A stretch of DNA of 32,000 bases from Candidatus Saccharimonadota bacterium. GTDB lineage: Bacteria > Patescibacteriota > Microgenomatia > UBA1406 > GWC2-37-13. Every line of letters starts with the position of its first letter. Positions within the stretch are counted from its first letter, which is position 1. Where the stretch lies: NCBI GenBank assembly GCA_016700135.1, contig CP065004.1, positions 1,170,001 to 1,202,000 on the forward strand. The letters run 5' to 3'. Made by a program: the position numbers and the translations under genes. The notes beneath the pieces were generated by a model, which had not been told where the DNA came from, searched no databases, and saw nothing but the letters and a program-made list of their open reading frames with translations. This document shows, one piece after another, positions 1 through 32,000 of the stretch.

Positions 1-276
1 GGAGCGATTGCGACTTATAAACGTGTCAGGGAGCTTATTGCAAATAAAGAAACCGTATCTATTCAATATGATCCTGACAGTAAATCGCCTTGGATCACCT
101 ATCGTCAGAACGGCCGGATCAAGCAAATTTACTATGAAGACGAGAAATCCCTTGAATCAAAAATTGAGTTTATTCATGACAGAGATCTGGCCGGGATAGC
201 CATTTGGTCACTGGGATATGAAGGTGATTACATAGAGCCATGGATCGTGATAAAGGGAGGGATATGGCAGGAATAA
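1..276 (+). CDS. C-terminal fragment (5'-truncated by the window edge) of a glycoside hydrolase family 18-like protein
   Basis: Frame 1 is open from base 1 to TAA at 274-276. The translation ends ...IEFIHDRDLAGIAIWSLGYEGDYIEPW..., resembling the C-terminal GxxxW.LG.(D/E) strand of GH18 chitinase/YaaH-like enzymes. It is absent from the ORF track because it has no start codon in the window. Confidence 0.55.
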   Translation, partial: GAIATYKRVRELIANKETVSIQYDPDSKSPWITYRQNGRIKQIYYEDEKSLESKIEFIHDRDLAGIAIWSLGYEGDYIEPWIVIKGGIWQE

Positions 277-280
277 AACG

Positions 281-289
281 TGGTATAAT
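281..289 (+). promoter_or_regulatory. Extended -10 promoter element TGgTATAAT upstream of tRNA-Thr
   Basis: TGGTATAAT at 281-289 lies 13 nt upstream of the mature tRNA 5' end (303). The tRNA-Val locus has the same 13-nt geometry. Confidence 0.45.
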
Positions 290-302
290 CTTTTAAAAGA
301 AA

Positions 303-375
303 GCCAATGTAGCTCAGTTGGTAGAGCAATGCTTTCGTAAAGCAGAGGTCGGGGGTTCGACTCCCCCCATTGGCT
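303..375 (+). tRNA. tRNA-Thr (anticodon CGT)
   Basis: Hand-folded 73-nt cloverleaf: GCCAATG-TA-GCTC-AGTTGGTA-GAGC-A-ATGCT-TTCGTAA-AGCAG-AGGTC-GGGGG-TTCGACT-CCCCC-CATTGGC-T. The acceptor stem pairs 7/7, and the T-loop (TTCGA) and D-loop are canonical. CCA is not encoded. Confidence 0.95.
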
Positions 376-376
376 C

Positions 377-1093
377 ATGAGATCCCGTCTGTATCAACAT
401 AAACAGCATGAAAACAACAGAAAGTTGTTTGGATTGCTGCTTTTCATACTTATACTGAGCGTATTTATGGTCACGGTAGGATTTCGTTTGCTAATAAACG
501 CGACAATATTTATAAGCGGTTTGATCAACCCGCAATCTGAGGAGACTGCACAGGAAAAGAATAAAGAAGATTTTTACGGAGTCTTTGATCTTGAAGAACC
601 GCCCACTGCTACAAACTCTGCTCAAATATACGTTTCAGGAACTGTTGAAGATTTTGAGAAACTGGATATTTATATCAACAATACGAAAGCGGAGTCAGTG
701 ACTGTAAAAGGGAAGAGCAGTTTTAATGAAAAGATCGGTCCTTTAAAACAAGGTGAAAATAAGATTTATGCCATTGCCAGATCCGGTACCGAACATTCAA
801 AAGAATCTGAGACATATACAGTTTTTTACAAGAAAGAACCTTTAAAACTGGAAATCGAATCACCCTCAGCAGACATGAAAACGTCGACACAGGAACTGAG
901 TATTAAAGGATTGACCGACCAGGGTGCATCACTTCGTGTAAACGGCCAACCGATTGTTGTTGACCTTTCAGGGGAGTTCAGTAGTACTTACCGGCTAAAA
1001 GACGGCGAAAATACCCTGCTGTTTGTAGCAACGGATGCAGCCGGAAATACCGTGGAACAGGAGCTGAAAGTCACGTATCAAAGAGAGGATTGA
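377..1093 (+). CDS. Membrane-anchored protein with two tandem Ig-like/beta-sandwich repeats (hypothetical)
   Basis: 238-aa ORF with a basic N-terminus and a TM helix (LFGLLLFILILSVFMVTVGF). Two repeats follow, each ending in a ...LK.GEN.....A.......Y.V.Y pattern. The ATG begins 1 nt after the tRNA-Thr discriminator base. Confidence 0.75.
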   Translation: MRSRLYQHKQHENNRKLFGLLLFILILSVFMVTVGFRLLINATIFISGLINPQSEETAQEKNKEDFYGVFDLEEPPTATNSAQIYVSGTVEDFEKLDIYINNTKAESVTVKGKSSFNEKIGPLKQGENKIYAIARSGTEHSKESETYTVFYKKEPLKLEIESPSADMKTSTQELSIKGLTDQGASLRVNGQPIVVDLSGEFSSTYRLKDGENTLLFVATDAAGNTVEQELKVTYQRED

Positions 1094-2256
1094 GTTCTGT
1101 GACTTTTTCTATACCCTTCAAGTAGAAACAAAAGAAACAACAAAAACGGATGCAGCAGAACATTATCAAATACTGAAATCACGCTCAAAAGGACAATACC
1201 AAACATCATAAATTCTGATGTCCTGGCAAGACTGATAAGCATCCATATATACAAACCAAGACCGATCACGCCTCCGGTCACAAGTATGACTAAAAAGCTT
1301 GAATGAAACGCAGTACTGCCATGTGAAGGATTATAAGGTCCGTAAAACAACTGTTCTTCATATATGTCCTTTTCGTATCTAATGTGGTTGTAGCCTATTC
1401 CCGCTACAGGATTTTTTCTCCAAATCATAATTGCTTTTTCATAATCATTGATTCTGGCTTCGATTGAAGTTGTCCTCAATAAATTTATTCCTTCACTTGA
1501 GCCTTTGGGAATAAAAAGAAAACCGGCGACTAAGACCGCTAAGCCAATCAATACAGTTTTCCGGCTGAACCTCCTGATGACGTACAATACGCTGACTGCA
1601 ATCAGTGCCAACCCCCCCCCTCTTGAGTATGTCAGAAAACTCAGTATAAAAAGGGGAATTATAAATCCGAGTTTTTTCCAATCATGATTGCTTTGCAGTT
1701 CAAGCAGGTAAAATATCATGAGCAAAAGAAATACAGATACGGTCACGGGAGGATCAAAAAAAAGTCCTACCACCCGGTATAAATGAGGGTCCCAACCGAG
1801 ATAAGCCAGATTGCCGAGATTCTGATACAGGAAGTACTGAATAAATGAAGACAAAATAACCCAGACTGTGACTAGATTAAGAATAACAATAGGCCGTTTT
1901 GATTGCTTCTCATGAGTAAAAAAATAACTGACATACACATAAAAGATAAAATAAAGAAGAAGTCTAAGATAATACAAAAACGCAACGGTATTTTGTTCTA
2001 AACTATAAAATCTCAAAGAAAGAACAAATGATATAAGTATCCAGATAAAAAAAACGATAATGGGGCTGTATTTGCTCTCCATCAGCGGATTTTTACGGTA
2101 CTTCACTAGTAGGATACCCGACACCGCTGCTACAAACACTTCGTAGAGATAAAAAAATACCGGCTGTTCCGGAATGCTGATTCTTGCAAGCTGCCCAAAA
2201 GAAAATAAAACAAGTGATATGCTCAACAGAACCGTAATAATCCGTGTTTTATTCAT
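1078..2256 (-). CDS. O-antigen ligase/polymerase-like (Wzy_C family) polytopic membrane protein
   Basis: 392-aa ORF with about 10 hydrophobic segments and a ...TYSRGGGLALIAVSVLY... motif typical of the O-antigen ligase domain. Its start overlaps the stop of the upstream GT2 gene by 8 nt. Confidence 0.8.
   Translation of the reverse strand: MNKTRIITVLLSISLVLFSFGQLARISIPEQPVFFYLYEVFVAAVSGILLVKYRKNPLMESKYSPIIVFFIWILISFVLSLRFYSLEQNTVAFLYYLRLLLYFIFYVYVSYFFTHEKQSKRPIVILNLVTVWVILSSFIQYFLYQNLGNLAYLGWDPHLYRVVGLFFDPPVTVSVFLLLMIFYLLELQSNHDWKKLGFIIPLFILSFLTYSRGGGLALIAVSVLYVIRRFSRKTVLIGLAVLVAGFLFIPKGSSEGINLLRTTSIEARINDYEKAIMIWRKNPVAGIGYNHIRYEKDIYEEQLFYGPYNPSHGSTAFHSSFLVILVTGGVIGLGLYIWMLISLARTSEFMMFGIVLLSVISVFDNVLLHPFLLFLLFLLEGYRKSHRTQSSL
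1612..1620 (-). repeat. G9 homopolymer (C9 on the + strand) inside the O-antigen-ligase-like CDS
   Basis: accccccccct at 1611-1621 encodes Gly-Gly-Gly as GGG GGG GGG in the SRGGGLAL motif. Confidence 0.9.
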
Positions 2257-3001
2257 GTTTCATCTGTTTGATAAATAACGTACTTCGAACGAGAAATGAG
2301 TGAAAGCTCATCAAAAATGAATACACAAAGCCCGCAGTTCCGTCCTTTAAGCCTCCTTTGATCACATATGTGTAAAGAAACTTCCCGATGGGAAAAGCAA
2401 CTATCTCATACATATTAGTTCGCTTATTCAGCAAGAATAATTCATCGGCGCGGATCTGACTGTACGTATTTATGTGCTGCAGGAACTCATGTATCGTCTG
2501 GTGAGGGTAATGCTCAATAAAACCGTCCAACGATGATATTCGGCCGACAGTGGTCCATTCTTCATGTATCGAACCTTTCCATAAACCGGATCCTTTCTTC
2601 ATCAGGCGAATAATTCCGCGTTTATAAACTTTTGCAACCTCTCCATGCTCGAGGACCCTTCCCATAAACCGGTCCCGTCTTCGCAGATAGTACGCATCGG
2701 CACTCGGTTGTTCCATCTCGTGCCTGATATTTGCCCGCAGATCAGGACTGATTTCTTCATCCGCATCAAGATACAACAGCCAATTGCCTTTCGCCTGCTC
2801 AGCTCCGAGATTTCGCAAATTTGAAAAGTTTCCGGAAGTTTTGTCATATATCACCCGTGCTCCGGCTTCATGTGCTATTTCTCCCGTTTCATCGGTTGAA
2901 TTGTTGTCTATAAGAAGGAGTTCGTCACAAAAAGAAAGTGATTTTAATGCCTGCTGTACAATCTCAGCCTCGTTTTTTGCTATAACAATACCGGTAAGCA
3001 T
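2249..3001 (-). CDS. Family 2 glycosyltransferase
   Basis: 250-aa ORF. The N-terminus GIVIAKNEAEIVQQALKSLSFCDELLLIDNNSTDETGEIA and the downstream LYLDADE (DxD-like) are typical of GT2. Confidence 0.9.
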   Translation of the reverse strand: MLTGIVIAKNEAEIVQQALKSLSFCDELLLIDNNSTDETGEIAHEAGARVIYDKTSGNFSNLRNLGAEQAKGNWLLYLDADEEISPDLRANIRHEMEQPSADAYYLRRRDRFMGRVLEHGEVAKVYKRGIIRLMKKGSGLWKGSIHEEWTTVGRISSLDGFIEHYPHQTIHEFLQHINTYSQIRADELFLLNKRTNMYEIVAFPIGKFLYTYVIKGGLKDGTAGFVYSFLMSFHSFLVRSTLFIKQMKHE

Positions 3002-3003
3002 GA

Positions 3004-3258
3004 TTATAGTTCTATTTTACTCGTATCAAGAGTATCAAGGAAGTACCAAATACCGTGAAGAAGACCGTATAAAGCAATTGAGGCAATAACGAATATAATG
3101 ATCCAAATAGTCATCCTTTGACCTTGCGTTTTTGTCATTTTGAGTTTGTCATCATATTCTATCGCAGCAAAAAAGATTGCATGAAACAAATCGAGAACAA
3201 ACCGTTTGAGAAAATTAAAAACAGTCCACATATCAATTGCAGTTAACGCTAACAGCAT
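3004..3258 (-). CDS. Small hypothetical membrane protein (85 aa from ATG 3258; shorter starts possible)
   Basis: The ORF-track entry 3004..3324 runs into the tRNA, so it is trimmed to the first ATG downstream of the tRNA 3' end (3258, 4 nt after the tRNA). It has a C-terminal TM helix (MTIWIIIFVIASIALYGLLHGIWYF). Its stop is 2 nt from the GT2 start. Confidence 0.4.
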   Translation of the reverse strand: MLLALTAIDMWTVFNFLKRFVLDLFHAIFFAAIEYDDKLKMTKTQGQRMTIWIIIFVIASIALYGLLHGIWYFLDTLDTSKIEL

Positions 3259-3262
3259 ATAT

Positions 3263-3439
3263 TGGTCGTACCTTGACTTGAACCAGGGACCTTCCGAACC
3301 TGCCCACCGCTTTTGTGCACACATCTGGACTTGAACCAGAGACCTTTCGAATGTGAATCGAATGCTCTACCAACTGAGCTATGTGTGCTATGGCAGGCGG
3401 GTGTGAATCGAACGCTCTAGCCAACTGAGCTATACGACC
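3263..3439 (-). tRNA. Interrupted tRNA-Val(CAC)-like gene: 5' half 3439-3402, 3' half 3298-3263, with a 103-nt insert (3401-3299) at anticodon-loop position 37/38 that contains another tRNA
   Basis: The halves join into a 74-nt cloverleaf: GGTCGTA-TA-GCTC-AGTTGGCTA-GAGC-G-TTCGA-TTCACA|T-TCGGA-AGGTC-CCTGG-TTCAAGT-CAAGG-TACGACC-A. The acceptor stem pairs 7/7 and the anticodon stem 5/5 (one G.U). There is one G.A mismatch at 52-62. Whether it is functional or a relic is unknown. Confidence 0.6.
3316..3388 (-). tRNA. tRNA-Val (anticodon CAC), nested within the interrupted tRNA
   Basis: Perfect 73-nt cloverleaf on the minus strand: GCACACA-TA-GCTC-AGTTGGTA-GAGC-A-TTCGA-TTCACAT-TCGAA-AGGTC-TCTGG-TTCAAGT-CCAGA-TGTGTGC-A. 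CCA is not encoded. Confidence 0.95.
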
Positions 3440-3452
3440 AAAGACTAGAAAG

Positions 3453-3461
3453 ATTATATCA
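3453..3461 (-). promoter_or_regulatory. Extended -10 element TGaTATAAT upstream of the tRNA-Val locus
   Basis: The reverse complement of 3453-3461 is TGATATAAT, 13 nt upstream of the outer tRNA 5' end (3439). Confidence 0.45.
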
Positions 3462-3470
3462 TTACAGCGG

Positions 3471-3499
3471 TTGTATTTACACTCAGACTTCTTTACAAT
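3471..3499 (+). promoter_or_regulatory. Sigma70-like promoter TTGTAT-17-TACAAT placed 8 nt before the lepB ATG
   Basis: TTGTAT at 3471-3476, a 17-nt spacer, TACAAT at 3494-3499, ATG at 3508. There is no SD between them. Confidence 0.5.
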
Positions 3500-3507
3500 T
3501 AGTCCAT

Positions 3508-4107
3508 ATGTCTATCGTGAAAGGGCTGATCATGTTTGTGATGGAGATTATGGAGACAGTGGTATTCGTAGGGTCTCTCTTCATCGTCATTTACCTTTTT
3601 GTACTTCAACCGAACCAGATAAAAGGAGCATCAATGGAACCGACTTTTTACAACGGGAATTATATTTTTACCAGTAAAATCACCTACAAATTGCGTCTTC
3701 CCGAGCGGGGAGATGTCGTGGTGTTTCATTCACCCCGTAATCCGGATATCGAATATATCAAACGGATCATCGGGATACCGGGTGATACCGTACTCATCGA
3801 AAATCAGCAGGTCTATGTCAACGGGCAACGTGTAGAAGAACCCTATATATCATCCCCTACTACACTTATTCCCGGGAACTTTGCTGAAGAAGGAGTTCCG
3901 ATTGATATTCCGGAAGGATATTATTTTGTAATGGGTGACAACAGACCCCGCTCGTCAGATTCACGTGAGTTTGGGCCGGTTCCCGGTACAAGTTTTGTCG
4001 GACAGGTCTTTTTCCGCTATTTCCCGACAGATAAACTTGGAGCAATCACAAATCCGTATGATGAATCTCTGAGAACCCGAAACGCAATCGCATTTGCTCT
4101 AAGATGA
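3508..4107 (+). CDS. lepB: Signal peptidase I
   Basis: 199 aa with an N-terminal TM helix. It has the catalytic Ser box GASMEPTF, the Lys box region YIKRIIGIPGD, and GDNRPRSSDSR. Confidence 0.9.
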   Translation: MSIVKGLIMFVMEIMETVVFVGSLFIVIYLFVLQPNQIKGASMEPTFYNGNYIFTSKITYKLRLPERGDVVVFHSPRNPDIEYIKRIIGIPGDTVLIENQQVYVNGQRVEEPYISSPTTLIPGNFAEEGVPIDIPEGYYFVMGDNRPRSSDSREFGPVPGTSFVGQVFFRYFPTDKLGAITNPYDESLRTRNAIAFALR

Positions 4108-4110
4108 CAC

Positions 4111-4695
4111 TCAATCAAGCTGCTTCAGCTGTTTCCCTTTTTCTTCATCAGAAAGTTGATGTTTGAGTTTTTCAACCACTTCTTCAATAAAAGCAGTTGT
4201 AGTGTCCGTATTTCCCCTTTTTTCCAACACTATCTTTGTCCGTACCCGTGATTGTATAAGTGTTACTTTTGCGTTCAAAATATCACGAAGCTCCTTTTCA
4301 AGTGCTTCAAGATGTCTGGTATCGATACTCTTCCCTTCATCTTCTACATCGTATTTGAACTTGCGAATCAATAACTCAGTCTGTCCTGCTGTAAGACCTT
4401 TCTTCAAGATCTGTTCATATGCATCAATAATCTCTTCTTCGGTTTGAAGTCGTGATAGAATCATCAGATGTGTCGGGGAAAGCTGTTCTGCATAATATCC
4501 GTCGACAACTATCTGCGGAATTTTTGTCAGACGAAGTAGATGAGAGACATATGAAGGATGTTTGTGAATTGCCCTGGCAATTCTCTTTACGGAAACCTCA
4601 CGGTCAAAACGAAGTCTTTTCACGATTTCTGCTTTTTGTAGGACATCCTTTTCCTGATTTAGTTTGTCAAAAAGTTCTTGTGTTGCGGTGTCCAT
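4111..4695 (-). CDS. ParB-like HTH DNA-binding protein lacking the N-terminal ParB/Srx (CTPase) domain
   Basis: 194 aa. VSVKRIARAIHKHPSYVSHLLRLTKIPQIVVDGYYAEQLSPTHLMILSRL matches the ParB HTH region (..S.V.N.LRLL.LP..V......G.LS.GHA..L). No GERR-type box precedes it. Confidence 0.6.
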   Translation of the reverse strand: MDTATQELFDKLNQEKDVLQKAEIVKRLRFDREVSVKRIARAIHKHPSYVSHLLRLTKIPQIVVDGYYAEQLSPTHLMILSRLQTEEEIIDAYEQILKKGLTAGQTELLIRKFKYDVEDEGKSIDTRHLEALEKELRDILNAKVTLIQSRVRTKIVLEKRGNTDTTTAFIEEVVEKLKHQLSDEEKGKQLKQLD

Positions 4696-4736
4696 GAAGA
4701 CAAAAGATGGTAGTAAACGTCAAAAGAAAGACGGAA

Positions 4737-4982
4737 TCAGACAACTCTTACGTACTGTTTTCCCATGCGTGTATAGAACTCAACAGTTCCTTCACGAAGG
4801 GCGATAAGAGTAAAATCTTTTGACAAAAGAACGCCGTCACCGGCATGTACTTTACTGCCGCGCTGTCTTATGATGACATTTCCGGCCTGTGCCAGTTGAC
4901 CGCCAAACAGTTTTACACCAAGTCTTTTTGAAATCGAATCACGATTTCCTTTAACTGCTCGCTGAGCTTTAGTATGAGCCAT
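4737..4982 (-). CDS. rpmA: 50S ribosomal protein L27
   Basis: 81 aa: MAHTKAQRAVKGNRDSISKRLGVKLFGGQ...GNVIIRQRGSKVHAG. This is the canonical L27 signature. Confidence 0.95.
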   Translation of the reverse strand: MAHTKAQRAVKGNRDSISKRLGVKLFGGQLAQAGNVIIRQRGSKVHAGDGVLLSKDFTLIALREGTVEFYTRMGKQYVRVV

Positions 4983-4994
4983 AGAATATAATCG

Positions 4995-5306
4995 TTAAAT
5001 TGCTGTAATTTTAATTCTGGTAAGCTGAGGTCGAAAACCGCGAACCTTTCGGTATCGTACTTTTGCTTTAAACTTTGCCACACGTACTTTATCACCTTTA
5101 AGGTTTTCAATAACCTTTGCTGTTACTTTTCCTTTCAGTTCAGGAGCACCGATTTCGGCATCCGCTTTATCTGAATCAAATGAAAGAAGAGCCGGAAACT
5201 CAACCGTCTCATCAGCGTTTCTGTTGATATTTTCAACAATGAGTTCATCGTTTTTTTGTACGAGGTACTGTTTTCCACCCACCTCAATAACTGCATGCGT
5301 TTTCAT
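4995..5306 (-). CDS. rplU: 50S ribosomal protein L21
   Basis: 103 aa: M.THAVIEVGGKQYLVQKNDELIVE...KFKAKVRYRKVRGFRPQLTRIKI. It sits immediately upstream of rpmA, as in most bacteria. Confidence 0.95.
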   Translation of the reverse strand: MKTHAVIEVGGKQYLVQKNDELIVENINRNADETVEFPALLSFDSDKADAEIGAPELKGKVTAKVIENLKGDKVRVAKFKAKVRYRKVRGFRPQLTRIKITAI

Positions 5307-5312
5307 TTCATT

Positions 5313-5340
5313 ATTATACTGTAAATTAACAGAAGTGCAA
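5313..5340 (-). promoter_or_regulatory. Near-consensus promoter TTGCAC-16-TATAAT ending 6 nt before the rplU ATG
   Basis: The minus strand reads TTGCAC (5340-5335), a 16-nt spacer, TATAAT (5318-5313), AATGAA, then ATG (5306). No SD is present. Confidence 0.6.
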
Positions 5341-5342
5341 GA

Positions 5343-6395
5343 CTATTGTTTAGGAGGTATCAGAGCCATTGCAATCATGAAAGTAATCATCGATGAACCT
5401 CCGTATGAGACAAACGGCAGCGTAATTCCCGCGATCGGCACAATGCCCAAATTCATACCGATATTGACCGCCGTTTGGACAATCATCATCACGGAAAAAC
5501 CCAGCAGATAATAAAATGAATACTGCTCATCATAGTCCCTTCCGTGCATATGTCTGAACATTTGTATAAAAACAAAAAGGAAAAAAATAATGTAGAGAAA
5601 AATAACAATAAAACCACCGATAAACCCGAATTGCTCGACAAGTGATGAAAAAGCAAAGTCAGTGTGGTACTCCGGTAAAAACGAAAGCTGTGACTGCTTG
5701 CCTAAACCCAGACCTTTCCCGAACAAATTCCCGGATCCGACGGCAATATTTGCCTGAACCATATTGTAGGAGGTTCCGGAAGTGTCATGCTCAGGGTCCA
5801 TAAAACTCAAAATTCTTGCTTTTTGATAGTCATGCATTGCAATCCAGGCTACCGGGAGCAAACAAAGGAGAATCAGAAGGAATATCATGATGTGTCTTTT
5901 CGGAATGGAGGAATGAAGCGCCATGACAAAAAAGATTCCGAATACAATAATACTTGTTGCCAGATCAGGCTGTTTATATATGAAAAAAAACGGCAATAAT
6001 GTAAGCATCAGCGTTTTCAGAAATAATCTGCCGTTTTCAATCGGGTTATAGACTTTCGCAAAGATTGTTGAAAGGAAAACAATAAAGAATACTTTAAAGA
6101 TTTCAGAAGTCTGGAGCGGAAAAATATAAAGATCAAGCCATCTGCGTGATCCCTTGATGTCCATCCCGAAAAAAAATGTAATAATCAGGAGGATAAGCGA
6201 AAAAACATAAAAAAAGGAAGCATTCGACCGGAAAAAATGCTTGTGCATTTGGAGATAACGGATAACAAAGAAAAAAGCAATTCCGATCCCGAAATGCATT
6301 AGGGACGTCGTAACTAGATCAGGCCGAATCCCGAATAAATTGATCAGTCCGAAAAGGTAAATAAGCAGTATCGGAAGAAAATACACAAGTGACAT
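5343..6395 (-). CDS. rodA: SEDS-family peptidoglycan glycosyltransferase, RodA-like
   Basis: 350 aa, polytopic. GKGLGLGKQSQLSFLPEYHTDFAFSSLVEQFGFIGG and LPFVSYGGSSM match the RodA-type (Q.SQL.FLPE.HTDF) rather than the FtsW-type motif. Confidence 0.8.
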   Translation of the reverse strand: MSLVYFLPILLIYLFGLINLFGIRPDLVTTSLMHFGIGIAFFFVIRYLQMHKHFFRSNASFFYVFSLILLIITFFFGMDIKGSRRWLDLYIFPLQTSEIFKVFFIVFLSTIFAKVYNPIENGRLFLKTLMLTLLPFFFIYKQPDLATSIIVFGIFFVMALHSSIPKRHIMIFLLILLCLLPVAWIAMHDYQKARILSFMDPEHDTSGTSYNMVQANIAVGSGNLFGKGLGLGKQSQLSFLPEYHTDFAFSSLVEQFGFIGGFIVIFLYIIFFLFVFIQMFRHMHGRDYDEQYSFYYLLGFSVMMIVQTAVNIGMNLGIVPIAGITLPFVSYGGSSMITFMIAMALIPPKQ

Positions 6396-6437
6396 AATGT
6401 ACCGTAAAGTATACCTTTTTTCACCGAAAATGGCTAT

Positions 6438-9407
6438 TTATGCCATAGTCACATCCATCTCATCACCGTACGTCACCTGAGATGCCTGCACTTCCCTCGA
6501 GATCAGCTCTTCCTGTTCTCTGAATTTTTCAGGAAGGACGAGGTGTACTTTATCCGTAACCTGGACACCGAGTTTTTTCCGCTTGTTCTGAATTTTTCTG
6601 ATAAGATCGCGAATTTCTCCTTCCGTCTTCAGTTCTTCTGTCAACTCAGTATCATACTGAACTCCTATTTCGGCTTCCTTTACCGTCACAAACTCTACCT
6701 TCTTGACGTTAAGTTCGGCTTCCAGCAATCTCTTATATTCATCTTCATTGTCTTTGATGCTGAGTTCTTTTACCGACGGAAGAGAAACGGTAACTGATGC
6801 CAGCGGCTGTCTGACTTTTATTGTCAGTTCCTTTCGGATACGATGACCAACTTCAACTACTTCACGTACGATGATCATGTCTTCAATAAGTTTTTGATCC
6901 GGGACAAGATCGCCTAATTCCGGCCACGTTTCAAGATGTACTGATTCATTGGCTGTGATTTGCGTATAGATCTCCTCCGTCAAAAACGGAATAAACGGTG
7001 AAAGTACAATCGAAAGGTTTACAAACATGTACTGCATCACGTCATAAAACGCCTGCTTATCTTTGGTATCAGTAGCCGTTACCCCTACTCTATCACGGGA
7101 GCGTCTGACATACCACGTTGAAAGATCCTGAATATAACTTTCAATGCTTGTAGCAGCTGTTTTTGTGTCGTATGTAGTTAATGATTTCCTGACAATATCA
7201 GTGGTTTCTTTAAACCTTGAGAGAATCCATCGGTCAAGAGCAGATGAAAAATCATCAAGCTTCAGATCTTTCCTCTCGTATACGGCTCCGTCAACTTCAG
7301 CGTTTTGACGGTAGAATTTATAGATATTCCACGTCAAAATATAGAACTGTCTTCTGACTTCATCAGCCTTTTTGTATCCGAACAGCAGGTTCTCTGCCGG
7401 ATTGTGACGGCTGTACATCCATCTCATGACATCTACACCCATCACATCAGCTCCTTCATGAAATGCAATTGAGTTTCCCCAGCTTTTGTGCATCGGACGA
7501 CCGTCTTCTCCCAAAAGTGTCGCAAACCCGAGTACCCGTTTGAAAGGATTCGTGTCTTCCAGTACGGTAGACATGGCAATCATGGCATAAAACCAGTTTT
7601 TGAACTGTCCCGGAAAAGATTCAGTGATAAAATCAACGGGAAACCATTTTTCCCATTCTTTCCTGTCCGAGAGATACAACGGTTCTCCCTGGTTGTTCTC
7701 TTTGATCGTTGAGTACGGCACAATTCCGGCATCAAGCCAGGGGTTTCCTACATCACCAATCCTGTGCATGGGGCCCTTGCATGAAGAACAACTGATGATA
7801 ACATCGTCTATGTATGGTTTATGCGGTGTATGTCCTTCAAACTGCTCCCATCCTCCCACTGCACGCTCTTTCAGCTCGTCCTTTGATCCGATTACATCAA
7901 ATGAATTGCACTTTTCACATTCATAAATCGGCAAAGCCAGTCCCCAATACCTGTTCTTTTTGCTGATAAGCCAGTCATGCATATTATTGAGCCAATCCAG
8001 CTCACGTTCTAGCCCGAATGACGGCATCCATTGAATTTTTTTGGCTACTTCTATCATCCGTTCACGAAGAGTTCGCTTATCTCCAGTTGCCGACGGTTTA
8101 TCCATTGCGATGTACCATTCATCAGCGACTTTCCAGACAAGTTCTGCCTTACATCTCCAGCATCCCGGATATCTGTGTTTATATTTTTCAATCTTAAAAA
8201 TATAATTCTTTCCTTTTTTTTCCTCTTCTTCAAGATGATCGAGAATAATCCTCGGATCATTCTTAGCATTCTTCCCGGCAAGAAAGCCCATATGGGAAAG
8301 GTAATCTGCGTTGTCTGCAATTACGGGGATCATGGGAAGTCCCAGTTTCTTTCCGAGTCTAAAGTCTTCAGTACCGGCACTCACAGCTGTATGAACCAGT
8401 CCCGTTCCCTCTGTTGTAGAAATTGGCATGATCTTCGGATCAGTCATCACCACTGTGTGAAAGGTCTCAGGATTTTCTGCGGCGGTTTTTTTGACAATTT
8501 CAAGTTCATCAAAAAGACCAGTATATTTTCGCCCGACAAGTTCCTTGCCCGGAACAGTTTTTATTATCTTTGCATCTTTCCCGAATAATGTTTCGACTCT
8601 GTCTTTTGCAAGCCAGAAATGATCACCTGTTTCACCTTCTACCATCGCATACTCAATATCTCGATCAACGGCGACGGCGATGTTTGCGGGAATGGTCCAC
8701 GGTGTTGTGGTCCACACCAAGAGATATTCATTTTCGGCATCGGTCAGTTTAAACTCCATATAAATTGATTCATGGGTGACTTCTTTATAGTCTTCAGTCA
8801 GCATCTCATGCTGTGAAATCGCCGTCTCGCACCGCGGACACCACGGTACGGACTCGTGTCCTTTATAGATCCATCCGTTTTCATAGCACGTTTTGAGAAA
8901 GTGCCAGATCATGTAGTTATTATCTTCACTCATGGTAAAGTAGGAATGATCCCAGTCCATAAAATACGCAAGTCGTTTGGACTGATCTGTCTGGATACCG
9001 GCAAACTTATTCACGCGGTCTTTACAAAGTTGTACGAATTTCGCAATCGAAGCTTTTTTATCACCGGGTACCAGATTTTCGATATCTTTTTTTGATTTAA
9101 GCCCCAGCTCCTTTTCCACTTCCACTTCAACCCACAATCCCTGACAGTCAAAGCCGTTCTGGAAACGCTGTTTGTGACCGAGAAGATTGTTGAATTTCTG
9201 CCATAAATCTTTGTAGGTCCGTCCCCAGGCATGATGTACGCCCATCGGATTGTTGGCCGTGATCGGTCCGTCCTGGAAAGAAAAATACGTTTTGGAGTTA
9301 TCGTTTTTATGAAGATATTTTTCAATAATACCCTGTTCATACCAATGCTTGAGCCATTTATGCTCCATGTTTATGAAAAATTCGTTCAGCGGATTAGTAT
9401 CTGCCAT
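6438..9407 (-). CDS. ileS: Isoleucine--tRNA ligase (class I aaRS, divergent/type-2-like signature motifs)
   Basis: 989 aa. GPITANNPMGVHHAWGRTYKD is the HIGH region in its GIHH-type variant. Other marks are WCPRCETAISQHE, WTTTPWT, the editing-domain layout, and MHKSWGNS in the KMSKS position. Confidence 0.85.
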   Translation of the reverse strand: MADTNPLNEFFINMEHKWLKHWYEQGIIEKYLHKNDNSKTYFSFQDGPITANNPMGVHHAWGRTYKDLWQKFNNLLGHKQRFQNGFDCQGLWVEVEVEKELGLKSKKDIENLVPGDKKASIAKFVQLCKDRVNKFAGIQTDQSKRLAYFMDWDHSYFTMSEDNNYMIWHFLKTCYENGWIYKGHESVPWCPRCETAISQHEMLTEDYKEVTHESIYMEFKLTDAENEYLLVWTTTPWTIPANIAVAVDRDIEYAMVEGETGDHFWLAKDRVETLFGKDAKIIKTVPGKELVGRKYTGLFDELEIVKKTAAENPETFHTVVMTDPKIMPISTTEGTGLVHTAVSAGTEDFRLGKKLGLPMIPVIADNADYLSHMGFLAGKNAKNDPRIILDHLEEEEKKGKNYIFKIEKYKHRYPGCWRCKAELVWKVADEWYIAMDKPSATGDKRTLRERMIEVAKKIQWMPSFGLERELDWLNNMHDWLISKKNRYWGLALPIYECEKCNSFDVIGSKDELKERAVGGWEQFEGHTPHKPYIDDVIISCSSCKGPMHRIGDVGNPWLDAGIVPYSTIKENNQGEPLYLSDRKEWEKWFPVDFITESFPGQFKNWFYAMIAMSTVLEDTNPFKRVLGFATLLGEDGRPMHKSWGNSIAFHEGADVMGVDVMRWMYSRHNPAENLLFGYKKADEVRRQFYILTWNIYKFYRQNAEVDGAVYERKDLKLDDFSSALDRWILSRFKETTDIVRKSLTTYDTKTAATSIESYIQDLSTWYVRRSRDRVGVTATDTKDKQAFYDVMQYMFVNLSIVLSPFIPFLTEEIYTQITANESVHLETWPELGDLVPDQKLIEDMIIVREVVEVGHRIRKELTIKVRQPLASVTVSLPSVKELSIKDNEDEYKRLLEAELNVKKVEFVTVKEAEIGVQYDTELTEELKTEGEIRDLIRKIQNKRKKLGVQVTDKVHLVLPEKFREQEELISREVQASQVTYGDEMDVTMA

Positions 9408-9452
9408 AGGGTATCAGAAAACGGAAATAATAATGCAACACGTCAAGTCCCT

Positions 9453-9461
9453 ATTGTATCA
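9453..9461 (-). promoter_or_regulatory. Possible extended -10 (TGaTACAAT) for ileS, giving a leader of about 40 nt
   Basis: The reverse complement of 9453-9461 is TGATACAAT. It lies between the terminator hairpin (9508-9532) and the ileS ATG (9407). Confidence 0.3.
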
Positions 9462-9507
9462 TCACGAGTAGCCGGAAGCAATAAAGTTCCGATAAAAGAA
9501 GTGTGAT

Positions 9508-9532
9508 GGAGGGGTGCTTGAAGCACCCCTCC
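9508..9532 (-). terminator. Rho-independent terminator hairpin after the GC-rich secreted-protein gene
   Basis: GGAGGGGTGCT-TGA-AGCACCCCTCC forms a perfect 11-bp GC-rich stem starting 3 nt after the stop (9536-9538). On the minus strand it is followed by ATCACACTTCTTTTATC. Confidence 0.6.
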
Positions 9533-9535
9533 GTT

Positions 9536-9997
9536 TCATGTACCGTCCGTACACCATGCCCAGTAGTAACCCGGACGCAGGGCCTCGATGAGATGAGCTG
9601 CGATCCAAGACTTGGTCACTTGCCAAAACTCCGGCCCCCAGACATCGGGATTGTCGGGATAATCCCGCCAATGCCCGTCGGTCACGGCGATGTACTGTTT
9701 CTTCACAATGTTCCACATGACGAGTTCCCGGCACATATAACTGCCGGGATCCGGCACACCGATTTGCAACGTGTAGTGCGGCTGAAAATCATACCATTCC
9801 GTGTGAATTATCACCCCCTGGTACCATTTTCCTTCTCCCTCACCTTGTTGCTGAGGTGCTGCCAAAGCTGTCGATATCAGAGGCATATACAGTGTCCTTT
9901 CCGTTGCGGTAGGTTCCTGGGCGTACACGCTTCCTGTGTTTGCTAAGACAAACAAGGACAGTAACATACAGGCTACAAGCTTTTGAAACATGTTCAT
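9536..9997 (-). CDS. Small secreted Trp/Tyr-rich protein of unknown function (likely start at the second ATG, 9991)
   Basis: Signal peptide MFQKLVACMLLSLFVLANTGSVYA|QEP. The mature part of about 125 aa has about 9 Trp and 2 Cys. An AAAGGA SD lies 6 nt before ATG 9991. It has its own promoter and terminator, and its GC is visibly higher than the flanks. The antisense ORFs 9503..9946 and 9462..9734 look like Cys/Arg/Pro-rich noise. Confidence 0.7.
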   Translation of the reverse strand: MNMFQKLVACMLLSLFVLANTGSVYAQEPTATERTLYMPLISTALAAPQQQGEGEGKWYQGVIIHTEWYDFQPHYTLQIGVPDPGSYMCRELVMWNIVKKQYIAVTDGHWRDYPDNPDVWGPEFWQVTKSWIAAHLIEALRPGYYWAWCTDGT

Positions 9998-10092
9998 TCC
10001 TTTCTGGTTGGTTTGGACGGTACATCAAAGAACCTTCTTCTGACACCACTGTACACGGCAATGCATACGGTATGCCAGTAGAATTACCCTAT

Positions 10093-10121
10093 AGTATATA
10101 AACTGGAAGAAAATAAGTCAA
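10093..10121 (-). promoter_or_regulatory. Near-consensus promoter TTGACT-17-TATACT for the GC-rich secreted-protein gene
   Basis: The minus strand reads TTGACT (10121-10116), a 17-nt spacer, and TATACT (10098-10093). It lies 10 nt downstream of the ftsZ stop and predicts a 5' UTR of about 90 nt. Confidence 0.55.
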
Positions 10122-10130
10122 TGTAGGTCG

Positions 10131-11321
10131 TTATTTCTTTCGGAGGAATGCGGGGATATCAAATTCGTCATCGTCACGCACTGATGATGCAGGCTTACGT
10201 TGTACCGGCTCTTCCTGTCTTTGATACGGTTCTTCAGGGGGATAAAGTGAAAAGTCATCTTTTTCTTCTGAGAGAGCAGCTTCTGCTTCAGCTTCCTCTA
10301 TAGTTTTTTCTCGTTTATCTTCTGCATCAGCCTGTTGGGGTCTTTGGAACTTGAAGAGTTTCATCGTACTTTCGTCAAATCGGGTAGCAATTACCGTAAT
10401 CTTTATCTGATCGGTAAGATTCTCATCAATTGCCGCACCGAAAATGATATTTGCATCAGGATCGGCAGCTTTCGTAATCATGGTTGCGGCTTCATCAATT
10501 TCACTCATCGAAAGATCTGATCCTCCGACGATATTCAACAGAATTCCCTTTGCTCCGTCGATAGATGCATCAAGAAGCGGTGAAGAAATTGCCTGACGAA
10601 TGGCACTGATAGCGCGTTTGTCACCCGTTCCGATTCCCATACCCATGATGGCATTACCGGCATTGTCCATGATAGAACGCACATCGGCAAAGTCCACATT
10701 GATAAGTCCCGGAAGGGTAATCAACTCGGCAATACCTTTTACACCCTGATGAAGCACAGAGTCAATCTTCCTGAATGCTTCGACAATAGATGTTTTCTTG
10801 TCAATGACCTGAAGAACACGCTGGTTCGGAATAACAATGAGAGTATCGACGTTACTTTTCAGTAATTCTATTCCCTCTGAAGCCTGATTTTTACGAGGAG
10901 AACCTTCGAAGTCGAACGGTTTTGTAACCACGGCAACGGTGAGTGCACCTGACTCTTTGGCAACTTCTGCCACAATCGGAGAAGCACCTGTCCCGGTCCC
11001 TCCTCCTTCACCGCAGGTTATGAAGATCATATCAGCTGTACCAAGTTCATCTTTCAGTTTTTCCCGGGATTCTTCTGCCGCTTCGCGGCCGACTTCAGGA
11101 TTCCCTCCAGAACCGAGTCCTTTGGTGACCTGATCCCCGATCTGAATTTTTATTTCCGCTTTGTTATGAAGAAGAGCCTGTGCATCAGTATTTACGGCAA
11201 CGAATTCTACGCCTTCGATACCGCCTTCTTTGATCATGGAAGAGATGGCATTCCCGCCGCCTCCGCCTACACCGACTACTTTAATTTTTGCTGCTTGTCC
11301 TGCTTTTGGTTTGATTAACAT
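10131..11321 (-). CDS. ftsZ: Cell division GTPase FtsZ
   Basis: 396 aa: [42 protein letters not shown] (tubulin signature), and the C-terminal [13 protein letters not shown] peptide. Confidence 0.97.
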
Positions 11322-11409
11322 AGGTTATGTCTAGTCGCATGCGGGAAGAAGAATCTCGTCTTGTGAAGTCCGGAACGGGATCCTTTGGTATCCCTCAGGA
11401 TGACTAATG

Positions 11410-12684
11410 TTAGGGAAGAAACTGTTTGAACACTTTCTTCGCCTTAGACATTATATCATTCATTGAGAAGTTTTTCAGAACTGAATTGAAATCTTTGAAA
11501 TTCGCAGGATCCTCAAACATCTGGGAGTTCCCGTAGTAGACAAGTCCGAGCGTCGCGGCATACATCGGATTCATCACTTCGTCGACCAGACCTGTGGCTT
11601 TTTCCGGTACACCCACCCGTATCGGAAGTCTTGCAATCCGTTTTCCCATCTCAACCATACCGACAGTCATCGAACCGCCGCCCGTGATAACGATTCCTGA
11701 AGGGATTGCTTTCTCATAACCGCTTTTACTGAGCTCTTCGGCTACAAAAGAATAAATTTCTTCAATACGCGGACTGATAATACCTTCAATGATTTCTTTC
11801 GGGCTGACGTCTGGAAGTTTTTCCGGAATACCCAGTTTCTCGGAAGTAAGTATATTTTTCTCTTTCTTTTTAATAGCTTCTTCGACACGGCGTGCATTAT
11901 TGCTGAGATACAGTTTCACTTTTTCCGCCGATTCAAGTGAAACCCTCAGACCGACTGCAATATCATTGCTGATGTGTCTTGCACCAATCGGTATGGATGA
12001 AGAAAACGATAAAGCGCCTTCTACAAAAATGCTCATATCAATTTTTCCACCGCCAATATCAACTACAGCCACACCAAGATCCTTCTCAGTGTCCGTAAGA
12101 ACTGCTTCTGCTGCTGCCACACCGGAAAAAATATAGCCCGTATTTTTTATTCCCAGATCATTTAGGACTTTATCGATATTCTTAAGATTGGTTGCTGATG
12201 CTGTGATGATATGGGTGTCTACTTCCAGCCTGACGCCGCTCATCCCCACCGGATTATTGATTCCGCTTTGTCCGTCTACACTGTACTCACGCGGTGTTAC
12301 TTCAATAATCTGCCTGGTATTCGAAAGAGAGATCGCACGGGCTGCTTCTATAACACGCTGAACATCATCTTCGACCACTTCAAACTGAGGATTCGCAACG
12401 GCAACTATCCCATGTGAATTAATCGAAGCTATATGAGGACCTCCGACGGATACATATGCTTCCTTGATCTGATGGCCGGCCATACGTTCTGCTTTTTCCA
12501 CACTTGCCTCGACGGATGCAGTCGCCTGATCAATATCAACAATCAGCCCCTTTTTTACCCCTCTTGAAGGCGTGGCATTGAATCCGATAATCCGGATTTC
12601 ATCAGTCTCAGCTGAGTAAAGTCCGACAATCGTTGCAATTTTTGTGCTGCCGATGTCGATGCCGCAAATGAGTGTTTCCGCCAT
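11410..12684 (-). CDS. ftsA: Cell division protein FtsA (actin-like ATPase)
   Basis: 424 aa: GIDIGSTKIATIVG, VVDIGGGKIDMSIF, GIVITGGGS. It sits immediately upstream of ftsZ. Confidence 0.95.
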   Translation of the reverse strand: MAETLICGIDIGSTKIATIVGLYSAETDEIRIIGFNATPSRGVKKGLIVDIDQATASVEASVEKAERMAGHQIKEAYVSVGGPHIASINSHGIVAVANPQFEVVEDDVQRVIEAARAISLSNTRQIIEVTPREYSVDGQSGINNPVGMSGVRLEVDTHIITASATNLKNIDKVLNDLGIKNTGYIFSGVAAAEAVLTDTEKDLGVAVVDIGGGKIDMSIFVEGALSFSSSIPIGARHISNDIAVGLRVSLESAEKVKLYLSNNARRVEEAIKKKEKNILTSEKLGIPEKLPDVSPKEIIEGIISPRIEEIYSFVAEELSKSGYEKAIPSGIVITGGGSMTVGMVEMGKRIARLPIRVGVPEKATGLVDEVMNPMYAATLGLVYYGNSQMFEDPANFKDFNSVLKNFSMNDIMSKAKKVFKQFLP

Positions 12685-12723
12685 AATCTGTATGAGCCTA
12701 GTGACTTCTTAAAAAATTTATGA

Positions 12724-13494
12724 TCAAAACCGAATAATCGGCTTATCAAAACGCAAATCCAACGTTTCAAACGCTATACCTTCAACTGAAAGCTGCCTAA
12801 GAGACTGTTCGAACTGATACTTCTGCAGCTCAATATCCTTTTCAGAGGAAAATAAAAACGCACTGCTGTCTGTATATAATCCTAGCATATGAAATCCTTC
12901 AATAGCAATACTATTTACCTTGAGTCTTGCATCCTGAACAATCCCCAGGAAATAAAGACTGTCTTCCACTTCCTTAAAGCCGATTTCATCTCCTCTCTGA
13001 AAAGAATTATACGGCACATTCTGATAAAAAGTAATGACCGGTATGCCGGTATTCTCAATTTCCCGGACTTTTTCAAGTATGATACCTTCCGTACTGAGCA
13101 GCAGATAACCGTCTCCGACCATCAGGTATGCTGCCTGGGTCAGTCTGCTTACCTCAACTTCGATTACAGAAGGGTATTTTTTCCCGATCGAAAGGATGCG
13201 GTAATACGGATTGGCATTCGTCAAATACTTCTCAGCTTCGCGAAGATCCAGACGCCAGAGATGCATACCCCTGTACTGGTTCTTTCCTTTAAACGGAAAC
13301 TCCTTTGATTCGCCGTAAACCTTCATCTCTTGTACCCGATAAGCATGATCAATACGATATGCGAGAACAATTGTGAGAGCAAAAATAGTCAGAAATAGCA
13401 AACTAGGTGCGATTTTCCCGGTATATCTCTTCCACAATCCGCTCTGCCGCTTCGGTGATGTATGTTCCTTCAAGTTTTTGGTATGCTCGTTCAT
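12724..13494 (-). CDS. ftsQ: FtsQ/DivIB-like cell division protein (single TM plus POTRA-like domain)
   Basis: 256 aa with a basic N-terminus, the TM helix SLLFLTIFALTIVLAY, and a POTRA-like region (VQEMKVYGES...). It occupies the canonical position between murG and ftsA. The ATG at 13494 overlaps the murG 3' end by 92 nt, so the start is uncertain. Confidence 0.7.
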   Translation of the reverse strand: MNEHTKNLKEHTSPKRQSGLWKRYTGKIAPSLLFLTIFALTIVLAYRIDHAYRVQEMKVYGESKEFPFKGKNQYRGMHLWRLDLREAEKYLTNANPYYRILSIGKKYPSVIEVEVSRLTQAAYLMVGDGYLLLSTEGIILEKVREIENTGIPVITFYQNVPYNSFQRGDEIGFKEVEDSLYFLGIVQDARLKVNSIAIEGFHMLGLYTDSSAFLFSSEKDIELQKYQFEQSLRQLSVEGIAFETLDLRFDKPIIRF

Positions 13495-14536
13495 AGTGTT
13501 CTTTGTTATGTAGTACAGACATGATTAACGAAAGCAAATCTTCAGATTTACCTTCCTGCTCAAATATTTCGGCTGCACCTGCAGTTTTCAAAATGCCGGC
13601 ATGCTTACGCTGCTCATCAAATGCGGCAAGAGGCAAAGGAATCAGGACTGCCGGTTTTTTCAGAGCTACCAGCTCAAAGAATGTATTTGCACCGGATCTG
13701 CTTACAACTACATCCGCTTTTCGGAGCAGCGCCCCAATCTCATCATCGCCGATATGCGTTCTGACGGTATATCTTTGTCTCAGATCTTCAGGTAATGATT
13801 CCCTTACAGCTTTCAACCGTTCATAATCATTATACTCACGAAGATTCCCGGTTTGGTGTATGACTGAACAGCCTTTCAGCAACTCGGGAAGGATTTGTTC
13901 GATATGCTTGTTTATTGCATGAGCTCCGAGTGACCCTCCCGTCACATAAACACACGGGATTCCTGAAGGAGTCGGAATAGTTGTCTTTGCGGTAAATACA
14001 CTTTTCCGGACAGGATTGCCCGTCAATATTGCTTTTGACTTCGGGAAAAAACCGGCTGATTCAGGAAAGGATATAAATACCTTTGCAGCTATACGACCGA
14101 TTTTCCTGTTGGCCAATCCCGGATGTATGGTTTGTTCATGAGTGTACACGGGAATCTTCATCGTCGACGCAACTGCAGCCACAGGGTATGCAAGATATCC
14201 GCCGAAAGAAAGCACCAATTCAGGTTTTTCTGATCGCAAGATCTGCCATGCACGGTAAAAGCCGAAAGGTATCATTATGATATCCTGAAGCGTCCGGAGT
14301 GATATTGTTCTGGTAAATCGACCCGTCACCAAATGATAAAATCGTATTGATCTTCTTTGAATTTCCTTATACTCAAAACTTTCGGTACGTTCCTTGTTGT
14401 TGTTGTATTTCCTGCCGACGAAGACGATCTCAGTCTCGGGAAACTTATCTTCAATCAAATCAATAACTGCAAGCGCAGGGGTGACATGCCCGCCGGTTAT
14501 GATGATTTTCGTAGGCTGCATATGGTATTGTAACAC
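13403..14536 (-). CDS. murG: UDP-GlcNAc:lipid I N-acetylglucosaminyltransferase MurG
   Basis: KIIITGGHVTPALAV (G-loop), VTGGSLGA, and a C-terminal GT28 domain. The track start at 14536 is GTG. ATG 14521 (MQPTKIIITGG...) is the more likely start. Confidence 0.9.
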   Translation of the reverse strand: MLQYHMQPTKIIITGGHVTPALAVIDLIEDKFPETEIVFVGRKYNNNKERTESFEYKEIQRRSIRFYHLVTGRFTRTISLRTLQDIIMIPFGFYRAWQILRSEKPELVLSFGGYLAYPVAAVASTMKIPVYTHEQTIHPGLANRKIGRIAAKVFISFPESAGFFPKSKAILTGNPVRKSVFTAKTTIPTPSGIPCVYVTGGSLGAHAINKHIEQILPELLKGCSVIHQTGNLREYNDYERLKAVRESLPEDLRQRYTVRTHIGDDEIGALLRKADVVVSRSGANTFFELVALKKPAVLIPLPLAAFDEQRKHAGILKTAGAAEIFEQEGKSEDLLSLIMSVLHNKEHYERAYQKLEGTYITEAAERIVEEIYRENRT

Positions 14537-14538
14537 GC

Positions 14539-15657
14539 TTATGTCTTTGTCTGACGGGCAACATTTATCGCAATTCCCAAAAGCATACAGGACGCAAGCA
14601 TTGATGATCCTCCGTATGAAACGAAAGGCAGAGTCACACCAGTCAGAGGCATAATATTCACCATTCCGCCGAGATTTATAATAATTTGGAGACCGAAGTA
14701 CGTAAAAATGCCTCCGATTAACAATTTCCCGAACCGATCATCAACGGAATTGTACAACTGATACAGCTTATACAAAAACACAAAGTACAGTGTGATAATG
14801 AGAAAGCTGCCGACGAAGCCGAGCTCTTCGCTGATAATTGCAAAAATAGAATCGGTATGAGCTTCAGGAAGAAATAAATACTTTTGCCTTGATGCACCGA
14901 AGCCTCTTCCGAACAGACCGCCTTCCGTGACGGATATCAGGATCTGATTGATATGAAATCCCACACCGAGCGGATCATTTTCGGGATTGAGAAACGCAGT
15001 CAGACGTTTGAGACGATAAGGAGCGGCAAAAATGAGCCCGGCAAATCCGATGACCGCAACGGGAGCCAGCGCGAGCAGATACCGCAGATCCTGACCTCCG
15101 AGAAAATACATCGCAATTCCGAGAGAAAATACCATGATTGCAGTTCCCATATCAGGCTGCAGCATTATAAGTAAAAGGAGAAAACCCAAGAGAAGAACAA
15201 ACGGTAAAAACCTGCTTTTTTCCTTTTTTGAGAACCAGGAGGCCAAATAGAGGATAATAGCAAACTTGGTAAACTCGGTCGGCTGAACGGTAATAAAACC
15301 CAGATTAATCCAGCTTCTTGCTCCGCCTGCCGTATGCCCAATGCCGGGAATAAGCACCACAATGAGTAGAAGAATAACTCCGATCATTGCAGGAATGGAT
15401 AAAAAGTAAAGGTTTTTGTAGTTGTACCACGAAAAAAAACCTAAAACGATCGAGCCGAAAAATATCCATCTCAGTTGAAGTTTGAGATAATGAAAACTGT
15501 CTCCGGTTGCGTTCAGTGCACGTATCGAGGAAGCTTCAAACACAAATATCAGACCGATGAATACAAGAAGAACCGCAATAATAAGAAGCACCCATGTCAT
15601 CGTCAATCCGTTTCCTTCTTTCTCGACCTTTCTCAGTCTTTTGTGCCTCTTACGCAT
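14539..15657 (-). CDS. ftsW: SEDS-family lipid II polymerase FtsW
   Basis: 372 aa, polytopic. DPLGVGFHINQ, RQKYLFLPEAHTDSIFAIISEELGFVG and LPFVSYGGSSM. It sits in the dcw position between murD and murG. Confidence 0.9.
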   Translation of the reverse strand: MRKRHKRLRKVEKEGNGLTMTWVLLIIAVLLVFIGLIFVFEASSIRALNATGDSFHYLKLQLRWIFFGSIVLGFFSWYNYKNLYFLSIPAMIGVILLLIVVLIPGIGHTAGGARSWINLGFITVQPTEFTKFAIILYLASWFSKKEKSRFLPFVLLLGFLLLLIMLQPDMGTAIMVFSLGIAMYFLGGQDLRYLLALAPVAVIGFAGLIFAAPYRLKRLTAFLNPENDPLGVGFHINQILISVTEGGLFGRGFGASRQKYLFLPEAHTDSIFAIISEELGFVGSFLIITLYFVFLYKLYQLYNSVDDRFGKLLIGGIFTYFGLQIIINLGGMVNIMPLTGVTLPFVSYGGSSMLASCMLLGIAINVARQTKT

Positions 15658-16876
15658 ACTGTTTCACAAACTTCTGAAACTGATCGCCTTTTTCAACAAA
15701 ATTTTTCCAGAGACTATAACTGGGTGATGCGGTAGATAAAAGACAAACACTGAGCGGAGGGGCATGATTGTATGCAAATGCAACCGCTTCCTCCATGCTC
15801 TGGGTCTCACAGATATTCCAGAAGGAACGATCAACCTCAAAAAGTGCAGTTTTGATCCGTGCTCCTGACTCGGGAAAAAGCACAATATTTTTTATACACG
15901 TTTCCCTCAATTCACTTGCCAGTTCAAGAAAGTCATATCCGCGGTCCTCACCACCCAAGAAAATGGTACTGATACCCGGAATTGCTTTTACGGCTGCAAT
16001 TGTGGATTCAGGCGTTGTTGAGATCGCATCGTCATAAAAGGTAATCCGTTTAAAGGTCCCGACTTTCTGCAGCCGATGCGGCAACGGATTGAATGATTGG
16101 ATCGCATCTTCCGCCTCGCGATACGATACCCCGCACAGAGATGTCACTGTGATGGCCCCTCTGATATTGTCAACATTGTGCTGTCCGAGCAGGGGAATCC
16201 GTTCGGGAATAAAGTCATTCTCATACGGTTTCGGCTGTGCTGATGTCGTTTTTGTCCACTCCGAAAGACGAGTAAACGCAGGATTATATACATAGTAATC
16301 CGTTTTCTCTGCATGCGCGATCATCCGGTGTTTCGCTTCATAGTAATTGTCAAGCGTACCGTGATATGGGACATGATCCGGAAACAGACTCACAATAAGA
16401 GAAATATGAGGTGAGAACTGAATGTCTGACAACTGATAGCTGGACAATTCACAAACGATATACACGGTCTGTTCGTGTTCCTCGTTAAAAAAATCAAGAA
16501 GGGGTTTACCGATATTGCCCAGAAGTTCCGTTTGTCTGCCTGTTTGAGAAAAAATATGATGAATAAGCGATGCCGTTGTACTTTTACCTTTTGTCCCCGT
16601 CACACCGATCGTTACATGTTTCTTATCAAGATTTGCAAAAAAAATATTAGTGGCAGTTGTATACGGTACAGTAATCTCCTGTGCTCTGATGCCCGGTGTT
16701 TTAATGACCAGATCGAACTCTGATTGCTTTTTCAGGTAATCCTCACCGTCCTTGCGGTCAGTTATTTCAAATGTCGCAGACGGCACAAATTTCCTGAGAA
16801 AATTCTCCGTCGATTTTCCCTCAATACCATACCCCGCAATCAAAATACGTTTGTTCATCAAGTCTTGAATCTTCAT
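15650..16876 (-). CDS. murD: UDP-N-acetylmuramoyl-L-alanine--glutamate ligase (MurD family; possibly an L-Glu-adding MurD2 type)
   Basis: 408 aa: N-terminal Rossmann ILIAGYGIEGKS, Mur ligase P-loop GVTGTKGKSTT, and DDAISTTPEST. It has a 4-nt ATGA overlap with the upstream PP-loop gene and an 8-nt overlap with ftsW. Confidence 0.88.
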   Translation of the reverse strand: MKIQDLMNKRILIAGYGIEGKSTENFLRKFVPSATFEITDRKDGEDYLKKQSEFDLVIKTPGIRAQEITVPYTTATNIFFANLDKKHVTIGVTGTKGKSTTASLIHHIFSQTGRQTELLGNIGKPLLDFFNEEHEQTVYIVCELSSYQLSDIQFSPHISLIVSLFPDHVPYHGTLDNYYEAKHRMIAHAEKTDYYVYNPAFTRLSEWTKTTSAQPKPYENDFIPERIPLLGQHNVDNIRGAITVTSLCGVSYREAEDAIQSFNPLPHRLQKVGTFKRITFYDDAISTTPESTIAAVKAIPGISTIFLGGEDRGYDFLELASELRETCIKNIVLFPESGARIKTALFEVDRSFWNICETQSMEEAVAFAYNHAPPLSVCLLSTASPSYSLWKNFVEKGDQFQKFVKQYA

Positions 16877-18195
16877 ATCATTGTTCTGAACTGCTCAGGT
16901 ATAACCGAGCGGTCAATATTGGTAACTTCTTTTTCAAGGGTTGTTATATCAAGTTTAGGCAAAATCTGTTGTTCAAACAGATCCATGACAGGTGTCCCTT
17001 TATATTCTCCCTGTGAAGCAGCTTTCACCATTGCAAGCTTCACCTCATCAGGAGTACCGACACATTCAAATGGCTTAAAGCCGCTTACACCCAGAAGTTC
17101 CTTGTAAAGCGGGATAAGATCAGCCTGAGCATACATATTCGTTTGAAACAAATCAGTAAGCTCCTTTTTTGAGATATGTGCCGATAAAAGTGCAAAAACA
17201 AACGCACATTTCGGACAGGTCCCGCACCATCTCGGTGAATTTTCATGCTCAATGATATTAAAATTTCTGTTGCAGCTGGAAAACGATGAAAAATATTCGG
17301 GATACTTAGAAAACAGTTCGACAATGGTGTATTCCGAATACGGTCGCAGCAGCGATACATACAGCAAATCAGAAGATATAAATTTCCCGATATATGTCTG
17401 AAACAATGTTTCAAATTCACGCGATTTGCTCCACTGATGATTGACCGTTTCGCCTAGATACTCGACATTGCCGTAGTCAGCGCTTCGTTCATTACTTGTG
17501 ATCAGGCCGTCATATCCGTACAATGCGGCTGTCAGGATACCGATACAGGCATACACCGCCGAGACAGGAATATGGCCGTTAGTGACGCCTTCTTTTTTAT
17601 TTATTGCAAAAAGCTGAGGATCAATAATGCGTTTTATCCGTATTGCATCGAGTTTCATGGAACTAAGAACGGTTTCAATTAGCGGATAGCTTTTCTGCGT
17701 TTCCACCACAAATCCGTCTGCATTTATCTGATTTTTTTTAAGAATCTCCGCGGAAAGGATTGAGTCTTTACCACCCCCGACGCCGATCAGATACCGATTA
17801 CTCTTTTTCATTGTTTGTGGAGTTTGTGTTTGATTTTCATCAAAAGGGAACTTCACAAGGCCGCGGAAATCTATTTCGTTCCGGTAATAAAACTCCCCCA
17901 ATCCTTTGGTATATACCGTATTCCAGAAGTCAGCCTGTGCGGGTGTAAGTGAATACCCTTCAATGATTATCTCTTTCGGACAATACGTTTTCCAGTAACT
18001 GAGTCCGAGGACGATATGCACAGTCTGCAACAACGCATGAAGAAGAGTTTCAGGAATAGAATGTACTTCCCTGTTAGGTAATATAAGATTCTCGGTAAAA
18101 CGAAGTTCCTCTCCTTCGTGCCTTATTTTGTAATGAAAGCTCATGACAGAAGAATGGATATCGGAAGTGTAACCTTCAAAGATAAACTGACTCAT
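16873..18195 (-). CDS. PP-loop ATP-pyrophosphatase-superfamily protein; candidate MurL-type UDP-MurNAc-L-Ala-L-Glu epimerase
   Basis: 440 aa. IGVGGGKDSILS is a PP-loop of the SGGxDS type. A QueC-like Cys cluster follows (SSC...17 aa...WCGTCPKCAF). It is translationally coupled (ATGA) to murD. The CDS call is confident, the product call is moderate. Confidence 0.6.
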   Translation of the reverse strand: MSQFIFEGYTSDIHSSVMSFHYKIRHEGEELRFTENLILPNREVHSIPETLLHALLQTVHIVLGLSYWKTYCPKEIIIEGYSLTPAQADFWNTVYTKGLGEFYYRNEIDFRGLVKFPFDENQTQTPQTMKKSNRYLIGVGGGKDSILSAEILKKNQINADGFVVETQKSYPLIETVLSSMKLDAIRIKRIIDPQLFAINKKEGVTNGHIPVSAVYACIGILTAALYGYDGLITSNERSADYGNVEYLGETVNHQWSKSREFETLFQTYIGKFISSDLLYVSLLRPYSEYTIVELFSKYPEYFSSFSSCNRNFNIIEHENSPRWCGTCPKCAFVFALLSAHISKKELTDLFQTNMYAQADLIPLYKELLGVSGFKPFECVGTPDEVKLAMVKAASQGEYKGTPVMDLFEQQILPKLDITTLEKEVTNIDRSVIPEQFRTMI

Positions 18196-18201
18196 ATGTA
18201 T

Positions 18202-18207
18202 ATTATA
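18202..18207 (-). promoter_or_regulatory. -10 box TATAAT 6 nt upstream of the ATG of the PP-loop/murD/ftsW... operon
   Basis: The minus strand reads CAT-TATAAT-ATACAT-ATG(18195). No SD is present. Confidence 0.45.
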
Positions 18208-18246
18208 ATGAATAACTGCAGTTAAGACGTACCATTATCACTAATT

Positions 18247-18495
18247 ATGAAAACCCCGGGAACGATCATTCTATACGGTAGGCACGATTGCCGGGACTGC
18301 CAAAGCATCAAAAATTTTTTGGATGTTCACGGTATTCCCTATCTGTATATCGACATAGATGAGCATCCTTCCGCTGCTCTTGAAGTCACGAATCAAACAA
18401 ACGGTTATCAAAAGATTCCTCTTCTGGTGTTCCCTGACAAAACAGTGCTTATTGAACCGAATATTGAAGAAATTGAAGAAAAAATAAAAGGTTAA
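18247..18495 (+). CDS. Glutaredoxin/NrdH-like small thioredoxin-fold protein
   Basis: 82 aa: IILYGRHDCRDCQSIKNFLDVHGIPYLYIDID (CxxC after beta1), and ...IPLLVFPD... carrying the cis-Pro region. Confidence 0.8.
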   Translation: MKTPGTIILYGRHDCRDCQSIKNFLDVHGIPYLYIDIDEHPSAALEVTNQTNGYQKIPLLVFPDKTVLIEPNIEEIEEKIKG

Positions 18496-20843
18496 GGGAC
18501 CGCGTTTCTGACTTCCTGAACCGGTTTGTCACCCTGCTTAATTACGGTTTGCTGGCAATAACTTTTCCGCTCTGTGCCTCTCAGGAAGTATTCCACCCGG
18601 CCGTTATAACAGGGCATGGAGACAACATTAACCGGTTGCGGCATCTTGCCTGCGGCATCATGTTCCTCAATCATATATTTCATAATCCGGTTAAAGATAG
18701 GTCCGGCACCGAGCGAACCGGCAATGCTGTGCATTGAACTGTTGTTATTGTTCCCGACCCAGACTCCGACTACTACTTTGTCGGTAAATCCGATCGTCCA
18801 TGCATCTTTGTAATCATTTGTTGTTCCCGTCTTTGCCGAGACTATTTCGTCCTTAACATGCAGCGGATTATTTACTCCGAAGGCCTGCTGTCTTGCTGTA
18901 TTGTCAGAAAGAATATCTGAAATGATAAAAGCTACACCTTCATTGAGAACACGAGTCTTTGTACTGCGGATATGGGTCACATCCTTTTCCCGTGAATCCT
19001 TAATCTCCACAAACGGAGTCGGTTCCACCCTATATCCGCCGTTGGCAAATACGCTGTATACCTGTGTCAGATCTACGAGAGTTACTTCTCCGCCGCCGAG
19101 TGCTATTGACAAACCGAACCGTGATGATTCCTCCCAGGTGTCGATTCCCATGGTTTTGGCAAAATCTACAAACGGTTGTACACCCATGGTGTTTAGAACT
19201 TTAATAGCAGGAACATTATATGAATTTCCGAGGGCGTAACGTATCGGAACCCTTCCGTGATACCTTCTGTCGTAATTGACCGGTTGATACGGTTCGGCAC
19301 CGGCAATATTGAACACAATAGGTGAGTCGTCGATAGGTGTTGCAGCCGTATATCCGTTTTCAAGAGCCATGGCATACAGCATCGGCTTCAGCGTAGAACC
19401 GGGTTGACGCTGAGCGGTCGTGACATTGAACGCTCCGTAGTTTTCTCCGAAATAATTTACTGATCCCACCATTGCGAGAATCTGACCGGTGTTGGGGTCC
19501 ATTACAATTACACCACCGTTTGACGCATTAAGCGGCTGCAGCTTTTCTACTTCTTCCCGTAAAATTTCTTCAGCCTTCGTCTGAATATCAAGATCCAAAG
19601 ACGTCACAATATTAAAACCTGATTCTTCAACTTTTTTCGTGCCGAATTCGTTTTCAAGTGCGGTCCGGGTATACATGACAAAATGCGGGGCACGGATGTT
19701 TGTGGTCGGAGGGAGCACAGTAAGATCTTCCTGTATCGCATTTTCAAACTGATTTTTGGAAATATAGTGCTGAAGATACATTTCCTGCAGCACCTGATCA
19801 CGCCTTCTTTCGGCTAGGTCAGGATCGATAAAAGGCGAATAAATGGAAGGCGCTCTGGGAAGACCAGCCAGCAATGCCGCTTCTCCGAGCGTGAGTTCCT
19901 GAGCGGTTTTACCGAAATATACTTTTGAAGCCTCTTCAATGCCGTATGCAGAACCGCCGTACGGCACCTGATTCAGATACATTTCCATAATTTCATCTTT
20001 TGTATACATCTGTTCCGTCCATAGTGCGAGCACCATCTCTTTGAGTTTTCTTTCAATAGTCCGTTCAGGAGTAAGGAGAGCCGTTTTTACCAGCTGCTGT
20101 GTGATAGTCGATCCTCCCTGTAGTTCATTGTAAATAAATGAATCTTTTGCTGCCCGCAGAATACCTCCGAAAAAGGAAATCCCTTTGTGATTGTAAAAAT
20201 TCTTATCTTCAATCGCAATAGTCGCCTGAATGACCGCTTTCGGAACTGAAGAAAGCGGCACGGAGGTACGGTTCACATCCCGATAAATCGCGTACAGCAA
20301 TTTCCCGTTCCGGTCATACAAATGAGTAGATTGAGCAAAATTTACCTGACCGATCGCAGCAGGTGACGGCAGTTCACGCACAAAAAAGTATGCCTGTTGG
20401 ATAAACAGAAACAGTAAACAAAACAAAAATCCGTATACAAAATACTGAAAATATTTACTTGTCAAAAAAGAGTAAAAAGAAGCAATCAGATGAATAATTC
20501 CTAAAAATATTCCTTCAATTATTGCAATAATCTGTTTCGCAATCGAAATGAGAAACAACGGAGTATTTTTAATAACATACCAAAGAAATGATCCTGTCTG
20601 CTTTAGACCGTATGAGACTGCACCGGCAGAGTTTGTACCGGCGGCGCCAATATTTTTAACAGTTATAAGTGAAGACACTTTTTGAGTAAGATAGCGCAAA
20701 GAAGTATAAGGAAATAAAACAGCCCGCATTACGGATTTCCCGACATATACTACAACGACCGTCCAAACATACAGAAGAAAAAAGATACTCCGTAAAATTG
20801 CATTTTTAAGCATGCGAAATGATAGTCGTATTTCACTTGACAT
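18492..20843 (-). CDS. Class A penicillin-binding protein (GT51 glycosyltransferase plus transpeptidase) with an extended multi-TM N-terminus
   Basis: 783 aa. GT51 motifs: AIEDKNFYNHKGI, GGSTITQQLVK, RKLKEM. Transpeptidase motifs: PGSTLKP (SxxK), SYN (SxN), KTGTT. Confidence 0.92.
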   Translation of the reverse strand: MSSEIRLSFRMLKNAILRSIFFLLYVWTVVVVYVGKSVMRAVLFPYTSLRYLTQKVSSLITVKNIGAAGTNSAGAVSYGLKQTGSFLWYVIKNTPLFLISIAKQIIAIIEGIFLGIIHLIASFYSFLTSKYFQYFVYGFLFCLLFLFIQQAYFFVRELPSPAAIGQVNFAQSTHLYDRNGKLLYAIYRDVNRTSVPLSSVPKAVIQATIAIEDKNFYNHKGISFFGGILRAAKDSFIYNELQGGSTITQQLVKTALLTPERTIERKLKEMVLALWTEQMYTKDEIMEMYLNQVPYGGSAYGIEEASKVYFGKTAQELTLGEAALLAGLPRAPSIYSPFIDPDLAERRRDQVLQEMYLQHYISKNQFENAIQEDLTVLPPTTNIRAPHFVMYTRTALENEFGTKKVEESGFNIVTSLDLDIQTKAEEILREEVEKLQPLNASNGGVIVMDPNTGQILAMVGSVNYFGENYGAFNVTTAQRQPGSTLKPMLYAMALENGYTAATPIDDSPIVFNIAGAEPYQPVNYDRRYHGRVPIRYALGNSYNVPAIKVLNTMGVQPFVDFAKTMGIDTWEESSRFGLSIALGGGEVTLVDLTQVYSVFANGGYRVEPTPFVEIKDSREKDVTHIRSTKTRVLNEGVAFIISDILSDNTARQQAFGVNNPLHVKDEIVSAKTGTTNDYKDAWTIGFTDKVVVGVWVGNNNNSSMHSIAGSLGAGPIFNRIMKYMIEEHDAAGKMPQPVNVVSMPCYNGRVEYFLRGTERKSYCQQTVIKQGDKPVQEVRNAVP

Positions 20844-20849
20844 ACGGAT

Positions 20850-20858
20850 ATTTTAACA
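20850..20858 (-). promoter_or_regulatory. Extended -10 TGtTAAAAT 6 nt upstream of the PBP ATG
   Basis: The minus strand reads TGTTAAAAT-ATCCGT-ATG(20843). No SD is present. Confidence 0.5.
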
Positions 20859-20982
20859 AAACTATAGGGCAAGTAAAAGGGTAAGTTATTATCCTTTTTG
20901 ATTGAGTAATATCCTGTTTGAAGTATTCGGAGACTATATCAGAAAGTTATAACCACTCAATGAGGTATTTCTTACAAATGTA

Positions 20983-21729
20983 TCAGTTGGCTGTATTTCT
21001 AACAATCCGTGCCTTTACAATCAACCGTTCTTTGTAAGTCCCCGGAGGCACGCATGTCACAAGGGTAAGGTATGAATCATCAAATTCCTGTTCCAGGACC
21101 GAGACTTCATCCGGTTCGACAATAAACATATCTACTACTTCATATGTGTATTGCTTGCCTTCTACGCTCACATCTATTCTGTCTCCGACATCAAGCTTGG
21201 GAAGGTAGGTAAATACTGACTTGTAGTCTTTCGCATTGTAAAGCTGCGGTAATGTAGAGTGGCCGAAAATGGCTACATTTCCGTATTGGCCCGGTATGGA
21301 AGTCGGTAAATAATGAATAAGGCTTTTCGAAAGATCTTCTCCTCCGACATCTACATTGAGATCTTTCAGGTTCAGCTTCGGAATGGAAAGTGAGTAAGAT
21401 TTTACTACCAGATCGCCGTTCGGTGTCGGAAGTTTGCTTTCGGGAAACCAGACGTTGGCGTTTGTGAAATCTCTGAGATTACTGGAAAAGAGCGTGTTGG
21501 AGGCGTAAACACTTTTGGCAAATTCCAGTGCAGAAACCGACTCTGATTCCGGTAGTGGTGATGCGGCATCTTTTTTGAGAAATACCCGCGCATACAATTC
21601 GAATGACACAATAGGATACAAGGCCCAGAATAAGAAACCCATTCCTGCCAGCAAAACGACATAAGACGCGGCACGAACCACTTTCTTCTTTCTCGAAGTT
21701 TCTTCTTTTTTATATACGCGAAGCGGCAT
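20983..21729 (-). CDS. Sortase-family transpeptidase
   Basis: 248 aa with an N-terminal TM helix, catalytic His (VAIFGHSTLP), TLxTC (YLTLVTCVP) and Arg (ERLIVKARI). It starts 1 nt after the stop of the upstream 709-aa gene. Confidence 0.9.
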   Translation of the reverse strand: MPLRVYKKEETSRKKKVVRAASYVVLLAGMGFLFWALYPIVSFELYARVFLKKDAASPLPESESVSALEFAKSVYASNTLFSSNLRDFTNANVWFPESKLPTPNGDLVVKSYSLSIPKLNLKDLNVDVGGEDLSKSLIHYLPTSIPGQYGNVAIFGHSTLPQLYNAKDYKSVFTYLPKLDVGDRIDVSVEGKQYTYEVVDMFIVEPDEVSVLEQEFDDSYLTLVTCVPPGTYKERLIVKARIVRNTAN

Positions 21730-21730
21730 G

Positions 21731-23860
21731 TTAATCGGTTGCTGCGGAAACTGTTATGTTTTTTTGAAATAACGGTGTCCAAAGCGAGAAGCCGAAAGAT
21801 TTTTTTACTTCGATATTCTCAACGTCATAGGTAGACTTCACTTTGCTCTGAAAACCTGAGAGCGAAGTGAATTTTGCCGCCGCTTTAATAGCTTCAAGAT
21901 CAATCTTCTTATGTGCTTTGCCCGAAGCATCAACCTCCAGTGTGACTTCATCATCGCCGGAAGTAATATCAGTAATCTCATAGGTGATGTTGTCCGCATC
22001 GACGGTGAGATCATCCGTCAGCTCTTCTTCAATCATTTCTCTCAGCTTTTGCTCAAGTGCGGTTTTCTTAACGGTATAAAACTCTATTTCAGATTCCGCT
22101 TTGACGGACAGCTTGGAAGCTTCCTCTCCGATTTCTCCCGAAAAGGTTGTGTCTGCAAGTGTCACCGATGTCATATCAGGAATAATGATTTCGTCCTCTG
22201 AGATCTGTGTCCCCAGGACATCTTTACTTCCGTCTTCAGCTTTTGTTTCAACATTCTTTTTGAGGGTATCAATGTCTGCTTTTGATATTGTGGTGACATC
22301 TTTCTTTGATCCTCCGCTGAAAGCGGTCTCGACAAAAGCAACAAACAAAGAATCGGAAAGTGAAGCAACGGAAAGTTGTGTACCTTTTGCAATGTTATAT
22401 TCAGGCCCGATTTCTTCAGCAGTTGCTTTCACCTTTACTTTCCCTGATTCTTTCACTCCGTCTGCAGTACCGCCGCTTGCCGATGCCACTTTAGCTTCTG
22501 TATCAATCGAAAAAACCAGCTCACCTTTCCTCAGCTCGGTTCCGCGCGGGAATGTCCGCGCTTCTTTGTCGTAATTATGAATAATCACTTCTCCCGTAGC
22601 TTTCTCTCCGATTTCACGTTTTCCTGACGTTGCCTTTTCATCCTCAAATTCCTGTACGGTTGTCTTTCTCAGGACCGAAAGCTCGCCTGATTCGGAATCC
22701 GTCACGGGTACTTCAAAAGAGAAACTTTCAGAAATAGCTTCGGTGTTGGGGTAGACAGTGACATTTAGTTTATGAAAAAAGTATTCATACACAAAAAGCA
22801 ATGCAAAAATAACCGCCGCAAAAATCACACCAAACATAATCGGTTTTTTCGCCGTTGTGCTCCCTCCGGCGAATGAAAATGAGGGTATCATTCCCTTTAA
22901 CCTGGAAACAAAATCACCTGAACGCTGAGAGGGCGCATCATTTATCAGTGTATCAACAACGGCAGTAGGAGGAGCAACCGCGGTAACTGAATCGTCTTCA
23001 GGAGGCGGCGTATCACGGACATCCTTCCCGACCACAAAACCGAAATCTTCAGCAGGCTCATCCTTAAGACCGTTTGTGTTCTGTACTACCGGGATCTGTT
23101 CATCCTGGGTAGGATCGGGAACTTTTGATTGAGAAATGACTTCTTCACTGAAGGTTTGTGCCAGAGACGTATTCAACTCGTTCTGTTTCAAGACTTCGAT
23201 CGTGGGATGCTGTGAAAACACCTTCTGATCCCAGTCATATGTTGCAAGCTCTGATGAAACCTCAGGAGTATCCATGTCTCCGAAAACAAGCATTTTGGTC
23301 GGCATCACAATATGTCCCGGAATGGACGTCAAAACGCTTTGGATGTCTTCTCCTATCACATCTGTTCTTGCAGTATATTGCTGGTAGACTTTCTTTCCGC
23401 CTTTGTACACAGAAATGCCGACTTTAGTCTTGTTGACTTCGATTGCTACGGTATTGAGGACTGATGTCTTTCGCAGGTGATCGTGGAGTGCATCCTGCAC
23501 ATCAATATATCCCATCGGTTCCAGTTCCAGATCTTTAGAAAGTTTTTTGATGATATTTTTGTACGGTTCTTTTATTTCAAAAGTTTGTTCATCAATCATC
23601 CAGGAGTGAAGGAAAAAAATGGTTTTATCAAGATGTTTACCTGTCTGCAGTTCAAGCTGAGAAATAAGATTGTCCGTATCTTCCAGGATCTTATCAAAAC
23701 CGGCAGTCAAGCTGACGGCATTTTGGGAGAGGATATGCGGGGTGTTACCGGAGGCATCAAACACAAACCCGAATTCTGAAGCGTCGGTCAGATACAATCC
23801 AAAGTATAGATTATCGGAAGACTTCTTTTTGAGAAACGGCAGAGAGAAACCCATATGCAC
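21731..23860 (-). CDS. Large bitopic membrane protein: cytoplasmic domain of about 340 aa (possibly degenerate FtsA/PilM actin-like), one TM helix, and an extracellular domain of about 345 aa tentatively baseplate-J/gp47-like
   Basis: 709-aa ORF. The track start is GTG 23860, and ATG 23854 is more likely. TM helix at aa 341-362 (IMFGVIFAAVIFALLFVYEYFF). The N-terminus has LELEPMGYIDVQDALHDHL...VAIEVNKTKVGISVYKGG, resembling the FtsA/PilM phosphate-2 region. The C-terminus has ATGEVIIHNYDKEARTFPRGTEL...VKATAEEIGPEYNIAKGTQL...FSGG. The family names are recollection-based only. Confidence 0.75.
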   Translation of the reverse strand: MHMGFSLPFLKKKSSDNLYFGLYLTDASEFGFVFDASGNTPHILSQNAVSLTAGFDKILEDTDNLISQLELQTGKHLDKTIFFLHSWMIDEQTFEIKEPYKNIIKKLSKDLELEPMGYIDVQDALHDHLRKTSVLNTVAIEVNKTKVGISVYKGGKKVYQQYTARTDVIGEDIQSVLTSIPGHIVMPTKMLVFGDMDTPEVSSELATYDWDQKVFSQHPTIEVLKQNELNTSLAQTFSEEVISQSKVPDPTQDEQIPVVQNTNGLKDEPAEDFGFVVGKDVRDTPPPEDDSVTAVAPPTAVVDTLINDAPSQRSGDFVSRLKGMIPSFSFAGGSTTAKKPIMFGVIFAAVIFALLFVYEYFFHKLNVTVYPNTEAISESFSFEVPVTDSESGELSVLRKTTVQEFEDEKATSGKREIGEKATGEVIIHNYDKEARTFPRGTELRKGELVFSIDTEAKVASASGGTADGVKESGKVKVKATAEEIGPEYNIAKGTQLSVASLSDSLFVAFVETAFSGGSKKDVTTISKADIDTLKKNVETKAEDGSKDVLGTQISEDEIIIPDMTSVTLADTTFSGEIGEEASKLSVKAESEIEFYTVKKTALEQKLREMIEEELTDDLTVDADNITYEITDITSGDDEVTLEVDASGKAHKKIDLEAIKAAAKFTSLSGFQSKVKSTYDVENIEVKKSFGFSLWTPLFQKNITVSAATD

Positions 23861-23862
23861 TC

Positions 23863-23871
23863 ATATTAGCA
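23863..23871 (-). promoter_or_regulatory. Extended -10 TGcTAATAT 8 nt upstream of ATG 23854
   Basis: The minus strand reads TGCTAATAT-GAGTGCAT-ATG. No SD is present. Confidence 0.5.
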
Positions 23872-23898
23872 TATCCGACAGGCAAGAGCAATAATTTT

Positions 23899-25377
23899 CT
23901 ATTCCAGTGCATAACGGTCAAGGACCTGTTTGATCCCCTGGTCAGCCGTACCCAGCGCGGCACCGTAATCTACACCTTCCTCCGCGGAATTTATGGCATT
24001 TTTGATGTACTGTAAGATTTCGTCATTCATCCCTCCGTCACGGGTGAGGTCCACAAGCGGAAGTCCGACATATACATCATCCTGAGCCTGCTTGATAACG
24101 GGAGACAGATACTGATTATCGCTCAGTAATTCAGCCATATCCTGACGCGGATACGGATTTCCGAACAGTCTTACCTGTGTCTGAGTTTCATACATTTTAG
24201 TCAGCTGTTCTCTTTCCGAAAGAAATTTCAAAAACTTCCAGGCTTCTGTCTGATTCTGACTTAAGCGGTTGACACCCTCGACCCAATAATTTGCAACCGA
24301 TACGGCACTGTCATCCAGTCCCTTCGGTATCGGCGCAACCTTTACCTGCAGATCGGGGTTCTGCGCCTTGATGTTTATGACATGCCATGAAGGACCGATA
24401 ATCATTGCCGCTTTACCTTGAGTGAATGCCGAAACGGCATTCGGCATTGACGTATTCCAGTAACCGTCCTCAGCAAATTTCCGATACAGAAGCAATGCTT
24501 CCGAAGCTTCATTCGTTGTCAGATCTTTCAGATCACCGCCGTTCAAAAGAAGCAGTATGCCGAAAATTTCTCCGTAATGAGGAATATTATTCGCTGTTCC
24601 GATTGCAATTCCTGAAGTGACAATTTGACCGCTCGGTTCTTTCACCGTAAGCTTGTTGACCGTGTTCAGGACATCGTTTTCTCCTCCTACCCAAACCGGA
24701 GGAGGTGTGTTGATACCTGCCTGTTTAAGCAGTGTTTCATTGTAAATGAGTACCGAACCGTCCACCATAAGCGGGATACCGTAATATTTTTCTGCGATTT
24801 TCAAATCCTTTTGATGAATGGGGTAGAAAGTCTGTTCAAACTCCTGATTCGACATGATGTCTTCAGGCAGCGGAGAAATAACTTCCTGTATTTCGGGAAG
24901 CCAGGTATTATGAAAACGGAAAATATCCGGGCCGTTTCCGGCTTCACTTCTGGCAATAAGCCGCTCGCGATATTCTTCCGGTTCCATCCGTTCATAATTG
25001 ATCGTGACATTCGGATGCTCTTTTTGATATGCCTCAATAAGAGGCTGATATACGGCAGGTTCATCCCACAGACCCCAATATGTGAGAGTAACTTCTTCCC
25101 TGCTCGGAGTAGGAGTATTGTCAGGAGGGAAAAGCCGGTCTTTCAGAAAAAACCAGAAAATAAGACCGAACACCACAAGAAAAAAGAATATAATTCCCAG
25201 GATAATCGGAAGCTTATTTGAATTTTCTTCATAAACAGGTACATCTGTCGGAAATTCAGGCGGGATACTGCCGGCAATCTCTTCCGGATGTTCGATGTCC
25301 GGAGCGACTTCCTCTGGCTGAAGAGGCTGAGGCGCGGCATCAGAGGTATCAGGTATGTTCTTCTCAGGGTCATCCAT
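23899..25377 (-). CDS. Extracellular solute-binding protein (ABC transporter family 1, sugar type), TM-anchored
   Basis: 492 aa. An acidic/Pro-rich N-terminal tail, a TM helix (LPIILGIIFFFLVVFGLIFWFFL), then VTLTYWGLWDEP...YQKEHPNVTINYE, typical of SBP_bac_1. No permease or ATPase genes are adjacent. Confidence 0.8.
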   Translation of the reverse strand: MDDPEKNIPDTSDAAPQPLQPEEVAPDIEHPEEIAGSIPPEFPTDVPVYEENSNKLPIILGIIFFFLVVFGLIFWFFLKDRLFPPDNTPTPSREEVTLTYWGLWDEPAVYQPLIEAYQKEHPNVTINYERMEPEEYRERLIARSEAGNGPDIFRFHNTWLPEIQEVISPLPEDIMSNQEFEQTFYPIHQKDLKIAEKYYGIPLMVDGSVLIYNETLLKQAGINTPPPVWVGGENDVLNTVNKLTVKEPSGQIVTSGIAIGTANNIPHYGEIFGILLLLNGGDLKDLTTNEASEALLLYRKFAEDGYWNTSMPNAVSAFTQGKAAMIIGPSWHVINIKAQNPDLQVKVAPIPKGLDDSAVSVANYWVEGVNRLSQNQTEAWKFLKFLSEREQLTKMYETQTQVRLFGNPYPRQDMAELLSDNQYLSPVIKQAQDDVYVGLPLVDLTRDGGMNDEILQYIKNAINSAEEGVDYGAALGTADQGIKQVLDRYALE

Positions 25378-25383
25378 GCTTTA

Positions 25384-25391
25384 ATCATACA
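25384..25391 (-). promoter_or_regulatory. -10-like TGTATGAT 6 nt upstream of the SBP ATG
   Basis: The minus strand reads TG-TATGAT-TAAAGC-ATG(25377). Confidence 0.4.
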
Positions 25392-25432
25392 GAAGATTTC
25401 AGAATTCGACTAGTGGGTTTCTTTCTATTATG

Positions 25433-25438
25433 TATAAT
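25433..25438 (+). promoter_or_regulatory. -10 box TATAAT (preceded by TG) 8 nt upstream of the VanW-family ATG
   Basis: TGTATAAT-AAAAGTCT-ATG(25447). No SD is present. Confidence 0.4.
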
Positions 25439-25446
25439 AAAAGTCT

Positions 25447-26853
25447 ATGCTTTCCGAAATGACGTCAAAACAGAAAATTCTGGCCGGTATTGCAGGCCTA
25501 TTTCTTATACTGGCGATCCTAATCGGAGCATCGTGGACCTATGTCCGATTAACAGTGAAAGACACTATCTATCCCCGTACCTATATTGACGGAATCGATA
25601 TGGGTTATAAAACAAAGGAAGAAGCCCTGAACCTTTTGTCTAAAAGGGATGAGTATTACAATGATGCCCTGATTGAGGTGATGTACAAAGATGCGAAAAT
25701 TGCATCATTTTCAGGACAGGAGCTAAAACTGGAGCGTGATATTGACACAAAAGTAGATCAGGCATACCTTATCGGACGGACCGATCATCTTCCGTCACGT
25801 ATCGCGCAGCAGCTGAATACGCTTTTGAAGATCCGTACGTTTTCATTTGATACCGAGGTACGCTATAATAACGGAGTCATTGACCAGTTTGTCAAACAGT
25901 CGGAAGATGTATACAACCGTGAGCCGAAGAATGCATTGTTCACTTTCGAAAACGGGAAAGTAACTTCGTTTAAGGCAGATGAACCCGGCATGAAGCTCAA
26001 GTCCGAAGAATTTCTTATGAATTTGAAAAAGGAAATTCAGTCAATTTCCGATAAAAAGAAGAATATTGTAATCTCGTTCAAGGAAGAAGAAATAAAGCCG
26101 GAAATCACCCTTGCGGAAGCGAATGACTTCGGTATCGAGGAACTGATCGGCGAAGGAAAATCCGATTATACGCACTCCATTCCTTCACGCGTCCACAATC
26201 TGATCTTGGCGGCTTCAAAATTCGACGGAGTGATCATTCCGAAGGGTGAGACATTTTCATTCAATACCCTTGTCGGCGATATTTCATCAAGTACCGGTTA
26301 TCAGCCGGCATATGTCATCAAGAACGGAAGAACGGTACTCGGTGACGGAGGCGGTGTATGCCAGGTCTCAACAACCATGTTCCGGGCAGCTCTCAATACG
26401 GGATTGCCTATCTCAGAAAGACACGCACATGCATACCGTGTATCATACTATGAAAATGACTCGGAACCGGGTTTTGATGCTACTATTTATTCCCCGACAG
26501 TAGATCTGAAATTTAAGAATGATACTCCGGGAGCAATCCTTATTCAGATGGAAGTAGATAAAGATCAGAAACTGCTTACATTCAGATTTTACGGGAAAAA
26601 AGACAACAGAAAGGTTGAGATTTCACCGGCTACAGTCTGGGATGTAGCCCCTCCACCCGAACCGCTGTATGAAGATGATCCGACTCTTCCGAACGGTACC
26701 ATCAAACAGGTAGACTACCCGGCGTGGGGTGCAAAAGCAAAGTTCGAATACAAAGTGTTTGATAAGAACGGAGAGGTCATGCAGAACGAAACATTTTATT
26801 CTTCATATCGTCCGTGGCAGGCAGTGTACTTACGCGGAACGGCCGGAACTTAA
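25447..26853 (+). CDS. VanW-family protein (TM-anchored)
   Basis: 468 aa with an N-terminal TM helix. The VanW core is GETFSFN...GGGVCQVSTTMFRAALNTGLPISERHAHAYRVSYY. Confidence 0.9.
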   Translation: MLSEMTSKQKILAGIAGLFLILAILIGASWTYVRLTVKDTIYPRTYIDGIDMGYKTKEEALNLLSKRDEYYNDALIEVMYKDAKIASFSGQELKLERDIDTKVDQAYLIGRTDHLPSRIAQQLNTLLKIRTFSFDTEVRYNNGVIDQFVKQSEDVYNREPKNALFTFENGKVTSFKADEPGMKLKSEEFLMNLKKEIQSISDKKKNIVISFKEEEIKPEITLAEANDFGIEELIGEGKSDYTHSIPSRVHNLILAASKFDGVIIPKGETFSFNTLVGDISSSTGYQPAYVIKNGRTVLGDGGGVCQVSTTMFRAALNTGLPISERHAHAYRVSYYENDSEPGFDATIYSPTVDLKFKNDTPGAILIQMEVDKDQKLLTFRFYGKKDNRKVEISPATVWDVAPPPEPLYEDDPTLPNGTIKQVDYPAWGAKAKFEYKVFDKNGEVMQNETFYSSYRPWQAVYLRGTAGT

Positions 26854-27488
26854 GAGATTTTCCGGAAAAGATCAAGTAGGCCCAATCTTCGCAGTCTATA
26901 TGCATGTTTTCTCTGCTTTCGTTGACCGATCACTTTTGCGGGAACACCGCCAACTATAGCATTTTCCGGTACATCCTTCGTCACGACGGCTCCTGCAGCA
27001 ATCACCGCTCCGTTACCCACTGTCACGCCGGGAAGAATGATTGCTCTGGGTCCGATGAACACGTAGTCTCCAACAGTAACAGGTGCGGATACTGCTGCAA
27101 AGGTCGGGTCATGGACGTCATGTTCGGAGTTGTATATCATGACTTCACTCGCGATATCGACATGACTTCCGATTTTCAGCTTATCCCGTCCGTCAAGTGT
27201 AATCCTTTCGCCGATGACACAATCGTCACCGATTTCAATGTTGTCAGGATCGTAAAACCTGGCACCCATGTTTATCACTGTATTTGAACCGATTTTAACG
27301 CCGGAAATGCGGTACAGAAGTACGCGAAAAAAACTCACGGGAACCCAGCCCAAAAGTAAAAGAATATATGTTTCGGTTTCAAGAAGCGTTTGGGAAATTC
27401 TGCCTCCGATCTTGTCAATCACCTGGCCGCCGCTGAGTTTTTTCCCGTCCTTATCGCGTATAGTCGATAGCATAGATATATTATACAC
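26850..27488 (-). CDS. Hexapeptide-repeat (LbH) O-acetyltransferase, WcaF/Maa-like
   Basis: Repeated [LIV]G.... hexapeptides: IGDDCVIGERITL, IGSHVDIASEVMI, VGDYVFIGPRAIILPGVTVGNGAVIAAGAVVTKDVPENAIVGGVPAK. The track start is GTG 27488. ATG 27473 is preceded by TATAAT plus 6 nt and is the more likely start. Confidence 0.85.
   Translation of the reverse strand: MYNISMLSTIRDKDGKKLSGGQVIDKIGGRISQTLLETETYILLLLGWVPVSFFRVLLYRISGVKIGSNTVINMGARFYDPDNIEIGDDCVIGERITLDGRDKLKIGSHVDIASEVMIYNSEHDVHDPTFAAVSAPVTVGDYVFIGPRAIILPGVTVGNGAVIAAGAVVTKDVPENAIVGGVPAKVIGQRKQRKHAYRLRRLGLLDLFRKIS
27480..27487 (-). promoter_or_regulatory. -10 box TG-TATAAT 6 nt upstream of ATG 27473
   Basis: The minus strand reads TGTATAAT-ATATCT-ATG. 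Confidence 0.45.
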
Positions 27489-27493
27489 GCAGC

Positions 27494-27502
27494 TGATAGA
27501 AT
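27494..27502 (+). promoter_or_regulatory. Extended -10 TGaTAGAAT upstream of rnhB
   Basis: TGATAGAAT lies 8 nt before TTG 27511 and 11 nt before ATG 27514. Confidence 0.4.
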
Positions 27503-27510
27503 TATGAATA

Positions 27511-28194
27511 TTGATGAAAAAACATACAATAATCCCTGATTTCGAGCTGGAAAAGCCGATTTGGAAAAAGGGTCATACGGTGATCGGCATTGATGAAGTC
27601 GGAAGGGGCTGTCTTGCAGGACCGATAGTGCTCGGGGCTGCCTGTTTCCGACCGCTTTCCGCAGAAATACAGTCCCGCATAATGGCCCTGGGAGTCCGCG
27701 ATTCAAAGCAGCTTTCTGAAAGACAAAGAACAAAAACTGCAGAAGCACTTCAGTCGTTTCCCATCACCACTCATACTGTCTCCATCAGTGTTCCGACCAT
27801 AAACAGTGTGGGTATTATGAACGCCTGGCGGTCTGGGATTGTGAAACTATTTGATCTTTGTCGTTTGGACTTTCCGGATGATCCGTTTACACTTCTGGTT
27901 GACGGACCAGATGTCAAAGCGATACCATATAAAGAGGATGTTACGAGTATCCCCGTAATTAAAGGCGACTCGAAGAGTGTAGCGATAGCTTCAGCCTCGA
28001 TTATCGCCAAAGTTACCCGTGATATGTTTATGAGCGCACTGTCCCGACGGTTTCCTGCTTATGAATGGCACCGTAACAAAGGATACGGGACAAAGGATCA
28101 CCGTACGGCAATCACGGATCACGGTATAACGCCCTGGCACCGGCTGCTGTTTGTCCGATCAGTCCTCGGACAGAATATGGCAAATAAGGTATAA
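27511..28194 (+). CDS. rnhB: Ribonuclease HII
   Basis: GIDEVGRGCLAGPIV (DEVGRG catalytic motif), DSKQLS, GDSKSVAIASASIIAKV, GYGT..H. The true start is probably ATG 27514. Confidence 0.93.
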   Translation: MMKKHTIIPDFELEKPIWKKGHTVIGIDEVGRGCLAGPIVLGAACFRPLSAEIQSRIMALGVRDSKQLSERQRTKTAEALQSFPITTHTVSISVPTINSVGIMNAWRSGIVKLFDLCRLDFPDDPFTLLVDGPDVKAIPYKEDVTSIPVIKGDSKSVAIASASIIAKVTRDMFMSALSRRFPAYEWHRNKGYGTKDHRTAITDHGITPWHRLLFVRSVLGQNMANKV

Positions 28195-28211
28195 TACGCA
28201 AACTCATTTTT

Positions 28212-29450
28212 ATGTCAGCATCACGACTCAAACGAATAGAAAAACGAAACAATGTTCTGAAGCTCTCCCTGATATCGCTGGGGCTGGTGTTTCTTGTGTC
28301 CGTGGGACTGATCATTACGAGACTTTTGGGATTTTACAACGCTATTCATACGGAAGCACAGGAAAGTCCTGATAACGTACAAAAAGAAGAAAAAACCGAG
28401 TACACCTTTCTCCTTCTCGGATACGGCGGAGGATCGCATGAAGGGACATATCTGACTGATTCGATCATGGTAGCCAACGTGGATATCAAAAACAAACGGG
28501 CAATCCTGGTATCGCTTCCGCGGGATATCTGGGTACGGGTACCGACGAAAAACGGAGAAGAATTCCACAGCAAAATCAATGCTCTCTACCAGATGGGTAT
28601 TAACCCGAAAAATTACCCCGCGGTTGATACCAAATCTCTTACTGAAGATAATCCGTCAGGTCTTCTCAAACAGGCTGCCGAAGATATCACCGGATTGAAC
28701 ATTGATGCCTTTGCTGCAGTGGACTTTGAGGGTTTTGTCAAAACTATCGATACGTTGGGAGGCATTGATGTCAATGTCAAAAAGACATTTACTGATTATG
28801 AATACCCGATCGAAGAAAAAATGAATGATCTCTGCGGACGGGATGAGGAATTCAAGCAGATTGAACCGATTATCAATAAGCAAATGACTGAAGAGGATCA
28901 AAAAAAGCTTTTTGAAGAAAAGCCCGAACTGGAACAATTTTACAAAGACATAAAAGATCATCCCCGCACGGCATTTCCCTGCCGGTATGAAGTCCTGCAC
29001 TTCGACGCAGGAGAAACACATATGGACGGAATCACCGCTCTCAAGTATGCCCGTTCCCGTCATGCCCTTGAAGACGGGGGAGATTTCAACCGGGCACAGA
29101 GACAGCAGAACGTCATAGAAGCGGCAAAACAGAAAATTTTGGGAATAGGCTTCATTCCGAAGATTATTCCTCTTCTCAATGAACTAGAACAGCACGTAAA
29201 AACGGATTTACCGCTTTCAGAAATGAATAAGCTTTTGCTTGAAGGCAGAAACGCGAATAACTACAAGGTAGAAACACTGGTTTTATCTGACAAATTTCTG
29301 ACTGATGACTACTCCGATTACGGCGGATACATTCTGGTCCCGAAGGTAGGGAAAGACGACTGGAGTGCAATACGCAAAGAGATTCAAAACATGAAACTCG
29401 GCATCACTCCCTCCCCTACTCCCCAACCGTCAATTACTCCTGAGAAGTAA
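28212..29450 (+). CDS. LytR-CpsA-Psr (LCP) family cell-wall glycopolymer transferase
   Basis: 412 aa with an N-terminal TM helix. FLLLGYGGGSHEGTYLTDSIMVANVD...ILVSLPRDIWV, LKYARSRH...GDFNRAQRQQNVI. Confidence 0.9.
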   Translation: MSASRLKRIEKRNNVLKLSLISLGLVFLVSVGLIITRLLGFYNAIHTEAQESPDNVQKEEKTEYTFLLLGYGGGSHEGTYLTDSIMVANVDIKNKRAILVSLPRDIWVRVPTKNGEEFHSKINALYQMGINPKNYPAVDTKSLTEDNPSGLLKQAAEDITGLNIDAFAAVDFEGFVKTIDTLGGIDVNVKKTFTDYEYPIEEKMNDLCGRDEEFKQIEPIINKQMTEEDQKKLFEEKPELEQFYKDIKDHPRTAFPCRYEVLHFDAGETHMDGITALKYARSRHALEDGGDFNRAQRQQNVIEAAKQKILGIGFIPKIIPLLNELEQHVKTDLPLSEMNKLLLEGRNANNYKVETLVLSDKFLTDDYSDYGGYILVPKVGKDDWSAIRKEIQNMKLGITPSPTPQPSITPEK

Positions 29451-29496
29451 CAAAATTCTATAAGCATCTTCACTTTATACTTGACGTAAGATACTT

Positions 29497-29502
29497 TATA
29501 CT
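29497..29502 (+). promoter_or_regulatory. -10-like TATACT 8 nt upstream of ATG 29511
   Basis: TATACT-ACTTGCAT-ATG. No SD is present. Confidence 0.4.
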
Positions 29503-29504
29503 AC

Positions 29505-30017
29505 TTGCATATGATTGTAAAAAATAGAGACCAACGGGTAGCAGTACTTGTCGATGTACAAAACCTGTACTACTCGGGAAAAAACCTTTATAGTTCACGC
29601 GTAAATTACAAAAATCTTCTGACCCAGGTCGTACAGCGCAGAATTCTTACCCGGGCTATCGCATATGTCATCAATGCTGACGATACCAAAGAAAACGTCT
29701 TTTTTAATGCCCTGCATGAAGCCGGCTTTGAGGTAAAAGAAAAACCACTGCAGACATTTTACGGCGGTGCGAAGAAAGGAGATTGGGACTTAGGAATCGC
29801 TATGGATGCCATCAGACTGGGTAATAAAGTCGATTCAATCATTCTGGTCACGGGCGACGGAGACTTCAAACCCGTTGTTAACTATCTCCAGCAGGCATTG
29901 GGATGTCTTGTTGAAATTGCGGCGTTCAAGCGTACGGCAAACAAGGAACTTGTGGAGCTTGCAGATGATTTCACGAATATAGAAGAACATCAGAAGAGAC
30001 TCCTTTTTCGGATTTGA
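29505..30017 (+). CDS. NYN-domain (LabA/DUF88-like) predicted RNase
   Basis: VAVLVDVQNLYYS at the N-terminus and ILVTGDGDFKPVV. The track start is TTG 29505, and ATG 29511 is the likely start. Confidence 0.85.
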   Translation: MHMIVKNRDQRVAVLVDVQNLYYSGKNLYSSRVNYKNLLTQVVQRRILTRAIAYVINADDTKENVFFNALHEAGFEVKEKPLQTFYGGAKKGDWDLGIAMDAIRLGNKVDSIILVTGDGDFKPVVNYLQQALGCLVEIAAFKRTANKELVELADDFTNIEEHQKRLLFRI

Positions 30018-30063
30018 TCCACGCGATAGGATCAGCTGCGCAATTTCCTCAAACGGTCAGGAG

Positions 30064-30822
30064 CTATTCGTCTTCGATCACCGTTTCGAATACTTTCACC
30101 GGCTTTACCGGCTTGGATTCTTCTCCGCTTGCACTCATGGTGACGGGAGCTTCGGCAATTTTGTCAACGACATCAAGTCCTTCTTTTACGAATCCGAAGA
30201 TGACATAATTTTTCGGGAGAGGAGTATCCTCATGCATGATAAAGAACTGACTTCCGTTGGTATTCGGACCTGAGTTGGCCATAGCGACCGTTCCCCGGAC
30301 ATATTCGCCTTCGAACGGTTCATCGTCAAATTTATACCCGGGTCCGCCCGTACCATCGCCTTTGGGATCACCGCCCTGGATCATGAATCCTTTGATCACA
30401 CGATGAAACACCGTGTTGTCGTAGAAACCTTTTTGTGCAAGTGAAATAAAATTGTTTACGGTTTTCGGGACTTCCTTGGTTTTCATCTCAATCACAATCG
30501 GGCCTTCACTGGTATTCAGAGTGACTGTGTATGTTGAGTCTGTATCAATTATCATATCTGGAGGTTGTGTATCCTCACCCAACGCTTTCGGCTGTGATTC
30601 CTGCCGAGGCTGCTGTTGCTGAGGATCGGAACTAATAATATCGGACATATTGTCCGGAAGCTGCGAATCTCCTTCACTTCCTACCAAACTCAGTTTTTCA
30701 ACTTCGTCCGGCTCCTTTGTCTCAGTATTTGAAGAAATTCTTTTTTGGAACAAAACACCAAGTCCTACCAAAATAATCAAAAAAAGCGTGCAGAATAGAA
30801 TGACAAAAACTTTAGTGTTCAT
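30064..30822 (-). CDS. Cyclophilin-type peptidyl-prolyl cis-trans isomerase, TM-anchored with a Gln/Pro-rich linker
   Basis: N-terminal TM helix, then FHRVIKGFMIQGGDPKGDGTGGPGY, MANSGPNTNGSQFFI. Confidence 0.93.
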   Translation of the reverse strand: MNTKVFVILFCTLFLIILVGLGVLFQKRISSNTETKEPDEVEKLSLVGSEGDSQLPDNMSDIISSDPQQQQPRQESQPKALGEDTQPPDMIIDTDSTYTVTLNTSEGPIVIEMKTKEVPKTVNNFISLAQKGFYDNTVFHRVIKGFMIQGGDPKGDGTGGPGYKFDDEPFEGEYVRGTVAMANSGPNTNGSQFFIMHEDTPLPKNYVIFGFVKEGLDVVDKIAEAPVTMSASGEESKPVKPVKVFETVIEDE

Positions 30823-30830
30823 ACCCTACT

Positions 30831-30839
30831 ATATTACCA
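30831..30839 (-). promoter_or_regulatory. Extended -10 TGgTAATAT 8 nt upstream of the cyclophilin ATG
   Basis: The minus strand reads TGGTAATAT-AGTAGGGT-ATG(30822). No SD is present. Confidence 0.5.
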
Positions 30840-30872
30840 CATGAGCGAAGAATGAAAAGAAGAATATTTACA

Positions 30873-31514
30873 TCATGTACCGAACTGTCTGTCACCGGCA
30901 TCACCGAGACCGGGAAAAATATATCCTGCGGGAAACTTGTCAGCATCAGTCGTCAACCGTTCATCGATATGAGCAATATGAATCGGGACTTCAGGGTGAT
31001 TCTTGTGAACTTCTGCAATCCCTTCTGGAGCCGCGATCAGACCGATAAAAACAATTCGTTTTGCACCCCACTTTTTGAGAATATCAATCGTAGCAGATGC
31101 CGACCCGCCTGTCGCGAGCATCGGATCAAGTACAAACACAATTTCAACAGTCGGCGAAACGGGCAGTTTGTTGTAGTACTCGACGGGTTTGAGTGTCTTC
31201 TCATCCCGATACAAACCGATGTGCCAGACTTCAGACTGCGGTAACAATTTCCAGATACCGTCGACCATCCCGAGACCCGCACGCAGGATCGGGACAAGTC
31301 CGATTTTTTCTTGAATGAACATACCTTTTGTCACGGTAAGAGGGGTTTCAATTTCTTTTTCTACAGTCCGCAGATTCATCGTAGCTTCGTACACAAGAAG
31401 TGCCGCAATCTCTCCGACCAGTTCCCGGAAAAGTTTCGGATCTGTTTTTACATCACGAAGCAGCGACAGTTTGTGCTGTACCAGCGGATGCTTTGAGGGA
31501 AATACCTGTTCCAT
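30873..31514 (-). CDS. upp: Uracil phosphoribosyltransferase
   Basis: [36 protein letters not shown] (PRPP loop), [12 protein letters not shown]. Confidence 0.95.
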
Positions 31515-31988
31515 TTAGTTTAAAAGAAATAGTGAAATGGTAAGAACGGTCGCAAAAGATACCCAGCACAGATACGGTATCAGCAAAAGATACGAAGCGT
31601 ATGACACCGATTTGGCATTTTTCATTGTCAGAATTATGAAAATCAATAGCGGAATAATGACAACAATTCCTCCGAGCGTTGTGCGCAGTCCGAAAAATAC
31701 AAGCGACCAGAGAGTATTCAGGACAAGTTGGATCCAATAATACAGTACCGCACGTCTTTTATGAATCGTACGTTTACTGCTGTTCCAGATCAGATAGAAA
31801 GCGATACCCATCATCAAATAAAGGATTGTCCAGACGGGACCGAACACCCAATTGGGAGGATTGAAAACGGGCTTTTCCAGTCCTGCATACCATGTGGGAA
31901 TCGAAGATGCCGTGGCTATAGAACCGATGGCTCCGGATGCAAACGGTGCAAGAAGTGATATCGAAAGTTTCCGCACATCAAGTGTCAT
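31515..31988 (-). CDS. tspO: TspO/MBR-family tryptophan-rich membrane protein
   Basis: 157 aa with 5 TM helices. WYAGLEKPVFNPPNWVFGPVWTILYLMMGIAFYL and LVLNTLWSLVFF. Its stop abuts the upp ATG with zero spacing. TATCAT lies 6 nt upstream of its ATG at the window edge. Confidence 0.88.
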   Translation of the reverse strand: MTLDVRKLSISLLAPFASGAIGSIATASSIPTWYAGLEKPVFNPPNWVFGPVWTILYLMMGIAFYLIWNSSKRTIHKRRAVLYYWIQLVLNTLWSLVFFGLRTTLGGIVVIIPLLIFIILTMKNAKSVSYASYLLLIPYLCWVSFATVLTISLFLLN

Positions 31989-32000
31989 ATATTCATGATA

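Follow-up and report, generated by a model that had tools for sequence, protein, structure and literature searches.

Predicted leaderless expression from ATG-proximal promoters in a Candidatus Roizmanbacteria genome and its relatives

We conclude that most transcription units of this Roizmanbacteria genome and of its relatives probably (with a confidence of roughly 75%) produce leaderless mRNAs, on which translation would start independently of a Shine-Dalgarno (SD) sequence. The DNA analyzed, a stretch of 32,000 nucleotides referred to here as the window, is from a member of Candidatus Roizmanbacteria (Microgenomates, CPR/Patescibacteria) that has an ultrasmall genome of 1.45 Mb with a GC content of 43%. 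An initial annotation had proposed leaderless expression for the window; this interpretation was supported, in that all computational tests capable of refuting it favored the leaderless reading. The prediction draws on promoter motifs, on their positional enrichment, conservation and dependence on intergenic space, on the absence of SD sequences, and on the adjacency of tRNA genes to ATG codons.

Results

Most units appear to be driven by sigma-70-type promoters with a −10 box, which is often extended (TGn); a −35 element, TTGnnn, is sometimes present as well. Since transcription by RNA polymerase normally sets in about 7 nt past the −10 hexamer, transcripts from promoters whose hexamer ends 5–8 nt before the ATG, the spacing found in most units, would have the A of the AUG as their first base or begin 1–3 nt ahead of it.

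The position of the −10 box was analyzed with genes called mechanically, using the first ATG of each long ORF with greedy non-overlap, and with unit-first genes defined by an upstream gap of at least 30 nt. The sequence TAnnnT was present 5–9 nt upstream of the first ATG in 12 of 20 unit-first genes in the window, compared with 86 of 1094 window ATGs (7.9%; binomial p = 3.8e-9). Shuffled versions of the same upstream regions gave a mean of 3.6 genes with the motif (P = 0.0002), and control offsets of 20–44 nt gave 1–4. When a strict −10 box was required (TAnnnT plus a match of at least 5/6 to TATAAT), the spacers were 6 nt in five genes, 8 nt in four, and 5 nt in one, with 0–2 at any other spacer. 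The positional enrichment claimed in the initial annotation was thus confirmed, and it was replicated in related CPR loci.

All 12 motif strings listed in that annotation were recovered at their coordinates and with their spacers. Among 16 curated protein-led units the box was 5–8 nt from the ATG in 12 and 11–12 nt in two, and two units had longer leaders. Ten unit-first genes in the DNA next to the window, from this or an almost identical strain, had the box at 5–8 nt in five cases and at 10–12 nt in three; the other two looked leadered. These two and about 25% of the units inside the window are off-pattern, with a box 16–45 nt away or none (ileS, lytR, ftsA, ftsZ, and a ParB-like gene).

On the plus strand, lepB has TTGTAT-17-TACAAT-8-ATG (3471–3510), a −35/−10/ATG layout kept in 13 relatives. 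The minus-strand rplU promoter, TTGCAC-16-TATAAT-6-ATG (5304–5340), fills a 36-nt intergenic gap, and 14 relatives with 46–88% protein identity have TTGnnn plus TATAAT 6–9 nt from the ATG. Extended boxes precede the minus-strand genes for the class A PBP (TGtTAAAAT-6-ATG, 20841–20858; TGn and hexamer at 5–6 nt in five relatives), a 707-aa baseplate-J-like protein (TGcTAATAT-8-ATG, 23852–23871, start at 23854), and cyclophilin (TGgTAATAT-8-ATG, 30820–30839). The internal promoter of murG is also extended (TGtTACAAT-5-ATG, 14519–14535, minus strand); the start of this gene is 14521, not the GTG at 14536, and GenBank entry QQS43715.1 is the first-ATG version. The first gene of the murD-ftsW operon, labeled PP-loop in the initial annotation, is in fact MurL-like; its promoter (TATAAT-6-ATG, 18193–18207, minus strand; spacing of 5–6 nt in four relatives) lies back to back in a 51-nt gap with the weak box of the plus-strand glutaredoxin gene (CATTAT-8-ATG, 18233–18249). 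In a similar arrangement, the solute-binding protein promoter (TATGAT-6-ATG, 25375–25391, minus strand) diverges from that of VanW (TATAAT-8-ATG, 25431–25449, plus strand) across 69 nt. The remaining short spacers are those of the hexapeptide acyltransferase (TATAAT-6-ATG, 27471–27487, minus strand, start at 27473), the NYN-domain gene (TATACT-8-ATG, 29497–29513, plus strand, start at 29511), and tspO (TATCAT-6-ATG, 31986–32000, minus strand; TATGAT-6-ATG in a related strain), which is followed by upp at a 0-nt gap. In the strings TGTATAAT and TGTATGAT of the initial annotation, the TG directly abuts the hexamer and is not in the canonical TGn position.

Four promoters had spacers outside the 5–8 nt range. 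Predicted leaders are about 5 nt for rodA (TATACT-12-ATG, 6393–6413, minus strand), 4 nt for rnhB (TGaTAGAAT-11-ATG, 27494–27516, plus strand, start at 27514), and 9 nt for lytR (TATAAT-16-ATG, 28190–28214, plus strand); in general, spacers of 8–12 nt may give an mRNA leader of 2–5 nt instead of zero. The ileS gene is an exception: between its box (TGaTACAAT, 9453–9461, minus strand) and its ATG (9407) there are 45 nt, which predicts a leader of about 38 nt, without an SD sequence; in more distant relatives the box is 7–16 nt from the ATG.

A search for GGAG, GAGG, or AGGA at −18 to −4 in the window found none in 15 called unit-first genes and none in seven internal genes, as the initial annotation had held. 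The same script detected SD sequences in 40–80% of genes in control loci from Chloroflexi, Melainabacteria, and Firmicutes, compared with about 0 across this CPR clade. Upstream of internal genes G was depleted at −12 to −1; control loci had up to 50% G. The sole gene of the window with an SD-like motif is an odd one at 9536–9997 (minus strand), whose GC content of 0.517 is the window maximum. Its promoter, TTGACT-17-TATACT (10093–10121), is followed by a leader that is conserved and about 85 nt long, and by AAAGGA (9998–10003), the whole region spanning 9991–10121; a hairpin terminator lies at 9508–9532, and substitutions relative to one related locus (L001) number 23/10/52 by codon position. 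The AAAGGA, which had been assigned as the SD sequence of the gene, is indeed the only one in the window, but it abuts the first ATG; of the two ATGs only the second, at 9991, lies at a suitable distance from it (6 nt). The anti-SD is generally retained in Microgenomates (PMC9297842); because of this and of the conserved AAAGGA, SD pairing is probably still possible in this organism.

Intergenic regions were short: divergent pairs shared only 40–69 nt, and same-strand units were 36–60 nt apart, leaving space for a promoter but none for a leader. Because there are few terminators between same-strand units, these genes may also be transcribed by read-through and so stand as internal cistrons on other transcripts. 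One could suppose that the promoters near the ATG are real, yet that protein is made mostly from longer read-through transcripts begun at upstream promoters, by SD-independent initiation at A-rich or unstructured sites, with leaderless mRNAs a minority. The close, terminator-hairpin-free spacing of same-strand units fits this view, as do the SD-less internal genes, which need some SD-independent translation anyway, and ftsA, ftsZ, and ileS, which have gaps or leaders lacking a proximal box. It leaves unexplained, however, why a −10 box should stand at exactly 5–8 nt across divergent orthologues, and it is inapplicable to the divergent pairs, which have no same-strand gene upstream. We consider this explanation unlikely, but not negligible.

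Less probable still is that the TAnnnT-like motif is of the kind known from Bacteroidetes (GeneMarkS-2 group B), a non-SD ribosome-binding or enhancer element within a leader and not a promoter. In favor of this, the DNA upstream of every gene, internal genes too, is rich in A, poor in G, and has T at −1. But the frequency of the motif rose with the upstream gap, from 0% at overlapping genes to 10% at 0–10 nt, 33% at 11–29 nt, and 54–80% at 30–79 nt, which is the behavior of a promoter and not of a ribosome-binding site; group B motifs are found before internal genes as well as first ones (PMC6028130). The motif also carries sigma-70 features: invariant T1, A2, and T6, TG at −15/−14 in 35–50% of cases, and, among members of the rplU and lepB families, a −35 element (TTGnnn) lying about 17 nt farther upstream. 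Furthermore, the same TGnTATAAT occurs 13 nt before two tRNA genes, which are not translated. A pyrimidine at −1 occurs throughout the clade, at internal genes as well, and is therefore no independent mark of a transcription start.

The promoter assignment, and with it the leaderless reading, was examined across relatives. The window, five close relatives, and a further set of about 140 CPR loci showed peaks at spacers 6 and 8. In the window and the five close relatives, 24 of 41 genes had a strict −10 box at spacers 5–9. Among 419 genes of 80 independent IleRS-anchored loci, there were 38, 15, 41, and 20 matches at spacers 6, 7, 8, and 9, compared with about four at each position elsewhere, and the pooled counts were 90 at spacer 6 and 61 at spacer 8. 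The spacer motif was absent from the Chloroflexi, Melainabacteria, and Firmicutes control loci. The peaks tracked ATG far more than GTG or TTG, and the −10-to-ATG spacing was kept in orthologues (proteins only 31–60% identical) while flanking sequence diverged. The −35/−10/ATG architecture is conserved for rplU, lepB, PBP, MurL, the 707-aa gene, and murG, across proteins with 31–88% identity.

If start codons had been misassigned and true starts lay downstream, the boxes would be at ordinary distances. The use of a first-ATG rule and the ambiguous N-termini of a few genes, such as the small TM ORF and SBP orthologues, leave some room for this, but we regard it as very improbable: alignments of orthologues pair residue 1 with residue 1 for most genes, the expected TM or signal segments are present at the N-termini, GenBank/PGAP calls are identical, and the ATG is the very first in-frame candidate in 71% of genes. 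The four starts that the initial annotation had corrected (23854, 27473, 27514, and 29511) all follow from the first-ATG rule. GenBank proteins are identical to these versions, the collection lacks the longest-ORF ones, and relatives do not retain the GTG/TTG codons found upstream (the TTG at 27511 before rnhB is TCA in L001, and that at 29505 before the NYN gene is TTC). Finally, chance mimicry of −10 boxes in AT-rich intergenic DNA, which would fit a generic promoter scan of the whole window that found no sigma-70-like excess over shuffles (31 vs 32 expected; 36 vs 29), is effectively refuted by the positional and shuffle tests, the recurrence of the 6 and 8 peaks in independent loci, and the spacing kept in orthologues.

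A new observation is that an ATG lies 1–4 nt after each tRNA gene of the window, an adjacency conserved in relatives. The plus-strand tRNA-Thr(CGU) gene (303–375; ARAGORN; Rfam 69.5 bits; CCA not encoded) has the extended box TGgTATAAT (281–289) 13 nt upstream, which is kept in two relatives, L082 and L083. The ATG of a 238-aa membrane-anchored Glucodextran_B/Ig-like protein (377–1093, plus strand) is 1 nt past the tRNA discriminator and has no preceding −10 box; the distance is 0 nt after the ARAGORN end in L082 and L083 and 2 nt in two other relatives. On the minus strand, TGaTATAAT (3453–3461) is 13 nt before a tRNA-Val unit. The anticodon loop of this tRNA-Val(CAC) gene (3263–3439) is split by about 102 nt, within which lies a complete second tRNA-Val(CAC) (3315–3388); the outer gene is uninterrupted in L082, and L083 has an independent nested pair. 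A small TM protein, first in a GT2/Wzy operon (3004–3258, minus strand), has one ATG at 3258, 4 nt past the outer discriminator, and a conserved ATG (MWTVF) at 3231; the distance from the MWTVF ATG to the tRNA is 1 nt in L083 and about 47 nt in L082. In the clade 12 of 59 tRNA genes (about 20%) were ATG-adjacent, compared with 3.25% of random positions (p = 4e-7). At such junctions an RNase Z-type 3′ cut would free an mRNA starting at its AUG. Processing of tRNA 3′ ends could thus be an added source of leaderless mRNAs, by a second route that would apply to both window tRNA genes, and the Glucodextran_B/Ig-like gene is a candidate for it.

Discussion

Leaderless expression is known in mycobacteria, archaea, and mitochondria; as far as we found, the literature has not reported this mode for the CPR radiation. 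The pattern described here resembles the leaderless group C of GeneMarkS-2, defined by a Pribnow box 6–8 nt from first-gene starts (PMC6028130). We count the exact match to this definition in favor of the leaderless reading; the unusual feature is that internal genes also lack SD sequences.

In Actinobacteria and Deinococcus (M. tuberculosis, M. smegmatis, D. deserti; group C), as in the window, TAnnnT is 6–8 nt before operon-first starts, and first genes lack an SD sequence and have their AUG at the 5′ end or directly beside it (PMC6028130, PMC3898074, PMC4633059). These organisms have 25–50% leaderless transcripts, with SD sequences on leadered and internal genes, whereas about 65–75% of window units fit the pattern and internal genes too are SD-less. 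Their transcription starts have been mapped, whereas those of the window are predictions. Almost all code-11 group C genomes are reported to be high-GC (bioRxiv 10.1101/2022.07.25.500264), unlike the present one. Mollicutes (Mycoplasma, group C) share a low-GC reduced genome and have 30–60% of transcripts predicted leaderless, but they belong to another phylum, use genetic code 4, and have an SD-type ribosome-binding-site model for the remaining genes (bioRxiv 10.1101/2022.07.25.500264). Bacteroidetes (group B) are alike in the near absence of SD sequences genome-wide and in A-rich, G-poor DNA upstream of all genes; the group B motif is found before first genes as well as internal ones and cannot act as a promoter (PMC6028130), whereas the window motif is localized, gap-dependent, and promoter-like. 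Haloarchaea and Sulfolobus (group D) have a leaderless majority of operons, 60–80% (PMC6028130), but with archaeal TATA/BRE elements about 26 nt upstream and no bacterial −10 at 6–8 nt. Mammalian mitochondria also have leaderless mRNAs, with 5′ ends cut by excision of adjacent tRNAs, and CPR ribosomes and mitoribosomes share a common pattern of ribosomal-protein loss (PMC9297842). In the window, unlike in mitochondria, most 5′ ends are predicted from promoter placement, and tRNA processing is a proposal that would apply to the fifth or so of clade tRNA genes with an adjacent ATG.

The initial annotation had assigned internal genes to overlaps or tight junctions. Most are indeed overlapping (ATGA and similar) or 0–5 nt apart, consistent with termination-reinitiation coupling, but the gaps are 39 nt before ftsA and 88 nt before ftsZ. 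In most units of this lineage, translation would start without SD pairing: if other leaderless systems are a guide, the 5′-terminal AUG of the first gene is probably bound directly by ribosomes, and the genes that follow may be reached by coupling to the gene before them.

Results

Position of −10 boxes in the window

The initial annotation had noted that first genes of transcription units carry a −10 hexamer close to the ATG and lack Shine-Dalgarno (SD) motifs, and had predicted leaderless expression, with mRNA 5' ends at or within about 2 nt of the AUG. All twelve of its motif strings were present, with coordinates and spacers (nucleotides between the end of the hexamer and the ATG) as it gave them. 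Genes were called mechanically and independently of its starts, by opening every long ORF at its first ATG and removing overlaps greedily. This rule alone recovered the four starts proposed as corrections (23854, 27473, 27514, and 29511). The GenBank PGAP annotation already has leaderless-compatible starts at these genes, and thus gene finders capture the pattern implicitly.

Twenty called genes had an upstream gap of 30 nt or more; two were artifacts, one beginning within a tRNA and the other lying antisense to a gene. A TAnnnT hexamer lay 5–9 nt before the ATG in 12 of the 20, compared to a window-wide background of 7.9% over 1094 ATGs (p = 3.8e-9). When the upstream regions were shuffled, the mean was 3.6 such genes (P = 0.0002), and control offsets beyond 20 nt gave 1–4. 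Strict boxes, defined by a match of at least 5/6 to TATAAT, occurred at spacers of 6 (5 genes), 8 (4 genes), and 5 (1 gene). A generic promoter and terminator scan of the window showed no overall excess over shuffles and was therefore uninformative; only position-specific tests were informative. The plus-strand ORF at 12889–13308 (TATAAT-8-ATG) was rejected as a gene, being antisense to the conserved FtsQ-like gene.

Curation yielded 16 protein-led units in the window. The spacer was 5–8 nt in 12 of these: lepB, rplU, the MurL-like gene, grx, the class A PBP gene, the 707-aa baseplate-J-like gene, the solute-binding protein (SBP) gene, VanW, the acyltransferase gene, NYN, cyclophilin, and tspO. 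It was 11–12 nt for rnhB and rodA, and the remaining two units, ileS (TGaTACAAT 45 nt upstream of the ATG) and ORF 9536–9997, were leadered. Boxes were also found for murG (its own TGtTACAAT-5-ATG) and lytR (TATAAT-16-ATG). The predicted 5'-terminal start codon was ATG in all window cases.

Look-ups with lepB and cyclophilin yielded two short Logan contigs, from this strain or one nearly identical to it, that run past both window ends; exact-sequence look-ups with tspO, the 238-aa protein, NYN, upp, and P0001 gave no matching contig. Ten new unit-first genes lay beyond the window. Five had spacers of 5–8 nt, among them GH18 (TATAAT-5), a 51-aa membrane ORF (TATAAT-6), a DoxX-like gene (TATAAT-6), and a bPH_2 gene (TGaTACAAT-8); three had spacers of 10–12 nt, and two, with spacers of 26 and 36 nt, looked leadered. 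Taking all units together, the pattern held strictly for about 65% and within 12 nt for about 85%.

Conservation in relatives

Roizmanbacteria belong to the Microgenomates, within the CPR/Patescibacteria. Relatives retrieved with the PBP as anchor were MAGs of Woesebacteria, Beckwithbacteria, Shapirobacteria, and Collierbacteria; the loci compared were L001 (87% PBP identity), L003, L012, L004, and L002. In these loci the box was kept 5–8 nt from the ATG for MurL, PBP, the 707-aa gene, murG, SBP, VanW, the acyltransferase gene, and NYN, and orthologue alignments started at residue 1 on both sides. Box spacing was conserved even in more distant PBP-anchored loci, where the proteins were just 31–60% identical.

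A further 80 loci were anchored on IleRS (58–88% identity). TATAAT-like boxes preceded the rplU ATG by 6–9 nt in 14/14 of the relatives listed, and lepB had TACAAT at 7–8 nt in most. Among 419 genes in these loci, strict boxes numbered 38, 15, 41, and 20 at spacers of 6, 7, 8, and 9, with about 4 per position elsewhere; SD motifs were at background level (0.11 and 0.05). Clade-wide, the box peak was 13% at ATG versus 3.5% at upstream GTG/TTG candidates. The peaks at 6 and 8 were common to the window, the close relatives, and the 80 further loci, and spacers in pooled non-Saccharibacteria CPR loci were likewise bimodal, with 90 hits at 6 and 61 at 8.

Three further features of the spacers were observed. 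A spacer of 7 was rare in the pooled CPR distribution. Several spacer-8 cases read CAT-ATG, the window examples of spacer 8 being at 3500–3510, 23852–23862, and 29503–29513. In the spacer 9–10 classes, the seventh base after the box was A in 62–65%. Together with the bimodality, these features hint at a fixed start site 7 nt past the box, which would give leaders of 0, 2, or 3 nt.

Two Saccharibacteria loci (L041 and L046) had SD motifs in about 50% of genes, and the proximal −10 peak was absent; CPR lineages thus differ in whether they show the SD-free, leaderless pattern.

The box as a promoter element

Several results argue that the box is a promoter. Its frequency rose with the gap to the upstream gene: 0% for overlapping genes, 10% for gaps of 0–10 nt, 33% for 11–29 nt, 54% for 30–49 nt, and 80% for 50–79 nt. 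T at −15 and G at −14 were enriched: of 42 near-group promoters, 23 had the T and 18 the G, and G at −14 reached 34–51% in the pooled promoter set. In the rplU and lepB families, a TTGnnn element preceded the box by about 17 nt, and TGnTATAAT stood 13 nt before each of the two window tRNA genes. Finally, divergent pairs shared only 40–69 nt and same-strand units were 36–60 nt apart, leaving space for a promoter and none for a leader. For SBP, the acyltransferase gene, and VanW, the TG was directly adjacent to the hexamer rather than one base upstream.

The alternative that the hexamer is a non-SD ribosome binding site of the Bacteroidetes type (GeneMarkS-2 group B) is unlikely, because the localized TAnnnT is missing from tightly linked genes; a diffuse A-rich, G-poor upstream context was the sole feature common to first and internal genes. 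A pyrimidine at −1 was rejected as a mark of the transcription start, since internal genes have it too and it is thus not independent evidence.

Absence of SD motifs and internal genes

The claim that SD motifs are absent was borne out: none of the called genes in the window had GGAG, GAGG, or AGGA at −18 to −4. The identical script found SD motifs in 40–80% of genes in control loci from Chloroflexi, Melainabacteria, Cloacimonadota, and Firmicutes retrieved with the PBP query. For internal genes the frequency was 0 in the window and about 5% across the clade. G was depleted to 8–14% at −12 to −1 of clade internal genes; control loci reached 50% G at −10/−9. The 16S 3' end was absent from all 162 loci searched.

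Internal gene junctions in the clade were mostly −4 overlaps (80 cases), and otherwise −1, 0, or gaps of +1 to +5. Such overlaps and tight gaps suggest that internal genes are translated by termination-reinitiation. Another route that does without SD pairing must serve genes like ftsA, ftsZ, and ileS.

Start codons adjoining tRNA genes

The gene for tRNA-Thr(CGU) (303–375, plus strand) is followed 1 nt later, at 377, by the ATG of a 238-aa membrane-anchored protein, and no −10 box precedes this ATG. The adjacency was kept in relatives, at 0 nt from the ARAGORN end in L082 and L083 and at 2 nt in L087 and L094, even though the protein was only 34–78% identical in these relatives. On the minus strand, the outer of two tRNA-Val genes is followed, after 4 nt, by an ATG at 3258 in frame with a small TM protein heading the GT2/Wzy operon; in L083, a conserved MWTVF ATG stands 1 nt after the tRNA. 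In the window, a coding start thus lies right after a same-strand tRNA with no promoter between them, as in the mitochondrial model.

Among the IleRS-anchored loci, 12 of 59 tRNAs had the ATG of an ORF of at least 60 codons within 5 nt, compared with 3.25% for random positions (p = 4e-7). The broader PBP-anchored CPR and control set gave 1 of 64 (Fisher p = 7e-4 versus 12/59), and this one was the window's own case. The adjacency as a general CPR trait was therefore rejected; it is specific to the Roizmanbacteria-like clade. In this arrangement tRNA-Val(CAC) preceded at least six different protein families.

The junctions with ATGs 0–4 nt after tRNA 3' ends in the window are at 303–379 (plus) and 3256–3272 (minus). 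Loci with an ATG after a tRNA were L082, L083, L087, L094, L089, L090, L099, L107, L110, L114, L135, and L140; in L089 and L090 the ATG overlaps the encoded CCA.

The trailer released by RNase Z has a 5'-phosphate, which is also the end that leaderless mRNAs require in E. coli, a 5'-OH not being sufficient; the product of tRNA processing would therefore be translation-competent. These arrangements suggest that tRNA 3' processing makes mRNA 5' ends in the Roizmanbacteria-like clade. No RNase Z or RNase P gene was found within the window.

Interrupted tRNA genes

An insert of about 102 nt breaks the outer tRNA-Val(CAC) gene (3263–3439, minus strand) at position 37/38 of the anticodon loop. It carries a complete second tRNA-Val(CAC) (3315–3388) with a different acceptor stem and complementary flanking segments; the predicted fold places the inner cloverleaf atop an extended outer anticodon stem. 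With the insert removed, ARAGORN called the outer sequence as a normal tRNA-Val. The outer gene is uninterrupted in the closest relative (L082, 5950–6030), and another species (L083, 15880–16100) carries its own, independent nested pair, in which the outer acceptor stem is similar to that of the inner tRNA in the window. A scan for further nested tRNAs among 123 tRNAs gave the window's case only, and a literature counterpart was not found. The arrangement could represent a mobile tRNA insertion, an intron-like element, or serial gene replacement. Sequences resembling a tRNA T-arm/acceptor 3' half lie just after predicted tRNA-Cys and tRNA-Trp genes in L014 (about 20890–20930, minus) and L032 (about 380–420, minus), and may be more interrupted or undetected tRNA genes.

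The leadered gene at 9536–9997

ORF 9536–9997 is a real gene, with 23/10/52 substitutions by codon position relative to L001. Its GC content (0.517) is the highest in the window, other genes having 0.38–0.48, and its promoter is a canonical TTGACT-17-TATACT, separated from the gene by a conserved leader of about 85 nt; a GC-rich hairpin terminator lies downstream. Its description in the initial annotation as the single SD-bearing, compositionally odd gene was reasonable, except that the AAAGGA motif suits the second ATG, which lies 6 nt after it at 9991, not the one at 9997. Conservation of the leader (9998–10092, minus strand), which precedes a secreted 153-aa protein, was far above that of the coding sequence in comparison with L001, and 10046 to 9991 was nearly identical. 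This leader matched no Rfam family; the Rfam scan of the window returned two tRNAs only, so that the leadered genes had neither a riboswitch nor a leader RNA hit. The leader may be regulatory.

Gene content

The window, which has a GC content of 43%, encodes proteins identical to GenBank QQS43715.1–QQS43728.1 of a Candidatus Roizmanbacteria bacterium. It contains a division and cell-wall cluster (MurL-like, murD, ftsW, murG, ftsQ-like, ftsA, and ftsZ) and further genes including those for class A PBP, sortase, LytR, rplU-rpmA, ileS, lepB, tspO, and upp. The gene at 16873–18195 (minus) had been labeled PP-loop; it lacks the SGGxDS motif and has no Pfam match. It matches NCBIfam MurL (UDP-MurNAc-L-Ala-L-Glu epimerase) with E = 1.7e-109, at a score under the curated cut-off, and adjoins murD at 15650–16876 (minus). 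The profile match and the adjacency suggest that D-Glu enters peptidoglycan via the MurD2/MurL route. The FtsQ-like gene, with its first ATG at 13494 (minus), overlaps the murG 3' end by 92 nt (13403–13494). Its start is uncertain, because the L001 protein aligns from residue 1 and those of other relatives only from residues 13–32; a TTG at 13401 lies 1 nt past the murG stop.

Discussion

The leaderless reading is supported as far as sequence analysis reaches, by the spacer peaks, gap dependence, conservation, and lack of SD motifs. In the best-supported model, RNA polymerase would start about 7 nt past the hexamer, at or 1–3 nt before the AUG, and ribosomes would initiate on the 5'-terminal AUG with no need for SD pairing.

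The window signature is exactly that of GeneMarkS-2 group C, known from Actinobacteria and Deinococcus-Thermus (PMC6028130; PMC3898074; PMC4633059): TAnnnT lies about 6–8 nt upstream of operon-first starts and, as the gap dependence showed, is confined to them. The SD-type sites expected in group C on internal or leadered genes were missing from the internal genes of the window. According to the MetaGeneMark-2 preprint, code-11 group C genomes are almost all high-GC, whereas those with low GC are Mycoplasma, which use code 4 (10.1101/2022.07.25.500264). A survey of ribosomes across the CPR reported loss of the anti-SD only in a Parcubacteria subgroup, a shortened bS1, and mitochondrion-like losses of ribosomal proteins (PMC9297842). 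Our literature searches, which covered CPR, Patescibacteria, Microgenomates, Parcubacteria, and Saccharibacteria, turned up no account of leaderless expression in the CPR, and no transcription start or metatranscriptome data for Microgenomates.

Two aspects are unusual relative to known leaderless bacteria: internal genes also lack SD motifs, and ATGs abut tRNAs. The latter recalls the tRNA punctuation of mitochondria and, if confirmed, would be a bacterial counterpart of it. We give a probability of roughly 40% to the broader proposal that a whole branch of the CPR uses essentially SD-free initiation (the Microgenomates, including Roizmanbacteria, and less markedly many Parcubacteria-like lineages), combining promoter-placed leaderless mRNAs, tRNA-processed 5' ends, and internal reinitiation. 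Such a regime, if true, would parallel that of mitochondria and would possibly be connected with the reduced CPR ribosome.

Much of bacterial diversity falls within the CPR/Patescibacteria, whose ribosomes are unusually reduced and whose way of starting translation has not yet been described. Should most of their transcripts prove leaderless and no gene use an SD, they would be the first low-GC, code-11 bacterial lineage in which initiation is as a rule leaderless or SD-independent. This would affect the calling of gene starts in metagenomes, as well as promoter and expression-cassette design for those few CPR that can be cultivated, and it would bear on the question of whether leaderless initiation is an ancestral state or arose through genome reduction.

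Follow-up and report, generated by a model that had tools for sequence, protein, structure and literature searches.

The tRNA-Thr(CGT) locus

The window (the whole 32,000-nucleotide stretch of DNA that was analyzed) opens with the 3' end of a gene for a GH18 glycosyl hydrolase (positions 1 to 276, forward strand; Pfam Glyco_hydro_18, E = 4e-10), which closes with a TAA stop codon at 274 to 276. Downstream on the same strand lie an extended −10 promoter element, TGgTATAAT (281 to 289); a tRNA-Thr gene with anticodon CGT (303 to 375); and a gene for a single-pass membrane protein of 238 residues (377 to 1093), which was identified from the list of open reading frames (ORFs), Pfam, and conserved synteny. 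The tRNA matches Rfam family RF00005 at 303 to 375 with 69.5 bits; ARAGORN, which reports the same anticodon, extends it from 303 to 376 because C376 is counted as the first base of a partial CCA.

Only one nucleotide stands between the tRNA 3' end and the ATG. The letters across the junction read ...CATTGGC-T-C-ATG-AGA...: the 3' strand of the acceptor stem (368 to 374) pairs with 303 to 309, T375 is the discriminator, and a single C at 376 is followed by the start codon at 377 to 379. This tRNA gene does not encode CCA. The tRNA directly abuts the coding sequence, upstream of it and on the same strand, with no intervening promoter or terminator; a terminator scan between the GH18 gene and the tRNA likewise found no terminator-like site.

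Promoter and translation signals

The TGgTATAAT element lies 13 nt upstream of tRNA position 1 and is the sole promoter-like element for both the tRNA and the ORF; transcription from it would start at about position 296, giving the tRNA a 5' leader of 6 to 7 nt. The same sequence is found 12 to 13 nt upstream of the tRNA in the related loci L127, L129, and L130, and a TATAAT-like box lies 12 to 22 nt upstream of it in L037, L024, L091, L056, and L126, such that a −10 upstream of the tRNA is conserved in all nine assessable loci with a 1-nt spacer (tight-junction loci). No −10-like hexamer occurs 5 to 9 nt before ATG377, where a primary leaderless mRNA would have its −10: this place is taken by the tRNA acceptor arm, and bases −12 to −7 read CCCCAT. 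The ORF starts with AUG, lacks a Shine-Dalgarno sequence, and, with a spacer of 1 nt, has no intergenic leader that could carry one.

AUG codons at or next to a 5' end appear to be ordinary in this organism. A −10-like hexamer ends 5 to 9 nt before the ATG in 9 of the 28 genes in the window (0.70 expected), and the architecture TATAAT-N6-8-ATG dominates; five of these genes have the −10 at 6 nt, which would place the transcription start on the A, and three have it at 8 nt, which would give leaders of 1 to 2 nt. A Shine-Dalgarno core precedes just 1 of the 28. These counts support a genome in which leaderless-type promoters abound and Shine-Dalgarno motifs are scarce, so that the leaderless theme is real and an AUG at or next to the 5' end would be the organism's normal substrate. 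Much of this had been proposed in the first-pass annotation, whose account of the junction (tRNA end at T375, one C, and the ATG of the 238-residue ORF at 377) is correct in coordinates and description. The missing CCA, the want of space for a promoter or ribosome-binding site between tRNA and ATG, the extended −10 at 281 to 289 as the only promoter-like element, and the leaderless theme across the window, all of which it had noted, are borne out as well.

The membrane protein and its start codon

The 238-residue protein begins with a basic tail, has a single transmembrane helix, and carries Ig-like Glucodextran_B/Big_13 domains (Pfam). Its closest relatives are from Candidatus Roizmanbacteria (candidate phyla radiation [CPR], Microgenomates), among them P0005 with 99% identity. 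The 3' end of the gene is convergent with a Wzy-like/GT2 glycan operon, which it overlaps at 1078 to 1093; synteny with Wzy_C, GT2, and GT4 genes is kept across the protein's family. Elsewhere in the window are a cell-division and cell-wall cluster and genes for L21, IleRS, and RNase HII, among others.

Among 34 homologues, the N-terminus is conserved as M-(R)-S/T/G-R-L, after which come a basic stretch and then the transmembrane helix; residues 1 to 30 are conserved as protein, and R4 and L5 are invariant in an alignment of a 13-sequence subset. Codons 2 to 10 differ only synonymously between the window and its relatives L127, L129, and L130 (88, 76, and 65% identity, respectively); the versions seen for the first codons after the ATG are AGATCC CGT CTG, AGATCG CGC CTA, AGATCC AGA CTG, and AGATCC CGT TTG. 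Judging from these comparisons, ATG377 is the real start codon, and purifying selection acts on the gene in many species.

An alternative reading places the true start further downstream, either at Met31 or at the site of the 190-residue public annotation, with ATG377 merely incidental. In its favor, gene callers produced a 208-residue version (P0002) and a 190-residue version (P0005), among others, that are 99 to 100% identical to the protein described here. The conservation of residues 1 to 30 and the synonymous-only changes after ATG377 speak against such a start, as does the fact that homologues whose genes have long spacers begin at the same M-S-R-L. Furthermore, Met31 lies within the transmembrane helix, so that a protein initiated there would lack the basic cytoplasmic tail and half of the anchor. 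We find a downstream start scarcely credible; the 208- and 190-residue versions are start-calling errors.

The tRNA and its encoded C74

By comparative evidence, tRNA-Thr(CGT) is a functional tRNA gene rather than a t-element or att remnant. It forms a full cloverleaf with a CGT anticodon, and an alignment of 14 orthologous tRNAs has 97.3% paired cells, with changes on both sides in 13 of 21 pairs, a result reached by none of 500 shuffles. Folding predictions also yield the cloverleaf when the tRNA is placed in its transcript context, and their centroid structure leaves the AUG unpaired.

The C between discriminator and ATG is found well beyond this locus. A C comes directly after the discriminator in 67 of the 70 tRNAs of the fetched loci, in 91 of 98 tRNAs other than tRNA-Thr(CGT) from those loci, and in all tRNA-Thr loci without exception; the two bases after the discriminator in the fetched loci are CA (43 cases), CC (30, of which 17 are CCA), or CT (16). 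Because a C at this place is nearly general, C376 is the encoded tRNA position 74 and not an arbitrary spacer: the ATG is as near to the tRNA as it can be without loss of C74.

Conservation of the junction in the Ig-like protein family

We collected family loci by searching genome contigs with a DNA pattern for the Ig domain; about 30 family loci were usable among the matches listed. Most of the listed matches to this pattern were unrelated Ig-domain genes. In the loci examined, tRNA-Thr(CGT) precedes the gene throughout the family, and three ranges of spacer length are seen, with no spacers between 1 and 6 nt. The GGCT-C-ATG junction, with a spacer of exactly 1 nt that is always C, occurs in at least 11 species-level loci (the window, L127/L128, L129, L130, L037, L024, L091, L126, L056, L030, and L029). 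All 11 use an ATG start. Spacers of 6 to 15 nt, too short for a promoter, occur in L123, L102, L131, L094, L049, L113, and L048, family members of other lineages, so the 1-nt spacing is not obligatory. L124 encodes CCA, and there the ATG comes immediately after the CCA.

The remaining loci have spacers of 24 to 151 nt, and most of these contain a −10-like box that agrees with TATAAT at 5 or 6 of its 6 positions and is located 6 to 13 nt before the ATG, as in L005 (TATAAT-N6-ATG) and L070 (TGgTATAAT-N9-ATG); in L028, L038, L074, and L003 the only −10 candidates are weaker or lie farther away, and an Rfam search of the long L003 spacer matched no family. In a neighbor-joining tree, the backbone of the Roizmanbacteria clade is made up of the 1-nt loci, while longer spacers with their own TATAAT look like derived insertions.

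Proteins encoded at the 1-nt loci share only 30 to 57% pairwise identity, which supports the view that the junction has been kept over deep divergence. Among nearer relatives, L127, L129, and L130 all retain ggctcATG; in L127/L128 the tRNA body has been swapped for a different, 72-nt tRNA-Thr(CGT) allele while the flanking TGgTATAAT and ggctcATG are unchanged. L030 is a special case: all that stands before the ATG is the 3'-terminal 49 nt of the tRNA, and this remnant is traversed by an alpha/beta-hydrolase-like ORF. Given this partial tRNA, the gene in L030 must be expressed in another way, unless the contig is chimeric.

Recurrence of the junction in other genes

We scanned metagenome contigs for TCGTAA-N15-TTCRANT-N9-GGCTCATG and found at least 120 further tRNA-Thr(CGT)-C-ATG junctions; 111 of those listed are non-redundant, and 97 have at least 100 codons of downstream sequence. 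Among the listed matches, the ATG frame stays open for at least 100 codons in 42 of these 97, compared to 2 for the +1 frame and 5 for the +2 frame. By this measure, the junction is more than a chance event, and the scan supports its being common in Patescibacteria.

Two large families stand out among the matches listed: the Ig-like protein (14 junctions) and release factor 2 (RF2; 14 junctions), the latter with 12 full-length sequences of 42 to 92% pairwise identity that follow 12 distinct tRNAs. About 17 further ORFs in this list are singletons and include GalU, RsmI, UDG, a DedA protein, an aminotransferase, and an MBL hydrolase. NCBIfam alignments of GalU, RsmI, UDG, and one full-length RF2 start at profile positions 1 to 5, so these junction genes have canonical N-termini. 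Identical junction proteins are present in NCBI and JGI gene calls, both callers having chosen the abutting ATG; the organisms named for them are Patescibacteria or Candidatus Spechtbacterales.

On the same contigs, an ATG-initiated ORF of at least 100 codons lies within 12 nt of only 3 of 98 other tRNAs. Such junctions are therefore recurrent and frequent for tRNA-Thr(CGT), but they do not make up a genome-wide punctuation system.

Two other candidates were considered and rejected. At a second apparent tight junction in the window, next to the outer tRNA-Val, the ATG at 3258 (4 nt after the tRNA) is not conserved, and the conserved start, MWTVFNF, corresponds to the ATG at 3231, 31 nt downstream; ARAGORN in intron mode did not call the split outer tRNA-Val. 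Use of tRNA-Thr(CGT) on account of a rare codon was also discarded, since ACG occurs at 13.7 per 1,000 codons, like other Thr codons.

A model for formation of the mRNA 5' end

We consider it somewhat probable that tRNA-Thr(CGT) and the membrane protein gene are co-transcribed and that endonucleolytic cleavage at the 3' end of the tRNA releases an mRNA which is translated leaderless. One transcription unit would be driven by the extended −10 at 281 to 289, possibly with read-through from the GH18 gene. RNase P would trim the 5' leader; RNase Z or a functional equivalent would cut the 3' end, either after U375 or after the encoded C376; and CCA-adding enzyme would complete the tRNA. The downstream mRNA would then carry its AUG at, or 1 nt from, a 5'-monophosphate end and would be translated in the leaderless mode that the genome seems to use for most promoter-proximal genes. 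The comparative evidence, which is strong, bears on the geometry, the genuine start codon, the lack of any other promoter or ribosome-binding site, the functional tRNA, the leaderless-rich setting, and the long conservation and recurrence of the junction; the shared transcript, the enzyme and its cutting position, and the leaderless use of a processed end are inferred. The logic for an endonucleolytic cut is strong because the precursor, with a folded tRNA 2 nt from the AUG and no Shine-Dalgarno motif, should be untranslatable when uncut, and yet the gene is under purifying selection.

RNase Z normally cuts directly after the discriminator, and cleavage after position 375, leaving C-AUG, was what the first-pass annotation expected. 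Cytidines directly after the discriminator inhibit the Bacillus-type and wheat enzymes, and archaeal RNase Z cuts after an encoded CCA (PMC7479834). Since C376 is C74, and since C at this place inhibits Bacillus-type RNase Z, cleavage after 375 is only one option, and a cut after C376, which would put the AUG exactly at the 5' end, is equally possible. Neither RNase Z nor CCA-adding enzyme gave a tblastn match in the window or the fetched loci, and neither appears in the Pfam annotation of the window; a database search with Bacillus RNase Z returned Bacillus proteins only, among the matches listed.

A broader proposal, which we put forward tentatively and regard as rather doubtful, is that in Patescibacteria tRNA 3' processing has been co-opted as a regular maker of mRNA 5' ends. 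Cleavage after an encoded C74 (or an encoded CCA) would start the mRNA exactly at the AUG for leaderless translation; tRNA-Thr(CGT) with its own −10 might then serve as a portable promoter-plus-processing head, maintained by selection, for many genes, including those for RF2, GalU, RsmI, UDG, and the Ig-like envelope protein.

Alternative explanations

Co-transcription could also be correct with a different route to the tRNA 3' end. This end might instead be made by a downstream cut followed by 3'-to-5' trimming by PNPase and others, so that a given precursor molecule becomes tRNA or mRNA but not both; read-through RNA, or a small fraction that happens to be cut precisely, would be the only source of the protein. 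RNase J, RNase III, and PNPase are reported to persist in CPR bacteria (PMC12641178), which leaves room for such a wasteful competition; the 5'-monophosphate mRNA would be an RNase J substrate, and an exonucleolytic route of 3' maturation would destroy the mRNA. The lack of an RNase Z match in the window and the fetched loci and the inhibitory C74 point in the same direction. Any translation would nevertheless still need a precise cut, such that this scheme differs from the endonucleolytic model in yield and not in kind, and a wasteful arrangement is hard to reconcile with a junction kept in at least 11 species and placed before essential genes like that for RF2. On balance, we think competition of this sort unlikely, if worth keeping in mind.

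The tRNA could also be irrelevant to the mRNA 5' end if a promoter were hidden in its 3' half, with transcription starting at or near A377; the transcript would be an ordinary primary leaderless mRNA, as is usual in this window, and the tRNA and ORF would adjoin simply because the genome is compact. The CCCCAT at −12 to −7 does not suit such a promoter, and a TANNNT box at the right distance within the 3' part of the tRNA was found in no tight-junction locus, which led us to reject an internal promoter as a candidate. Moreover, the 3' sequence of the tRNA is constrained by pairing and covaries, so the differing acceptor and T stems could not all preserve one promoter motif; we therefore give this explanation a small chance. 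Translation of the uncut tRNA-mRNA precursor itself, the tRNA acting as a structured 5' element, is smaller still in likelihood: the acceptor stem ends 2 nt before the AUG, there is no Shine-Dalgarno motif, and the cloverleaf is predicted to be stable in transcript context. With a folded tRNA at −2, neither docking of the 30S subunit nor 5'-end-dependent entry of 70S ribosomes would be possible.

Comparison with known systems

The nearest parallel to the endonucleolytic model is the tRNA punctuation model of animal mitochondria, reportedly put forward by Ojala, Montoya, and Attardi in 1981. As there, the tRNA abuts the coding sequence (0 to a few nucleotides) and the ORF has no promoter or ribosome-binding site of its own, and the mRNA 5' end would arise by excision of the tRNA (RNase P and RNase Z) and be translated leaderless. 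The locus differs in belonging to a bacterium with ordinary promoters, in having a tRNA only on the 5' side of the ORF, with a convergent, overlapping gene at its 3' end, and in the absence of a stop codon completed by polyadenylation. The resemblance drawn in the first-pass annotation consequently stands for the abutting geometry and the missing promoter of the ORF; it does not extend to a system in which most mRNAs are flanked by tRNAs on both sides, given the convergent gene overlap and the 3 of 98 other tRNAs.

Mixed tRNA-protein operons are familiar from Escherichia coli, where in thrU-tyrU-glyT-thrT-tufB transcription comes from the tRNA promoter and the tRNAs are released by processing. 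As in operons of this type, one or more tRNAs, tRNA-Thr among them, lie upstream of a protein gene with which they would be co-transcribed; those operons keep a spacer with a Shine-Dalgarno site and canonical translation, whereas here there is a single C and no Shine-Dalgarno motif. Primary leaderless mRNAs, known from Actinobacteria, Deinococcus, and archaea (PMC4633059, PMC4007540, PMC4681348), similarly have an AUG at or no more than 1 to 2 nt from the 5' end and no Shine-Dalgarno sequence. Their ends are made by initiation and carry a triphosphate, while the end proposed here would be a cleavage product with a monophosphate, and the ATG has no −10 in front of it.

In plant mitochondria and Haloferax, some RNA ends are set by t-elements, which are structures resembling tRNAs (PMC1920247, PMC4946936): as we propose here, RNase P and tRNase Z cleavage at a tRNA shape fixes the exact ends of the neighboring RNA. 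The junction described here is distinct in that the structure is a genuine, covarying tRNA-Thr that functions as such and does not merely imitate one, the neighbor is the start codon of an mRNA, and the setting is bacterial. In the limited set of literature consulted, we found no bacterial start codon abutting a tRNA that had been interpreted in this way.

Implications

Processing of the tRNA probably releases the mRNA of the membrane protein, much as happens in mitochondria. If so, bacteria would offer a conserved example of an mRNA whose start is set by a tRNA and not by a promoter or ribosome-binding site, and the example would link mixed tRNA operons, leaderless translation, and mitochondrial punctuation. 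The almost universal encoding of C74 in the sampled tRNA genes raises a question about the enzyme that processes tRNA 3' ends in CPR bacteria. On the practical side, gene callers truncate genes of this kind, as seen with P0002 and P0005. The model makes a concrete prediction of RNA ends for uncultivated CPR bacteria, and co-opted tRNA 3' processing, if the broader proposal were true, would be a bacterial counterpart of mitochondrial tRNA punctuation.

Replacement and remnants of tRNA-Thr

At L127:2057-2128 and L128:3929-4000, a close relative carries a tRNA-Thr(CGT) body that is very different from the one at 303-375 of the window: this allele is 72 nt long, its D-loop is short, and its variable loop has 4 nt. 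The flanks around it are nearly identical to those of the window, and the downstream protein is 88% identical to the 238-aa membrane protein; judged from this comparison of sequences, the tRNA has been replaced cleanly and in place, and the ggctcATG junction between tRNA and start codon was retained. Partial 3′ copies of tRNA-Thr also adjoin the membrane-protein gene in two CPR-like loci, L030 and L001. All that is present of the tRNA in L030 (about 2155-2204, oriented) extends from the anticodon arm to the 3′ end, and an alpha/beta-hydrolase-like ORF that begins ahead of this copy continues through it; in L001, a T-arm/acceptor remnant (2432-2475) lies within the spacer between tRNA and start codon. 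Both copies resemble scars left by integration at the tRNA; the one in L030 may instead reflect an assembly chimera.

Genes that start at the tRNA junction

Public gene calls shorten the 238-aa protein (377-1093, + strand) to 208, 190, or 218 aa (P0002, P0005, and P0006-P0013, homologous entries from the same or closely related genomes), apparently because its true start abuts a tRNA and lacks a ribosome-binding site. Its 3′ end shares 16 nt (1078-1093) with that of a convergent Wzy-like gene, and no terminator-like hairpin was found near this overlap on either strand. Patescibacterial RF2 genes (prfB) also occur at the tRNA-Thr(CGT)-C-ATG junction (L138:3405-4280, L169, L172, L198, and others), and the ATG of the junction is directly their start codon. 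In these RF2 proteins, of about 290 to 300 aa, the N-terminal ~25 residues (the usual frameshift region) and part of domain 1 are missing.

The base that follows the discriminator, C74, is almost universally encoded in the other tRNA genes of the window and of the fetched CPR-like loci L001-L251 (91 of 98 genes other than tRNA-Thr[CGT]). The remaining C75-A76 is usually not encoded in these genes, whose commonest trailer start is CA. We know of no description of a near-universal encoded C74 without C75-A76; it may reflect requirements of RNase P or of a 3′-nuclease.

Nested tRNA-Val genes and the adjoining glycan operon

On the − strand, an insert of ~103 nt interrupts an older tRNA-Val(CAC) gene (3263-3439) in its anticodon loop, precisely between positions 37 and 38. 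The insert carries a second, intact tRNA-Val(CAC) (3316-3388), which is bordered by a 10-bp inverted repeat (CCCGCCTGCC/GGTGGGCAGG). The outer gene is uninterrupted in L127 and in a second relative, L129; a third, L130, has the inner type only. The outer copy of the window, with a G-A mismatch in its T-stem and C74 lost, therefore looks like a pseudogene that was replaced in place.

The stretch from 1078 to 3458 (− strand) is a second unit headed by a tRNA. A TATAAT box (3452-3457) precedes tRNA-Val, which is followed by a 31-nt spacer without a −10 element and then by a small membrane ORF (MWTVFNF..., ATG at 3231), whose start is kept in relatives, a GT2 gene (2249-3001), and the Wzy-like gene (1078-2256). 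From this arrangement, the glycan operon seems to depend on the tRNA-Val promoter.

On its 3′ side, the tRNA-Val insert is flanked by a sequence (3299-3310, − strand) identical to the 3′ arm, GCGGTGGGCAGG, of a conserved long hairpin element found in spacers of 134 to 151 nt (L003:2351-2500 and L006:2368-2500). The element reads CCGCC...CTCAAGAC...GTCTTGAG...GGCGG and has no match in Rfam; two copies of the element appear to be translated in P0040, a gene call with an N-terminal extension. The hairpin could represent a small mobile element with a preference for tRNA loci as targets.

Probable leaderless starts across the window

Many first genes in the window have a TATAAT-like box that ends 6 or 8 nt ahead of the ATG, for example, those starting at 5306, 18195, 20843, 25377, and 27473 on the − strand and at 3508, 25447, and 29511 on the + strand. 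Almost no gene has a Shine-Dalgarno motif (1 of 28). On sequence grounds, this genome appears to make leaderless or near-leaderless mRNAs by default.

What the first reader, a model, noticed from the sequence alone, without database searches (positions are those of the whole stretch)
3263..3439. A complete tRNA-Val(CAC) gene nested at position 37/38 of the anticodon loop of a second tRNA-Val(CAC) gene
On the minus strand, 3439->3263 reads: GGTCGTA-TA-GCTC-AGTTGGCTA-GAGC-G-TTCGA-TTCACA | CCCGCCTGCC-ATA-[complete 73-nt tRNA-Val(CAC), 3388->3316]-CAAAAGC-GGTGGGCAGG | T-TCGGA-AGGTC-CCTGG-TTCAAGT-CAAGG-TACGACC-A.

Removing the 103-nt insert (3401->3299) restores a 74-nt cloverleaf:
- The acceptor stem pairs 7/7, the D-stem 4/4 and the anticodon stem 5/5 (one G.U).
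- The anticodon loop TTCACAT is identical to that of the inner tRNA, and the discriminator is A73.
- The only flaw is a G.A at 52-62.

The insert sits exactly at the canonical 37/38 tRNA-intron position. Its two ends form a 10-bp helix (7 Watson-Crick pairs, 2 G.U, 1 C.A). The G.U pairs would be A.C on the opposite strand, so this stalk makes sense only as RNA in the tRNA-sense transcript.

The outer and inner acceptor stems differ at 4 of 7 pairs, and every change is compensated. The outer gene is therefore not a recent copy of the inner one.

The bacterial tRNA introns I know of are group I introns (over 200 nt). A 103-nt insert made mostly of another tRNA fits neither that nor an archaeal bulge-helix-bulge intron (tested, see rejected).

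RNase P and RNase Z release of the inner tRNA would necessarily cut the outer transcript into two halves. Those halves could stay together through the acceptor, anticodon and stalk helices, as in archaeal split tRNAs. Whether they are ligated, function unligated, or are a decaying relic is open.
Basis: partly seen in the sequence, partly recalled or inferred. Interest (0 to 1): 0.9.

Follow-up and report, generated by a model that had tools for sequence, protein, structure and literature searches.

The report
Mobile tRNA cassette splits tRNA gene
A 103-base cassette carrying a complete valine tRNA gene between short GC-rich inverted repeats has landed exactly in the anticodon loop of the resident valine tRNA gene of a Roizmanbacteria (CPR) genome; the same kind of cassette recurs across CPR bacteria, so this looks like an apparently undescribed way in which tRNA genes are replaced from within.

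Summary
On the minus strand, 3439->3263 holds a 73-nt tRNA-Val(CAC) inside a 103-nt insert that splits a second tRNA-Val(CAC) exactly between positions 37 and 38. An independent assembly reproduces the locus base for base.

Comparative data decide the interpretation:
- The nearest relative (L130) and a more distant one (L004) carry the outer gene uninterrupted and 74/74 identical to each other.
- The window's outer copy has two derived changes, and both weaken stems.
- Other Roizmanbacteria show later stages in the same syntenic slot: a second nested case with a wrecked outer gene, a 5' remnant only, arms only, and clean replacement.

Same-type nesting recurs in about 30 other genomes, mostly CPR and a few Bacteroidota. 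Insert ends are conserved (CC(T/C)GCCCGCC...GGCAGGCGGG, or CYTG-CCCYG...CRGGG) and occur in either orientation. Insertion is precise with no target duplication, nests reach three levels, and over half of the outers are beyond repair.

Best reading: a palindrome-ended mobile tRNA cassette replaced the resident gene. The inner tRNA is the working gene, read from the resident promoter, and the outer halves are a young relic. A spliced or split functional outer tRNA is unlikely. How the cassette moves is unknown, and I found no published description.

The parts
3453..3461 (-). Extended -10 promoter element TGaTATAAT, 13 nt upstream of the outer tRNA start. It is the only promoter-like signal available to both tRNAs.
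   Evidence: Read directly from the sequence. The same TGnTATAAT sits at the same place in L130, L002, L005 and L156. The generic -35/-10 scan did not call it because the -35 is weak.
3402..3439 (-). Outer tRNA-Val(CAC) 5' half (positions 1-37, with a 9-nt D loop). Remnant of the resident gene.
   Evidence: 38/38 identical to the intact genes of L130 and L004. Part of the ARAGORN tRNA after excision.
3392..3401 (-). 5' arm of the cassette, CCCGCCTGCC. It is the reverse complement of the family's Y end, GGCAGGCGGG.
   Evidence: Family ends.
3316..3388 (-). Inner tRNA-Val(CAC), 73 nt with A73 and no encoded CCA. Presumed working gene (the cargo).
   Evidence: ARAGORN. Rfam RF00005 73.1 bits. All stems perfect. 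Same type as the sole tRNA at this slot in L001-L003 and L153.
3299..3308 (-). 3' arm of the cassette, GGTGGGCAGG. On the plus strand it reads CCTGCCCACC, the family's X end.
   Evidence: Motif census hit WIN 3299 +. Pairs with the 5' arm.
3299..3401 (-). The whole 103-bp inserted cassette: arm, ATA, tRNA, CAAAAGC, arm. It is inserted between A37 and U38 with no target duplication or deletion.
   Evidence: Filled site (window) against empty site (L130, L129, L004).
3263..3298 (-). Outer tRNA-Val(CAC) 3' half (positions 38-73). It carries two derived changes: A->G at 3294 (U-A becomes U.G in the anticodon stem) and C->A at 3274 (G-C becomes G.A in the T stem).
   Evidence: Alignment A2. Pair counts.
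3004..3231 (-). Conserved small ORF (75 aa, no Pfam hit) that starts 32 nt after the outer tRNA, followed by the GT2 gene. It marks the conserved 3' boundary of the slot and is not part of the element.
   Evidence: Called as a 75-aa gene in L161 and L003. The ATGTGGAC start is conserved in L002, L004, L130 and L154.

Best explanation
The locus is a tRNA gene replacement caught early.

1. The ancestral state, still seen in the closest relative, was one tRNA-Val(CAC) gene 13 nt downstream of an extended -10 promoter.
2. A 103-bp cassette was inserted precisely between A37 and U38 of that gene. It holds a complete tRNA-Val(CAC) of a different lineage, bracketed by 10-bp GC-rich imperfect inverted repeats.
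3. The cassette has no promoter, so the inner tRNA is made from the resident promoter as part of a precursor of at least 177 nt. It is then released by the ordinary RNase P cut, 3' trimming and CCA addition (inferred from general knowledge).
4. Cutting out the inner tRNA leaves the outer halves as by-products. The outer gene is now a pseudogene that has started to decay.
5. The cassette belongs to a family of palindrome-ended units found mainly in CPR bacteria. These units insert into loop-coding positions of tRNA genes of the same type: the D-loop/D-stem boundary, 35/36, 37/38 and the T loop. Because they bring their own replacement tRNA, the insertions are tolerated.

How the units move is not established. 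Most likely an unidentified enzyme mobilises them in trans as non-autonomous hairpin elements. In addition or instead, they could spread between lineages by homologous recombination through the conserved tRNA halves after DNA uptake.
For: Shown for this lineage:
- Empty and filled sites: L130 and L129 (SPase 88% identical to the window's) and L004 (74%) have the outer gene uninterrupted, 74/74 identical to each other, while their flanks are only 66-79% identical to the window's. The window equals that gene plus exactly 103 bp.
- Decay: among the slot's tRNA-Val(CAC) genes, 17 pair-cells changed on both sides (compensated). The only one-sided change and the only broken pair both lie in the window's outer copy.
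- Later stages at the same slot: L156-L158 (three independent assemblies) have a different tRNA-Val(CAC) inserted at the same 37/38 junction with the same end family, and the outer gene has lost its D-arm 5' side and gained three GC-rich insertions. L154 keeps only a 5' remnant of the outer type before a new tRNA. L159 has an arm-flanked tRNA with no outer halves. L001-L003 and L153 have the inner type alone.
- The SPase identities place inner-type and outer-type lineages intermixed, so the cargo moved horizontally.

Shown for the family:
- A genome-wide pattern scan plus my scripts found about 30 same-type nests, mostly in CPR.
- They share the ends CC(T/C)GCCCG(C/A)C...GGCAGGCGGG or CYTG-CCCYG...CRGGG(-TGAA), in either orientation.
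- Insertion is precise with no target duplication (L091, L098, L125, L156, window).
- L097 is a three-level nest, and hairpin-only units lie in outers that are already dead (L035, L100, L116, L156).
- 17 of 29 outers cannot be restored.

Other points:
- There is no sense-strand bias in the stalks.
- The locus is reproduced in an independent assembly.
- The inner tRNA scores as well as the intact orthologues (73.1 vs 71.3 bits).
Against: - No enzyme for mobility was found. The 32-kb window is housekeeping only, and no autonomous version of the element was seen.
- No cassette was found outside a tRNA gene, so a free donor form is unknown.
- The inner-type genes that stand alone in L002 and L153 have no arms, so where the cargo acquires arms is unexplained.
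- The window's outer copy has only two changes and is still recognised as a tRNA after excision, so function cannot be excluded from sequence alone.
- The 5'-junction details of one subfamily (an extra TT before CA in L042, L085, L097 and L100) do not fit a simple insertion model.
- The nested cases were found with a pattern that requires both D-arms on the same strand, so cargo orientation and tRNA-type spectrum are biased by the search.
- There are no RNA data.
Confidence: 0.8

Rival explanations
1. The outer gene is still functional. The insert acts as an intron or as the linker of a split tRNA. After RNase P and RNase Z release the inner tRNA, the two outer halves stay paired through the stalk and the acceptor and anticodon stems. 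They are then trimmed and ligated (for example by RtcB), or they work unligated, so one transcript yields two tRNA-Val(CAC).
For: - Exact 37/38 position.
- Precise excision restores a cloverleaf that ARAGORN accepts.
- The predicted fold of the 177 nt keeps the outer acceptor helix, the stalk and the inner cloverleaf (z = -3.2).
- 12 of 29 nests elsewhere are also restorable.
- The separate Ile(TAT) insert family has stalks with G.U pairs only in the sense strand and intact outers.
Against: - The two derived changes in the outer copy both weaken stems, while the intact orthologues are invariant.
- The same slot in L156 shows where such outers end up.
- There is no bulge-helix-bulge and no group I core (inspection).
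- The end motif occurs in both orientations relative to the tRNA, and the stalks show no sense bias.
- A second identical-anticodon tRNA offers no obvious selective benefit.
- Bacteria are known to have only self-splicing group I tRNA introns (PMC4033280).
- No EndA or RtcB gene lies in the window, though the rest of the genome was not available.
Confidence: 0.06
2. The cassette is a mobile element that moves through RNA. The hairpin-plus-tRNA transcript reverse-splices into exposed loops of a tRNA transcript, then is reverse-transcribed and recombined into the gene, as proposed for archaeal tRNA intron transposition.
For: - Targets are the single-stranded loops of the folded tRNA: the D loop, the anticodon loop at 35/36 and 37/38, and the T loop.
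- Insertion is precise with no duplication.
- The cargo is always on the same strand as the target in the cases found.
- Intron transposition between tRNAs has been proposed in Thermoproteales (cited in PMC4033280 and PMC10714607).
Against: - The conserved asymmetric ends occur in both orientations relative to the transcript (window versus L156, L125, L027), so two different RNAs would be needed.
- No ribozyme core or reverse transcriptase was found nearby.
- The same-strand observation is biased by the search pattern.
Confidence: 0.1
3. No mobile element is involved. The nest arose by a local accident such as duplication, replication template switching, or illegitimate recombination between two tRNA-Val genes. 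The inverted repeats are a by-product of that event.
For: - Small GC-rich hairpin insertions accumulate in dead outers (L154, L156), which could reflect a template-switch mutational process.
- Some non-CPR cases (L029, L055, L066, L068, L113) have inner and outer copies with identical acceptor stems and look like local duplications.
Against: - Inner and outer genes differ at 4 of 7 acceptor pairs, in the D loop and in the T stem, and the sister lineage lacks the inner type.
- The same 10-nt end pair brackets cassettes in Roizmanbacteria, Parcubacteria, Doudnabacteria and Bacteroidota. Independent accidents would not produce that.
- The same junction was hit twice in Roizmanbacteria, each time with different cargo.
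Confidence: 0.04

Closest known systems
Palindromic GC-rich mobile elements of AT-rich genomes: yeast mitochondrial GC clusters (PMC4478555), and the GC-rich palindromes flanking tRNA genes in Neurospora mitochondria (Yin et al. 1981, cited there). Rickettsia palindromic elements are recalled from memory only.
   Same: - Short, GC-rich and hairpin-forming, sitting in an AT-richer genome.
- Sporadic presence or absence at orthologous sites.
- Non-autonomous, with the mechanism unknown.
- Elements nest and merge into one another.
- Associated with tRNA genes (Neurospora).
   Different: - GC clusters carry no gene, duplicate an AG target, and sit mostly between genes.
- Here the hairpin encloses a complete tRNA gene and lands inside a tRNA gene of the same type.
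- It leaves no duplication.
- It occurs in free bacterial chromosomes across phyla.
Integrative elements that target tRNA genes with tyrosine integrases
   Same: They target tRNA genes, including the anticodon loop, and avoid harm by bringing a replacement for the part of the gene they displace (established knowledge, not tested here).
   Different: - Those elements are kilobases long and encode the integrase.
- They replace only the 3' part of the tRNA, leaving a direct repeat (attL/attR).
- Here there are 103 bp, no integrase, no direct repeat, a whole self-consistent tRNA as cargo, and inverted rather than direct repeats at the ends.
- L004 shows the classical direct-repeat signature after its tRNA, which makes the contrast clear.
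Archaeal split tRNAs and bulge-helix-bulge tRNA introns (PMC4033280)
   Same: - Position 37/38 and other loop positions.
- GC-rich complementary sequences next to the two halves.
- Introns proposed to transpose between tRNAs.
   Different: - No bulge-helix-bulge motif.
- A bacterial host, where no splicing endonuclease is known.
- Halves are contiguous, not separate genes.
- The insert contains a whole tRNA.
- The outer copies decay.
Group I introns in bacterial tRNA genes (PMC4033280)
   Same: Located in the anticodon loop of bacterial tRNA genes, mobile, and harmless to the host gene.
   Different: A group I intron needs a catalytic core of about 100 nt or more within an intron of over 200 nt. 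Here only 30 nt are not tRNA, and Rfam finds no intron model. Harm is avoided by replacement, not by splicing.

Membership tests
Bulge-helix-bulge (archaeal/eukaryal type) tRNA intron | Intron at 37/38 or another defined position of the pre-tRNA | tested here: met
   Insert lies exactly between A37 and U38.
Bulge-helix-bulge (archaeal/eukaryal type) tRNA intron | Two 3-nt bulges separated by a 4-bp helix at the exon-intron boundaries | tested here: not met
   By inspection, the stalk runs straight into U38. No intron segment near the 3' end is complementary to positions 32-35 (UUCA). The predicted fold shows no such motif.
Bulge-helix-bulge (archaeal/eukaryal type) tRNA intron | Splicing endonuclease (EndA) and RNA ligase encoded by the genome | not testable with these tools
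   Only 32 kb of the genome is available. None of its 27 ORFs of 110 aa or more hits such a family.
Group I intron in a bacterial tRNA gene | Catalytic core (P3-P9) recognisable as Rfam Intron_gpI, with intron length over 200 nt | tested here: not met
   The Rfam gathering search finds only two tRNAs in the window. The insert is 103 nt, of which 73 are tRNA.
Split tRNA (Nanoarchaeum type) | Halves encoded as separate genes, joined through complementary GC-rich leaders that form a relaxed bulge-helix-bulge | tested here: not met
   The halves are contiguous in one transcription unit with one promoter. Complementary GC-rich arms are present, but there is no bulge-helix-bulge.
Integrase-mediated integrative element at a tRNA gene | Direct repeat of part of the tRNA at both ends (attL/attR), with an integrase gene inside | tested here: not met
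   No direct repeat, inverted arms instead, a 103-bp insert with no ORF, and an inner tRNA that is complete with its own acceptor stem.
Non-autonomous palindromic or inverted-repeat mobile element (MITE-like, GC-cluster-like) | Terminal inverted repeats or a hairpin-forming structure | tested here: met
   10-bp imperfect arms in the window. Arms of 6-19 bp, often perfect, in other units.
Non-autonomous palindromic or inverted-repeat mobile element (MITE-like, GC-cluster-like) | Many copies with conserved ends at unrelated sites and in unrelated genomes | tested here: met
   The X/Y and CYTG-CCCYG ends occur in more than 25 units from several CPR phyla and from Bacteroidota. Copy number within this one genome is unknown.
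Non-autonomous palindromic or inverted-repeat mobile element (MITE-like, GC-cluster-like) | Presence/absence polymorphism at orthologous sites | tested here: met
   Window and L161 are filled; L130, L129 and L004 are empty. L156-L158 are filled; L005 and L006 are empty.
Non-autonomous palindromic or inverted-repeat mobile element (MITE-like, GC-cluster-like) | Target-site duplication | tested here: not met
   The filled site equals the empty site plus the insert, with no duplicated bases (window vs L130; L156 vs L005; L091; L098; L125).
Non-autonomous palindromic or inverted-repeat mobile element (MITE-like, GC-cluster-like) | A cognate transposase or recombinase acting in trans | tested here: inconclusive
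   None in the window. No autonomous copy turned up among the fetched loci. Full genomes were not searchable.
tRNA pseudogene (the outer copy) | Interrupted coding sequence plus non-compensated, stem-weakening substitutions relative to conserved functional orthologues | tested here: met
   103-bp interruption. The U.G and G.A changes are the only non-compensated ones in 105 pair-cells.
tRNA pseudogene (the outer copy) | No mature product | not testable with these tools
   Needs RNA data.

The most novel reading that the evidence does not exclude
CPR bacteria, and some Bacteroidota, harbour a previously undescribed class of mobile DNA. These are minimal hairpin-ended cassettes whose only cargo is a complete tRNA gene. 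They home into loop-coding positions of tRNA genes of the same type, take over the resident promoter, and kill and replace the resident gene. The result is serial turnover of tRNA genes, with Russian-doll nests up to three deep, and horizontal exchange of tRNA alleles between lineages. The enzyme or recombination route behind it would be new as well.
Probability: 0.55. Interest if true: 0.85.

Novelty: new variant of a known kind. Interest (0 to 1): 0.78.

Why it matters
**tRNA gene evolution.** tRNA genes are usually treated as stable, vertically inherited markers and as passive landing sites for integrative elements. Here one syntenic slot in one candidate phylum has held at least six different tRNA-Val(CAC) sequences, and the intermediate stages of replacement are visible.

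**A new way for mobile DNA to stay harmless.** If the cassette family is a real mobile element, it avoids harm neither by splicing itself out (introns) nor by restoring the target's 3' end (integrative elements). Instead it carries a whole substitute gene. That also gives a route for horizontal transfer of tRNA alleles in organisms with single-copy tRNA sets.

**Annotation.** Nested and fragmentary tRNA genes are missed or mis-called by standard tRNA finders. ARAGORN reports only the inner gene here.

**The origin debate.** The arrangement superficially resembles split and intron-containing archaeal tRNAs, which feature in arguments about the origin of tRNA. Showing that this bacterial case is a recent DNA insertion, not an ancient split, keeps it out of that debate.

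Tried and rejected
- **ARAGORN with introns allowed on the native sequence**. It reports only the inner tRNA. The outer one appears only after masking the inner.
- **Phage and plasmid-type similarity**. Only generic tRNA hits.
- **Bulge-helix-bulge and group I intron models.** Rejected (inspection).
- **Classical integrase att structure.** Rejected for the window because there is no direct repeat, although L004 has one next to its intact tRNA.
- **Tyrosine-recombinase core idea.** I considered that the circular junction of the arms might look like a lox/att core matching GGG-N-CCC anticodon stems. It fits L042, but not the window, whose anticodon stem is TTCGA/TCGAA.
- **A 2-bp CA/TG target duplication, an IS91-type CTTG/GAAC target, and Helitron-like A|T insertion.** These are leads from memory. 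None fits all junctions.
- **Stalk G.U asymmetry as proof of RNA-level function.** Not significant.
- **Viral contigs as vectors.** The general nested pattern and the arm patterns gave no true cassette. One of those scans was the reverse complement of another and was wasted.
- **Isolated end motifs away from tRNAs**. Ordinary coding sequence with no partner arm.
- **Look-up of the window's own signal peptidase in the assembly index.** It failed; the L27 gene worked.
- **Eight literature searches** and four papers read. None gave a description of nested tRNA genes or of these cassettes.
Full report
**1. What is there**

The window is a chromosomal segment of a Candidatus Roizmanbacteria bacterium (CPR, Microgenomates). 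Its signal peptidase is 100% identical to a protein named that way from a 1.45-Mb contig. The neighbours are housekeeping genes: L21, L27, RodA, IleRS and the dcw cluster.

On the minus strand, 3439->3263 reads as follows:
- outer 5' half, 38 nt
- CCCGCCTGCC
- ATA
- inner tRNA-Val(CAC), 3388->3316
- CAAAAGC
- GGTGGGCAGG
- outer 3' half, 36 nt

ARAGORN and Rfam see only the inner gene. The joined halves are called tRNA-Val(cac), 74 nt, with one U.G and one G.A. With the inner gene masked, ARAGORN calls the outer gene with a 103-nt intron. The 177-nt RNA is predicted to keep the outer acceptor helix, a stalk and the inner cloverleaf (z = -3.2). An independent assembly (L161) is identical across the locus and differs by a SNP in the flank.

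**2. The same slot in relatives**

Gene order around the slot is conserved: GT2, small ORF, tRNA, signal peptidase, ParB-HTH, L27, L21, RodA, IleRS. The tRNA content of the slot is not.

| Locus | SPase identity to window | State of the slot |
|---|---|---|
| L130, L129 | 88% | Outer-type gene, uninterrupted |
| L004 | 74% | Outer-type gene, uninterrupted |
| L001-L003 | 78% (P0002: 79% by BLASTP) | Inner-type gene alone |
| L153 | 81% | Inner-type gene alone |
| L156-L158 (three independent assemblies) | 75% | Second nest at the same junction |
| L154 | 78% | First 12 nt and a D-loop remnant of the outer type, several small GC hairpins, then yet another complete tRNA-Val(CAC) |
| L159, L160 | 75% | tRNA-Val(CAC) flanked by CCCGCCTG...CAGGCAGCGG, no outer halves |

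The L130 and L004 genes are 74/74 identical to each other, although these genomes' SPases are only 74% identical to each other and their flanks are 66-79% identical to the window's.

In L156-L158 a different tRNA-Val(CAC) sits at the identical junction, TTCACA|...|T. Its arms, CCTGCCCGCC...GGCAGGGCGGG, are the reverse-complement arrangement of the window's arms. The outer gene is of the L005 type. It has lost the 5' side of its D arm and has acquired two small GC hairpins and a 22-nt GC-rich insertion in the T loop.

At least six tRNA-Val(CAC) sequences therefore occupy one syntenic slot, and the stages from intact, through nested and remnant, to replaced are all represented.

**3. Is the outer copy alive?**

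I aligned the slot's genes and counted pairs on the cloverleaf. Live genes differ from one another by 17 cells with compensated changes on both sides. The only one-sided change (U-A to U.G, window 3294) and the only broken pair (G-C to G.A, window 3274) are both in the window's outer copy. The 5' half is unchanged.

The intact gene did not change at all over a deeper divergence (L130 vs L004). Two stem-weakening changes confined to the interrupted copy therefore indicate relaxed constraint. The fate of L156 and L154 points the same way.

**4. A recurrent phenomenon**

I scanned one genome per species for two tRNA D-arm motifs too close together to be tandem genes. Most are a 5' tRNA fragment followed by a complete tRNA. 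In about 30, both halves of an outer gene with matching acceptor strands flank a complete inner tRNA of the same amino-acid type, and usually the same anticodon.

By record title these are mostly CPR: Saccharibacteria, Nomura-, Uhr-, Falkow-, Moranii-, Doudna-, Berkel-, Kazan and Parcubacteria. There are a few Bacteroidota (L091, L106), and some loosely labelled metagenome bins.

The inserts share their ends:
- One subfamily has X = CC(T/C)GCCCG(C/A)C and Y = GGCAGGCGGG (L027, L086, L091, L093, L098, L106, L125, L156). The window carries exactly this pair on the opposite strand: CCTGCCCACC at 3299-3308, and GGCAGGCGGG as the complement of its 5' arm.
- A related subfamily reads CYTG-CCCYG...CRGGG-TGAA, again in either orientation.

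Insertion is precise, with no duplicated or lost target bases, wherever an intact comparison or a restorable outer exists. It falls at the D-loop/D-stem boundary, at 35/36, at 37/38 or in the T loop.

Further features:
- L097 holds a three-level nest.
- L035, L100, L116 and L156 carry extra hairpin-only units in outers that are already interrupted.
- One precise excision restores a same-type tRNA in 12 of 29 outers. Thirteen cannot be restored, and four lack a recognisable 3' half.

**5. RNA or DNA?**

The X:Y helix, however, gives one G.U and one C.A on either strand. The family occurs in both orientations relative to the tRNA. Over 28 units, sense and antisense arm pairing are equally good (14 vs 14, Wilcoxon p = 0.15).

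This favours an entity recognised as DNA. The exception is a separate Ile(TAT) insert family (L012, L080, L126), which has sense-only G.U pairs and intact outers. Its inner and outer genes group differently between genomes, which also suggests mobility.

**6. Mechanism**

Shown:
- precise insertion of a promoterless cassette into the transcribed resident gene
- horizontal origin of the cargo
- decay of the outer copy
- recurrence with conserved ends

Inferred:
- The inner tRNA is expressed from the resident extended -10 promoter (TGaTATAAT, 3461->3453; conserved in relatives) and matured by RNase P, 3' trimming and CCA addition.
- Same-type nesting is explained by selection alone. In genomes with single-copy tRNA genes, only a cassette that replaces what it destroys survives.
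- Same-type nesting could also reflect spread by homologous recombination through the conserved tRNA halves.

The enzyme is unknown. Nothing relevant lies in the window. Viral contigs hold no such cassette: 69 arm-pattern matches all lack a tRNA and lack arm complementarity, and the general nested pattern also found none.

**7. Comparison with known systems**

[quoted passage not shown] Neither applies here.
- Integrative elements restore the tRNA they target but leave direct repeats and carry an integrase. L004 shows such a repeat beside its intact gene.
- The nearest analogues are the palindromic GC-rich mobile elements of AT-rich genomes (yeast mitochondrial GC clusters, PMC4478555) and the GC-rich palindromes flanking Neurospora mitochondrial tRNA genes cited there. 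Those carry no gene and do not nest a tRNA within a tRNA.
- Eight full-text searches found no description of nested tRNA genes or of these cassettes. That is absence of evidence within one library, not proof of novelty.

**8. Verdict**

The finding is real and unusual. The intron or split-tRNA reading is unlikely. The best-supported reading is a young pseudogene created by a mobile, palindrome-ended tRNA replacement cassette, one member of a family widespread in CPR bacteria. I rate it a new variant of a known kind (non-autonomous palindromic mobile DNA), with a fair chance that the mechanism will turn out to be new.

Noticed in passing
L004:2750-2870 (minus strand): About 90 bp follow the intact outer-type tRNA and are then bounded by a second copy of the tRNA's last 18 nt plus CATC (CAAGTCCAGGTACGACCACATC). 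This is a classical att-like direct repeat, suggesting a remnant of an integrase-type insertion at the 3' end of the same gene.
   Followed up: no
L012:1176-1400, L080:567-790, L126 (minus strand, about 5370-5590): A different nested family: tRNA-Ile(TAT) inside tRNA-Ile(TAT) in Saccharibacteria/Patescibacteria. The inserts are homologous, 148-151 nt, with conserved AGTGA, GAAC/TG and ATATCGTAGATATAC motifs and duplicated loop bases at both junctions. All three outers are intact, and the stalks have G.U pairs only in the sense strand. This family is a better candidate for RNA-level function than the window's family.
   Followed up: partly
L097 (minus strand, about 2000-2500): A three-level nest in a Moraniibacteriota genome. 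An intact tRNA-Val(TAC) lies inside a second copy cut in the anticodon loop, which lies inside a third copy cut in the D loop. Each level is bounded by its own hairpin arms, and there is a further hairpin-only unit.
   Followed up: partly
L024, L094, L112, L032, L127, L046, L119, L082: Tandem arrays (period 52-79 nt, up to 9 copies) of the first 20-35 nt of a tRNA gene plus a short GC hairpin, immediately upstream of the complete tRNA. They occur in Chitinophagaceae, Patescibacteria, Desulfatiglandaceae, Woesearchaeota and others. They may be the same process repeated, or something separate.
   Followed up: no
L091:3560-3760, L106 (Bacteroidota): The same X/Y arms (CCTGCCCGCC...GGCAGGCGGG) bracket a tRNA-Val(GAC) inserted at the D-loop/D-stem boundary of another tRNA-Val(GAC) in Flavobacteriaceae and Lentimicrobiaceae. 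The cassette family is therefore not confined to CPR.
   Followed up: partly
L021:5276-5329: A hairpin-only unit (CTTG-CCCTGTTAAAT...ATTTAACTGGG-TGAA) with no tRNA nearby. Its immediate flanks (AGAAA / TTTCT) are themselves complementary, as if the unit had landed in the loop of another stem-loop.
   Followed up: no
L136, L139, L144, L146 (viral contigs): Phage tRNA genes preceded by a copy of their own first 20 nt or so, followed by a conserved GGAAAGC-hairpin-GACC segment. Several of these phage tRNAs have long inserts in the anticodon loop. Unrelated to the CPR unit.
   Followed up: no
window:3004-3231 (minus strand): A 75-aa ORF with no Pfam hit directly downstream of the tRNA slot, conserved in all relatives examined. 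The mechanical ORF list extends it into the tRNA (3004-3324), which is almost certainly wrong.
   Followed up: partly
window:29505-30017 (plus strand): A NYN-domain protein (predicted PIN-like ribonuclease fold). It is the only RNA-nuclease-like gene in the window, and there is no evidence linking it to the tRNA locus.
   Followed up: no

Follow-up and report, generated by a model that had tools for sequence, protein, structure and literature searches.

How a bacterium obtains the D-glutamate of its peptidoglycan is a question of general interest, because every stem peptide has D-Glu at position 2 and the supply of this residue serves as an antibiotic target. The locus described here, from a member of Candidatus Roizmanbacteria in the CPR (Patescibacteria), raises the question of whether this residue can be made without a glutamate racemase by two overlapping genes, one annotated as murD and the other as encoding a hypothetical protein. 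An initial annotation had read the pair as a counterpart of the MurD2/MurL system, in which MurD2 ligates L-Glu and MurL epimerizes it. Our results support that reading through homology, clade placement, most signature residues, and gene fusions. With a probability that we put at about 0.78, murL and murD would encode an alternative, racemase-independent route to peptidoglycan D-Glu, on the basis of MurL homology, a PP-loop fold, motif conservation, the MurD2 clade and its signature residues, and gene linkage and fusion. Very probably, L-glutamate is first ligated to the cell-wall precursor by this pair and, once attached, is inverted to the D-form.

The precedent is the Xanthomonas MurL, characterized in 2017 (reviewed in PMC8788868 and PMC5808125). 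In the literature, the enzymes of Xanthomonas, Micromonospora, and Salinispora are described as carrying out L-Glu ligation, AMP formation, and one-way L-to-D epimerization, and the Xanthomonas genes rescue an E. coli or Salmonella D-Glu auxotroph. Both MurI and MurL provide the D-Glu stereocenter of peptidoglycan, but they do so differently: MurI needs no cofactor, racemizes free glutamate reversibly, and is unrelated to MurL in fold, whereas the MurL reaction is unidirectional, uses up ATP, and takes place on a nucleotide-linked dipeptide.

Organization and linkage of the murL-murD pair

The 440-aa open reading frame at 16873 to 18195 (minus strand) of the 32-kb window, by which we mean the whole stretch of DNA analyzed, is present as first described and is called murL here. 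Direct reading of the sequence confirmed that its TGA stop and the ATG start of murD (a 408-aa open reading frame; 15650 to 16876, minus strand) share the four nucleotides ATGA at 16873 to 16876 (minus strand). The same 4-nt overlap is found in the relatives L001 and L002, and the N terminus of the window MurD aligns from residue 1 with that of Xanthomonas MurD2. We propose from this arrangement that the overlap would co-translate MurL and MurD by translational coupling.

The two genes open a tight co-directional run, murL-murD-ftsW-murG-ftsQ-ftsA-ftsZ, with successive junctions of −4, −8, +2, −92, +39, and +88 nt. The downstream block spans 10131 to 15657 on the minus strand and consists, by Pfam hits, of ftsW (14539 to 15657), murG (13403 to 14536), an ftsQ-like gene (12724 to 13494), ftsA (11410 to 12684), and ftsZ (10131 to 11321), all on that strand. 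These neighbors, and the short or negative intergenic distances, place murD in a housekeeping dcw position. The upstream boundary is a divergent glutaredoxin gene (18247 to 18495, plus strand; PF00462, E = 2e-10), which probably does not belong to the system because it is kept as a neighbor only in L001 and L002, both close relatives. The earlier statement that murL heads the dcw operon therefore holds insofar as murL is first in the run with a divergent gene upstream, but the genes that commonly lie at the upstream end of a dcw cluster (mraZ to mraY, murE, and murF) were not found in the 32-kb window. A promoter scan returned no more sites than in shuffled sequence. The base composition of the locus is unremarkable, so murL and murD look native.

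Linkage of the two genes extends well beyond this locus. Xanthomonas has the same murL-murD order with overlapping genes, although its pair lies elsewhere, beside lysC/lysA, whereas the window pair is part of the dcw cluster and precedes ftsW-murG. MurL adjoins or is fused with MurD in all nine of the CPR relatives examined, and in many CPR bacteria the two form one protein of ~840 aa. We found at least 120 distinct MurL-MurD fusion proteins. Of 147 cluster representatives, 22 are fusions, and both domain orders occur. Those of the Parcubacteria group have the same two modules and the same signature residues as the window pair and are 45 to 52% identical to the window proteins, differing in that they form one chain where the window has separate, overlapping genes. 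The position of murL next to a MurD2-type ligase is thus seen in the ATGA overlap, in the matching Xanthomonas arrangement, and in the CPR fusions, and the natural fusions are strong independent evidence that the two activities are coupled and belong together. In databases, the fusion proteins carry the name "D-glutamate ligase."

MurL homology and conserved motifs

By profile and pairwise comparison, the 440-aa protein is a full-length MurL homologue, a relationship that had been suspected at first. The MurL equivalog model NF041275 matches it with E = 1.7e-109 and 366 bits, end to end (residues 3 to 436 against profile positions 9 to 439 of 447), and BLASTP against the PGAP-annotated MurL of Xanthomonas sacchari gives 38% identity (E = 1e-82). 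The score lies below the NCBI curated equivalog cutoff of 700 bits, which is tuned to Xanthomonadales; the X. sacchari MurL reaches 836 bits. Because all of the CPR, actinobacterial, and fusion MurL homologs tested also fall below it (242 to 386 bits), the cutoff reflects clade, not function. The window MurL is identical to the NCBI entry "hypothetical protein IPM65_06300" of Candidatus Roizmanbacteria, and its PGAP name follows from the score below 700 bits. It had been suggested that a match to QueC, TilS, or NAD synthetase instead of MurL would overturn the assignment; searches of Pfam and NCBIfam gave no sequence match to the QueC, TilS, NAD synthetase, or TtuA families.

The PP-loop GVGGGKDS, which had already been picked out, lies at residues 138 to 145 (17761 to 17784, minus strand) and is predicted to bind the alpha- and beta-phosphates of ATP for adenylation. 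It is conserved beyond chance in 101 homologs, among which G141, G142, K143, and the four Cys residues of the cluster described below are invariant, with D144 and S145 at 90% or more. When distant non-CPR members are included (129 sequences), the PP-loop residues are 95 to 100% conserved and the four Cys residues 100%. Across the 120 fusion proteins and Xanthomonas MurL, G141, G142, K143, S145, and the four Cys residues are invariant; G140 is retained in 117 and D144 in 118 of the 120 fusions, and Xanthomonas MurL has all six PP-loop residues.

The four-Cys cluster, likewise recognized from the outset and here found to be invariant, has the form C308-x15-C324-x2-C327-x2-C330 (17206 to 17274, minus strand). 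It is a probable structural Zn site, as in QueC; metal binding is suggested by the QueC-like pattern and fold, and a structural role by the fact that ATP and Mg2+ were the sole requirements of the recombinant Xanthomonas enzyme.

Two further elements had been overlooked in the initial annotation. The NHQWSK motif (residues 252 to 257; 17425 to 17442, minus strand), a source of candidate active-site residues, is invariant in the 120 fusions and Xanthomonas MurL and, except for W255 (90% or more), in the 101-homolog alignment. The KPFECVG motif (17056 to 17076, minus strand) contains C378, a fifth Cys that is invariant across all alignments, Xanthomonas included, and that is a candidate acid/base or thioester residue for epimerization.

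All of the family-invariant residues (PP-loop, NHQWSK, the four Cys, and KPF[DE]C) are thus present in both the window MurL and Xanthomonas MurL, which also have the same length, even though the window protein is a deeply divergent CPR representative with a score below the Xanthomonadales-tuned cutoff. Homologs with all motifs but without a MurD neighbor occur on Pseudonocardia plasmids and in Kofleriaceae, which means that the substrate of a family member cannot be deduced from homology alone.

The MurD2-type ligase and the probable source of D-glutamate

The product of murD is a MurD-type Mur ligase, with Mur_ligase_M and Mur_ligase_C domains (PF08245 and PF02875) and 255 bits on TIGR01087, a model that does not separate MurD2 from MurD, as the genuine Xanthomonas MurD2 passes it at 298 bits. 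The phylogenetic comparison with MurD2 sequences envisaged in the initial annotation places the window MurD with them: in a neighbor-joining tree (401 columns, 300 bootstraps), all 11 MurL-linked MurDs, the window protein and Xanthomonas MurD2 included, form one clade with 93% bootstrap support, in a small sample and by a distance-based method only. The window MurD and Xanthomonas MurD2 are only 27% identical and differ in length (408 versus 478 aa), yet they share the clade, Arg at R358, Pro at P433, and an aromatic residue at F435 (X. oryzae MurD2 numbering).

Several residues separate this clade from canonical MurDs. Lys319 (E. coli numbering), part of the canonical motif DSK[AG]TN, is present in all 10 canonical D-Glu ligases compared but in none of 131 MurL-linked or fused ones (absent from 11/11 and 120/120, respectively). 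In the window MurD it is replaced by Ile, in DAISTTP instead of DSKATN (residues 283 to 289; 16010 to 16030, minus strand), as it is in the ISTTP motif of Xanthomonas MurD2. The use of K319 loss as a MurD2 signature is derived in this analysis; a K319T change in E. coli MurD is reported in review to confer L-Glu acceptance. The segment GGEDRGYDF (residues 308 to 316; 15929 to 15955, minus strand) has Arg at the position of E. coli K348 and X. oryzae MurD2 R358, the latter being, with E197, a proven determinant of L-Glu specificity according to review. Arg occupies this position in 120/120 fusions, Xanthomonas MurD2, and the window MurD, but it is not unique to MurD2, since the Bacillus and Staphylococcus enzymes have it as well. 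In ASPSYS (residues 383 to 388; 15713 to 15730, minus strand), Pro and Tyr occupy the positions of E. coli A414 and L416, respectively, equivalent to X. oryzae P433 and F435. Pro is found at the A414 position in all 120 fusions and Xanthomonas, versus Ala or Ser in 10/10 canonical MurDs. Because mutation of P433 and F435 left the specificity of X. oryzae MurD2 unaffected (review), P414 and Y416 serve to mark the clade but are not established as determinants.

The sole signature position at which the window MurD looks canonical is that of the determinant Glu197 of X. oryzae MurD2, where PDH (residues 166 to 168; 16373 to 16381, minus strand) has Asp, as at E. coli D182. A single E197D mutation altered the stereospecificity of X. 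oryzae MurD2 (review), and the window MurD might therefore accept D-Glu too. Its assignment to the MurD2 type is nonetheless supported by phylogeny and by most of the signature residues.

This Asp, together with the E197D effect, speaks for an alternative that we nevertheless regard as unlikely. MurD could take D-Glu, supplied by MurI, Dat, or a moonlighting DapF, as well as L-Glu, and MurL would rescue only the L-Glu product, so that the pair would supplement or proofread another route instead of being the only one. An active MurI is indicated for at least one CPR bacterium by a reference cited in PMC11974145, and PMC5885031 indicates that the DapF of Chlamydia can racemize Glu. Neither murI nor a D-amino-acid aminotransferase gene was found among the 33 window open reading frames scanned (~2% of the genome); the scan covered 32 kb of a 1.45-Mb genome, and the remainder may encode MurI, Dat, or a moonlighting DapF. 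Against this alternative, neither the window MurD nor any other MurL-linked or fused ligase retains the K319 that is invariant in canonical enzymes, Asp at the E197 site is also carried by 13 of the 120 fusion enzymes, in which coupling is obligate (of the others, 106 have Glu and 1 has Gly), and the window MurD falls in the MurD2 clade. Redundant pathways are, moreover, generally rare in small CPR genomes. We infer that the MurD2/MurL route is this organism's main source of D-Glu.

Fold, proposed chemistry, and range of the route

MurL has been described in review as having no known domain, and its epimerase mechanism has been called unclear. In an AF2 model of the window MurL (pLDDT 95.5, pTM 0.94), GGGKDS follows the strand at 134 to 138. 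The credible Foldseek PDB matches were PP-loop ATP pyrophosphatases only (TtuA, QueC, Cap9, NAD/NMN synthetase, MnmA, ThiI, and argininosuccinate synthetase); the top matches were TtuA, 3k32, Cap9, QueC, MnmA, and NAD/NMN synthetase, with probabilities of 0.9 to 1.0 and a best E of 4.6e-4. A precomputed PF03054 hit exists for a few MurL homologs. Judged by the model, the window MurL is a member of the PP-loop ATP pyrophosphatase (adenine nucleotide alpha-hydrolase) superfamily, and formation of AMP and PPi would be compatible with this fold.

The initial annotation had described the protein as QueC-like, which is borne out for the fold and the Cys pattern but not for family membership, as there is no profile match and hhalign against E. 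coli QueC gave a nonsignificant probability of 2% with only the PP-loop aligned. QueC, Cap9, and TtuA have in common with the window MurL the PP-loop ATP-pyrophosphatase fold (Foldseek TM-scores relative to the target of 0.58 to 0.61 for QueC and Cap9), AMP-forming adenylation of a carboxylate or other substrate, and a C-x(n)-C-x2-C-x2-C cluster C-terminal to the nucleotide-binding domain. MurL differs in its extra ~125-residue N-terminal domain and its C-terminal helical domain, in its substrate, in an outcome of epimerization as opposed to nitrile formation or thiolation, and in having no significant sequence or profile similarity to them beyond the PP-loop. On this view, MurL would adenylate by means of its PP-loop, bind metal at a QueC-like Cys4 site, and use an invariant Cys in catalysis. 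In the mechanism that we propose, a second ATP would bind at the PP-loop, and MurL would adenylate the alpha-carboxylate of the terminal L-Glu to give AMP and PPi. Adenylation would acidify the alpha-proton, which could then be removed and returned from the opposite face. The acid/base (or thioester) chemistry may be supplied by C378 and/or NHQWSK, H208, E236, and E384.

It is also conceivable, if improbable, that MurL activates the MurD product by adenylation of its Glu alpha-carboxylate, for amidation or another modification (e.g., to iso-glutamine), and that MurD is an ordinary D-Glu ligase. PP-loop enzymes often couple adenylation to amidation, with asparagine/NAD synthetase-type precedent; the fold matches include NAD synthetase and carbapenam synthetase, the MurL score is below the equivalog cutoff, and the unlinked family members suggest functional diversity. 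However, every family-invariant residue is common to the Xanthomonas-type enzyme over its full length, no glutaminase or amidotransferase domain or neighbor was found in the window, and the ligase has the MurD2 signature. That an unrelated PP-loop enzyme of the QueC or tRNA-thiolation type lies upstream of murD by chance is effectively refuted: JGI gives the name QueC to a few homologs, and the Cys pattern and the fold recall QueC and TtuA, but QueC, TilS, and TtuA gave no family hit, similarity to E. coli QueC was nonsignificant, and fusion to MurD occurs in hundreds of proteins.

Reviews from 2018 and 2021 confine the MurD2/MurL route to a rather small number of genera and for this reason propose it as a narrow-spectrum target. 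The locus in Candidatus Roizmanbacteria and the fused form across many CPR lineages widen this published range; the route is evidently common in the CPR, often in fused form. For the window itself, the results provide a functional annotation for one hypothetical protein and a re-annotation of the adjoining murD, and they flag a systematic misannotation of MurD2-type and fused proteins as D-glutamate ligases. Together, the PP-loop fold and the invariant Cys residues put the epimerase mechanism on a structural footing and point to individual residues for mutagenesis.

We lean slightly toward the broader view that the MurD2/MurL route may be the principal D-Glu source for much of the CPR, this Roizmanbacterium included, often as a single bifunctional enzyme. 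If so, a bifunctional MurL-MurD could hand the L-Glu intermediate from one active site to the other, and hundreds of "D-glutamate ligase" entries would be L-glutamate ligase/epimerases. It would also explain the lack of a glutamate racemase in many CPR genomes, and it suggests, in a specific form open to experiment, how ultrasmall bacteria poor in racemases get their D-Glu.

Identity and fold of the MurL homolog

The 440-aa ORF at 16873..18195 on the minus strand (murL) carries the PP-loop and four-cysteine cluster that the initial annotation had pointed out, and both are conserved across its family. As read from the sequence, the PP-loop is GVGGGKDS at residues 138-145, and the cysteines are C308, C324, C327, and C330, with the spacing C-x15-C-x2-C-x2-C. 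An alignment of 101 homologs shows no variation at G141, G142, K143, or any of the four cysteines and keeps D144 and S145 in at least 90% of sequences; across 129 sequences that include distant members from outside the Candidate Phyla Radiation (CPR), the PP-loop residues are 95 to 100% conserved and the four cysteines 100% conserved. G141, G142, K143, S145, and the four cysteines are likewise invariant in 120 MurL-MurD fusion proteins and one Xanthomonas MurL. Because they are conserved across homolog alignments, these motifs are not chance occurrences. Further conserved features, absent from the initial annotation, are an invariant C378 (in KPFECVG), an invariant NHQWSK (252-257), H208, E236, E262, and E384.

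Homology to MurL, which had been left unverified, was established by a profile search: residues 3-436 match positions 9-439 of the 447 in the NCBIfam MurL equivalog NF041275, essentially end to end (E = 1.7e-109, 366 bits). The protein is also 38% identical (E = 1e-82) to a PGAP-annotated Xanthomonas sacchari MurL, with all motifs kept. The X. sacchari protein scores 836 bits on NF041275, whose curated cutoff is 700 bits; the window protein falls below that cutoff, as did all the non-Xanthomonadales homologs tested (242 to 386 bits). Judged by these scores, the 700-bit threshold is a clade cutoff, and PGAP left murL unnamed because its score lies under it. Its database entry, a 100% match, is "hypothetical protein IPM65_06300" from a Candidatus Roizmanbacteria bacterium (CPR/Patescibacteria), on a contig of 1,448,136 bp. 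A Pfam-A search gave no match in a release without PF26298 and PF26299. Both of these families are assigned to every MurL homolog in the protein database and are evidently newer than the release searched. A few CPR-like MurL homologs have already been correctly named by JGI and NCBI.

The AlphaFold2 model of MurL, built from the 101-sequence alignment, is of high confidence (pLDDT 95.5, pTM 0.94), and the PDB structures that Foldseek credibly matched to it are without exception PP-loop ATP pyrophosphatases: TtuA, the MJ protein 3k32, the QueC-like Cap9, QueC, NMN/NAD synthetase, MnmA, ThiI, and argininosuccinate synthetase. By sequence, the PDB yielded only insignificant PP-loop matches to TtuA, and there is no structure of MurL itself in the PDB. 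The resemblance to QueC proposed in the initial annotation stands at the level of the superfamily but not of the family, as hhalign against E. coli QueC aligned the PP-loop only and was not significant. On fold and sequence, MurL is thus best placed as a PP-loop superfamily member outside the QueC family. A PP-loop fold is what would be expected of an enzyme that adenylates a carboxylate and forms AMP and PPi; the fold matches agree with the earlier suggestion of such chemistry. Characterized MurL requires ATP and Mg2+ and releases AMP (PMC8788868, PMC5808125).

Gene order and envelope-related neighborhood

The murL stop codon and the start codon of murD, a 408-aa ORF at 15650..16876 (minus strand), overlap by four bases, ATGA (16873..16876), as first described. 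Pfam assignments place murL first in a tight codirectional run, murL-murD-ftsW-murG-ftsQ-ftsA-ftsZ, with junctions of -4, -8, +2, -92, +39, and +88 nt. In that respect murL does head the cluster, as had been claimed; on the other side, none of the usual upstream dcw genes lies within the window, and a promoter and terminator scan of 12500..18700 found sites no commoner than in shuffled sequence and none upstream of murL. With the scan uninformative, only gene orientation points to an operon start at murL. By eye, a perfect TATAAT at 18202-18207 (minus strand), absent from the consensus-scan output, stops 6 nt before the murL ATG, and the 51-nt divergent intergenic region before murL has no recognizable -35 box or Shine-Dalgarno sequence; the murL mRNA may be leaderless or nearly so. 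The murG and ftsQ-like ORFs, as listed, share 92 nt (13403-13494). The ftsQ-like gene (12724..13494 as listed), whose product had no Pfam match, probably starts at a codon farther downstream.

Upstream of murL lies a divergent glutaredoxin gene. We rejected it as a redox partner of the Cys-rich enzyme, as this neighbor is kept only in the two closest relatives. Recent horizontal transfer was likewise rejected: base composition is even across the window, and no compositional anomaly was found.

Envelope genes abound at 1078-6395 and 18492-29450. The former stretch holds a Wzy_C O-antigen-ligase-like gene (1078..2256), a GT2 glycosyltransferase gene (2249..3001), and a second SEDS gene (5343..6395); the latter holds genes for a class A PBP (18492..20843), a sortase (20983..21729), a VanW plus PG_binding_4 protein (25447..26853), and a LytR-CpsA-Psr protein (28212..29450). 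Directly upstream of the sortase gene is a 709-aa ORF (21731-23860, minus strand) whose sole Pfam match is a weak one to Baseplate_J (E = 3e-4); this position makes its product a candidate surface protein or sortase substrate. Rfam identified tRNA-Thr (CGT) at 303-376 (plus strand) and tRNA-Val (CAC) at 3315-3388 (minus strand), and no further family at gathering score within the window.

Linkage to MurD and the substrate of the ligase

Every one of the nine CPR loci retrieved by the MurL query has MurD next to MurL or fused to it. Five of these carry continuous ORFs of 814 to 870 aa (L003:9863-12475, L004:9980-12508, L006:9983-12529, L007:9923-12439, and L009:9980-12424). When one fusion was used as a database query, the top 120 matches (P0121-P0240) were all 778 to 913 aa long, match number 120 still scoring 833 bits, so that there are at least 120 fusions. 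Each combines the two MurL Pfam families with Mur_ligase_M, in most cases along with Mur_ligase_C; among those listed are Moranbacteria, Buchananbacteria, Gracilibacteria, and other Parcubacteria-group lineages. The MurL family counted 2606 members at E <= 1e-3, 1940 at 1e-10, and 1177 at 1e-30 in an exhaustive search of 1.84 billion representatives of 50%-identity clusters. Fusions made up 22 of 147 newly retrieved representatives; 21 of them have MurL ahead of MurD and one, P0375, has MurD first, and the occurrence of both orders suggests that fusion arose more than once. The AlphaFold2 model of an 834-residue fusion, P0124, has good overall confidence (pLDDT 92.4, pTM 0.85) and would fit domains held in a fixed arrangement relative to each other. 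Since the only known substrate of MurL is the L-Glu product of such a ligase, fusion is strong evidence that the fused ligases make that product. In Xanthomonas, too, murL precedes murD and the genes overlap, as in the window.

MurL homologs with intact motifs and no MurD neighbor also exist, on Pseudonocardia plasmids and in Kofleriaceae, so that belonging to the family is not by itself proof of the substrate; the case made here rests on the MurD linkage and the MurD2 signature. One such stand-alone homolog is L015:5959-7359 on Pseudonocardia alni plasmid pPaSha1. The stand-alone homologs (L015, hits H2 and H4, and the Kofleriaceae loci L011 and L012) score 323 bits on NF041275 and keep the PP-loop, the four cysteines, and C378; those on plasmids sit on mobilizable actinobacterial elements next to WD40 and HTH genes. 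As a caveat for plasmid statistics, many PLSDB "plasmids" are chromosomes, whole or in part: examples are multi-megabase records from E. coli, Acinetobacter, Neisseria, and Nonomuraea, and the mislabeled 508-kb X. sacchari record (NZ_CP010410.1, our locus L014) with murL, murD, lysC-lysA, and ssb, from which the annotated MurL compared above was taken.

Profile matches identify the 408-aa protein as a MurD-type Mur ligase, but TIGR01087 gives the Xanthomonas MurD2 ortholog a passing score as well (298 bits) and is therefore blind to the enantiomer used. According to the review literature, E197, R358, P433, and F435 of X. oryzae MurD2 correspond to D182, K348, A414, and L416 of E. coli MurD; E197D and R358K each alter stereospecificity and together switch it, P433A and F435L leave it unchanged, and K319T in E. 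coli MurD confers acceptance of L-Glu. We aligned 10 canonical MurDs, drawn from a range of classes and phyla, with 11 MurL-adjacent or MurL-fused ones, two of which are X. sacchari MurD2 and the window MurD. In E. coli numbering, position 319 is K in all the canonical enzymes (DSK[AG]TN), whereas in the MurL-linked ones it is I, N, or F and never K. Position 348 is K or R in the former and R throughout the latter, position 414 is A or S versus P (10 of 11), and position 416 is L, F, W, or Y versus always aromatic. The window MurD reads DAISTTP, EDRGY, and SPSY where Xanthomonas MurD2 reads DSISTTP, HDRGL, and APSF. The 120 fusions have I, N, A, or V at 319, never K; P323, R348, and P414 in 120/120; and Y or F at 416. 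In a neighbor-joining tree (401 columns, 300 bootstraps), the 11 MurL-linked MurDs, with Xanthomonas MurD2 and the window MurD among them, separate from the canonical ones with 93% support, a grouping from a small sample and a simple method that bears on the phylogenetic question raised in the initial annotation.

The proposal that this murD encodes an L-Glu ligase is accordingly supported by its place in the MurD2 clade, the loss of K319, and R348, P414, and Y416, but not by position 182, the E197 determinant. There the window MurD has D (its residue D167), which is both the canonical E. coli state and that of the E197D mutant; of the 120 fusions, 106 carry E, 13 share the D, and one has G. 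Judged by these fusions, D at 182 is compatible with obligate coupling to MurL and also with relaxed specificity. A relaxed-specificity or backup role for the pair is the main residual rival, and we consider it improbable.

A predicted route to D-glutamate in CPR bacteria

We assign the murL-murD pair to the MurD2/MurL route with a probability of roughly 0.8. The MurD2-type ligase would first add L-Glu, with conversion of ATP to ADP; ATP would then bind at the MurL PP-loop and the α-carboxylate of the terminal L-Glu would be adenylated; and the acidified α-proton would be exchanged with inversion. Alternatives for the exchange are a route through an oxazolone and one in which C378 forms a transient thioester. 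The chemistry of this scheme is drawn from the Xanthomonas, Micromonospora, and Salinispora enzymes (PMC8788868, PMC5808125). The modeled fold supports the PP-loop as the ATP site of MurL; for C378 and NHQWSK we infer catalytic roles, and the four cysteines may form a structural Zn site. An oxygen-labile Fe-S cluster is disfavored because ATP and Mg2+ sufficed for the recombinant Xanthomonas enzyme, according to the reviews (PMC8788868, PMC5808125).

Among the 33 ORFs scanned in the window, which is about 2% of the genome, there is no murI, D-amino-acid aminotransferase, or racemizing DapF. CPR genomes reportedly carry no more than a single Glu or Ala racemase each; if that limit holds, many of them are without a known source of D-Glu. 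Experiments have shown MurI to be active in at least one CPR bacterium (Penalver et al. 2024, cited in PMC11974145).

The MurD2/MurL pathway has been known since 2017, and its distribution has been called limited: the hosts listed are genera of Xanthomonadales, a few Alphaproteobacteria, and rare actinomycetes, while cyanobacteria, a fungus, and an amoeba have MurL homologs of low similarity (PMC8788868, PMC5808125). CPR bacteria are absent from that list, and we found no account of MurL in CPR in the literature searched. NCBI and JGI name the fusions (P0124, P0129, P0132, and others) and Xanthomonas MurD2 (L014:7139-8575) "UDP-N-acetylmuramoyl-L-alanine--D-glutamate ligase"; every named fusion except P0208 is labeled a "D-glutamate ligase." This is probably a systematic misannotation of the substrate enantiomer. 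The pathway being already known, the useful extension lies in its probable CPR-wide occurrence, the frequent fusion of its two enzymes, the placement of MurL among PP-loop enzymes, and the loss of K319 as a signature of L-Glu ligases.
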